Below, piece after piece: positions 1 through 64,000 of a stretch of 64,000 nt of DNA. Each line of letters starts with the position of its first letter. Positions within the stretch are counted from its first letter, which is position 1. A program made the position numbers and the translations under genes. The notes beneath the pieces were generated by a model. That model saw nothing but the letters and a program-made list of their open reading frames with translations. It did not search any database and was not told where the DNA came from. Origin of the DNA: Eledone cirrhosa (lineage: Eukaryota); NCBI GenBank assembly GCA_964016885.1, contig OZ024741.1, positions 102,114,001 to 102,178,000 on the forward strand. Reading direction: 5' to 3'.

Positions 1-1133
1 TTGGAAGTCTACATTTGAAGTGAGTGCAAATAAAAATCCATGATTAGAGACCGTGGAGTTTTCAGAATTTATGGTTAAATGCTGAATATAAGAATGAATC
101 TACAACTAGTTTTTTTATTTAACAGGTATATAAAGTAGATAAAGCAGTTATGAAAATATCTCTAATTGAAAGTTAATGAGACATACATAATGAAGACTTA
201 GACATTGTACATTGGCTGACAATATAGCAATTAGCAAGTGATAGTGTTGATGTAGTAAAATATGAGTGAAACCGAGGTTCAATATTATCTTCTGAAGGCA
301 TTAGATAGCCCATTTCATGAATCGAGGAGGAGATATTTCGTAGATTCAGAAGTGATTGACTATATACACTCTGTTCTTTTAACCAAATTTTACTCTGAAT
401 TAATGTGTACTTAGAAATGTGGTGTACATATGATATCTGTTTCGGTTATATTACCAGTTTTTCACTAATAACACGGAGATAATACCGGTATTGGGAGGGG
501 GAGGCTATATTTTACAATAGATGTGGACCTATTACTAGTTTCGCGGACCCACATTTTACATGTGGCCTGGGTCTAATACCCCACTTGTGGGCCTACATTT
601 AAGAATTGATCTTGACTTACTACAAGTTTTAACGGGGTTCATTTCTTAGCTCATATAGGTGCTATTATTAGCTTTGTGGGTCTAAATTTCAGAACAAAAC
701 TAGAGCTAGTAGCCGTTTCATGAGACTTGATTTCAGAAATGGGCTGGCTCCTTTATCGGCGTAAGTGGGTCCACATTTCAAAAACTGACATTGGTATATT
801 ACCAATGGTAGGTACCTACTTACCTATTACACCCGACTTATTACCAACTTTGGTGTCTTAATTTAAATTGATCTGGTCCTATTTCCAGCTTTGGGAGAAT
901 CTATTTCAAATTTGGTCTAGTCCAAATACCAGCTTTGGGGACCTTAACATCAATGTAGGGGTCCCATATTTCACAACTATCCCTGGAGGAATGCCATCAC
1001 CAGTAGATTTACTTTGGGGTTGACGGTGTGCTAATTTTCACAATGAAGTCTTGGACATTGTACCTTAGCTGACATTATAGCAATTACCACGTGATAGTAT
1101 TGATGTAGTTAAATATAAGCAGCGCTTACAGTT

Positions 1134-1228
1134 GCCTCGGTAGCGCAGTAGGCAGCGCGTCAGTCTCATAATCAAAAGTAATTCTTGGAGGAATCTGAAG
1201 GTCGTGAGTTCGATCCTCACCTGGGGCA
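1134..1228 (+). tRNA. tRNA-Met-CAT: Elongator tRNA-Met(CAT) with 22-nt intron (1171-1192), intact
   Basis: GCCTCGG/CTGGGGC-A acceptor stem, A box TAGCGCAGTAGG, anticodon arm TCAGT-CTCATA^A-TCTGA, B box GTTCGATCC, downstream T-runs; 73 nt after intron removal. Confidence 0.93.
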
Positions 1229-2581
1229 CATTTATTTTGATTTTCATTATTTTTTTGTGGGGTTAAATATTATATCCTAAAGGCATTAGAAAGCCTTTTT
1301 CATGAATCGAAGAGGAGATATTTCGTAGATACAGAAGTGATTAACAATATACAAAAACATATACTAGTTTTGGGGGTCCACTTTTCACATTTGGCCTGTG
1401 TCTAAAACCATACTTGTCGGCCTATGTTTAAGAACTGATCTTGACACATTACCAGTTTTAGCGGAGTTCAATTCTAAACACTCATGGTTCCATTATTAGC
1501 TTTGGGTGTCTAAATCTCAGAACTAACCTGGAGCTATTAACCATTTCTGTGACTAGATTTCACAATTGGGCTGGCCCGTTTATCAGCGTAAGAAGGTCCA
1601 CATTTCAAAAATGACATTGGAATATTACGAATTTTAGGTTTCTAGCCCAACTAAACCGGAATTATTACCAACTTTGGTGTCTAAATTTCAATAGACCTGT
1701 AAATATTTCCAGCTTTGGGAGATTAGATTTCAAATTTTGTCTGGTTCAAACACCAGCTTTGGGGACCTACATTTAATATTCTATTTGGCCCTTAATATCA
1801 ATTCAGGGTGTCGATATTTCACAACTGTCCCTGGAGTAATGCCATCACTAGTAAATTTATTTTGGGGTTGACGGTGTGCTAATTTTCACATCTCACGAGT
1901 TTTGGTAGTCTACATTTGATAATAGATTCGGGCCTATTCCTAAGTTATGGAGGTTACGTTTTACATCTGACCTGGGACGATTATCAATTTCTGTAGCCTA
2001 CATTTTACACTTCACCTGGTTATATAAGCAGATTTCTTTACGGAATGGGTGTACACTTCACTTCTCATCTGGGCCTATATTCTGGTTTGCATGGGCTTAA
2101 TTATAAATACGGTGAAATAGCCTGATTCGTGCGTGTGTGTGTGGGGGGGTGGTGGCTCTACATATCAATATTTGTCTGGTCTTTAATACCAATTTAGGAG
2201 GCTAATGATTCAGGACTGTCCTTGGATAATTGACTTCACCACGAAATTTATTTAGGGGCTGTGGGTATGCTATATTTAATATCTCACGGGTTTTGGGAGT
2301 CTACATTTGAAGTGAGAGCAAATAAAAATCCATAATTATAGACCGTGGAACTTTTAGAATTTATGGTTATCACATTAGCACAAGAATGAAAGTACAACTA
2401 GTTTTTTACTTAACAGATAATTAAAGTATATAAGATATAATAGAGCAGCTATCGAAATAACTCTAATTAAACGTTAATGAGAGATACACATTGAAGTCTT
2501 GGACATTGTACATTGGCTGACGTTATAGCAATTAGCAAGTGGTAGTGTTGATGTAGTTAAGTATAAGAAGAACTGTTAGTT

Positions 2582-2676
2582 GCCTCGGTAGCGCAGTAGG
2601 CAGCGCGTCAGTCTCATAATCAGAAGTAATACTTGGAGGAATCTGAAGGTCGTGAGTTCGATCCTCACCTGGGGCA
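2582..2676 (+). tRNA. tRNA-Met-CAT: Elongator tRNA-Met(CAT) with 22-nt intron, intact
   Basis: Exons identical to the 1134 copy; intron ATCAGAAGTAATACTTGGAGGA. Confidence 0.93.
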
Positions 2677-3547
2677 CAATTATTTTGATCTTACTATTTT
2701 TTTGTGAGGTTCAATATTATCTTATAAAGGCATTAGAAAGCCATTTCATAAATCGAGAATGAGATATTTCGTAGATTCAGAAGTGATTGACTATATACAA
2801 TGTGTTCTTTTAACCAAATTCTACACTGAATTAATGTGTACTTAGAAATGTGGTGTACATATGATATCTGTTTTGGTTATATTACCAGTTTTTCACTAAT
2901 AACACGGAGATAATACCGGCATTGTGAGGGGGAAGCTATATTTTACAATAGACTTGGACCTATTACTAGTTTCGGGGACCCACATTGTACATGTGGGCCT
3001 ACATTTAAGAATTGATCTTGACTTATTACAAGCTTTAGCGGAGTTCATTTCTTAGCTCATATAGGTGCTATTATTAGCTTTGTCGGTCTAAATTTCAGAA
3101 CAAAACTAGAGCTAGTAGCCGTTTCATGAGACTTGATTTCAGAAATGGGCTGGCCCTTTTATCAGTGTAAGTGTGTCCACATTTTAAAAATTGACATTGG
3201 TATATTACCAATTGTAGCTACCTACATATCCAACTACACCCGTCTTATTACCCATTTTGGTGTCTAAATTTCAATTGATCTGGGAGAATCTATTTCAAAT
3301 TTGGTCTGGTCCAAACACCAGCATTTGGGGACCTACTGTTCACATTTGATCTGGCCCTTAATACCAATTTAGGGGTCCCATATTTCACAACTATCCCTGG
3401 AGGAATGCCATCACCAGTAGATTTACTTTGGGGTTGACGGTGTGCTAATTTTCACAATGAAGTCTTGGACATTGTACCTTAGCTGACATTATAGCAATTA
3501 CCACGTGATAGTATTGATGTAGTTAAATATAAATAAAGCTTGTAGTT

Positions 3548-3642
3548 GCCTCGGTAGCGCAGTAGGCAGCGCGTCAGCCTCATAATCAAAAGTAATAATT
3601 AGAGGAATCTGAAGGTCGTGAGTTCGATCCTCACCTGGGGCA
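3548..3642 (+). tRNA. tRNA-Met-CAT: tRNA-Met(CAT) with 22-nt intron, single T31C variant
   Basis: Exons match consensus except TCAGC at the base of the anticodon loop; intron ATCAAAAGTAATAATTAGAGGA. Confidence 0.85.
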
Positions 3643-6145
3643 TATTTATTTTGATTTTCATTATTTTTTTTGTGGGGTTCAATATTATCTTCTAAAGTCA
3701 TTAGAAAGCCTTTTTCATGAATCGAAGAGGAGATATGTCGTAGATACAGAAGTGATTAACAATATACAAAACCATATACTAGGTTTGGGTGTCCACTTTT
3801 CATATTTGGCCTGCGTCTGAAACCATACTTTTCGGCCTATGTTTAAGAACTGATTTTTACCCATTACCAGTTTTAGCGGAGTTTCATTTCTAAACACTCA
3901 TGGTTCCATTATTAGCTTTGGGTGTCTAAATCTAAGAACTAACCTGGAGCTATCAACCATTTCTGTCACTAGATTTCACAATTGGGCTGGCCCGTTTATC
4001 AGCGTAAGCAGGTCCACATTTCAAAAATGACATTGGAATATTACGAATTTTAGGTTTCTAGCCCAACTAAACCGGAATTATTACCAACTTTGGTGTCTAA
4101 ATTTCAATTGACCTGTAAACATTTCCATCTTTGGGAGATTAGATTTCAAATTTTGTCTGGTCCAAACACCAGCTTTGGGGACCTACATTTAATATTCTAT
4201 TTGGCCCTTAATATCAATTCAGGGTGCCGATATTTCACACCTGTCCCTGGAGGAATGCCATCACTAGTAAATTTATTTTGGGGTTGACGGTGTGCTAATT
4301 TTCACATCTCACGAGTTTTGGTAGTCTACATTTCAAAATAGATTCGGGCCTATTCCTAAGTTATGGAGGTTACGTGTTACATCTGACCTGGGACGATTAT
4401 CAATTTCTGTAGCCTACATTTTACACTTCACCTGGTCATATAAGCAGATTTCTTTACGGAGTGGGTGTACATTTCACTTCTCATCTGGGCCTATATTCTG
4501 GTTTGCATGGGCTTAATTATAAATACGGTGAAATAGCCTGATTCGTGTGTGTGTGTGTGGGGGGGGGGGTGTCATCTACATATCAATATTTGTCTGGTCT
4601 TTAATACCAATTTAGGAGTCTTATCAATCACGACTGCCCTTGGATAATTGCCTTTACCATGAAATTTATGTAGGGTCTTATGTGTCTGCTATATTTAAAA
4701 TCTTACGGGTTTTGGGAGTCTACATTTGAAGTGAGAGCAAATAAAAATCGATAATCAGAGACCGTGGAGTTTTCAGATTTTATGGTTAAATGCTCAACAT
4801 AAGAATGAAAGTACACCAGTCTTGTACTTCAGGTAATTAAAGTAGATTTGCCATCACCACCAAATTTATTACTGGGCTGGAAGTATGCTATATTTAATAT
4901 CTCACGGATTTTGGAAGTCTACATTTGAAGTGAGTGCAAATAAAAATCCATGATTAGAGACCGTGGAGTTTTCAGAATTTATGGTTAAATGCTGAATATA
5001 AGAATGAATCTACAACTAGTTTTTTTATTTAACAGGTATATAAAGTAGATAAAGCAGTTATGAAAATATCTCTAATTGAAAGTTAATGAGACATACATAA
5101 TGAAGACTTAGACATTGTACATTGGCTGACAATATAGCAATTAGCAAGTGATAGTGTTGATGTAGTAAAATATGAGTGAAACCGAGGTTCAATATTATCT
5201 TCTGAAGGCATTAGATAGCCCATTTCATGAATCGAGGAGGAGATATTTCGTAGATTCAGAAGTGATTGACTATATACACTCTGTTCTTTTAACCAAATTT
5301 TACTCTGAATTAATGTGTACTTAGAAATGTGGTGTACATATGATATCTGTTTCGGTTATATTACCAGTTTTTCACTAATAACACGGAGATAATACCGGTA
5401 TTGGGAGGGGGAGGCTATATTTTACAATAGATGTGGACCTATTACTAGTTTCGCGGACCCACATTTTACATGTGGCCTGGGTCTAATACCCCACTTGTGG
5501 GCCTACATTTAAGAATTGATCTTGACTTATTACAAGTTTTAACGGGGTTCATTTCTTAGCTCATATAGGTGCTATTATTAGCTTTGTGGGTCTAAATTTC
5601 AGAACAAAACTAGAGCTAGTAGCCGTTTCATGAGACTTGATTTCAGAAATGGGCTGGCTCCTTTATCGGCGTAAGTGGGTCCACATTTCAAAAACTGACA
5701 TTGGTATATTACCAATGGTAGGTACCTACTTACCTATTACACCCGACTTATTACCAACTTTGGTGTCTTAATTTAAATTGATCTGGTCCTATTTCCAGCT
5801 TTGGGAGAATCTATTTCAAATTTGGTCTAGTCCAAATACCAGCTTTGGGGACCTTAACATCAATGTAGGGGTCCCATATTTTACAACTATCCCTGGAGGA
5901 ATGCCATCACCAGTATATTTACTTTGGGGTTGACTGTGTGCTAATTTTCACAATGAAATCTTGGGCATTGTACATTAGCTGACATTATAGCAATTAGCAA
6001 GTGATAGTATTGATATAGTTAAATATAAATAGAACTGTCAGTTGGTCTGGTCAGTTGTAAAATGTAGGCCCCTTAAACTGGTTGCACTCTCAGGGTAATT
6101 GTGAAATACAGGCCTCAGAGCTGGTAATTGTCACATATATTTTAT

Positions 6146-6323
<178 letters not shown>

Positions 6324-6460
6324 CATATATAATACAATCATGTGCAATATGCACAATTAGAGATTATAATAACATTGAATCTAGCATAAATTATAATGAA
6401 GTTGGTAAAAACATATCTCTAATTAAAATAAAGTAGTTAAATAGAAAAAAATTGGCAGTT

Positions 6461-6555
6461 GCCTCGGTAGCGGAGTAGACAGCGCGTCAGTTTTATAATC
6501 AAAAGTAATACTTGGAGGAATCGGAAGATCGTGAGATCGATCCTCACTTGCGGCA
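6461..6555 (+). pseudogene. Degenerate tRNA-Met-derived copy, anticodon TAT
   Basis: Colinear 95-nt copy with A-box, B-box (GATCGATCC) and stem substitutions; loop TTTATA. Confidence 0.8.
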
Positions 6556-7277
6556 CAATGTTTTCAATTTCTTTTATTTTTTCGGTTGAATTATATTATC
6601 TACTCAAGGCATTTAAAGCTTAATTCATGAAGCGAGGAGTAGATTTTTTCCTAGATTCAGAAATGATCAGCCATGCATTATGTTTTCTATTAAAAAAAAT
6701 TTACCTCAGATTAATTGGAAGTTAGAAAACTGGAGTATATTTCAGATTATCCAAGTTTATGACCTTTATTTCACAACATACTATTGACCGCTTCGAGGGC
6801 CTATATTTCATAAATAAACTATACTTATTACCTGCTCTGAGGTCTACGTTCCACAACTAGCCAAGTATTATAACCAGCAGTAGGTGTCTACATTCCTGAG
6901 CTGACGTGGGTCTGTTACTAATCTGGGGTCATAAAAGCTCACAATTAATCTGTTCCTATTACCCGCTTTAGATACCTACATTTCATAACTAATCTGGGCT
7001 TATTAATATTTTGGAGTCTACATTTCACAACTAACCTCTAACTATTACCACCTTTGTAACTTGGATTTCACATCTCACCAAAGCAAATATAAAAATTTCG
7101 TTACAAAAGGCGCTGCATTTTACACCTCACCTGTTCTTATATCGTGGTCATGGTTTTAAGGGCGATGAAATAGTTCTAATTAAAATGACATTATATATAC
7201 ACAATGCAGTGTTAGACAACATAGCAATTAGAATATATTAGTGTTGATGTAATTAAATAAAAGAAGTACTTCCAGTT

Positions 7278-7372
7278 ACCTCGGTAGCGCAGTAGGCAGC
7301 GAGTCAGTCTCATAATCAAAAGTAATACTTGGAGGAATCTGAAGGGCGTGAGTACGATCCTCACCGGGGGGC
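7278..7372 (+). pseudogene. Degenerate tRNA-Met(CAT) copy with intron
   Basis: G1A, B box GTACGATCC, D-stem and 3' end changes. Confidence 0.8.
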
Positions 7373-9712
7373 CATTTATTCACATTTTTATTTTTTAGTT
7401 CAACAATATTATCCTTTGAAGGAATTAGAAAGTTTATTTCGTGAAGCGAGCAGTAGATATTTCGTAGATTCAGAAGTAATCGACCATATAATATATGTTA
7501 TTAATCAAAATGTACACTGTATTAACTGATAGTCAGAAAATAGGGTCTAATTTCGTATACCACTTTGAGGCCCTACATTTCACAACTGACGTGGGACTAT
7601 TAGTAGCATTGGTATCCACATCTCACTTCCCACCTGGGCGTATATCCTCGTTTGCACGGTCTTGATTGTAAGTTCGATGAAATCGCAGTGTCTGTCTATA
7701 CACTACGTTCAAAAATATTCTTCCCTGTATCATACTTTAAGTTAAAGATTCACGTATAGAAATAACTAAATGAAATAATTCCGATTGTAAGTTTATCTCC
7801 CTTGCATCAGAATGTAATCCTAAATGTTACAATAACTATGAATTAACAATTCCATATATAATATATAATTTTATGAAGTGAGTTGAAATAAAACTCTATA
7901 TTCTCAATTAGAGATCATCGGGAATGAAGCCTCCACGATCTCAATTATTTATTTTTATTTGTACTCTCTGACTTCATATAAACCTTAATTTCAATGTGGG
8001 AAACTTTAATACTTATTCCCCGCAAAAATGTTCATTTCACAACTGACGTGATCTTATCAGTAGCATTGGTATAAAGGACCAGGGCAATTGTGAAATGTAG
8101 GCACATAGAACTGGTAATAGTCCCAGGTTAGCTGTGAAATGTAAGACCCATACTAGTAATAGGACCATGTCACCTGTTTAATACAGACCTCTAAAGCCAG
8201 TAAAATAACGGGAAAATTGTATAGCACCTTCACCCCACCTCCAACCTAAGAATCTTTAAAAGGTCAGGTGAAATGTGAAATGTTGGCTCCAACAACTGGT
8301 TAGAATTCCATATCATTTGTGACTATAAAGCTGGTTATAAGACCTGGTCAGTTGGAAAATAAATAATAATATTATCTTTTCGAGGTTGCTTTATTATATC
8401 TTATCTACTTTAATTACCTTAAGCACAAAACTAGTTCTACTTTCATTCTTGTGTTAAGGAGATAACCATAAATTCCGAAGTATTCACGATCGCTAGTTAC
8501 GGATTTTTATTTGCACAAACTTACATCATATAAATCTTTTTTGCACGAGGGAAACTTTAATACATATTAATTATAACGTTAGTGGTTGCATTATTTTTCC
8601 AGGGAGATTATTTATATTGTATATGTGAATCTTTGAGCTAATATATGCTATCATAACAGAAATTAATTTAATACTACAAAATATTATGAACATAATGCTA
8701 TTTCACCACACAAACCAGGCTATACACCCAGATGAGATGTGAAATGTAGGACACATCTCCTAAAGATATCAGCTAAAATAACCAGGTGAGTTCTAAAATG
8801 TAGGCGAACAAAGCAAATAATTGGTACAGGTCATTTGTGAAATGTAGGATACTGAAATTGGTTATAGTGTCAAATTGGATGTTAAAAGTAACCCCTAAAA
8901 CTTAGGAATAGGACCATGTCGGTTATGAGATGTAGACTCCCAAATCACGTGAGGTATTAAATGTAACATACCCCCAGCCCCTAAATAAATCTGCTGGTGA
9001 TGTCAATTCTCTAAGGACAGTAAATGTGAACTGCAGACCCCAAAGAAGGTGTTTGGACCAGGCCAAATTTAAAATAGAATCTCCAGAAGCTGGTAACAGG
9101 ACCAGATCAATTGAAATTTAGACACCAAAGCTGGTAATAGGTCGAGTTTAGCAGGTAATAGGTACCTATAATTGGTAATATGTCAATGTCAATTTTTGAA
9201 ATGTGGTACCACTTAAGCTGACAAAATGTCCAGACCAATTGTGAAATCTAGTTTCATGAAACGGTTATTAGCTCCAGGTTAGTTCTGAAATTTAGGCCCA
9301 CGAAGCTAATAATAGGATCATGTGAATTGAGAAATGTACGCCATTAAAACTGATAATGGGACAAGATCAGTTCTTAAATGTAGGCCCACAAGTCTGGTAT
9401 TACCCAGGCCAAATGTGAAATATGTACCGCCTAATCTAGTAATAGGTCCACATCTATTGTGAAATATAGCCTCCCCTCCCAATGCCGGTATTATCTCCAT
9501 GTTATTAGTGAAAAACTGGTAATATAACCAAAACAAATATCATATGTACACCACATTTCTAAGTACACATTAATTCAGAGTAAAATATGGTTAACAGAAC
9601 ACATAATATATAGTCAACCACTTCTGAATTTACGAAATATCTCCTCCTCGATTCACGAAATAGACTTTCTAATGCCCTCAGATGATAATATTATTGACTA
9701 AAAAAATATATA

Positions 9713-9807
9713 TGCCCCAGGTGAGGATCGAACTCACGATCTTCAGAATTTTTCAAGTATTTCTTCTGATTACGAGACTGACGCGCTGCCTACTGCGCTA
9801 CCGAGGC
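9713..9807 (-). pseudogene. tRNA-Met body with anticodon CGT (probable pseudogene)
   Basis: Acceptor, D and T arms intact; loop CTCGTA; intron 3' end changed to …GAAAAA; A38T and a variable-loop G>A change. Confidence 0.7.
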
Positions 9808-10225
9808 AACTGGCAGTACCACTTATATCTAACTACATCAACACCATCATTTGCTAATTGCTATAGTGTCAGCCAATGTACAATGTCTAAGACTGCATTG
9901 TGTATCGCTCATTAACTTTCAATTAGAGATATTTTGATAGCTGCTTCATTATATCTTATCTATTTTAATTACCTGTTAAATAAAAAAAACTAGTTGTGGA
10001 TTCATTCTTGTGTTAAGGAGATAACCATAAATTCTGAAAAATCCACGGTCTAACTATAGATTTTTATTTGCACTCACTTCAAATATAGACTCTCCAAACC
10101 TGTGAGATGTGAAATGTAGCAGTCGTGAAATATAAGCCACCTAAATTGGTATTAACAGCCTGACCAAATGTGAACTGTAGGTCCCCCAAAGCTGGTTTTT
10201 GAACAAGGGGCACTAATTGTTTCAT

Positions 10226-10450
10226 TCTTCTTCTTCTTCTTCTTCTTCTTCTTCTTCTTCTTCTTCTTCTTCTTTCTGGAAATGTCGTGGGGGCAGAGTT
10301 CCTAAACAGTCCTTCCATCGGGTCCGATCGGAAGCAACCGTCTCCAACTAATCCAGTAGGATCCCCAGGCGAGACCAGCCAAGCTCATGAATGTTATCCA
10401 ATCAACTTGCTCGGGGTCTACTCCTTGATAGCCTGTCACTGAGATTCTTT
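10226..10450 (-). mobile_element. 3' fragment of an RTE-group LINE with (AAG)n tail
   Basis: Minus strand gives frameshifted SRPR…LDNIHELGWSRLGI…VASDRTRWKDCLGTLPPR, followed by an (AAG)n tail at 10226-10273. Confidence 0.7.
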
Positions 10451-10632
10451 ACGATTCTTTACTATTTCTGACTAACAGTTAATACAGTGTATACTTTGGC
10501 TAATAATACATATATTATATAGTCAATCATGTCAGAATCTACGAGATATCTAATCCGCGATTCATTAAGTAAGTTTCCCGATTTCTTCAGTGGGTAATAT
10601 TATTGAACTAAGAAAATAAAAATAATAAAATG

Positions 10633-10727
10633 TGCCCCAGGTGAGTATCGAACTTACGACCTTCAGATTCCTCCAAATATTATCAACGATTATGAGACTG
10701 ATTCGCTGCCTACTGCGTTACCGAGGT
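10633..10727 (-). pseudogene. Degenerate tRNA-Met(CAT) copy with intron
   Basis: Colinear copy with T-stem, D-stem and G1 substitutions. Confidence 0.8.
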
Positions 10728-10936
10728 AACTGGTGACATTTCATCTATTTAACTCCATCAACACTAACACTTGCTAATTGCTATATTGTCAAACTATGTA
10801 TTTGTTACATCTCACCTGTTCTTATATCGTGATGTACACTGTCATGATTGTAAGTGCGGTGAAATAGCAATATCTATAAATGTCGTTCAAAATATTTTGT
10901 TTCTAAATGACGTTGTGGTGTTTAGTTAATTCCCTT

Positions 10937-11125
10937 GCTGGATTGGCAGTATCGGTAGAAGGTCGGACGCCATGCTTTGACGCATAGAGTTAGGGCCCTT
11001 CCAATTCTGAGTTCAAATCCCGCCTAGGTTAACTTTGCCTTTCATCCTTACGGGGTCGATAAAATAAAGTACCAGTAATGTACTGTGATACTTGCTGGCC
11101 TTGTGCCAAAAAGTAGAAACAATTA
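10937..11125 (+). mobile_element. tRNA-derived SINE with Nin-like core
   Basis: GGCAGTATCGGTAGA…GAGTTCAAATCCCGCC…TTTGCCTTTCATCCTTACGGGGTCGATAAAATAAAGTACCAG…GGCCTTGTGCCAAAA; more than 10 copies or fragments in the window. Confidence 0.85.
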
Positions 11126-11834
11126 ATTATAATTACATGATTTACGAATCTAAGGTTGTCCCCCTTGTACTATAATAATTTCTAATTTAAGCACATAGCT
11201 AGTAATTTTATGGAGAGAGTAAAAATCAATTAAGTCGACCACAGTATCTTATTGATACTTCATTTTATCGACTAAATAACGATGAGATGCAAAGTTGACA
11301 TCGACGGGATTAGATCTCTCCCTAGCACAATAGAGGATTAGATATTTCGTAGATTCAGACATATATGTATTATTAACCAAAGTATACACTGTATTAACTG
11401 TTAATCAGAAACAGGGCCTAATTTCGTATTGTGCATGAGTCTATTCCAATTCAACTCTGGGTTTAACAATTCACAAATGAACTTCCGAATGTAAGTTTAT
11501 CTCCCTTGCACCATAATGTAACCACACATGTAGCAATAAATATGTATTAACAGTTCCATATAGAATATATAATTTTAGTAAGTGCTAATAAATCTATAAA
11601 CACAATTAGAGATCGCAGAGAATGCAGAATTTAAGGTTAGCTTCCCTTCACATGAAATTCAACCAGTTTCGTAATTAACAAAAAATTTAAGTAGATAACA
11701 GGTAATGAAGTAGTTAGGAAAAAGTTTATTAGAGATACACAATGAAGTGTTATTGTGTATTGTGTATTGGCTGATACCATAGCAATCAGCAAGTGACAGT
11801 GTCGATGTAGCTAAATAGTAGCAGAATTGTCGCT

Positions 11835-11912
11835 GCTTCGGTAGCGTAGTAGGCAGTTCGTCAGATCAAAATCTGAACCTGAATGTCGCGAGTTCGATAC
11901 TCACCTGGAGCA
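11835..11912 (+). pseudogene. tRNA-Met remnant lacking the anticodon loop and part of the intron
   Basis: GCTTCGGTAGCGTAGTAGGCAG…GAGTTCGATACTCACCTGGAGCA within the usual flanks. Confidence 0.75.
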
Positions 11913-13005
11913 GAATATTTTACATTTCATATTTTCTCATTTCCGTAATATTATCTTCTGAAAGGATTGGAAAACCTATTTCATGAAGCGAGGATAAAAT
12001 ATTTTTTAGATGCAGAAATGACTAAATATATATTATGTGTTCTGTTAACCAAAACGCAAACTAAATTAATAGGCAGATAGAAATGAAGTTTAATGGCCCT
12101 TTTATTACCTTAAGTGGGACCACATTTCAAAAACTACTTACCAACTAAAGCGGACCTATTACCAACTTTGGTGTCTAAATATCAAGTGACATGGGAGATT
12201 CGATTTCAAATTTGGCCTGGTCCAAACACCAGCTTTGGGGACCGAGATTTAATATTTTATTTGGCCCTTAATATCAGTTTAAGGTGCCGATATTTCACAA
12301 CTGTCCCTGGAGGAATGCCATCACCAGTAGATTTATGCTGCAAATTTATGTTTACGGTGTGCTAATTTTCACATCTCGCGAATTTTGGTAGTCTACATTT
12401 GATAATAGATTCGGGCCTATTCCTAAGTTATGGAGGTTACGTTTTACATCTGACCTGGGACGATTATCAATTTCTGTAGCCTACATTTTACACTTCACCT
12501 GGTCATATAAGCAGATTTCTTTACGGAGTGGGTGTACACTTCACTTCTCATCTAGGCCTATATTTTGCTTGGGCTTAATTATAAATGTGGTGAACTAGCC
12601 TGATTCGTGTAGGGTGGGGGTAGGGGCCTCGTCTACATACCAATTTAAGAGGCTTATATTTCACGACTGTCCTTGGAGAATTGCCTTCAGCACGAAATAT
12701 TTAATATCTCACGGGTTTTGGAAGTCTACATTTGAAGTGAGTGCAAATAAAAATCCATAATTAGAGACCGTGGAGTTTTCAGAATTTATGGTTATCTCCT
12801 TAGCACAAGAATGAAAGTACAAATAGTTTTTTTATTTAACAGGTAATTAAAGTAGATAAGATATAATGAAGCAGCTATCGAAATATCTCTAATTGAAAGT
12901 TAATGAGAGATACACAATGAAGTCTTAGACATTGTACATTGGCTGACACTAGCAATTAGCAAGTGATGGTGTTGATGTAGTTAAATATAAGTGGTACTGT
13001 CAGTT

Positions 13006-13100
13006 GCCTCGGTAGCGCAGTAGGCAGCGCGTCAGTCTCATAATCAAAAGTAATACCTGGAGGAATCTGAAGGTCGTGAGTTCAATCCTCACCTGGGGCA
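13006..13100 (+). tRNA. tRNA-Met-CAT: Elongator tRNA-Met(CAT) with 22-nt intron, intact
   Basis: Consensus exons with B box GTTCAATCC; intron ATCAAAAGTAATACCTGGAGGA; TTTTT terminator follows. Confidence 0.9.
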
Positions 13101-14498
13101 TACATTTTTATTATTTTTTTCGTGGGGTTCAATATTATCTTCTAAAGGCATTAGAAAGCCTATTTCAGGAATCTAGGAGGAGATATTTCGTAGATTCAGA
13201 AGTGATTTACTATATACAATGTGTTCTTTTAATCAATTTTTTTCTATGAATTAATGTATACATCGAAATGTGGTGTACATATGATATTTGTTTTTTTGGT
13301 TATATTACCAGTTTTTCACTAATAACATGGAGATAATACCGGCATTGGGAAGGGGAGGCTATATTTCACAATAGACCTGTACCTATTACTAGTTTCGGGG
13401 GCTCACATTTCACATTCGGCTGTCTCTAATACCATACTTGTCGGCATACTTTTAACAACTGATCTTGACTTATTATAAGTTTTAGTGGCGTTTACTTCTC
13501 AACTCACGTGGTCCTATTATTAGCTTTGTGTGCCTAAATTTCAGAACTAAACTAGAGCTAATAGCCGTTTCTGAGAATAGATTTCAAAAATGACCTGGCC
13601 ATATCAGCTTAAGTGGGACAAATTTCAAAAGCTGACATTGGCATATTACCAATTTTTGGTACCTATTTAGCTTTGGTGTCTAAATTTTAATTGACCTGGT
13701 CCTATTACCAGCTTCTGGAGATTCTACTTCAAATTTGGTCTGGTCCGAACACCAGCTTTGGGGACCTACAGTTCACATTGAACTGGCCCTTAATATCAAT
13801 TCAGGGTTCCTATATTTCACAACTGTCCCTGGAGGAGTGCCATCACCTGCAGATTTATTTTGGGGTTGTGGATGTGCAAATTTTCACATCTCACGTGCTT
13901 TCGTAGTCTACATTTCAGAATGGACTCGGGCCTATTCTTAAGTTTTGGGGGTTACGTTTGAATTTTACATTTCGCCTGGTCATATTAGCATATTCCTTTA
14001 CGGAATGGGTGATACATTTCAGGTCTCATCTGGACCTATATTCTGGTTTACCCAGTCTTTATTGTGAATGTGGTGAAATAGTACTGTGTCTACATTACTT
14101 TTGAAATATTTTGTAGCATTTAATTAACTTCTGTTATGGTAGCATGTTACATCAAAAATTCACATAAACAATATAAACTGAAGTCCGAACGTAAGGTTAT
14201 CCCCCTTGCATCATAATGCAATGACAATCTCCATAGCAAGAGATCCCGATCACTTCAGAATTTACCCTATTTGTGTGTGTGTGGTGTGTGTGGTGGTGGT
14301 GTGTGTGTTAGTGAGTGTGTTTAGCCTATGTATAATGAATTGCCTATTTCGTGTGTATATATGTACGTATGTGTGCGCGTGTCTGTGTGCCTATGTTTTT
14401 GTTTACTGTTAGTTCATATTCTGTAACTTATTGATTGAATATATATCGATCGATAAAATAAGTACCAGATTGAAAAAGTTAAATGCACATACATCCAA

Positions 14499-14552
<54 letters not shown>

Positions 14553-14769
14553 ACACACACACACACAGAGACACACACATTCTGTCATACATATTTATAT
14601 ATCGCTTCTTAATCTACGAAATATCTCGATTCAAGAAATAGTCTTTCTAATACCTTCAGAAGATAATATATTTGCCCCCCCCCCCCCCCCCAAAAAAAAA
14701 CAAAACAAACAAACAAAACAACAACAACAAAAACAACAAAAAAACAACAACACAAAATGAAAATAAATG

Positions 14770-14864
14770 TACTCCAGGTGAGTATAGAACTCACGACCTT
14801 CAGATTTCACCAAGTATTACTTTTGATTATGAGACTGACACACTGACTACTGCGCTACCAAGGT
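14770..14864 (-). pseudogene. Degenerate tRNA-Met(CAT) copy
   Basis: Many substitutions in acceptor stem, D arm and T loop. Confidence 0.8.
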
Positions 14865-16327
14865 AACTGGCTGCTCCTCTTATATTTAACTATATCATCG
14901 ATGTCCCTCTACTGTGCTATCACTAGCTGATTGATATGTTGTCTGCCAATGTACAATGGTTAAGACTTCACTGTATCTCTCATTAAATTTCAATTAGAGA
15001 TATTTTCATTGTTGCTTCAATATATCTCATCTACTATAATTGCTTGTTAGGTACAAAACTCATTGTACTTTCATTCTTGTGCTAAGGAGATAACCATAGC
15101 TTCTGAAGTCACCACGATATCTAATTATGGATTTTTATTTGCACTCACTCACATCATAGAAATCTTAATTACACGTGGGAAACTTTAATACATTTTAATT
15201 ATAACGTTCGTGGCTGCATTGTTGTGCAAGGGAGGTAACATTACGTTTATACGTATATGTGAATCTTTGATGCGACATATGCTATCATAACAGAAATTAA
15301 TTAAATACTACAAAATATTTTGAACGTAGACTCATTACTATTTCACTAAATTTACAATAGACTGGGCAAACCAAGGAATAGGCCCAGACTAGATGTGAAA
15401 TGTAGCTGCCACTCCGTAAAAAAATATGCTAATATGACCAGGTGAAATCTAAAATGTAGGCTACCGAAATTGATAATCGTCCCAGGTCAGATGTAATCAC
15501 CAAAACTTAGGAATAGGCCAGAGTCCATTCTGAAATGTAGACTACCAAAACACGTGAGATGTGAAAATTAGGAATCCGTCAATCCCCAAAGAAATCTGCT
15601 GGTGATGGTTTTCCGCGAAGGATAGTTGTGAAACATCGGCAGCCTAGATTAATATTAAGGGCCAGATCAAATATGAAATGTAGGTCCCCAAAGCTGTTGT
15701 TTGGACCAGATCAAATTTGAAATAGATTCTTCCGAGGCTGGTAATAGGCCCAGGTCAATTGAAATTTAGACAGCAAAGCTCCTGATACTTCAAGTTTAGA
15801 GGGTAAGTAGGTACCAAAAATTGGTAATATGCCAATGTCGATTCTTGAAGTGTAGACCCACTTAAGCTGATATGGCCAGGCCATTTCTGAAATCTAGTCT
15901 CACCAAACGGCTATTAGCTCCAAGTTAGTTTTTAAATTTAAGCCCACAAATCTAATAATAGGACCACGTGAGTTGAGAGATATACGCTGCTAAACCTGAT
16001 AATAGATCAAGATCAATTTCTAAACGTAGGCCCGCAAGTAAGGTATTAGACCCAGGCCGAATGTGAAATGTGGGCCCCCGAAACTAGTAATAGGTCCAAG
16101 TCTATTGTAAAATATAGCCTCCCCCTCCAAATGCTAGTATTATCTCCATGTTATTAGTGAAAAACTAGTAATATAACCAAAACAAATATCATATGGTTAA
16201 AAGAACATATTCTTTATAGTCAATCACTTCTGAATCTACGAAATATCTCCTCGAATCATGAAATAGGCTTTCTAATGTCTTTAGAAGATAACATTATTGA
16301 ACTGAAAAAAAAAAATCAAAGTTAGTG

Positions 16328-16422
16328 TGCACCAGGTGAAATTCGAAATCACGACCTTCAGATTCCTCAAAGTATTACTTCTGAATATGAGACTGACGCA
16401 CTGCCTACTGCGCTACCGAGGC
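16328..16422 (-). pseudogene. Degenerate tRNA-Met(CAT) copy
   Basis: T arm disrupted (GTGATTTCGAATTTCAC); acceptor and D-stem mismatches. Confidence 0.75.
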
Positions 16423-16973
16423 AACTGGCTGCTTTATTAATATTTAACTGCATCAACACTACCACTTGTTAATTGCTATATTGTCGGCCAATGTACAATG
16501 TCTAAGACTTCATTGTGTATCTCTCATTAACTTTCAATTAAAGATATTTTCATAGCTGCTTCATTATATCTTATCTACTTTAATTACCTGTTAAATAAAA
16601 AACTATGTTGTACTTTCATTTTTTTTGCTAAGGAGATAACCATAAATTCTGAAAACTCCACAGTCTCTAATTATGGATTTTTATTTGCTCTCACTTCAAA
16701 TGTAGACTCCCAAAATCCGTGAGATGTTAAATATAGCATACCCACAGCCCCTAAATTAATTTGCTGGTGATGCCAATTCTCCAAGGACAGTCTTGAAATC
16801 TACTCCCACTAAATTGATATTAAGGGCCAGACCAAATGTGAAATGCAGAGCGTCACTAAATTTGTTATTTGGACCTGAACAAATGTGAAATCTAACCTCC
16901 AGGAGCTGGCAGTAACTCAGGCCGATCGAAATTTAGACGCCAAAGATGGTGTTGTGTACTCGTTATTTGATAA

Positions 16974-17147
16974 TTGGATTTCGCAACTGATGAAGCCATG
17001 CTTTGCAGCAAAGAGTTACAGCCCTTTATGGTCTGAGTTCAAATCCCGCCGAGGTTAACTTTGCCTTTCATCCTTACGGGGTCGATAAAATAAAGTAACA
17101 GTAATACACTGGTATAATTGCTGGCCTTGTGCCAAAAGAATAAACAA
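16974..17147 (+). mobile_element. Nin-core SINE with 11-bp target-site duplication
   Basis: TTATTTGATAA at 16963-16973 and 17148-17158; duplicated at ~25128-25301; absent from the paralogous unit near 30835. Confidence 0.85.
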
Positions 17148-17479
17148 TTATTTGATAAAAGTAAATCCCCCAAAATAGTTATTGATCCATGTCATTTTCT
17201 AAAATACAGTCTCACTTAAGTTGATAAAAGGACCGAGTCATTTGTGAAATCTTGTCCCCCTAAACGGCTAAGAAGCCCATGTAAGTTGTGGAATTTAGGC
17301 ACCCAAAGCTGGTATTATCTCCATGTTATCTGTGAAAAAATGATAATAAGTCCAGACCAAATATTGAATCTACACCACCTTTCCAACTGTCCATTAATTA
17401 AGTGTACAATTTGGTTAATAGTAAATTGTTTCAGAGGATAATATTATTTAATGGAAAAAAAAACAAAAAAAAAACACAC

Positions 17480-17574
17480 AGATCCGGGTGAGTATCGGAC
17501 TGACGACCTTCAGATACCTCTAAGAATTAATTTTTATCATAAGACGGACGCGCTGCCTACTGCGCTACCAACAC
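17480..17574 (-). pseudogene. Highly degenerate tRNA-Met copy, anticodon TAT
   Basis: A box retained; acceptor stem and B box destroyed. Confidence 0.7.
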
Positions 17575-18289
17575 AACTGGCGCTTCCGCCTGTATTTAAC
17601 TATATGAAATCTATCACATTTTAATGACTATGTTGTCAACCTAAGTATCATACAATATCTAACACTTCGTTGAGTATCGCCAATTAACTTTAAATTATAT
17701 ATTTCCATACTTACTACATTAATTCGTAGATTCAGAAGTTACTCTGCATTTTACTCTGAATTAATGTGTAGTTAGAAATATGGTGTACATTTGATTTTTA
17801 TTTTGGTTATATTACCAGTTTTTCACTCATAACATAGAGATAATACCAGCATTGGGAGGGTAAGGCTATATTTCACAATAGACTTGGACTTATTACTAAT
17901 TTCGGGGGCCCACATTTCACATTCAGCCTGGGTCTAATACCATACTTGTGGTCCTACATTTAAGAACTGATCTTGACCCACTACCAGTTTTAGCGGCGTA
18001 GATTACCCAACTCCCATGGTGTATTATTAGCTTTGGGTACCTAAATTTCAGAACTAATCTGGAGTTAATAGCTGTTTCATGAGACTAGATTTCACAAATT
18101 GGCTGGCCATTTTATCAGTCAAAAATTGGAATTGGCATATTACCAATTTTAGGCACCTAAAATTGGTCTGGTTTTGGTAATGTCAATAGATGTATACGCA
18201 TATAACGTTTTTAATCTGGCACTTACTTTATCGATCAATAATTATTCATTGACTCAGTTACAACCCATTGCAGGGTTAAATCCCCAACT

Positions 18290-18438
18290 ATTGGTTGTAC
18301 TCATCAGCTCTGTATACTGGAGCAACAATAAATGAACTATTTTTGTCAAGAACACAACTCGCAACCCGGCCCAGGAACCGAACCCACGACATTATGATCT
18401 TAAGTCCAACAGTCTCACCACTAGGCCACGCACCTCCA
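18290..18438 (-). mobile_element. tRNA-derived SINE (second family, Meta/V-like core)
   Basis: GGTGCGTGGCCTAGTGGT…GGGTTCGGTTCC head followed by GTGTTCTTGACAA; inverted paralog at 27609-27760. Confidence 0.7.
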
Positions 18439-18559
18439 CATATGGCCAGGCGAGGTGTAAAATGTAGGAGAACAAAGTAGGTAATTGGCACATGCCATCT
18501 GTGAGATTTAAAAGGGGTAACGACTCCCTTCCGTCACGAATAAAAATGCGATTTGCACC

Positions 18560-18853
18560 TAGAAAGATTCCTCTCAGGCACAAGTCCCGGCAAGGTTGTT
18601 TGTGGAAGACCAGCAGTGGCCCATTCATACCAGTCACCCATCTCCACGCTACCGATGATGTCCAAGGTAAAGGCAATGGCCGATACAGGTTGACACCAGT
18701 GACGCCGCAACTCATATTTACAGCTAAGTAAACTCGAGCAACGTGAAATAAAGTGTCTTGCTTAAGGACACAACGCATTATCCTGTCCGAGAATCGAAGT
18801 CACAACCTGCCGATTGCAAGCCCAATGCTCTAACCACTAAGCGATGCACCTCC
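18560..18853 (-). mobile_element. tRNA-derived SINE (second family)
   Basis: GGAGGTGCATCGCTTAGTGGTTAGAGC…TTCGATTC head, then GTGTCCTTAAGCAAGACACTTTATTTCACGTTGCT core shared with the 47497, 53770 and 63190 copies. Confidence 0.75.
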
Positions 18854-19614
18854 TTTGTGAGATTTAGAATATCGAAATTGGTAATAGTCTCACGTCGGGT
18901 GTAAAGTGTAACTCCCCAACCTTAGGAATAGGACCCAGTTAGTTATGAAATGTAGACTCCAAAACCACGTGAAATGTTCAATGTAGCACACCGCAACCCC
19001 TAAATTAATTTGCTGGTGATGGCAATTCTCCAAGGACAGTCGTGAAATATAGACTCTTAAATTGATATTAATGGCCATACACGTTTTAACGCACTGAGGG
19101 CCTACATTTGTGAAATGTAGACCCTCCCAAAATGGTAATAGGGCTAGGTCAGTTTTGAAATATAGGTACATAAAGCTGATGATAAGACCAGTCCATTTGT
19201 GAAATGCAGATTTCCGAAACTGCTAATAACCCCCCTCCCTAGATCATTTTTGAAATGTAGACCCACAAAGAAGTAATAGGCCCAGGACAAATGTTAGCTG
19301 TACGGCCCAAAAAATGGTATCAGGCTCACATCTGTTGTAAAATATAGGCCTACATTTGTAAAGTGTAAAACCTGGAGCTGAATTGTAATAGGCTCTGGCA
19401 GAATACGAAATTAGACCCTACTTCTGACTATCAGTTAATACTGTGTACACTTTGATTCATAATTGTTTCTACTTTTGGCACAAGGCCAGCAATTACCCAG
19501 TGCATTCTACGAAATATCTCAGGCCTCATTTCATGAAGTAAGCTTTCTAATTCCTTCAGTGTTTCATATTATTGAACTAAAAAAAAAAAATAATTAAAGA
19601 AAAAAAAAAGGAAA

Positions 19615-19650
19615 CGCGACAGGTGTGGATCGAACTCACGATCTTCAGAT
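19615..19650 (-). pseudogene. tRNA-Met 3' exon fragment abutting a SINE fragment
   Basis: ATCTGAAGATCGTGAGTTCGATCCACAC; 5' half replaced by Nin-core SINE sequence; inverted paralog at 26897-26932. Confidence 0.7.
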
Positions 19651-19979
19651 TCTGCTTAGTAACTTTGCCTTTCATCCTTTCGAGATCGATAAAAAAGTAC
19701 CAGTCTACTACTGGGTGATCGATTCTTCCACTATATCTCTCTTCCTCTCTGTCACGTTCTATCTTTCCCTGGAAGAAATCTGCTGTACTCAGACCTGGAG
19801 ATGGAGGGGCTTCACCAGGCCTAAAATGCCCAAGGAGAGCCGTATATCAATACGACACCCCTACGACTCTATCAGGAGTTACGGGACCATACATAAATAC
19901 ACTGTATTAACTGGTAGCCAGAAATATTGCAATCAACTCGTGATGTGTTGATGTTAAATATACGAGAGAAAACCCAGTT

Positions 19980-20073
19980 GCCTCGGTAGCGCAGTAGGCA
20001 GCGCGTCAGTCTCATAATCAAAGTAATATTTGGAGGAATCTGAAGGTCGTGAGTTCGATCCTCACCTGGGGCA
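19980..20073 (+). tRNA. tRNA-Met-CAT: Elongator tRNA-Met(CAT) with 21-nt intron, intact
   Basis: Consensus exons; intron ATCAAAGTAATATTTGGAGGA; T-run terminator. Confidence 0.93.
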
Positions 20074-20328
20074 CATTTATTTTGATTTTTTTTTCCAATT
20101 CAATAATATTATCTTCTAAAAGTATTAGAAAGCCTATTTCATAAATCGAGAAGGAGATATTTCGTAGATTCAGAAGTGATTGACACATATACAATGTGTT
20201 CTTTTAACCAAATTTTACTCTGAATTAATTTGTACTTAGAAATATGCCGTACATATGATATTTGTTTTGGTTATATTGTCTGTTTTCACTAATAACATGG
20301 AGATAATACCAGCATTGGGAGGGGTGGC

Positions 20329-20850
20329 TATATTTCACAATAGACTTGGATCTATTACTAATTTCGGGGGCCCATAGTTCACATTCGGCCTGCATCTAAT
20401 ACCATAATTATTGGCCTACATTTAACAACTGATCTTGACTCATAACAAGTTTTAGCGGCGTTCATTTCTCAACTTACATGGTCCTGTTATTAGCTTTGTG
20501 TGCCTAAATTTCAGAACTAAACTAGAGGTAATAGCCGTTTCATGAGACTAGATTTCACAAATTGGCTGGCCATATCAGCTTAAGTGGGACCACATTTCAA
20601 AAATTGACATTGGCATATTATACATTTTAGGCACCTATTTAGCAGCTAAACCGGAACTATTACCAGCTTTGGTGTCTAAATTTCAATTGACCTGATCCTA
20701 TTACCAGCTTCTGGAGAATCTATTTCAAATTTGATCTGGTCCGAACACCAGCTTTGGGGACCTACAGTTTACATTTGATCTGGTCCTTAATATCGATTTA
20801 GGGGCAAAAATGTTTCACAACTGTCCTTGAAGGAATGTCATCACCAGCAG
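20329..20850 (+). repeat. Degenerate ~44-bp tandem satellite (representative tract)
   Basis: TACATTTC-like starts at 20329, 20373, 20417, 20461, 20505, 20549, 20591, 20677, 20719, 20763, 20809. Confidence 0.88.
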
Positions 20851-21275
20851 ATTTATTTTGGGCTTGAGGATGTGCTAATTTTCACATCTGACGTGTTTTG
20901 GTAGTCTACATTTCAGAATGGACTTGGACTTATTCCTACGTTTTGAGGGTTACGTTTTACATCTGACCATTTTACCTTCACCTGGTCATATTAGCAGATT
21001 TCTTTATGGGATGAGTGGTTCATTTCATATCTCACCTGCTCCTATATTCTGGTTTACCCAATCTTTATTGTAAATGTGTTAAAATAGCAATGCGTGCAGG
21101 TTGCGTTTAAAATATTTCGAAGTATTTAACTAATTCCTGTTACGATAACTTATGTTGCATCAAAGATTCACATATACGGTTAGATGTAGTCCTAACGTAA
21201 GGTTATCTCCCTTGCACAATAATAGATGATATTATTGAAGCCCCCCCCCCCCAAAAAAAAAAATGAAAAGATGTG

Positions 21276-21370
21276 TGCCCCAGGTGAGGATCGAACTCAC
21301 GACCTTCAGATACCTCCACGTATTACGTTTGATTATGAGACTGACGCGCTGCCTACTGCGCTACCGAGGC
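21276..21370 (-). tRNA. tRNA-Met-CAT: Elongator tRNA-Met(CAT) with 22-nt intron, intact
   Basis: Consensus exons; intron ATCAAACGTAATACGTGGAGGT. Confidence 0.92.
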
Positions 21371-22207
21371 AACTGCCATAATTGCTTTTATTTAACTACA
21401 TCACTTGCTAATTGCTATATTGTCGGCCAATGTACAATGTCTAAGACTTCATTGTGTATCTCTCATTAACTTTCAATAAGAGATATTTTCATAGCTGCGT
21501 CATTAGATGTTATCTACTTTAATTACTTGCTAAGTATAAAACTGATTGTACTTTCATTCTTATATTAAGGAGATAACCATGAATTATGAAGTCTTCACGA
21601 TCTCTAATTATGGAGATTTATTTACACTCACTTATTTCACATAAATCTGAATTACATGAGGGATACTTTAATACATATTAATTATAACGTTCGTGGCTGC
21701 ATTGTTGTGCAGTATGATGCAAGGGAGATAACCTTACATCCCGACTTCATCTATTTATACTGTACTAGCAGAATGGCCCGGCGTTGCTCGGGATTTGCTC
21801 TAGGGTTCTTATATATTTGATATATATTTATCCTTATCGAGCCTCTTGAAATAAATACGTTTTGTTTATATTTTGTTATTGTGTATGCAAAAATATTTGG
21901 AGACGAATATATAATTATATATATATATATATATAAAACAGTACAAAGAAGTACGGAATACCTCGGCCTCGAGATGGTGTCTACATTTTGTGCTTATAAA
22001 AAAATTCGTCGTAGATTACCAGGAGTTTTTTCCGTGCGAAGAAAATCAATACTTTATCGCGAAATAAATACTTTTGTTTATATTTTGTTATTGTGTATGC
22101 AAAAATATCTCTACACGAATATATAATTATATATATATATATTAAAATAACAGATTAAAGTTTAAGCAAAGAGTCGCTGCTTTCACCCTTAACGGGAGCT
22201 TCTGAAA

Positions 22208-22402
22208 TTAAAATAAAAAATTAGCTGTTCGGCGATTGGTTCGTTGTTTGTTTGTTTCAAGTGCTCTTCTGGTGGCAGTACGTTCTGCATCTTGCGACAG
22301 TCGAATAGCAGATTCCACTGACGATTCGTTTATCCGCCTTGTTCTTTCTCTTGCCACTATCGCATTATTTCGGCCAATGGAGTATCTCTTCCTTCGAGGC
22401 AT
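22208..22402 (-). pseudogene. Truncated N-terminus of a Helitron RepHel-like protein
   Basis: MPRRKRYSIGR…RRINESSVESAIRLSQDAERTATRRALET, a basic/charged repeat typical of animal Helitron protein N-termini; same strand as the element. Confidence 0.6.
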
Positions 22403-23049
22403 GATCTAAAAGCAGTACGAAGTACACTAAGACTAACTGGTAGAGTAAGGAGTAAACTCGTCAGTGATTCATGTGATATCCGAACCGTTGACTTAAAGTT
22501 TAAGCAAAGAATCGCTGCTTTCACCCTTATCGGGATCTTCTACCTAAAAGCAGTATGAAGTACACTAAGACTAACTGATGTAATCGTATGCAATTGTTGG
22601 CCTTGTTTGTTTATATATATTTTTTTGTATATGCAAAACTATCTGTCAGTGATGCATGCGATTATGTAATCGCCGGCCTTGTTTGTTTATATTTTGTTCT
22701 TGTGTATGCATCGTATGTAATCGTTGGCCTTGATTGTTTATATTTTGTTTTTGTGTATGCAGAAATATATATATTTTTTAAAATAACATATTAAAGTTTA
22801 AGCAAAGAATCGCTGCTTTCAACCTCAACGGGATCTTCTGAAACTAAAAACATCAATCTGTGAACGCAGATGTAAATATTTCGAAAAACGCTGGAACCGA
22901 AGGAAAACAGGAAAACGATACTTTGGTTCGTGAAGACGTTCCCTGGCATAAGAATATATATATATATACACACACACACTATATATACATATATACACAC
23001 ACAGACTGATCGCGTCATAATGACGTAATGCAGACAACCCGGAATACAG

Positions 23050-23212
23050 TGGATTAGCAGTATCGGTAGAGGGTCGGACGCCATGCATTATGGTCTGAGT
23101 TCAAATCCCGCCGAGGTTAACTTTGCCCTTCACCCTTCGGGGTCGATAAAATAAAGTACCACTAATACAGTGGGATAATTGCTGGCCTTGTGCCAATAGT
23201 AGAAACAATTAT
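23050..23212 (+). mobile_element. Nin-core SINE nested in the Helitron
   Basis: Same head and core as the 10937 copy, with an internal deletion. Confidence 0.85.
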
Positions 23213-24509
23213 AAGGGTGCAACGTTATATCTATGTATCTATCTAAAAAGAGAAAGACTAAGAATTATAGAGAGAGATCGTTAAATCGCCTAATGCAGTC
23301 CCTAGGGCATTAAAAATTTGAAATTTCTTTGCTCAAAACACTCATGGGACCATAAGTATTACATGTGTAAAGTTTGAAAACAATCGGTTGGGTGGTTCTC
23401 GAGTTTTAGTGATTGGACAGACAGACAGATATTCTCTGTTTTAGTAATATAGATATGTGAATCTTTGATGTAACATATGCTATCATAAGAGAAATTAATT
23501 AAATACTACAACATATTTTGAACGTAGAACTCATTACTATTTCGCCACATTTACAATAAAGATTGGGTAAAGTAGAATAGAGGACCAGATGAGATATGAA
23601 ATGTTGCACCCATTCCGTAAAGAAATCTGCTAATATGACCAGGTGAAGTGTGAAATGTCGGCTAACGAAATTGCTAATCGTCCCAGGTCAGATGTAAAAC
23701 GTAACCCCCAAAATTTAGGAATATACCGGAGTCGAATATGAAATGTAGAGTACTACAACGCAAGAAAATTAGCATACTCTGAACCCCGAGGTAAATCTAC
23801 TGGTGATGACATATTTCAAAAACAGTAAATTGATATTAAAGGCCAGATCAAATGTGAACTGTAGGTCCCCAAAGTTGGTGTTTGGACCAGACCAAATTTG
23901 AAATAGACTGTCCAGAAGCTGGTAATAGGACCAGTTCAATTGAAATTTAGGCACCAAAGTTGATAATAGGTCAGGTTTAGCTGGTAATTAGGTACGCGAA
24001 ACTGGTAATATGACAATGCCGCTTCTGAAATGCTGATATGGCCAGGCCATTTGTGAAATCTAGTCTCACGAAGCTGCTATTATCTCCATGTTAGTTTTTA
24101 AATTTAGGCACACAAATCTAATAATAGGACCATGTGAGTTGAGAAATATACGCTGCTAAAACTTGTAACAAGTCAAGAATGGTATTAGACCTAGGCAAAA
24201 TGTGAAATGTGGGCCCCCATAACTAGTAATATGTCCAAGTCTATTGTGAAATATAGCCTCCCCCTCCCAATGCTGGTGTTATCTCCATGTTATTGGTAAA
24301 AAACTGGTAATATAACCAAAACAGATATCATATGTACACGATATGTCTAACTATACATTAATTCAGCGTAAAGGTTCGTTAAAAGAACACATAATATATA
24401 GTCAATCATTTCTGAATCTACGAAATATCTCCTCCTGAATACACGAAATAGGCTTTTTAATGCCCTCTGATGATAATACTATTGAACTAAAAAGAAATAG
24501 AATAAAACG

Positions 24510-24604
24510 TGTCCCAGGTGAGGATCGAACACACAACCTGCAGATTCCACCCAATATTACTTTTGATTATGAGACTGACGCCCTGCCTACTGCGCTACCG
24601 AGGC
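24510..24604 (-). pseudogene. Degenerate tRNA-Met(CAT) copy
   Basis: Mismatches in acceptor, D and T stems; intron end …GGTGGA. Confidence 0.72.
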
Positions 24605-25635
24605 AACTGGCAATTCCATTTATATTTAACTACATCAACACTACAACTTGCTAATTGCAATATTGTCGGCCAATGTACAATGTTTAAGACTTCATTGTGT
24701 ATCTCTCATAACTTTCAATTAGAGATATTTCGATAGCTGCTTCATTATATCTTATCTACTTTAATTACCTATAGTTTCATTGTGTTAAGGAGATAACCAT
24801 AAATTCCGAAGTCTTCACGATTCCCAATTATGAAATTTTTATTTGCACTCACTTCAAATGTATACTCCCAAAATCCGTGAGATGTTAAATGTAGCACACC
24901 CCAGCCCCTAAATTAATTTGCTGGTGATGCCGATTCTCCAAGGACAGTCTTGAAATCTAGTCCCCTGAATTGATATTAAGGGCCAGACCAAATGTGAAAT
25001 GGAGAGCGTCACTAAATCTGGTTTTGGACCTGAACAAATGTGAAATCGAACCTCCAGGAGCTGGCAGTAACCCAGGCCGATCGAAATTTAGACGCCAAAG
25101 ATGGTATTGTGTACTCGTTATTTGATCATTGGATTTCGCAACTGATGACGCCATGCTTTGCAGCAAAGAGTTACAGCCCTTTATGGTCTGAGTTCAAATC
25201 CCGCCGAGGTTAACTTTGCCTTTCATCCTTACGGGGTCGATAAAATAAAGTAACAGTAATACACTGGTATAATTGCTGGCCTTGTGCCAAAAGAAGAAAC
25301 AATTATTTGATAAAAGTAAATCCCCCAAAATAGTTATTGACCCATGTCATTTTCTAAAATACAGTCTCACTTAAGTTGATAAAAGGACCGAGTCATTTGT
25401 GAAATCTTGTCCCCCTAAACGGCTAAGAAGCCAATGTAAGTTGTGGAATTTAGGCACCCAAAGCTGGTATTATCTTCATGTTATCTGTGAAAAGATGGTA
25501 ATAGGTCCAGACCAAATGTTGAATGTACACCACCTTTCCAACTGTCCATTAATTAAGTGTACAATTTGGTTAATAGTAAATTGTTTCAGAGGATAATACT
25601 ATTTAATGAAAAAAAATATAACTAAAAGACAAAAC

Positions 25636-25730
25636 AGCCCCAGGTGAGTGTCGAACTGACGACCTTCAGATATCTCTGAGAATTAATTTTTATCATAAGA
25701 CTGACGCGCTGCCTACTGCGCTACCGACAC
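25636..25730 (-). pseudogene. Degenerate tRNA-Met copy, anticodon TAT
   Basis: Paralog of the 17480 copy; loop CTTATG; acceptor 5' strand GTGTCGG. Confidence 0.72.
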
Positions 25731-26757
25731 AACTGGCGCTGCGGCTTGTATTTAACTATATCAAATCTATCACATTTTAATGACTATGTTGTCAACCTAA
25801 GTATCATACAATATCTAACACTTCGTTGAGTATCGCCAATTAACTTTAAATTATATATTTCCATACTTACTACATTAATTCGTAGATTCAGAAGTCACTC
25901 TGAATTTTACTCTGAATTAATGTGTAGTTAGAAATATGGTGTACATCTTATTTTTATTTTGGTTATATTACCAGTTTTTCACTCATAACATAGAGATAAT
26001 ACCAGCATTGGGAGGGGTTAGGCTATATTTCACAATAGACTTGGACTTATTACTAGTTTCGGGGGCCCACATTTCACATTCAGCCTAGGTCTAATACCAT
26101 ACTTGTGGTCCTATATTTAAGAACTGATCTTGATCCACCACCAGTTTTAGCGGCGTATATTACCCAACTCACATGGTGCTATATTAGCTTTGGGTAATAT
26201 TTCAGAACTAATCTGGAGTTAATAGCTGTTTCATGAGACTAGATTTCACAAATTGGTTGGCCCTTTTATCAGTCAAAGTGGGATCACTCTAGAAACGGCT
26301 ACTAGATCTAGTTTAGTTCTGAAATTTAGGCACACAAAGCTAATAACAGGAGCATGTAAGTTGAGAAATGAACGCCGCTAAAACTTGTTATGAGTCAAGA
26401 TCAGTTGTTAAATGTAGGCCAATAATTATGGTATTAGATGCAGGCCGAATGTGAACTATGGGCCCCCTAAATTAGTAATAGGTCCAAGTCTATTGTGAAA
26501 TATAACCACCCCTACCAATCCTGGTATTATCTCCATGTTATTAGTGAAAACAGACAATATAACCAAAACAAATATCATATGTACGGCATATTTCTAAGTA
26601 CACATTAATTCAGAGTAAAATTTGGTTAAAAGAACACATTGTATATGTGTCAATCACTTCTGAATCTACGAAATATCTCCTTCTCGATTTATGAAATAGG
26701 CTTTCTAATACTTTTAGAAGATAATATTATTGAACTGAAAAAAAATTAAAATAGATG

Positions 26758-26803
26758 TGCCCCAGGTGAGGATCGAACTCACGACCTTCAGATTCCTCCA
26801 AGT
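26758..26803 (-). pseudogene. tRNA-Met 3' exon plus half intron (5' part deleted)
   Basis: Perfect 3' exon preceded by ACTTGGAGGA, fused to sequence matching 19700-19755. Confidence 0.8.
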
Positions 26804-27608
26804 GACAGAGAGGAAGAGAGATATAGTGGAAGAATCGATCACCCAGTACTAGACTGGTACTTTTTTTATCGACCTCGAAAGGATGAAAGGCAAAGAATCT
26901 GAAGATCGTGAGTTCGATCCACACATGTGATGTTTTCTTTTTTTTTTCTTTAATTATTATATTTTTTACTTCAATAATATGAAACACTGAAGGAATTAGA
27001 AATCTTACTTCATGAAACGAGGAGATATTTCGTAGATTTAAAAGTAATCGACCATATAATATATGTATTATTAACCAAAGTGTACACAGTATTAACTGAT
27101 AGTCAGAAGTAGGGTCTAATTTCGTATTCTGCCAGAGCCTATGACAATTCAGCTCCAGGTTTTACACTTTACAAATGACTTGGTTGTAATATTATCATTG
27201 TAGGCCTATATTTTACAACAGATGTGTGCCTGGTACCATTTTGGGGGCCGTACATCTAACATTTGTCCTGGGCCTTCTTTGTGGGTCTACATTTCAAAAG
27301 TGATCTGCGGAGGGGGGGGGGGGTTATTAGCAGATTTGGAAATCTGCATTTCACAAATGGACTGGTCTTATCATCAGCTTTATGTACCTATATTTCAAAA
27401 CTGACCTAGCATCACCAGCAAATTAATTTAGTAGCTGGAGGTTAGCTATATTTCACACTTCCCGTCGTTTTGGGAGGGAATCTTTCTAGGTGCAAATCCC
27501 ATTTTCATTTGTGACCGAAGGGAGTCGTTACCCCTTTTAAATCTCACAGATGGCATGTGCCAATTACCTACTTTGTTCTCCTACATTTTACACCTCGCCT
27601 GGCCATAT

Positions 27609-27760
27609 GTGGAGTTGCGTGGCCTAGTGGTGAGACTGTTGGACTTAAGATCATAATGTCGTGGGTTCGGTTCCTGGGCCGGGTTGCGAGTTGTGTTCTT
27701 GACAAAAATAGTTCATTTATTGTTGCTCCAGTATACAGAGCTGATGAGTACAACCAATAG
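27609..27760 (+). mobile_element. tRNA-derived SINE (inverted duplicate of the 18290 copy)
   Basis: Reverse complement of 18290-18438 including flanks. Confidence 0.7.
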
Positions 27761-28534
27761 TTGGGGATTTAACCCTGCAATGGGTTGTAACTGAGTCAAT
27801 GAATAATTATTGATCGATAAAGTAAGTGCCAGTTAAAAGGTTGTATGCGTATACATCTATTGACATTGGCATTTTACCAAAACCAGACCTATTACCAGCT
27901 TTGGTCCTAAACCGATCTATTACCAGCTTTGGTGTCTAAATTTCAATTGACCTGATCCTATTACCAGCTTCTGGAGAATCTATTTCAAATTTGATCTGGT
28001 CCGAACACCAGCTTTGGGGACCTACAGTTTACATTTGATCTGGTCCTTAATATCGATTTAGGGGCAAAAATGTTTCACAACTGTCCTTGAAGGAATGTCA
28101 TCACCAGCAGATTTATTTTGGGCTTGAGGATGTGCTAATTTTCACATCTGACGTGTTTTGGTAGTCTACATTTCAGAATGGACTTGGACTTATTCCTACG
28201 TTTTGAGGGTTACGTTTTACATCTGACCATTTTACCTTCACCTGGTCATATTAGCAGCTTTCTTTATGGGATGAGTGGTTCATTTCATATCTCACCTGCT
28301 CCTATATTCTGGTTTACCCAATCTTTATTGTAAATGTGTTAAAATAGCAATGCGTGCAGGTTGCGTTTAAAATATTTCGAAGTATTTAACTAATTCCTGT
28401 TACGATAACTTATGTTGCATCAAAGATTCACATATACGGTTAGATGTAGTCCTAACGTAAGGTTATCTCCCTTGCACAATAATAGATGATATTATTGAAG
28501 CCCCCCCCCCCCCCAAAAAAAATGAAAAGATGTG

Positions 28535-28629
28535 TGCCCCAGGTGAGGATCGAACTCACGACCTTCAGATACCTCCACGTATTACTTTTGATTATGAGAC
28601 TGACGCGCTGCCTACTGCGCTACCGAGGC
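28535..28629 (-). tRNA. tRNA-Met-CAT: Elongator tRNA-Met(CAT) with 22-nt intron, intact
   Basis: Consensus exons; intron ATCAAAAGTAATACGTGGAGGT; recent duplicate of the 21276 copy. Confidence 0.92.
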
Positions 28630-29710
28630 AACTGCCATAATTGCTTTTATTTAACTACATCACTTGCTAATTGCTATATTGTCGGCCAATGTACAATGTC
28701 TAAGACTTCATTGTGTATCTCTCATTAACTTTCAATAAGAGATATTTTCATAGCTGCGTCATTAGATGTTATCTACTTTAATTACTTGCTAAGTATAAAA
28801 CTGATTGTACTTTCATTCTTATATTAAGGAGATAACCATGAATTATGAAGTCTTCACGATCTCTAATTATGGAGATTTATTTACACTCACTTATTTCACA
28901 TAAATCTGAATTACATGAGGGATACTTTAATACATATTAATTATAACGTTCGTGGCTGCATTGTTGTGCAGTATGATGCAAGGGAGATAACCTTACATCC
29001 CGACTTCATCTATTTATACTGTATATGTGAATCTTTGATGTAACATATGCTATCATAACAGAAATTAATTAAATACTACAAAATATTTTGAACGTAGAAC
29101 TCATTACTATTTCGCCACATTTACAATAAAGATTGGGTAAACCAGAATATAGGACCAGATGAGATATGAAATGTTGTACCCACTCCGTAAGGAAATCTGC
29201 TAATATAACCAGGTGAAGTGAAAAATGTCGGCTAACGAAATTGATAATCGTCCCAGGTCAGATGTAAAACGTAACCCCCACAATTTAGGAATAAGCCGGA
29301 GTCGAATATGAAATGTAGAGTACTACAACGCAAGAAAATTAGCACACTCTGAACCCCGAGGTAAATCTACTGGTGATGACATATTTCAAAAACAGTAAAT
29401 TGATATTAAGGGCCAGATCAAATGTGAACTGTAGGTCCCCAAAGTTGGTGTTCGGACCAGACCAAATTTGAAATAGACTCTCCAGAAGCTGGTAATAGGA
29501 GCAGTTCAATTGAAATTTAGGAACCAAAACTGGTAATAGGTCGAGTTTAGTTGGTAAGTATGTACCTAAAACTGGTAATATGACAATGGCGCTTCTTGAA
29601 ATGTAGTCCCACTTAAGCTGATATGGCCAGGCTAATTGTGAAATCTAATCTCACGAAGCTGCTATTATCTCCATGTTAGTTTTTAAATATAGGCACACAA
29701 AGCTAATAAT

Positions 29711-29821
29711 TGTTTCTACGTTAGGCACAAGGCCAGCAAATTACCCAGTGTATTACTGGTACTTTATTTTATCGACCCCGTAAGGATGAAAGGCAAAGTT
29801 AACCTCGGCGGGATTTGAACT
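29711..29821 (-). mobile_element. 5'-truncated Nin-core SINE with 13-bp TSD
   Basis: CAAAGCTAATAAT at 29698-29710 and 29822-29834, inserted inside a satellite monomer. Confidence 0.88.
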
Positions 29822-30214
29822 CAAAGCTAATAATCGCACCACGTGAGCTAAGAAATGAACGCCGCTAAAACTTGCAATTCTTAAATGTAGGCCTACAAGA
29901 ATGGTATTAGACCCAGGCCAAATGTGAAACGTGGGCCCCCATAACTAGTAATATATCCAAGTCCCCCTCCCAATGCTGGTATTATCTCCATGTTATTCTT
30001 GAAAAACTGGTAATAAGACCAAAATAAGTATCATATGTACACCACATTATTAAGTACACATTAATTCAGAGTAAAATTTGGTTAAAAGAACAAATTGTAT
30101 ATAGTCAATCACTTCCGAATCTACGAAATATCTCATTCTCGATTCACGAAATAGACTTTCTAATGCCCTCAGATGATAATACTATTGAACTGAAAAATAG
30201 AATAATATAAAGTG

Positions 30215-30309
30215 TGCCCCAGGTGAGGATCGAACTCACGTCTTTCAGATTCCTCCTAGTATTATTAGTGATTACGGGCCTGTGGCGCTGCCTACTGCGC
30301 TACCGAGGC
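30215..30309 (-). pseudogene. tRNA-Met-derived copy, anticodon CGT, disrupted anticodon and D stems
   Basis: Acceptor and T arm intact; CACAGG-CCCGTA in the anticodon arm. Confidence 0.75.
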
Positions 30310-31141
30310 AACTGGCAGTGCCACTTATATAACTACATCAACACCATCACTTGCTAATTGCTAGTGTCAGCCAATGTACAATGTCCAAGATTTCATTATG
30401 TATCTCTCATTAACTTTTAATTTGAGATATTTCGATAGCTGCTTCATTATATCTTATCTACTTTAATTACCTGTTAAATAAAAAAACTATTTGTACTTTC
30501 ATTCTTGTGCTAAGGAGATAACCATACATTCTGAAAACTCCACGGTCTATAATTATTGATTTTTATTTGCACTCACTTCAAATGTAGACTCCCAAAACCC
30601 GTGAGATGTTAAATGAAGCCCACCCCATTTGCTGGTGATGGCAACTCTCCAAGGACAGTCGTGAAATTTAGACCCCCTAAATTGGTATTAAGGGCCAAAC
30701 CAAATGTAAAATGCAGAGCCTCCCCACATCTGGTATCTGGACCTGAATAAATGTGAAATCGAAGCTGCAGATGTTGGTAATACGCCCAGACCGATCTAAA
30801 TTTAGACACCAAAGATGGTATTGTGTCCTCGTTATTTGAAAAAAATTGACCCCTGTCATTTTCTAAAATACATTCTTACTTAAGTTGATAAAAGAACCGA
30901 GTCATGTCTGAAATCTTGTCCCCCGGAACGGCTATAAAGCTGAGGAGGTCAGTTTTGGAATTTAGGCACCGAAAGCTGGTATTATCTCCATGTTATCTGT
31001 GAAAAAATGGTAATAAGTCCAGACCAAATATTGAATGTACACCACCTTTCCAACTGTCCATTAATTAAGTGTACAATTTTGTTAGTAGTAAATTGGTTCG
31101 GAGGATAATATAATTAGATAAAAATAAATAAAAAACAACAC

Positions 31142-31236
31142 AGCCCTATGTGAAGATCGAACTGACGACTTTCAGATATCTCTAAGAATAACTTTTGATT
31201 ATGAGACTGACACGCTACCTGCTGCGCTACCGACAG
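31142..31236 (-). pseudogene. Highly degenerate tRNA-Met(CAT) copy, last of the array
   Basis: Anticodon arm and intron recognisable; acceptor and T stems broken. Confidence 0.72.
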
Positions 31237-31872
31237 GACTGTTGTTTCTGCCTATTTAACTACATCAAATCTATCACTTTTTAATGACTATGTTGTCAGC
31301 TTATGCATCATACTATATCGAACACTTCATTGAGTATCTGAAATTAACTTAAATTATATATTTACATTCTTACTATATTATTCCCCTATTTACTTTAACT
31401 ACTACCTCCTAACAAACTGGTTGTATTTTCAGTCTAGTGTAGGGGAGATAACTTTAATTTCTGAAATCTCTTGGACCTCTATGAACATTAGCATATTTTC
31501 CCTTTTTTTTTGTGGAAAGGAGAAAACCTCACATTCGGAAATACTTCGTAATTTATATATGAGATTTTTACATAGTATGTACTACCATAACTGTAATTAA
31601 TTAAATACCATCGATTATTTTGAACTTACAAATAAGAATGTGAAATCAAGGATGTAAGCCTAAGTAAGATGTGAAATGTCTAGTAATAGGCTCTAGTGAG
31701 ATATGATATGTAGGCCACTAAAGCCTGTGACAGGCACAAGTCAGTTGCGAAAACTGGTATTAAGACCAGACCAGTTGTAAAATGAGGTCCATAAAATTGG
31801 TAATAGGTGTCAAGTCCAATGTGAACTGTAGGGCCTTTAAGCTGGTAATAGCACCAGTCTGTTGTGAAATTA

Positions 31873-32004
<132 letters not shown>

Positions 32005-32409
32005 GAAAAGGGAAGTAAGGTTCTATACAAAACAGTGGTTATAGAGAAAAGGTGAAATTGGAAATAGCACGGAAAATATATTTAAGGGTCAGTTTTTCTT
32101 TTTTTTTCTTTTCTTTGGTTCGTCAAAGTGACATTGAAAAAATGAGAGGGACAATTCTTTAAAAAAAGAGTTTTATAATGTATATAAAGTATATAAAGTA
32201 TAACTCGTTTCGATGTATTAGTAAAATTCATCTTATCAAATGTTGAGTATTACAATTAAAAAGAATTAATAAGAATTAAAAACTAAAAATTAAAGATTTA
32301 AAAATTTAAAGATATAAAATTAAGTGTTTTTTTCATCTTCCTTGTTGAGAAGGAAAATGAAAAAAACTTGCCCCAACACTTAATTTTAAATCTTTAATTT
32401 TTAAATGGG

Positions 32410-32839
<430 letters not shown>

Positions 32840-33317
32840 AGTGCTTACGTGTATGTGTACGGGGAAGAATGTTAATGTAAATATATATATGTTTGTATAT
32901 GCTCTCTGTCTCTCTCTATCCCTCTCTCTATATAACATATATATCTTGATATATATCGGACGAAACACAGAACAGTCCTCTCTTATCAGTCGACCGTGGA
33001 AGGTTCTTCTAGTTTCGGGTTTTTTGGACGACCCTACTAGCTCCAGTGCAGACAGTAATAAATTGACACAAGACTGGGCGATTTGTATTTCGACTATTTA
33101 TAAACAAAATGTGGCACAAACTCATGTGCTGCAACAAAAAAGAAGAGACAGAAACAAAGATCAACATATTAGCCAAGAAGAGCAAGTATGCACTGGCGAA
33201 ATGAGACATGAAATGGTCGTACGGAGGTATATCCTGTATAAACAGATACAAAACGGCAGGAGCAGAGAGAATGAGAGAAATAGAGGAGAGAGGGAGGAAG
33301 AGAGAAAGAGAGAGAAA

Positions 33318-33322
<5 letters not shown>

Positions 33323-33375
<53 letters not shown>

Positions 33376-33514
33376 GAGAGAGAGAGAGAGAGATAGATAG
33401 AAAGAGAGGAGATAACTGAGGGCGCAGAACAGACAGAGAATATACAAGCATTAATAACAAAAAATATCGTTCGTTTAGAAGTAAGTACCATATAGAAAGA
33501 CGCAACACTGAAGG

Positions 33515-33568
<54 letters not shown>
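33323..33568. repeat. (GA)n microsatellites
   Basis: Direct reading; two tracts. Confidence 0.93.
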
Positions 33569-33571
<3 letters not shown>

Positions 33572-34982
33572 GGAGGGGGGAGAAAGAGAGAGTGAGAAAA
33601 AGAAAGAGAACAGAGAACAGAGAACATAGGTGGAACTGTTGTTTCCATTTCTTCATCTTTCTTCTATCTCATTCTATCTTCTGATAAACGACTATCGTCC
33701 GAAACGTTAAAACACGTTTCCTACTATATCATCACCCATTGTTGCTCTTCCACTTACTTTTCGCAGATCGACCTTAATCCACTGAAACCACAAGGACCTG
33801 CAGAAGTCGACTGGTGAGAAGGGACTACTTTGGTCTTCGTCCCTTTTTCTGTTGTCTTTGCCCATCTTTTAGGTGCGCATGACATTCTTTCAAATTGATA
33901 TATTCGCTTAGGGTGAAAGCAGGAATTTTTTGCTTAGACATTTAATCTGTACTAATATATATACACACACACATATATATATATGTTTATATACATACAA
34001 ACATACATACATGCATGCATACGTACATACATACATTAGTATGTTTGTCTACTGTATATGTATATAGTGTGTAGAGTGTGTATTATTGTATACATTTGAT
34101 GCTCTGTTGCGTAGAGAAAGTGGAATCTGTTTATCTGCCTTTGTTGCCTCTATTTCTATTACTCAGTTTGACCACACAGGACAGCAAACATTAGAAAATA
34201 GAAAACAAACAAACAAGCTAAGATAACGAGTGGATCATGTATAATTTCCAACCAGTGTGACTGACTTTATTACATTAAGACCCTCGTTATGACATCACCA
34301 CTCTATTACAACAGTAAATTTTATATCGCCATGCTGTTTGTTCCATTATACGACGTTAAACTTCTGCAAAGTTAACATTTTCTGCATTATATATTTTTAT
34401 TTTTGTAATTTATTTTTGTGTCTATATATTTTGTATTATTATACCACTATTCTGTTCTATTTTGATATACTGGCGTTCTTGACATCTATGAGCGTTTTCT
34501 AGATATTTACATTTTACAGCAGAATCTCTTCCTTCTGATTTATTTTAATTTTATTTGATTCTTATTTGTCCGACATAATTTATCGTACCGTCAATTGCAC
34601 ATCGCTTGTCGTCAGCCATTTTTCTTTTTCTTTTCTTTTTACATGTCACCATAGATATATATTGGACTCTGCTTGAAAAAAACCTCTTCGTCGTTGAATT
34701 TGCTACTAAATCTATAGAATGCTGCACTAAACATCTTGTTTTATTTCAAATGTTGTTTAAACTGTCTTAAATATATTGATAATGAAGAAACATAAAGATA
34801 GATATATTCAAACTATCTTTATGAGCGTGTGTTTAAGCTTTGGAATCGCGTGAACCGTGTTCGATCGATCCCAAATCCGGAGAGATACTGACAGCAATAA
34901 TATAGATGATTATTGCCTTTTATCCTACCCGAGTTGAATGGTGGGCTTGTGTCTGATTTAGAAGCCATTATCAGAAATAGAA

Positions 34983-35155
34983 GGGCAGTATCGGTAGAGA
35001 GTCGGACGCCATGCTTTCCAGCATAGTTACGTCCTTTACGGTCTGAGTTCAAATCCCGCCGAGGTTTACTTTGCCTTTCAACGTTACGGGGTCGATAAAA
35101 TAAAGTACCAGTAATGCACTGGGTATTTGCTGGCCTTGTGCATAAAGTAGAAACA
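34983..35155 (+). mobile_element. Nin-core SINE with 16-bp TSD
   Basis: ATTATCAGAAATAGAA at 34967-34982 and 35156-35171. Confidence 0.9.
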
Positions 35156-35230
35156 ATTATCAGAAATAGAAACAAAAACAACAAAAACGGAACAACAGGA
35201 AATGGATTATATTTCTTTGTTAGATTTCGA

Positions 35231-35288
35231 ATACCTGATGATGTCACCGGATTCATACTGAACCCGGTCATTGAAATGTTCATAGTAT
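35231..35288 (+). ncRNA. Minimal type I hammerhead ribozyme motif (Penelope-like)
   Basis: Stem I ATAC/GTAT, CTGATGA, stem II ACCGG…TTCA-TAC-TGAA…CCGGT, GAAA, stem III ATG-TT-CAT, H17=A; AATAAA immediately after. Confidence 0.6.
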
Positions 35289-35475
35289 AATAAACCTTTA
35301 AGGAATTACACCAGTCCAGCCTCCTGTTATTTTATAATAATTAACTCCGTACTCGCACCACCAACAACACAAACGAAGACGGGTGAGTTGCATTACGTCG
35401 AGTGCGCTCCCTAATATTACATCGCGGTTGACCATACGGAATGACCAGTTCCATCCAGTGGTGAACCAACAAGCT

Positions 35476-35601
<126 letters not shown>

Positions 35602-35699
35602 AGATAAGAGAATATACGAAAATGGAAAATAAAAAATGAGGCTTTCATGCGCAACTGCTTCAGGTCGGGATCCTTAAATATATCAAAAGATGGCCTTGA

Positions 35700-37720
35700 G
35701 AGTTACATATACAAGGTCCACTCTGATCCCCGAAAAACGCCCCTCTACACTCGATCACCGATAGGTTGATGGCACCTGAGACGGAGATCCAGTTTGACCT
35801 TTCGGATCTCATGTTCAAAGAAGTTGAACAAGTAAAAATAACAAGAGCACAGAGTGTCCTGGACAACAACTGCTTATTATAAAGGAACTATAAACACTAA
35901 TCAGATTACTGCAGCGAGCGTGGATGGAAGTATTAGTATTACATAACTGGTGCATGACAGAAGGTCTGCATACGTCTAAAGACAAAAGAACAAGACCTGT
36001 TGACTAGTTCCGGTCAATATCCCTCCTCAACGTAGCGGTGAAAGTGTTTTATGTTGTGTAGGTAAGAAGAATATCAATGGTCCTAGCAAGGAACAAATTC
36101 GTCCAGAAAGCTGGTGTTCCAGTATTCCCAGAATGTCTAGAGCTTGCACAGATAATTTGGAGTTTCATTTAGCAGGAAAAAAGTGAGGAAAGGCCTTTCA
36201 GATTGTTTGTCTTGTCTTGGAAAATGCATACGGGTCAGTTTCTAATGTGTTGATACATGTCTTTTATTTTCCAGGACGGATAAGAAATCTGCTGCAATAC
36301 CGTGATTGGTATTAATAGGATTTATTGCTAAACGCAAGCTCTAAAAGTGGGCAAAATGATGGGGTGCGCTATTTCTCTATTCCTTTTCATGATGGACGTG
36401 GATGTGTTATTGAGAGGATTAAAAAGCTGCTTGGAAAGAGTACACCTTGTAACACTGCGTACATTTAAGGATAGCATCACGGCTATTGTGAAAACAAAGA
36501 AAAAAAGAACAAAGAATCTTGGTTTGGCTGGAAGAGTTATTTCAGCAATGTCGACAACGTACCAAGGTTGAAATTAGCTGAAGTTTGTTTCCTTAATGCG
36601 AGCCCACATTTTGAGTAATTACATTTTAAATTGGAGAGGAAGTGATTCTAACAGTCAGGCATCAGGAAATTAAGAAACTTTATCCTACCTACGCAGTGTC
36701 TCTAAATGGGTTCTGTGATAAAGGTGGAGCTGAAACAAGGATTAACTGCCATTATCAAAAGCAGTTTGACAGAGAAATTTAAGACCTTGTATTATTCACA
36801 CGGGCCAAGGCTGTTGTGACTCTTTCAAGTGTACAAAGTATCTTTGACAAAAGTAGGGAAATGCATTAGCACTTTGTCTCCCGTCAAACTTTACAAAAGT
36901 CATAATTAATAGCATCACGGTGAAATTCTAAGTTTCTTTAACATCCCTGGTGAGGAGTTTAAAGTAGCAAAGGTTGATGCCATATAGTATTTCGAGATTC
37001 TGATGATCCCATTGTCCGCACAACCTAGTCAAATGTAATGACAGGAAGAAAATGAAGAGCAAATAATGCGGTGATGGGAACATTATAGAAAACGAAGCCG
37101 ATCAGTTTGCAATTCCTCAGGAGAACGGTGTATGCTGTGCTCCCATCCCCATCTAATATTTAGCGGTGGGGGTGGATTTATACTGCTGAGTGTCATCCAT
37201 GTGGAGGTTATGCATCATTGGAGCCTGTTCCAGTAACATGTAAACCCTTCCTGGTTGAGTATTCTTGGCTGCATAACAAATTCATAACCCGCCCTCCCCA
37301 AGAAAAAACGACAACAATTCAGCACTGTTAATACAAGTAAAAATCAATGCTGTTGTCTTCTGCAAGGAAGATTAGAAAGGAAAACGCAGGTGAGGGGAAT
37401 GAAAGTTGATACTCATACATTTTCGAGGTGCCAATGATTGGAGAGTACAAGCTGGCCATATTGCTATAACAACACAATGCCACAACCTTATAGCAAGGTC
37501 TGACTCAACAAAAAAAAAATCCTGATTGTTGCATTGGGAAGGTAATATGGAATGGAATCGGGAAAAAAAGTACATATAATATGAAGAACTAAAGGAGTCG
37601 TATGATGGTTGAGGAGGGCAGTGTACATTGCTTTCACTTGAGATAAGATGTAGTGGATTTGTTGCAAGATCAACCATATCCTACATCACTGACATTCGAC
37701 TAGAGTAGTGATCTCCAGTC
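35700..37720 (+). mobile_element. Decayed Hero/R2-group non-LTR retrotransposon (RT + RLE)
   Basis: Ordered degenerate motifs FRSISLLNV, QKAGVPVFPECLE, LENAYGSV, MMGCAIS, RTFKD, and C-terminal EIRCSGFVA (cf. EVGCRGFV); many stops and frameshifts. Confidence 0.75.
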
Positions 37721-38195
37721 AACAGCTAATGAAGGGAATGCTCTGAAATAGCGATGTATACATGAATGAATGTATAGTATGAGCACCAATCCTAATACCT
37801 AACTTTTGCTGGACCGGCAATCGCTCTGTATAATCAGTCCCTGATTATTACTGGAATTCTATAAGAATCCAGCTTCTATAATTTTCGGCGGAAGCAGGGG
37901 AGTACGTGGCTCTGATGAACGTTAACCACCGTGAAACATACTGTCAGCTTCTCTCCTTTCTTTCGCCGAAAAGAAGTGAGTGACATAGTCACTACTTTAA
38001 AACTGATAGCGTGTGGTCTTCTAAATATTTTAAACTAAACATACGGTATATTGCCAAATAAACTATACATACATGTATAGTTTACATGTATACATCGCTA
38101 TTTCAGAGCACCAATCCTAATATATGTATATATATGTTTATTCCGGGTTCAATCGTAAGTATGTATGTATGTATGTATGTATGTATGTATGTATG

Positions 38196-38226
<31 letters not shown>

Positions 38227-38227
38227 C

Positions 38228-38760
38228 GTTTCTTGGTGAGGAGGGTGACTTTGGACATCCTGCAGGACTAAAAACAAAACCTGTCAAACGGCAAAGGAGC
38301 TCTTAAGCGTCAATGGCCATCCAAAATCACCGGGAGAGATGAACCCTTAGCCTTTGTCAAGGCAGAATTCTAGGAGAAGGAAAACTCTGATATAACACCT
38401 GAAACTCTGATGGTATCCAATGATGTTGACTTGTTCTTCTTTTTGGTAAATATCATCTTGGTTAAGAGAGTGGGACTGGCTTTGTGCAGTGCCTTTGCTC
38501 ACTATAAAAGCTTCACAGCACAGGCATTTCTTTATATCTGGAGATCTCTCTGCACTTGTCGTGACATGGTACCATAGGCCCAGCACTATGTGTCAATAAT
38601 TGTCACAAGTGTAGTGTTTGTACCAGAGTTTTCAAGTCGCTGGCTGGACTAAAAAGTCACACTCGTTCAGCGCATCGGTAGGGGTTCTCCTACATGGATA
38701 TAAAGTAGTGGCCGTACTCGAAAACGAGTTGGCAGCCACCATGTATGTATGTATGTATGT
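38228..38760 (+). mobile_element. Non-autonomous RTE derivative (5'UTR-like part + RTE 3' end) with (ATGT)n tail
   Basis: 38325-38530 aligns with the RTE 5'UTR at 39350-39575; ends TGGCCGTACTCGAAAACGAGTTGGCAGCCACC like the RTE 3' end; second copy at 48465-48998. Confidence 0.85.
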
Positions 38761-38767
38761 ATATAAC

Positions 38768-38832
<65 letters not shown>

Positions 38833-39135
38833 CACAACAACAACATGAACTGCCACCACCACCACCACCGCCGCCGCCGCCGCCATCACCATCACCAGTG
38901 ACCTGGCCTTAAGAAAACAACTTTAATAATAATTTTTCTGCTTTTGGCACGGATCCAGCGACTGTCCCAGCGCATCACTGGTACTCTCTTTTGTTGACTC
39001 CGTGGAGAGCCATAACTCTATGCTGTAAAGCAATTATAGTAATACTGGACTGTAATACGATCGGCTTCAACTATAGAAACTCTTGAAAGTCAACAGTTGA
39101 CATAATCTTGTAATCTTGTATCAGTAATGACGGTA

Positions 39136-39168
<33 letters not shown>

Positions 39169-39301
39169 CGTGTAAGTGAGTAGAGTAGCGTGTGTGTGTG
39201 TTTGTTGTATGTATGAGTGTTGCTGTGTGCGCGCATATGTATGCGTGTGTGTGTATGTCGTACGTATAAGTGTCAATAAGTGATTTTTTTTTTTTTTTTT
39301 T

Positions 39302-42300
39302 GCGCGGGGAGATAGAAATAATCGAGCTGGATGCCCGATCGCGCAGTTAAACCACTGGGAGTGAAGAACCCCTAGCCCTTGTCAGGGCATTCTTCTAGGA
39401 GAAGGCATCTCAGGAAACTGGGTTAACTCCGATATAAAACCTGCGGCTCAGTAGTTACCGATGATGTTGATCTTTTCTTCTTTTCGGGTTATAGCTACTG
39501 TCGCTCAGAGAGTGGGATTGGCTCAGTGCACAGTCTTTCCTCACTTTAAAAATATTCCTCACGCACAGGCATTGCACGAGTGCATTAATAATTATTAATA
39601 GTGTACTACTATTATTATTATTATTATTATTACTATTATTATTACTTTTTTTTTTTTTTTTTCCAATTCAATGATGTTCCAGAACAATGTAAAAGAGATA
39701 ATTGGCAATTTAGGTTCTGGAACAAAAAAGATCATTGGCAATAAGGGCAGGGGCCCCAAGTTATCACAGCCTGGGCCCGCTCGTCGTCGTGCCATTGTAA
39801 TAGAGCCAAACAAGGCATTTAGTCTTGGCTGCTGGAACGTACGGACGCTGCTTGACAGGGATTCCTTGGAGCGTCCTGAACGAAGGACCGCTCTTGTTGC
39901 AAAGGAGCTTCGACGTTACGATCTTGACATCGTGGCTTTATCTGAGACGAGGTTAGCTGGAGATGGTCATCTTACGGAATTTTGTGGAGAATATACATTC
40001 TTCTGGAAAGGAAGAGATGAAGGAACCAGAAGAGAGGCTGGGGTAGGATTTGCTGTTAAGACTGTACTTGTGAATACATTAGAAGAATTCCCAGTGGGGA
40101 TTAGTGAGCGTCTTATGTCCATGAGAGTTCCGCTGGACAAGGGAAGATATGCTACCCTGGTGAGTGTGTATGCTCCAACTATGAATTCTGTCGATGAAGA
40201 AAAACTGTCCTTTTACCATGCCTTGAAAGGTGTTCTGAGAAATATCCCTCAGGCAGACAAAGTCATCGTGCTTGGTGACTTTAATGCTAGAGTGGGTAGG
40301 GATTTTAACACATGGAATGTAATCGGAAGGCATGGGGTGGAAAAGTGTAAAAGCAATGGTATGCTCTTGCTGCAGATGTGTGAGGAGCTGGATCTGTGTG
40401 TTACCAACACCATGTTCCAACAAAAGAACAAATTCAAGACCACATGGATGCATCCTGCATCTAAGGAATGGCATCTTTTGGACTACGTCCTAGTCAGGAT
40501 GCGTGACAGACAGGATGTGCAGTGTGTTCGTGTTCTTCGTGGAGCTGAGTGCTGGACGAACCACCGCCTGGTACGCGCAAAAGTGAATCTAATCACCAAA
40601 CGTAAAATCCGGGCTCCTGGTGTTACCCTGCCCAAAAGATTGAATGCTGCTCGTCTTAAGGATAAAAATGTGAAGAGGACATTGGAAGAAGAGATGCAGG
40701 CTGCAGATCTTGGTGAGGATTGGCCGACCCTTAAAAAGTCGGTTTATGATGTAGGCAGACGTGTTCTGGGATTGGTGCAGAGAAAACATCAGGACTGGTT
40801 TAATGAGAATGATGTACATATAGAAGACTTGTTGGCTGATAAGAGGCGTGCTCTGTCACGCTACTTGACGGCAAAACCACAGGAGAGGAATACGTTGCAT
40901 GAGGAGCTCAGGGATGTAAAATCACGTGTTAGGCGGAGTCTTTCTCAGATGAAGGATCAGTGGTGGAGTGAGAAGGTTGGTGAGATACAAACTGCGTCTG
41001 ATTGCAATAACACAAAGCTGTTGTACAGTCTCTTGCGTGAGGTTTATGGACCGTCTTCTTCTCTGGTGACACCGATTCGCAGCAAGGATGGCAAAGAACT
41101 TCTTCGTGACTCACAAGGAATTCTACGAAGGTGGTGAGAGCACTTTGATGATCTTTTGAATCAGCCGTCTGTCGTCAGTGAAGATTTCCTCAATCTCATT
41201 CCGGAAAGTCCTGTGAAAGTAGCTCTCGCAGAACCTCCGACGCTTGTGGAGGTTGCAGTGGCTATTTCGAAGCTGAACAGTGGAAGATCTCCAGGTATGG
41301 ATGGCATACATGCTGAGCTCCTACAATATGGTGGTGAGAGACTCCTGCAACATCTTCACTCTTTGTTTGGAAGGATATGGGCTAATGAATCCGTGCCTGA
41401 GGACTGGAGAGATGCAGTAATGGTGGTCTTGTACAAGGGAAAGGGTAACAGGAATGATTGTGGGAACTACAGAGGTATATCATTGCTTTCTGTCGTAGGG
41501 AAAGTTTTATGTAGGGTGCTTCTGGACCGTCTGCTGACACACATTGCAGATTGTGTCCTTCCTGAAAGTCAATCTGGTTTTCGTCCTGGACGCGGCACTA
41601 CTGATATGATCTTCTCAGCTAGACAGCTCCAGGAGAAGTGCATTGAACAAGGCTTGGATCTGTATCAGGTTTTTGTCGATCTGACAAAGGCTTTCGATAC
41701 TGTCAACAGAGATGCATTATGGAAGGTTCTCCAGAAACTTGGTTGCCCTGATAAGTTCCTTGCTTTAGTTAGGTCTTTCCATGACGACATGAAGGCTTGG
41801 GTTAATGTCGGAGGTAACATGTCGGAGCCTATCTCAGTAAAAAATGGAGTGAAACAGGGGGATATTCCAGCACCAACCCTGTTTGCCATATACTTTGCAA
41901 TGGCTTCTGTATTGCATTCAGGAATTGCGAGCATGGTGTTTACATCCGATATCGAACCTCAGGCAGCATATTTAACATCAGGCGCTTTGCTGCGAAGACA
42001 AAAGTATTTACATCAATCATAAGAGACCTCTTGTATGCAGATGATTGCGATCTTGTAGCGCACACAGAGAGTGATATGCAGCACATTTTGAATGCATTTT
42101 CTGACGCTTGCACTGCCCTAGGTTTGACTGTCAGTCTCAAGAAAACCGTCGTCATGTACCAACCTGCCCCTGGTAAGCAGTACACTGAACCAAACATCTA
42201 TGTGTATGGCAAACGACTTGGAGTGGTTGATCAGTTTGTCTACCTGAGAAGCACTGTCAATCGATACAGCAACCTTGACAGTGAAATCTCACTTAGGAAA

Positions 42301-43625
42301 TCTCACTTAGGAAAGCAAGTGATGCTTTCGGAAAGCTAGAAAGGCGACTCTGGGGTCGGCGAGACATATGCAGGAGGACAAAGGTAAAGGTGTATAGGGC
42401 ATGTGTGCTCTCTTGTCTTCTTTATGCCTGCGAGACCTGGGTCACATATCGACACGACCTTAAGCAATTGGAGCGTTTCCATCAGATGTGTCTCAGACGG
42501 ATCCATGGCGTTCACTGGAGGGACCACATCAGTGATATCGAGATTTTGGAAAGCTCTATGTGTGACAGTATAGAAGCTCTTGTGCTTAAGCAACAACTCC
42601 GTTGGAGTGGTCACCTTGCCAGGATGAAGGATTCTAGAATACCAAAACAACTCTTTTGTGGAGGGTTGGTTAAAGGAAAACGACCGCCACATAAACCAAA
42701 AAAGAGGTATAAGGATTCCTTGAAAGCCTCTCTGAAAGACGCTAACATCTCTGCTGATACATGGGAAAATATTGCTGCTGATCGTAATAAATGGAGAAAG
42801 ACTGTATATGAGGGAAAAGTTGCCTTTGAGGCATCTCGAATCGCATACGAGAAAGTAAAGCGGGATGTGAGGAAGGGCATTGCTGTTGCACTTCCAGTCG
42901 GCGAGGGTCCTCCTATGGTGCTGACATGCAGCGTCTGTGCGAGACTCTGCCTAAGCAAAGCTGGACTCGAAAGTCATCTTCGCAGTCATAAAGTAAGACC
43001 AGTGGTTGACTACCAGGCTGCTGTTGGAGATGCTACTCATCATGCTTGCCAAACATGTGGTAGAGAATGTAAATCAGCAGGAGGGCTCAAGCGACATGCA
43101 AAAGTACACGAACTCCAACCACAGCCGACTATTCCCAGTGAATGTTTTGGTTGCCGACTCTGTGCAAGACATTTTAGATCATTGGCTGGGCTAAAAAGCC
43201 ACATTCGATCGCAGCGCTGTTAGTTGCTATCGTGTGTGTGTGTGTATAGATATGCTTATGTGTGTGCGTGTGTGTGTATATATATATGTATATGTATATT
43301 ATTATTGTTGTTGTCGTTATTATTATTGTTATTATTATTATTATTGTTATTAATGTATGTGTGTGTGTATATGTGTGTGTGTATATGTGTATGTATGTGT
43401 GTATGTATATATATATTTCTTTTTTCTTTTTTTCTTTTCTTTTTTTTCTTTATTAATTTTTTAATTTTTTTTATTTTTCTCCTCGTGCAATGGCCATACT
43501 CGATAACGAGGGGGCAGCCATCATGTATGTATGTATGTATGTATGTATGTATGTATGTATGTATGTATGTATGTATGTATGTATGAATGTATGTATGTAT
43601 GTATGCATGCATGCATATATGTATG
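39302..43625 (+). mobile_element. Near full-length RTE-clade LINE
   Basis: 5'UTR, single APE-RT ORF, 3'UTR stem-loop and (ATGT)n tail. Confidence 0.93.
39671..43223 (+). pseudogene. RTE polyprotein: APE endonuclease, reverse transcriptase, 3x C2H2 zinc fingers; 3 lesions
   Basis: WNVRTL, LSETR, VYAPT, GDFNARVG, LDYVL; YRGISLLS, QSGFR, FVDLTKAFD, GVKQGD, YADD; TGA at 41135-41137, frameshift near 41905, 14-bp duplication at 42283-42310. Confidence 0.93.
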
Positions 43626-43626
43626 T

Positions 43627-44134
43627 TTCTCTTTCTTTCAATTTCGAGTACATTTTTGACCGGCCACCTTCCAGTGGCAAGGTTGTAAAAGAAAAGAAAT
43701 TGTCATCCCTTGAATCGCAAGAATGTTTTGCAAATTTTGAAGGTGCCAGCTATCGTAGCCATTTGTAGTCTATGAATTAGGGAGCTGCGTTCTTTGTCCA
43801 CAAATCCAAGTTCAGTCATACTTTCAGTCATACTTTCGAAGTAGGTTGGTATATAACCTGTGGCTCCAATAATGATAGGTATGAAGCTGAAGGTGTATCT
43901 TCGATATTAGATCTGCAAACTCCTCATCAATGGTCCGGAGATGTCCTCCTTCTCTTATATTTTTCTTACAACGTTGACATCAAGTGGGCAGCTGATCTCT
44001 ACAACAGAGCACGTTTTCAATGTGTGGTTCCAAACAACAATATCAGGCCAGTTGTGTTTTAATTTGGTGGCAGTTTTTATTTTCATGTTCCACCAGCATT
44101 CTTTAGTGTCATCTATCTCAATATATTCCTCCTC

Positions 44135-44135
<1 letters not shown>
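43627..44135 (-). mobile_element. 3' fragment of an R4/Dong-like RLE retrotransposon
   Basis: Minus strand reads WWNMKIKTATKLKHNWPDIVVWN…VVEISCPLDVN…EKED…IPIIIGATG; flanked on both sides by (ATGT)n. Confidence 0.75.
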
Positions 44136-44165
<30 letters not shown>

Positions 44166-44668
44166 TGTATGTATGTATGTATGTATGTATGTATGTATGT
44201 ATGTATGTATGTATGTATGTGTGATGTATGTATGTACGCGTGTGTATGTATGTGTGTGTATGTCTGCGAGAATAGGTGATTAGGAAAAAATGAAAAGTAG
44301 ATTTCTCAAGCTATCATTCTCCAAAAGAAAGTCGTTCAGCAAACAAGGTCGTTGTTGAAGGCAAGAATATATAGTGACTGATGTGATCTCGTTATAAAGT
44401 GACATTGTCACAGGGAAAAGCAGTTTATGAGAATTCTCCATTCATTTATTTATTCTATCATTTAGTTATTTTATAACTCGTTCATTCAATCTTTCAGTAT
44501 ATCGATCAAGATATTCAGAATCTCTGAGAGTGTTACAGGGAATATCAGTTTATGGGAATGGCCCATTCTTTTATCCATTCTGTTATTCACACACACATAC
44601 ACATATATATATAATGTGTTATCATTAATGTAGTAATTATTATTCTGTATTTCAGTCATAGTCAACAC

Positions 44669-44950
44669 GTAATGGCCGAATGATTAAAAAGTTCGCTTCC
44701 TAATCATTAGATCCTGGATTTGATCCCACTGCATGACATCTTGTGCAAATGTCATTTACTAGAACCTGGAGTCGATTCATGCCTTGTGAGTGAAATTGGA
44801 TAGATGGAAACTGATTGGAAGCTCGTTGGATGTAATTCAAATGCCAGCCATGTCAAACACTATCATGTGTTTGTAGAATGCTCAGCCACTTACACGTTAA
44901 TTACACAGCCAGACAGTTCCGTTGACCGAACAACTAAAACACCTGACAGA
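44669..44950 (+). mobile_element. Degenerate tRNA-derived SINE(s)
   Basis: ATGGCCGAATGATT…GGATTTGATCCC head; tail similar to 47630-47750. Confidence 0.5.
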
Positions 44951-45926
44951 GATGTATTTCATTCAGTGATACAGTAATTCTTTCATTTGACCTTTCAGTA
45001 TATCGATCAAGACAATCTAAAAGAACCAATATAAATATGTTTCTATAGGCGCAGACAGACAAATTCTGCGATTGATTTAATTGCGGCACCAAGAGCTAGC
45101 GTCTTCAACTGTTGTCTCGTTTGTACAATACCTTGGAGGTGAACGTTTGTAGATAGAAACTGAGAAATCCCTTCGTGTATATGTACATGTGTATGTCTGT
45201 GTTTATCATCATCAAGTCGCATCCTTATATGTGTGTTATTATAAGTAATGTACTGGGTAATTGCTGGCCTTGTGCCAAAAGTAGAAACAGTTATTATACA
45301 TCCGTACGAAGCTAAGAAGATATGTGTGTGTATATGTAAGTAAAAGTGTGTGTGCTTGTAAGCACGAAGCTATGAGCAGAAGTATATTATTAATATAAGG
45401 GTGTGTATCTGTGTATACATATATATATATATATAATTTTTTCCTTTGTTAACACTTTAAATCTACCCTCCAAAACCGGAGGTTGCTTCCCTTGTTGGAA
45501 ATAACACGTGACAACTAAGTGTTCGCTGGCTGCCTTCTAGCGGCCGCATTTAGCTTGTCCACTCCGAATTATGGCAGAACGGAATCCCTGTTGATGAAAT
45601 GAATCCTCTGTTCGATCATGGAATACCACGAGTGTGCCTGTTACGTAAGTTGGATAACTGATTTCGGATTCATAGAAACACTTTAAACGTATATCGTTTG
45701 ATTTGTCCAGGTGTATCTTTTTAACTTTTTAACTTGTTAGTTTTTTCGTTACTTTGGTATTGTGTGATTAGCTTTAGCCTACCGCAATGTTCAATTTGTC
45801 AAGCTATTTAAACGTATGTTATTACTCTAAGGACCTACCCTAATTGAGTGGTTTGCTAACTCATTCCTATTGTAGGTCGACTTTGCTTGCCCACAGCCAA
45901 AGCTTTGAATTTACTAAGCTTCCACT

Positions 45927-47290
<1,364 letters not shown>

Positions 47291-47496
47291 AAAATTCACG
47301 ACATTTTCATCTATCGAATAGGTGCTTGTCGCTGCGGTTATTATTTGGGCAGCTCGTCAGTTCGACATATTTGTTATGGATGTGAAAATTAAAGTTCCAC
47401 AAGAGAGTTCTTATGGAAGGTGAGAGAATGTGGGGGTTCGATTGTAAGTTAGATAAGGGAAATGACTCTTAATTAGACTCGCACAAATGTTATGTG

Positions 47497-47750
47497 AAGG
47501 CGCATCGCTTAGTGGTTAGGGTATCCAGCTCAATCGCAAGATCATGAGTTCGATTCCTGGAGGCGCGTTGTGCCCTTGGCCGAGATACTTTATTTCTAGT
47601 TGTAACAAGAAAGAATGAGTTCTACATGTAATTCAAATGACCAGCGTTGTCACAGTATCTGTGGAATGCTCGGTGACCTGTACGTTAATTTAATGGGTAG
47701 GCTGTTCCATTGGTAGTAACAACTGGAATACTCATCGTTGGAACCGACAG
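47497..47750 (+). mobile_element. tRNA-derived SINE (second family)
   Basis: AGGCGCATCGCTTAGTGGTTAGG…GAGTTCGATTCC…GTGCCCTTGGCCGAGATACTTTATTTC. Confidence 0.7.
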
Positions 47751-48083
47751 AATTTCAACAACATGTTTGGTGTTATTTTTGTTGTTGTTGGTAGTTAACA
47801 TTGATTGGTGCAGAGATGATAGTTGTGGAAAATAAAGATCTTCCGGTTTTATAGATCGATAAACTCAAATATATCTACATATGAGTCAGAAAATATAAAC
47901 ATGTTTGCTATTTTTTTATAATTTTCTAAAGACAGCAATTATGTCATGAAATACATGTTGCTTTCCGAAAGGACAAGATTTAATTACTATCTACCTGGTG
48001 AAATTTCTCTTGACACTTTGATTTATTTAGAATTAATTGTGCTTAAGCTAGATGTTAAGATAGTTGACATAATATACACACCG

Positions 48084-48464
<381 letters not shown>

Positions 48465-48998
48465 ATGGTGGCTGCCAACTCGTTTTCGAGTACGGCCACT
48501 ACTTTATATCCATGTAGGAGAACCCCTACTGATGCGCTAAACGAGTGTGACTTTTCAGTCCAGCCAGCGACTTGAAAACTCGGGTACAAACACTACACTT
48601 GTGACAATTATTGACACATAGTGCTGGGCCAATGGTACCATGTCACGACAAGTGCAGAGAGATCTCCAGATATAAAGCAATGCCTGTGCCGTGAAGCTTT
48701 TATAGTGAGCAAAGGCACTGCACAAAGCCAGTCCCACTCTCTTAACCAAGATGATATTTACCAAAAAGAAGAACAAGTCAACATCATTGGATACCATCAG
48801 AGTTTCAGGTGTTATATCAGAGTTTTCCTTCTCCTAGAATTCTGCTTTGACAAAGGCTAAGGGGTCATCTCTCCCGGTGATTTTGGATGGCCATTGACTC
48901 TTAAGAGCTCCTTTGCCCTTTGACAGGTTTTGTTTTTAGTCCTGCAGGATGTCCAAAGTCACCCCCCTCACCAAGCAACCTTGGTGGGGTTGCCAGTT
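48465..48998 (-). mobile_element. Non-autonomous RTE derivative, second (longer) copy
   Basis: Reverse complement of 38228-38740 with few substitutions; embedded in (TA)-rich microsatellite. Confidence 0.85.
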
Positions 48999-49042
48999 TA
49001 TATGTATGTATATATATATATACATACATATATATATACATA

Positions 49043-49152
<110 letters not shown>

Positions 49153-50989
49153 CGTGTGTGCGTGTGCGTGTATGTGTGCATGTGTGCGTGTGTGTATGTA
49201 TATCTACGCACGCACACACACATATGTATCGATGTAAATGTTTGGTTGTAGGTTTATAGAAAATATAAATAACAAACATTTACTGATGGGGTGGCTCCAT
49301 GCATATAGCAGATTTGTATTCATTATACGTTATATATATTAATTTCTTCCAGTGAGATCATGCACATTGCAGTGATATATGTTTATATATCGAATATAAT
49401 ACATGCATATATTCTCTTCTTCTTAGCCTCTTAGGGTGGGACGGTGTGGTAGTAAATTGGATTGGCCAGCTAGTTGACAGAATTGTTACAGCGCCTGACT
49501 AAATGACGTGCAGTGTTCGAGTGTAAACAAGAGAATCCCTACAGCATCACCCAACCGTCTAGAGTTAGCAGCTAAATACCCCTGAAATGTTATCACATTT
49601 TACTAGAGAAGGACATGTCGATAGTGTGATCCTGAGTTCCATGTACATCGGAAAATACTATATTGTAGATACTGGAATGTTGTTGAACATAGGTTTGCGC
49701 CATCCTAGTTGACCTTGGATTAAACAATAGTAATAACAACAAATCAAAGTGATGTTTTTGCTTCGTGGATGTGTGGTGGTCGTTTAGTTATCAATTAATT
49801 AACGTAACTAATTCAGTGAAGACTAAAAATCTAATTTAAAAACATTTGAGGTCCAGAAACAACATTAATGCAATATTTATCATTTTAATAACTTCAGCAA
49901 GTACAGTACTTAAATTATGCCTTCCAAGAAAATCATAGACGATGCTGTATAAGATGTAGTAGAGATGAGAGAATCACAATGTAAATGTACAATATTGTAT
50001 GCGAGTATATTGTATTAGATATTTTAAAGTTCACCGTATTAATTATGTTAAATCTAACTTAACTATTGATTCTTTTTCATGCAAATGGCGTCTTTGAGTA
50101 ATTAGTTTAATCTTAGGGTTGTATATTTCTAAATATTCTAAGATGTTTTGCATACCCATGACACTGACGGTGTCTAAGTGAAAGGTAAAAGTTGATTTTG
50201 TTTGGCACCATTTTAGTCGCAACCATCAGAGCGGACTGGGGCAGGTGAATAAAAGACAAAAACACAACGCACCTCACGATACGGTCCACGAATCGAACTC
50301 ACGACCATGTGAACCAGACATCCTAACCACTAACCCATTCACCATCGCAATCACAATAAGAATAACAACAAACACTAGGATCTAACAGCATTATAATTTA
50401 CTTAGTTATAGATTAGCGGTTGTACACGTATTTGTAATATTTTTGTTCACATTATTTCATCCGATACCAACGTCTAACTAGCTAAGAAGGATTTAAAGAA
50501 TTGTTAGGCAGTTCTGTGTCTGCGTGCGTATGCATCTTTCCCTTCTCTTTCCTTCTCTCTCTGTATATATATTTATATATGCGTTAATTAAGTAAGATTT
50601 GGCACACGAACAGTATCTTCAAATGATCCGGTTTAAATGTATTCTTTTTCTTCTCTCACGAAAATCTACATTCTTTAAAAAAAAACGTATATACTACTAT
50701 TTTAGAATTTTGCTATATCCCAATTAAGAAAAACCCCGTCCAACTTCAAATAGGTTGACCACCATGCTAACATGCCAACCATTACTGTATGGCAAAATAC
50801 CGAACTTCGCTTTGTAACTACGTCTCAATAATATTGACCACTACGCCAACACGTCAACGATTTCTGGCATAGCAGAAGACCGAAGACCGTTGAGTAAAAT
50901 GTGCTCCAAATATGTTGACTTCGCGCCAACGTCCCAGCAATTACTGACATTACCATTTTTTCGTTTGATAGATATGGCGTCATTTAAGT

Positions 50990-51197
50990 GCTTGGCAAAA
51001 TCGTTAGAGCGTCGGTCAAAATGCTTTGAAGTATTTAATTATGGCCCTTTACGTTCTGAGTTCAAATCATGCCGAGGTTAGCTTTGCCTTTCATCCTTAC
51101 GGGGTCGATAAAATAAAGTACCAATAACGCACTGGGGTCGATTTAGTCGACTTTCTCTTTCCCTTCAAATTGCTGGCCTTGAGGCAACTGTAGAAAT
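50990..51197 (+). mobile_element. Nin-core SINE, older variant
   Basis: TGGCAAAATCGTTAG…GAGTTCAAATC…TTTGCCTTTCATCCTTACGGGGTCGATAAAATAAAGTACC. Confidence 0.8.
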
Positions 51198-51430
51198 AAT
51201 AATAATAATAATAATAATTTTTTCTTCGCTCAGCTTCTAACGATGGAGATGTATTATAGTGTTAGCTTTTCACTACCAGTGAACTGAGGTAACACCCCTT
51301 ATTTTTCGAGTAACCTCTGGAGTATTCGAACTGGTTCCAAGCAATGCTGTTTTGTAAGTGCTCCATCCGTATTGCAATCCCTATTTGTTTAATGTAATTC
51401 TCAAGATCTCTACTCACTGTTTACCACAAA
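51198..51430 (-). mobile_element. 3' end of an R4/Dong-like element next to (TAA)n
   Basis: Minus strand, frameshifted EHLQ-TALLGT-RILQRLLEK* (cf. LQKxALLGTARILR); short 3'UTR then TTA repeats. Confidence 0.6.
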
Positions 51431-51439
51431 ATGCACAAT

Positions 51440-51885
51440 GGACTATCCACTGTCTGGTGGCGGTAGTGAAAGAGGTTGTGTGGTGGACCAGGTTGAAAGG
51501 ACCGAAGACAGACACTTTTTTCTTCGGCCAATCCCTCATCAACTTTTTCAAGTTTCACTGGAGAAGAAAAGTGAAGATGGAGAGAGAAGTGCTGCCCCCA
51601 GTATATTTCATAAAAGGTGGGTGAATGTGGCGAGAATGGCCCAGGTGTATGGGCCTACTCCGGGCATGAGCCAGTAGGCTGGTAGATTTGAGGAGGAGAG
51701 GGGTGCCGTTCGTGGGTGCCTTCGAAGTGTCGGGTAATTCAGGATTGGACGCGTCCGGGTGGTTCTCTCCCTTATTAAGGAATGTAATTTGTTATTACGT
51801 TGATATATGTAACCCCAACCCACTGTTCCTGTATTTGTATAGTCCCTTATATGTCGGCCCTTGTGGCCAATAAACGAAACAATTA
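51440..51885 (+). mobile_element. 3' fragment of an L1/Tx1-like LINE
   Basis: CLVAVVKEVVWWTRLKG…LINFFKFHWRRKVKMER…KRWV resembles Tx1 ORF2 C-termini; ends in AATAAA. Confidence 0.45.
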
Positions 51886-51896
51886 TTATTATTGTT

Positions 51897-52095
51897 AGGG
51901 CGGTGGATTGGCAGTATCGGTAGAGGGTCGGACGCCATGCTTTCCAGCATAGAGTTACGGCCCTTTACGATCTGAGTTCAAATCCCGCCGAGGTTGACTT
52001 TGCCTTTCATCCTTACGGGGTGGATAAAATAAAGTACCAGTAATGCACTGGGTAATTGCTGGCCTTGTGCCAAAAGTAGAAACTATTATTATTAT
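51897..52095 (+). mobile_element. Full-length Nin-core SINE
   Basis: GGGCGGTGGATTGGCAGTATCGGTAG head through GTAGAAAC and (ATT)n tail; ATTATTATTATTGTTA on both sides. Confidence 0.9.
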
Positions 52096-52135
52096 TGTTA
52101 TTTTAGCAAAAGACAGTATTGTGAATATTGTCCAA

Positions 52136-52200
<65 letters not shown>

Positions 52201-52717
52201 ACGCACAAACTCACACGCACACACACAAACACAAACTCACACAAACTCGCACACAAACTCACACATACACACAGACAGAGACAGACATACACACGCACGC
52301 AAGCGTGCCCCCACCGCACATACATACACACCACTCATTACTGGCGTGGTAAAAGACAACTCTATAAATCTGGTTTAAATATGTTGACCAGAGTTCAAAG
52401 CCAACATCGCAACTTTTACTGGCGTGGTAGAAGACCATTCTTTAAACACAGTCCAAATGTTCTATTGAAGAAAACTGATGAAATGAAATACGTTGAACAC
52501 TTCAGCTTCAAATGACAGGAGAAAATAATCAATAGTAATGGAGAAAACAATCTCTCTCTCTCTGTATATATATATATATACACATCGATACACGTTCACA
52601 ACCATATCTTATTGAGTGAGTAATTGTGAGCAAACGAGTTTATGACAAATATTCCTTAGAACCCCGTCAGTACACACACACAAACACACGTATATATGTA
52701 TATATATATATATATAT

Positions 52718-52792
<75 letters not shown>

Positions 52793-52982
52793 GAACTCAG
52801 CAACAAAATAAAAAAGAAAATAGATTAAAAAAAGACCTGCATGAGATAAACAACAAAGGAAAAATGTTTTTTGAGATAATGATGATGATGATGGAAAACA
52901 AGTAACATGAAACTACACAAAGATCGGTTGATAATGCGTCTAAACCTACACTACACGTACACACATAAACATATGTATATAT

Positions 52983-53030
<48 letters not shown>

Positions 53031-53769
53031 GCGTGTGTGTGTGTGGCGTGTGTGTGTGTGTGTGTGTGTGTGTGAACGCATGTATGAGTGTGTGTGTATG
53101 TATTAGTGTGTGTCTGTCTGTGCGTATGTAACTTTTCCTTATTTGATTTTTACTGTCAGTTTCGACTCTTCCACTGTCCAGTTGAGTAGTTATCAACTAA
53201 AAATACAAACCAAAGATTAAAAAAACTCTATCCCCTGTTATCCAATGTCATTTTTGCAACTATTCACTTCCTTAATTTGATAATAGTCTGACACTAATAG
53301 ACTTTTATTTAATCAGCTATCATACACACCGAAAATTTACGAATTATAGCGTTTCGTATTTTCTGCAACACTTAGGTAGGCTTGAGTGTTTTTTCACAAA
53401 AATTGCTCCAAAATTTCCTTAAAAACTCTGAATTATTTGAGACATCGATATAATCCTATGTAGAGAAAGAATACACAGAACGTTTCTCTTCTTATACATA
53501 ATTGTTTCTACTTTTGGCACAAGGCCAGCATTGACGTCACTCCCAATATAATCTCCCCTTCTCCTTCCTTTCCCTTCATATCTCTGTTATCTCTATTTCT
53601 TTCTACGGCCAACGTCTTTGTGTTGTGTGGTGATTGTTTTACTGCTATACTTAATTTCCTAATAGGATAAAATAGATCTTGGGAAACCATATTGTATGCA
53701 TGCGCACGCGAAAGTATGTGTGTGTGTGTAAGTTAGCGTGTGTATGTGTGTGAGTCGTGGAACTTCGTT

Positions 53770-54080
53770 GATTCTAACGACGAGTGTTCCAGTTGTTCGA
53801 TGACGTAAACAACCTGCTCGTGAAATTAATGAACAAATGACTGAGTATTTCACAAACACGTGTACCCATAACGTAATTTTCAAGGAGATTCTGCATGAAA
53901 CAGCGAGTGACAAGGTTTGGCCTTTGAATTACAGATACAACTAATTTATTTGTAGTTGAGTTGAGTGGAGCAACGTGAAATAAAATGTCTTGCTCAAGGA
54001 CACAACGTGTTGCCAGGAATCGAACTTACAAACTTTCGATCGTGAGTTGAACTCTCCTATCACAAAGCCTTGTGTTTCAA
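53770..54080 (-). mobile_element. tRNA-derived SINE (second family)
   Basis: Reverse complement of GTTCGATTCCTGG…GTGTCCTTGAGCAAGACATTTTATTTCACGTTGCTCC. Confidence 0.7.
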
Positions 54081-54171
54081 CGAAACCATATCAAAATGCG
54101 TTAGAAGATGTTTAATCTTCCTAATCGCACCAATCTTGCCTTTTAAATAGTAGCTTATTCAATTTCATTAA

Positions 54172-54354
54172 TTGGCAGTATCGGTAGAGAGTCGGACACC
54201 ATGCTTTGAAGCATAGAGTTACGTCCCTTTACGGTCTGAATTCAAATCCCGCCGAGGTTAACTTTGCCTTTCATCCTTACGGGGTCGATAAAATAAAGTA
54301 CCAGTAATACACTGGGTAATTGCTGGCCTTGTGCCTAAAGTAGAAACAATTATT
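54172..54354 (+). mobile_element. Nin-core SINE
   Basis: Near-identical to the 51897 and 34983 copies. Confidence 0.88.
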
Positions 54355-54783
54355 AAATTTATACGGCTTAAAAGCATTTCGAAGACCTTATGCTATTGTA
54401 TTAGAGTAGTGACAGTCTCACTTACTTTAAATTTTCAGCAAACAGGGGGAGATAAAGCTGACAGAGCTATGTTTCGTACTGATTGGTACTTATCAAAGCC
54501 AAGTACCCCACTTGTTTGCTGAAAATCATGAATGTTTGATTATTATAGAATTTCTAGTAATAATCAGGAACTGATTATACAGAGCGGTTGCCGGTCAAGC
54601 AGAAATTGAAAATTAGAATTGGCGCTCTGAAACAGAGTATCTCTGATTGATCTTATATATGTATAATTATATCATCGCATATAGCCTTTCTGAGAAAACT
54701 CTTACGGGTGATGTACAAACTTCTACATTATCTTTGTACCTATCTTTCCACTATTCTTACATACATATATACGCGTATATAAA

Positions 54784-54864
<81 letters not shown>

Positions 54865-55357
54865 CTGTGCGTGTTCTTATGCGTATGTGTATGGTATATA
54901 TATATACCATACATATACGCATACGAACACGCACAGACACACATACAGATATACTCACACATATACATGATGGATTCTCAACTCTAATAATGTTTCCTTT
55001 CTCAAGTTCTCATCTTAATACTTCCCAAATGACACCGACATTTCTAATAAACCAGCGCTAACACTATTACAGGATCACATATTTTCACACCTTATTTTGA
55101 ACGTCGTACTGCTCTCACCAGAATAACAGGAAAAAACAACTAAAAAATAAACAGAAAGAAAAAGAAACAAACAAACATAAATAAAGTTGGTGAGATAGGA
55201 ACAACTAATAAAACACTCCTTATCTACCCAACTTTCCGCAGGAAACCCCACCACCTCATACCTCTCATTCAAATTCACTTTCTTTTTATTCAATGTACAA
55301 AATCTCACAATGTCATGAAAGTCCATTGATATTATATAAAACTAATTGAGCAGTATA

Positions 55358-55489
55358 TAATTGTTTCTACTTTAGGCACAAGGCCAGCAATTACCAATAC
55401 ATTACTGGTACTTTATTTTATTGACACCGTAAGGATGAAAGGCAAAGTCAACCTCGGCGGGATTTGAACTCAGATCGTAAAGGGACGTA
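55358..55489 (-). mobile_element. 5'-truncated Nin-core SINE
   Basis: Reverse complement of the family core and tail. Confidence 0.85.
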
Positions 55490-55639
55490 AAAAACAAAAC
55501 ATACATGCTGAGAGTAAAACACGTGTCATGTGCATAGATCTTTGTAGAACTGTCTCCCCCCCCCCCACAACTTCATTTTCCGTTTTAAAGGTTCCCCACC
55601 CTATTTTATAAGCTATTTTATAACTTCTCCGCGCATGAG

Positions 55640-55790
55640 CACATCATTCTTAATATTGAATATATGCGGAAGGAAGAGGAGTTGGTGTTGATGCGCTCTA
55701 TAATTCGGAGAGGGTAAGGGTCGGATAGTGCTGCCAATGTAGAATTGGCTACACTTGTCACACTCTAACCAGTACATAACGTAAGTACGC
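55640..55790 (-). mobile_element. Inverted Penelope GIY-YIG fragment
   Basis: YVMYWLECDKCSQFYIGSTIRPL; diverged reverse complement of 55825-55960. Confidence 0.8.
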
Positions 55791-55810
55791 AGACAACAAT
55801 TGCTGTTTGC

Positions 55811-56128
55811 GTGTCTAGATGTCAGCGTGTCTTCGTGGTGTACAAGTTGGTATGTGACAAGTGTTGCCAATTCTACATTGGCAGCACTATTCGATCCTTA
55901 CACCTCCGAATTAAAGAGCACATCAAAACCAACGCCTCTTCCTTCCGCAAACGCATAATGAAATGCGGAAACGGGGACATTAAAATAACCACCACCATCT
56001 TGGCTACCGAGCACAGTATAGGCACGTTGAGGATCAAAGAAGCCCTCTTGATTAAGCAACTAGTACCCCCGTTAATAATAGAATGGAAAGAGATGCGTTA
56101 CAAGGCTAATCAAACTTATCCAACCTAA
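55811..56128 (+). pseudogene. Penelope-like element GIY-YIG endonuclease fragment
   Basis: VVYKLVCDKCCQFYIGSTIRSLHLRIKEH…LRIKEALLI. Confidence 0.88.
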
Positions 56129-56297
56129 ATATACCATCGTGCCAACATTCCAGCTGTCCGGTCTAACGAACGTTCGTTCCCTAGCTTAGTTTGACGCGAC
56201 TAATGCTAGCAGCAGACAAATTCCTTATTGGTTTTGAGTGGTCAGCTAGCAGACAAAAATGTGCAGACCAACTATGTTCGCACACCTTTACTCCTTC

Positions 56298-57072
56298 TTC
56301 TTCTTCGGCCGAGTTTACACTCGCAAAGATTCAGTACGCGTTCTCCAACAGTCCCGGTCGAGCATGACATTTCTCAGTTCGTCGATGTTATCAATGTTGG
56401 CATCTCTCAGCAGGGTATCAATGAATGAGATGGCCTGTCTTCCCACGCTTATTCGCCCGACGGCCGGTTTCCAGAGCACAAGTTGAGATGCTGTCTCTTC
56501 TGGATGACAGATGCAGTGCCCAGCTACTTTCATTCGTCTGCAGGCAACTCTTTTTGAGACTGGTGGTAGTGATCTGTATAGTTCTTTATTTGTCAGCTTC
56601 TGTTTCCAAGAAATGTTGAGAGCCATTCTCAGCATCCTTGTGTAACATCCGTCAAGTCTCTTGCCCAGCACTTTGTCAATAGTCCACGTTTCACTGCCGT
56701 AAAGCAGGACGGATTCAACAGTTGCCAGGAGACGTTCTTTGATTTTGCGGTTTAGGTCGGACTTCCACACCTTCAGTAGCTTGTGGCATGCCGACCATGC
56801 TAGTGCTTTTCTAACTTCAAAGTCCTTGCGTGAGCTGTGCATCCATGTACCAAGATACTTAAAGTTCTCAACTGTTTTGATTGTTGTACCACCCTTAGCA
56901 AGAACTGTAGCTGGATCAACCTGATTGTAGTGCATGATTTCGGTCTTCTTTGCATTGAGATGCAGTCCTATTTTGCCTGATTCAACTTCGACACGTGTGA
57001 GCAGTGCTTGAGCTTGGCTGATTTCCTCTGTTATCAAGGCAATGTCATCGGCGAAATCTGTATCAGTGGCAA
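56298..57072 (-). mobile_element. 5'-truncated RTE-group (RTE/RTEX-like) LINE inserted in the Penelope element; 12-bp TSD
   Basis: DFADDIAL…FKYLG…LLYGSETW…AGH open frame 56315-57037; (GAA)n tail; TSD CTTTACTCCTTC at 56286-56297 and 57073-57084. Confidence 0.88.
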
Positions 57073-57241
57073 CTTTACTCCTTCACCCCGTAAAAATCTC
57101 TTCTTCACTACACCCACGCACACACGCAGGCATATATCATACACATGCTCACACACGTTCTCCTTACACCTGCACAAACAACATTAAACTTTAACGTTTT
57201 TTTTATTTCTCAGGTTTCTCTCTGAGTTCCCCATACGGACT

Positions 57242-57279
57242 CCTCTTGATAATGGATGGAAAATCCGAAAATATTTGGG
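57242..57279 (+). ncRNA. Minimal hammerhead-like motif, U3-A8 variant
   Basis: CCTC-TTGATAA-T-GGAT-GGAAA-ATCC-GAAA-ATAT-T-T-GGG; palindromic stem III AATATT; downstream of the Penelope GIY-YIG on the same strand. Confidence 0.5.
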
Positions 57280-59947
57280 ATCATTAAAAAGTGCTAAGGT
57301 AACTTTCTATCGTCCTCACTCTTTTATTTCAGTTTACTTATTACCTTGGCATTTTAAACAAACACGCATTATCGGGCTTCCAAATAACCAAACTTATTTC
57401 TTAGTCGTATACATATAAATAACAGTCCAATAAATCGGGTAACCTACCTCTGGAGACGAAAACAAGTGGACGTGTGGGGTGATATGATTGTATATCGGAC
57501 GATGCATTTGACCGTTACGCCAAATATATATTTAAAATTATACATACCAGAATTGATTATTTCCTTGATAATATCCATTCCTCCCTGTATTGATTATTAG
57601 CAGTTTTTCTTCTATGTAAACGTCTCCACACCTTTGTCAATAATGGAATTATTAGCGTCATTGGAAACACGATAAGTCTTTTTATTGAGGTGCCAAACTT
57701 TGATTTCTACTGACGTTTCCGAACATTCACCTTTGACACTTACCGAATTTCTCTTGATGGAAAAACCATTAAAACACTTCGATTTATCGATAAATTTCTA
57801 TGGTGTTGAAGTCTTTTAAAACTGTTCAACATACATATATAGATACATAAATACACACATACACACATACACACACACATACATACACACATACATATAA
57901 ACATTCATACATACATACACACGCATACATACAACTTGGTGTCAAAAAGGCTAAACTAAAAGAATGTACTAAAACCTATGTACATACATATATACATACA
58001 TGCATACATACATACACATATGTATATAATTATAAATCAACAGTAAAAACATTTGGCATTTATTAGTTTATATATAGAATACGTGAGAACGTACAGATGT
58101 CCAACACAGCAGGAGGTTAGACTCATAAGTGAAAATCGTACAAATCTCGTGTGCACACACGGTTAAGCCATACAACCCTTTCATATAATATGTAACAAAC
58201 AGTCCATTATTAAATTCTGGCAGTGAGCCATAGAAAATCAAGTACTATTCGTGAACTTATGGTCGGCCTTAGAGGTCCATATGATTGAATGGTTGAATGC
58301 CGCCCCCTCCCGCACCAAAAAATGCACGCCCTGAACAGAAAACTAATGTTTGTATGAATAATCCATTCAATTCGTTTAGCCTTTTTGACACCAAACCCCA
58401 TGACAAAACTCTTGATTTCACGATACAAAACTGTTTATGTTAAAGAGCTCATATATATCTGAAAGCCTTCTATCGGAATTTTATGTGTAAGAACCTTTGT
58501 TAAGTTATGCTCCAAACACTAGCTTAATAATGAGTAAGTTAATTATATTATATAACTCATCTAATACTTGATTATTTTAAAAATTATTTAAAAATTCTAG
58601 GCAGTGCCATTCATTATAAATATGGTAACGAATTGGGTAAATTGATGTTACCTCTTCATCGTATTCACCAAATCAGTTAGGGATTCTATATATAGTCAGA
58701 AACTCAAGCACTGACTGTCTCAGCGTAGGATCCATTTGTCTAAGATAGTCTTTTTTCTTTGTCCGGAGCTCTGGTTCTGCTGGCGAGCTATTTGCATATG
58801 AAGGCAGATATGAGAGCGACTATGCAACGGTAAGCGTAGAAATTGACTTGTGTTGTCTTCTCACCATAATCTTCGTAGAGTTTCCAACAGTATTGTGCTT
58901 CATTGCTTTATTTTAACTGACAAATCAGCAGTTCAACAGCACAACAACCTATTACAACCACCACCACCACCACCACCACTAGCATCACAATTACCGAACC
59001 ACAATCTCTACTCACAACTCACCCTGAAAGAGTGAAACGCAAGAATTTGAACTCATTTCAAAGGGCAGAGTCGGAAAAAATTCCACAATGCGTTCTATCT
59101 GATGCTTTAACGACTCTATCTAATCTGCTGCCCTAAATATATTGCAAGAAAATATACCATATGTTATATATTGACCAACGCACATTACACATTATACTAA
59201 AAACTTTACTGTTCATACAATGAACTACCCACAATTTACTAAGTACAACATTCTAAACAAAGTACACCGCACACACAAAGAATGAATATTCTATAGTAAT
59301 AATCATTTCAAAGTCTTCTAATTTAATTTTAAAATATTTTCCAAGTTTTATATCCATTATTTGTGGATAAATATTTTTTTCTTTCTCTCTATATCTCTTC
59401 CTTCATACTTTTTTTTTTTGCAAGATAACCATTATTATGTATATTTCGATGGTGATTTGCTTGGGGTTTTCCACTTATTTGTTCTTCATTTTAATACTGA
59501 CGATAAAGTAAAAAAATGGAAGAATCGCAGACGATATTTTAGTAAGATTGTGAAAGAAAGCCGAATTAAATCTGAAAAAAAAAAAAAATTCGGCATTTCC
59601 CGTAAGACTTCTAGAAACGTTTATAATTTTATTGAGAAAGTTAAGAGAGAGGAAATAATGTTAGGCAGATAATTGACGATAAGAAATTATTATTTCAATG
59701 TATTTCAATGCATTTAAGTGTATTTCAATGTGTTTCGATGCATTTCACGAGAGAAGTTGTATTAATTTAACTATGAGAGATATTTATGAAATTTGCACAC
59801 ATACACACACTTACATAAACTGCATACTCACACACAGATACACTCGATATACTTCATGCTTTATATTATTGCCTTACTATGCAACTGTGGTGTTCACAAA
59901 GGCAAAACGAAACACTTAACTTAAGCACATCACATACACATTCAGTG

Positions 59948-60282
<335 letters not shown>

Positions 60283-61247
60283 ATATAAAAATTGAGATGA
60301 GCAGAACAAACAAAGATTAAACAATTCTTTAAATAAATTAAAAAATGATTTAAATATCTACCTGTTCGCAATGCTATTACCGGCGGTTTCCATTTACAAA
60401 AGATTAGAAATTCAGAGAATTTCTAACGGAAAGTAAATTTCATCAGATAGCTATTTCCATTCTATAGGACCTAAGTCCCACGGTCTGAAAATATATTGCC
60501 AACTACCAGCTCGTATGAGTTATGGCCGTTAAAGTGACCCACACGTGAACCGGCCGCTAGTGAAAGCGGGAATATTACAGACGCGTTGATGGCTTTGCTG
60601 CTAAAAAAAATAGCAGTAAGCAACAACGAATTTTTCTCTACATAGATTGGAGAATATATAAAAATGAGGTAAACATCTCTCTGAGTACTAAGTACCCATA
60701 GAGATATATAGGGTGTCTATAATATAATTGTTGTTCTATGATACTAATTGTTGTTCTATAGTACTAATTTTTTATATATTCTCCAATCTATGTAGAGAAA
60801 AATTCGTTGTTACTTACTGCTATTTTTTTAGCAGCAAAGCCATCAACACGTCTGTAATATTCCCGCTTTCACTAGCGGCCGGTTCACGTGTGGGTCACTT
60901 TAACGGCCATAACTCATACGAGCTGGTAGTTGGCATTATATTTGCAGACCGTGGGACTTAGGTCCTATAGGATGGAAATAGCTATCTGATGAAATTTACT
61001 TTTCCGTTATAAATTCTCTGAATTTCTAATATTTTGTAAATGGAAACCGCCGGTAATAGCATTGCGAACAGGTAGATATTTAAATCATCTTTTAATTTAT
61101 TTAAAGAATTGTTTAATGTTTGTTTGTTCTGCTCATCTCAATTTTTATAGTTCTGGTATCTCGAATTAGTACCATAGAACAACAATTATATTATAGACAC
61201 CCTATATATCTCTATGGGTACTTAGTTCTCAGAGAGATATTTACCTC

Positions 61248-61252
<5 letters not shown>
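60283..61252. repeat. Interleaved inverted repeats (A-B-A'-B'): MITE-like unit plus inverted copy of its interior
   Basis: 60283-60665 pairs with 60767-61149; 60661-60750 pairs with 61164-61252; (TA)n on both outer sides. Confidence 0.88.
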
Positions 61253-61312
<60 letters not shown>

Positions 61313-61321
61313 TATATAATA

Positions 61322-61697
61322 TCTATATATATAAAACTGAGGATGTCTGTCTGTGTGTGTGTGAGAGTTTGAATCCCTAAAACTCGAGCAGCACCCAACA
61401 GACTGTTTTCACATGTAATACTTATGTTTCAGGGTGTTTTTGAGCAAAAACAATTTCAAATTTTCAATGCATTAGAGACCGCATTAGACGATTTAGCGAT
61501 CTCTCTCTATAATTCTTAGTCTTTCTCTTTTTAGATAGATACATACATATAACCGCGCGCCCTTATATTATCGGTCTGTATGTCTGGCTATCTGCATTAC
61601 GTCACTTCCCACAATTCCTCCTGCGTCCAGAACGCGCCCTTATAATATCTGTCTGTATGTCTGGCTGTCTGCATTACGTCACTTCCCTGAGGATGTC

Positions 61698-61735
<38 letters not shown>

Positions 61736-62337
61736 TGTGAGTTTGAATCCCCAAAACTCGAGAAGTACCCAACCGACTTTTTTCAAACTTTACATGTGTA
61801 TTACTCATGTTTCAGGGAGTGTTATGCACAAATTCAACTTTTTGATCCCCTAGGGCCCGCATTAGGTGAAAAACTGCGTTTTTCAGGTCTTTATGGGTTT
61901 TTTTGAGGCGTTACGTCAGACCGATTTCCTTGAAATTGTAACTATGTATTAGTCAGTCTTTTCTTCATACCGTGAGCAAAGAAAATCCAACTCTTTTATG
62001 GTCTAGGGTGAAAAACTTCATTAGGTGAAAAACTTCATTTTTTCAGCTTTTTAGGGCTTTTTTGAGGCGTTACCTCTAGCCGATTTTCCCGAAATTTCAA
62101 AGTATACTATGCACATAAAAAAATTGCATTTTCTTGATCCTCTAGGGCCCGCATTAGGTGAAAACCTACATTTTTCCTGCTTCATCGAGGAAAATCTTAA
62201 AGATTATCCAGCCATCAGAGTATTCGGTTTATTTTCTTTACATATTGTCCAGGCATGCAGTTTTTCCACGATTAGGTCTGTTGGCGGCCCGCGTTCCAAA
62301 ATACCTTATCCCGTGCAACGCTGGGTACCACTGCCAG
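61322..62337 (+). mobile_element. Non-autonomous Helitron related to the 21765 element
   Basis: A|TCTATATATATAAAACTGAGGATGTCTGTCTG start; 61481-61552 matches the reverse complement of 23221-23296; 3' hairpin CCCGTGCAACGCTGGG then CCAG. Confidence 0.78.
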
Positions 62338-62378
62338 GATGATATATAATACACACATATATATATACCCCCCCCCCC

Positions 62379-62433
<55 letters not shown>

Positions 62434-63189
62434 TTCGTTTTTGAGTTTGTTTTGAACATTCTTTTATCTGAAAACGTGTGTTGAAACAGATATTGCTATA
62501 CTTTGGTAGGGTCAAGATGCAAATATAAACACACGCATCTGTTACTTGTAATTCAAAGCGCCAGCTTTGTCATATAACGCGCAACGTTGAATCTCTCTGA
62601 AAAGTAAATTTAGAGTGTATGAGCAAGATGTTCCTTTGATTGAACAATTGGAACACTCACCATCGAAATCTACAGTAGTCCATTCAATTCTATTTATTTA
62701 TCATGCTGTAAAGTTATGAAATTGTAGAAAAATAAAATATTGACGGCAGTTATGTAAGATATATTTTCTCGTTGAGCTGGTAAATAATTAAATCACCGCT
62801 GGTGATTAATCAGACAATACAAATCGAATATCTGTAAATTTTATATATTATTTCTAATATTGTTGATTGTCTGTTCTCATGAATGTTTCACTGGGTACCA
62901 GTACAATACTAGGGCCTATGCTTTTACTTTTTCTCTTAACACACACAAACTTCCCCCATCTCTGTGTGTGTTAAGGGTTGTTTGTGGAAGACACACTAAA
63001 TTATGAGCTGGTCAATCATTTGACTGAACAAGTGAATGAGTGAAAACTTATCGTCGAAACCGACGAAGGATCCAACTCAGAATAATGAAAAGCAAAGCTG
63101 ACAGCGGCTAACCTGAACCTCAACAATAACTCGATCTCGAAGTATTTTAGCACTATATTATGTAGTGCGTGGGTGTTGGGCCTCCGGTT

Positions 63190-63430
63190 CTTACAACGAC
63201 GAGTGTTTCAGTTGTTCGATTAAAGAAATAATTGGTGAAATTAATGTACAAGTGGCTGAGAGATTCAGCGCAGTAGTTTGTGAATCACAGTTATAACAAT
63301 TTTTCTAGTTGAGAAGACCTAAGCAACGTGAAATAAACTGCCTTGCTCGAGGACATAAGGTGCCTATTGAAATCATACCCAGGACCTTACAATCAAGATA
63401 TGAACACCTTAACCCCTCATCCACAAGCCT
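63190..63430 (-). mobile_element. Degenerate tRNA-derived SINE (second family)
   Basis: AGCAACGTGAAATAAACTGCCTTGCTCGAGGACA core shared with the 53770 copy. Confidence 0.6.
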
Positions 63431-63631
63431 TTACATTATTGTCCTAGTGTTAAATAATAATGGCGAGGGGCAGTTTCATAAAGCCATCCTAATCATTCTC
63501 TAATCTATATACATTGATCTCCCATCCATATATTTGATCTTTTGATGAGAGACAAACGGCAACATAGATAGGCTTGAGACATAGGTGTTCAGAAAAATAA
63601 CACGTAATTAGCGAACTGTTCAGAGTATTAG

Positions 63632-63685
<54 letters not shown>

Positions 63686-63759
63686 ATATGCTGTATATGT
63701 ATATACATACATGTGTGCGTATGGGTGTGTATATATGTATATATACATATATACATGCT

Positions 63760-63834
<75 letters not shown>

Positions 63835-64000
63835 TTTCTGAATTTGTTTAGCAAGATTCTTTATCTGAAATCGTGTGTTGAAACCGATATTGTTATACTT
63901 TGGGAGGGTCATGTTGCCAATAAGAAACACACGCACCAGTTGTTTCACTTCAATTTAATTTAATATATATTTATAAATTTACAAATTTATAAATTTCTGG

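Follow-up and report, generated by a model that had tools for sequence, protein, structure and literature searches.

A putative spliced intron in the elongator tRNA-Met(CAT) genes of Eledone cirrhosa, an isotype not recognised as intron-bearing in animals

The window, which is the whole analysed stretch of 64,000 nucleotides (assembly GCA_964016885.1, contig OZ024741.1, positions 102,114,001 to 102,178,000), has 19 two-exon copies of an elongator tRNA-Met(CAT) gene (eMet) between positions 1134 and 31236, as counted by exon scans of the whole window. The scans also gave three clear 3'-half copies, at 19615-19652 (minus strand), 26758-26802 (minus; the end of an intron and a perfect exon 2) and 26895-26932 (plus; 26897 in the scans), and a weak fourth remnant at 18779-18814 (minus) with mismatches at 12 of 36 positions. 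The original prediction, made from the letters alone, had put the census at about 19 copies and three halves, which agrees with this count.

Seven of the 19 copies have at most one exon difference, also as predicted. Five of these are intact genes with consensus exons. The gene at 1134-1228 (plus) has exon 1 at 1134-1170, a 22-nt intron at 1171-1192 and exon 2 at 1193-1228. The gene at 2582-2676 (plus) is the A-type gene of a 2.4-kb tandem unit and also has a 22-nt intron, as do those at 21276-21370 and 28535-28629 (both minus); the intron of the gene at 19980-20073 (plus) is 21 nt. The genes at 3548-3642 and 13006-13100 (both plus, 22-nt introns) have a single exon difference each, at positions 31 and 57, respectively.

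The other copies have decayed, and the CAT anticodon is kept in 13 of the 19. On the plus strand, degenerate copies with 22-nt introns lie at 6461-6555 (nine exon differences, no anticodon) and 7278-7372 (seven). On the minus strand they lie at 9713-9807 (three differences, anticodon CGT, no anticodon-intron pairing), 10633-10727 (six, 22-nt intron), 14770-14864 (nine), 16328-16422 (six), 17480-17574 (13), 24510-24604 (five), 25636-25730 (eight, no anticodon), 30215-30309 (seven, anticodon CGT) and 31142-31236 (12), the last being the final copy of the cluster. The insert is 22 nt long in 17 copies and 21 nt in one. The remaining copy, at 11835-11912 (plus), is a pseudogene that has lost 17 nt internally, across the anticodon arm and intron, and is no clean intronless gene. 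An insert of 21-22 nt after A37 had been claimed for each complete copy; 18 of the 19 two-exon copies have it, the exception being the deletion pseudogene.

Removal of the insert results in a 73-nt cloverleaf with G1-C72, U31/U39, UUCGA at 54-58 and A73. Elongator tRNA-Met is told from the initiator by G1-C72, by U54 and by the lack of three successive G-C pairs at 29-31/39-41. All five representatives have G1-C72, 29A-U, 30G-C, 31U/U and UUCGA at 54-58. By their sequence the genes are therefore eukaryotic elongator tRNA-Met(CAT), in accordance with the predicted 73-nt product. The Rfam model RF00005 scored 12 window copies as tRNA (up to 52 bits). ARAGORN found 10 genes in the window when introns were allowed, eight of them called Met-CAT; when they were not, it mis-called three as Ile or Leu.

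The window holds the distal quarter of a larger cluster of eMet genes and pseudogenes, which extends ~87 kb upstream and has 89 two-exon copies over 118 kb (G000:C2:102,027,333-102,145,236). Of 159 candidates from a DNA search, 40 were scored, all in the cluster. At least two exon differences occur in 34 of the 89 copies. A T-run lies within 25 nt downstream of all 55 intact copies, but 24 of 25 degenerate ones have one as well, so T-runs do not mark active genes. U67 is an exon variant of the cluster copies. Variable columns in the tandem core are as frequent in exons (7/146) as in spacers (116/2170; Fisher p = 1.0), and selection within the core was rejected. The cluster has likely evolved by birth and death, with a tandem expansion that was recent and near-neutral. 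Like other single-isotype birth-and-death tRNA clusters, it has tandem units, mixed orientations and many decayed copies, and we see no essential difference from them; the Ile-TAT and Thr-AGT clusters of the same genome resemble it, the former lying on the same chromosome. The cluster is the ordinary part of the finding. It had been described as dedicated, which does not fit the intact intron-bearing genes on four other chromosomes, the tandem core that varies in exons as in spacers or the similar Ile-TAT cluster.

Outside the cluster there are eight intact intron-bearing eMet genes, on C5, C7, C8 and C20. In a comparison across the five chromosomes, the exons differ at 0-1 of 73 nt, the introns share 10-17 of their 21-22 nt and the upstream flanks share 8-21 of 40 nt. 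This comparison supports purifying selection on the mature tRNA, as far as sequence can tell. Such selection had been claimed from the seven conserved window copies; the claim stands on the five-chromosome comparison, but those copies alone do not demonstrate it, since they were chosen by their exons and no selection is seen in the tandem core. A tRNA-derived SINE has a tRNA head with a conserved body, occurs in many dispersed copies and shows no selection on its tRNA fold. This identity was rejected for eMet, which has ~100 copies at few loci, flanks that are unrelated between chromosomes, and conserved exons.

No intronless eMet gene was found by three genome-wide probes, which require exact or near-exact motifs, in a 3.0-Gb chromosome-scale assembly that may be incomplete. 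The exact intronless-junction probe had no match. The anticodon-arm motif had 68 matches: 59 in the cluster, the eight full intron-bearing genes and one truncated 5' half. The 3'-exon motif had 89 matches, 15 of them at new places; three of these were degenerate copies with an intron, and the other 12, which are not Met, mostly fall in the heads of a common SINE-like repeat distinct from the eMet family. A whole-genome Rfam tRNA search had no Met gene among the 63 of ~552,000 candidates that were scored, which has no value as a census. As the original prediction had proposed, Met decoding would then rely on TSEN and RtcB, given that the probes turned up no intronless gene. The tRNA_int_endo domain (PF01974) scores above cut-off at two loci, on C15 and C21, and RtcB (PF01139) has one locus, on C6; all are domain matches rather than reconstructed genes. 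The hemocyanin of this genome indicates an octopod.

The insert lies after A37, that is, at 37/38. The intron and exon 2 both begin with ATC, so by sequence alone the site could lie up to 3 nt away; variants confined to the first triplet and the pairing register favour 37/38. The 5' ATC occurs in 25 of 26 introns of this genome. Position 32 and the third-last intron base can form the anticodon-intron pair in 25 of the 26 distinct introns from intact genes here and in 31 of 32 distinct introns of the metagenome relatives described below. All three pairs with C32-U33-C34 are kept in 25 of 26 and 28 of 32, respectively, whereas variation is seen in the final two bases of the intron. The helix of three pairs contributes only ~1 kcal/mol in folding, with pair probabilities of 0.18-0.61, and none of five minimum-energy folds has both the full cloverleaf and this helix. 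Among 24 sequencing runs listed by a search, three of unknown kind contain 91% of the query words and the other 21, the RNA runs among them, 6-9%, which is evidence neither way. For tRNA intronic circular RNAs (tricRNAs), in which an excised intron is ligated into a circle, it is noted that libraries miss introns under 21 nt (PMC4536317).

By these features the insert is likely a canonical tRNA intron spliced by TSEN and RtcB, of a kind that is not recognised in animal genes of this isotype. Pol III would transcribe each gene from its internal promoter to the downstream T-run. Intron bases G-3, A-4 and G-5 would pair with C32, U33 and C34, so that a bulge of 3 nt remains at the 3' splice site. 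TSEN would then cleave both sites and RtcB would ligate the exons to the 73-nt tRNA. By analogy with Tyr, Ile and Leu introns, the intron is likely retained for an anticodon-arm modification made on the precursor.

Related eMet genes in metagenome contigs have an intron at the same site in 38 of 126 cases, 13-36 nt long. These intron-bearing genes represent 13 of 64 mature types and 22 assembly prefixes, with many contigs coming from common assemblies, and their hosts are probably animals. The introns begin with A+1 in 32 of 32, U+2 in 31 of 32 and C+3 in 28 of 32, as in this genome. All of them are in the 81 genes (43 of these intronless) that differ by at most 6 nt from the tRNA of this genome, and none of the 45 more distant genes has one. 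A lineage-specific gain had been predicted, which these introns of the same site and ends do not support. It had also been stated that an occurrence across invertebrates would remove the novelty, and the metagenome introns are probably that widespread, though unrecorded in the literature found.

Literature of 2025 restricts the tRNA introns of animals essentially to Tyr, Ile, Leu and Arg; it assigns Met introns to plants and fungi and calls them "essentially absent" in animals, much as the original prediction had it. A literature search turned up no report of Met-CAT introns for molluscs or any other invertebrate, although GtRNAdb or RefSeq annotations may hold them, and the accessible portions of work on Aplysia, Platynereis, Schistosoma, giant squid and oyster gave no isotype-level intron data. 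The plant and fungal eMet genes are alike in isotype and in having a short intron in a gene family, and tM(CAU) introns are listed as conserved in both groups (PMC12168002). The tRNA body here is, by contrast, of animal type. The intron begins with ATC rather than the GCT of angiosperms and is 21-22 nt long against a plant mean of 11-14 nt; towards their 3' end, plant eMet introns contain GAGT (PMC11700998). GAG at -5 to -3 is common to plant introns and those found here, but pairing demands it and other isotypes have it too. The canonical metazoan introns (Tyr-GUA, Ile-UAU, Leu-CAA and Arg-UCU) share the 37/38 site, short length, anticodon-intron pair and presumed processing by TSEN and RtcB. 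The Ile-TAT genes of this genome carry introns, whereas the Arg-TCT genes found on C8 are intronless, unlike canonical metazoan Arg-UCU. Vertebrate eMet(CAT) is of the same isotype with a conserved anticodon arm, but the vertebrate Met genes, going by the published statement on animals, have no introns. It has Cm34 guided by SNORD97/SCARNA97, a wobble modification that protects from cleavage (PMC6601510).

The reading we prefer, with a probability of roughly 0.75, is that every intact eMet found is spliced by TSEN and RtcB and that the intron is old and common to many other invertebrates rather than gained in one lineage. It is very unlikely that the insert stays unspliced, with the array being a family of tRNA-derived repeats or pseudogenes and functional Met tRNA coming from intronless genes missed by the assembly or the probes. 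The 34 of 89 copies with two or more exon differences would suit such a family, as would tandem-core exons no more conserved than spacers and the abundance of tRNA-derived repeats in cephalopod genomes (PMC6962438). However, identical exons beside diverged introns and flanks on five chromosomes, the maintained pairing bases and three probes without an intronless gene all argue against it. The genes may also be real and spliced with an intron gained independently several times in animals, or recently in cephalopods, and with convergent ends. This is unlikely, although the intron middles do not align between lineages, lengths vary from 13 to 36 nt and one mature type is found both with and without an intron (3 of 9 genes). 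In yeasts, tRNA introns are documented to have been both gained and lost (PMC4090602). Pairing with C32-U33-C34 fixes the 3' GAG, which is also found in fly Ile-TAT and Leu-CAA introns. When set at 37/38, fly Ile-TAT introns likewise begin with ATC; the shared eMet ends may therefore be convergent. Repeated gain is harder to reconcile with the near-uniform first three bases of the metagenome introns or with their confinement to close relatives. The Ile-TAT introns of this genome begin with GAC, so the 5' ATC is not demanded by the splicing machinery.

A further alternative concerns the origin only, namely that the animal intron is a tandem duplicate of tRNA nucleotides 38-55. This segment begins with ATC and ends with GAGTT, so a duplicate would bring both conserved ends and the anticodon-intron pairs in a single step. 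The 5' and 3' motifs of the intron match exon positions 38-40 and 51-55, respectively, 18 nt is within the observed range, and intron middles beat shuffles against exon 41-50 (18 groups, p = 0.014). The test was post hoc, the segment ranked ninth of 64 control tRNA segments, three groups fell at or under most shuffles (p above 0.89) and pairing alone explains GAG; we consider this origin improbable. Transfer from the Ile-TAT genes of this genome was rejected, since those introns are ~20-38 nt long, begin with GAC and look unrelated (30 of 44 matches covered). An exact fly motif had no match in this genome.

Beyond the preferred reading of an old, spliced intron, a wider proposal is offered tentatively, at less than even odds. 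The eMet intron could be a fifth ancient animal tRNA intron, kept in many invertebrate lineages, possibly sharing an ancestor with the Met introns of plants and fungi, and absent through loss from vertebrates, insects and nematodes. Its 5' AUC would copy positions 38-40 and give the precursor a mature-like anticodon loop for intron-dependent modification, and octopods, if this is true, could decode internal AUG codons only through tRNA splicing.

Nothing about the splicing mechanism is unusual, and such genes may already sit unremarked in routine tRNAscan-SE output. An animal in which every intact eMet gene found is split, with kindred introns in many relatives, would correct the list of animal tRNA introns and would suggest that the textbook list reflects the sampling of vertebrates, flies and nematodes. 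The predicted products of the genes on C5 and C20 are identical to intronless metagenome genes on L135, L140, L157, L192 and L212. Such letter-identical mature tRNAs with and without an intron are a natural experiment on the persistence of tRNA introns and make an intron-dependent modification of tRNA-Met directly testable.

The feature in the window is real and consists of elongator tRNA-Met(CAT) (eMet) genes with a canonical intron. Exon scans of positions 1134-31236 found 19 two-exon copies along with four 3'-half copies, three of them clear and one weak; seven copies have zero or one exon difference, in agreement with the original prediction. The insert expected in every complete copy is present (21-22 nt, after A37) in 18 of the 19 two-exon copies, while the remaining one has an internal deletion. 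By Rfam score 12 window copies are tRNAs, and ARAGORN with introns allowed reports 10 genes in the window, 8 of them called Met-CAT. The joined exons form a 73-nt cloverleaf of the elongator type, on initiator versus elongator criteria that we assume to hold. Without the intron search, ARAGORN takes the Met genes at window 2582, 3547 and 19980 for Ile-AAT or Leu-TAA genes, which may explain why Met genes of this type are overlooked.

The window holds the distal end of a larger cluster. With 180 kb of upstream and 20 kb of downstream sequence added, the cluster comprises 89 two-exon copies on chromosome C2 (C2:102,027,333-102,145,236). The insert is 22 nt in 85 of these, 21 nt in one, about 20 nt in one degenerate, misaligned copy and deleted in two. 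Of the 89 copies, 27 have perfect exons, 28 have a single exon difference and 34 have at least two. The middle of the cluster is built from a 2.4-kb unit carrying two genes. Since 19 aligned units differ by a mean of only 0.8% and exon columns vary like spacer columns (7/146 versus 116/2170, p = 1.0), the tandem expansion is recent and selection on individual copies is not visible. The motif AGTT lies directly 5' of G1 in 82 of the 89 copies. An identical 17-nt deletion with identical substitutions in the copies at window 11835-11912 and G000:C2:102,059,577 (G000 being the genome searched) marks a segmental duplication within the cluster. The window also contains a LINE-type endonuclease and reverse-transcriptase frame broken by stops and frameshifts (39602-43223, plus strand), which is presumably RTE-like, and a second fragment (56315-57082, minus strand).

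Big one-isotype tRNA clusters are normal in this genome, since Ile-TAT and Thr genes cluster too. The Ile-TAT motif has 32 of its 44 matches inside 330 kb of C2 (G000:C2:142,028,743-142,359,234; loci L266-L286), and the copies fetched there have introns of about 38 nt with 5' GAC, many with a hairpin-like middle. In a dense Thr-AGT/TGT cluster, two 3-kb loci (L052, L054; G000:C1:243.65-243.68 Mb) account for 11 Thr calls.

An exact exon-exon junction probe had no match genome-wide. A motif present in both split and unsplit forms has 68 matches, of which 59 lie in the cluster and one, on C6, is a truncated 5' half. The other eight are full genes, five of them on C8 and one each on C5, C7 and C20, and every one has a 21-nt intron. 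The 3'-exon motif has 89 matches, 15 of them at new places; all 15 were fetched and proved to be three degenerate intron-bearing copies and 12 non-Met sequences, most of which are heads of one shared SINE-like repeat. In total the insert is present in 98 of 100 two-exon copies, the other two being deleted pseudogenes, and no cleanly intronless eMet gene was found among the 100 with these near-exact probes in an assembly that may have gaps. Five Arg-TCT genes adjoining the C8 Met genes (G000:C8:3,875,170-3,885,222; L102-L103) lack introns, opposite to what is seen in vertebrates. The head of a tRNA-derived SINE-like family (L242, L243, L246-L250, L252-L256) matches the Met 3' exon through the T-loop, and most copies have a common body of 240-320 bp.

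Selection was compared using one gene per chromosome from five chromosomes. Exons differ at 0-1 of 73 nt, while 10-17 of 21-22 intron nucleotides and 8-21 of 40 upstream flank nucleotides are in common. Among the 26 distinct introns of intact genes, 25 allow C32, U33 and C34 to pair with intron positions -3, -4 and -5. In the usual register, these pairs correspond to the anticodon-intron pairing of eukaryotic precursors. The last two intron bases vary freely between chromosomes. PMC4090602 describes the anticodon-intron pair as a feature of eukaryotic tRNA precursors; folding counts against the helix, however, as its three pairs are worth only about 1 kcal/mol with pair probabilities of 0.18-0.61. 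TSEN catalytic-domain matches occur on C15 and C21 and an RtcB domain match on C6, and the insert is presumably removed by splicing. Most likely, Pol III would transcribe the gene as far as the downstream T-run, which is present in 55/55 intact cluster copies yet also in 24/25 degenerate ones; the tRNA body together with the anticodon-intron helix would then direct TSEN cleavage of the precursor, and RtcB would ligate the exons.

The same type of intron was found in metagenome contigs, many of which are mutually non-independent. A degenerate 5'-exon motif gave 126 loci, drawn from 15 of the 64 parts into which the collection is divided, with 132 matches in all. Of these matches, 126 are complete genes and were kept; six cut by contig ends were left out, and the four of these with a readable junction are intronless. 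An insert of 13-36 nt occupies the identical site in 38 of the 126 genes (32 distinct introns, 13 of 64 mature types, 22 assembly prefixes). All 38 belong to the 81 genes that differ from the E. cirrhosa tRNA by no more than 6 nt, and none of the 45 more distant genes has an intron. The distinct introns begin with A (32/32), U (31/32) and C (28/32), and all three anticodon-intron pairs are possible in 28 of 32. The mature sequence predicted for the C5 and C20 genes recurs as one of these types, with the intron in three genes and without it in six. Since the tRNA body is near-identical, the hosts are probably animals. Because these introns share site and ends with those of E. cirrhosa, a gain confined to its lineage, as originally proposed, is unlikely. 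A canonical intron removed by TSEN/RtcB that is old and common to many other invertebrates is favored, with a probability of about 0.75. The metagenome spread does not prove a single origin, since, as given in PMC4536317, a 3' GAG is likewise present in fly Ile and Leu introns and a 5' ATC in fly Ile introns.

The intron is likely kept for the sake of a modification that takes place on the precursor, a reason proposed in PMC12168002 for Met and Arg introns. The conserved 5' ATC copies tRNA positions 38-40 and is absent from the genome's own Ile-TAT introns; it may mimic the mature anticodon loop. Alternatively, it may have been left behind when positions 38-55 were duplicated. The test for this is weak, as p = 0.014 against shuffles but the segment ranks only 9 of 64 control segments. 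A further suggestion, tentative and somewhat doubtful at present, is that the eMet intron adds a fifth member to the ancient tRNA introns of animals and serves a modification. Met introns are described as standard in plants (PMC11700998; PMC13578239), and the list in PMC12168002 gives them for plants and fungi only; here the Met intron sits in an animal. Introns are stated to be essentially absent from metazoan tRNAs besides Tyr, Ile, Leu and Arg (bioRxiv 10.1101/2025.06.17.660180), whereas the E. cirrhosa intron lies in the Met isotype. A literature search, with most subscription papers, GtRNAdb and RefSeq outside its reach, found no report of invertebrate Met introns.

The molluscan hemocyanin domain gives 39 matches in the genome. 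One unit scores 823 bits against the single-unit chain 1js8, 717 against 4yd9_C and 471 against 8tnv, which we take to be octopus, squid and gastropod hemocyanins, respectively. These scores make an octopod the likely source. There are at least five hemocyanin genes with multiple units, namely three on C1 (G000:C1:173.74-173.91 Mb) and an inverted pair on C26 (21.93-22.02 Mb), and two divergent domains are on C27.
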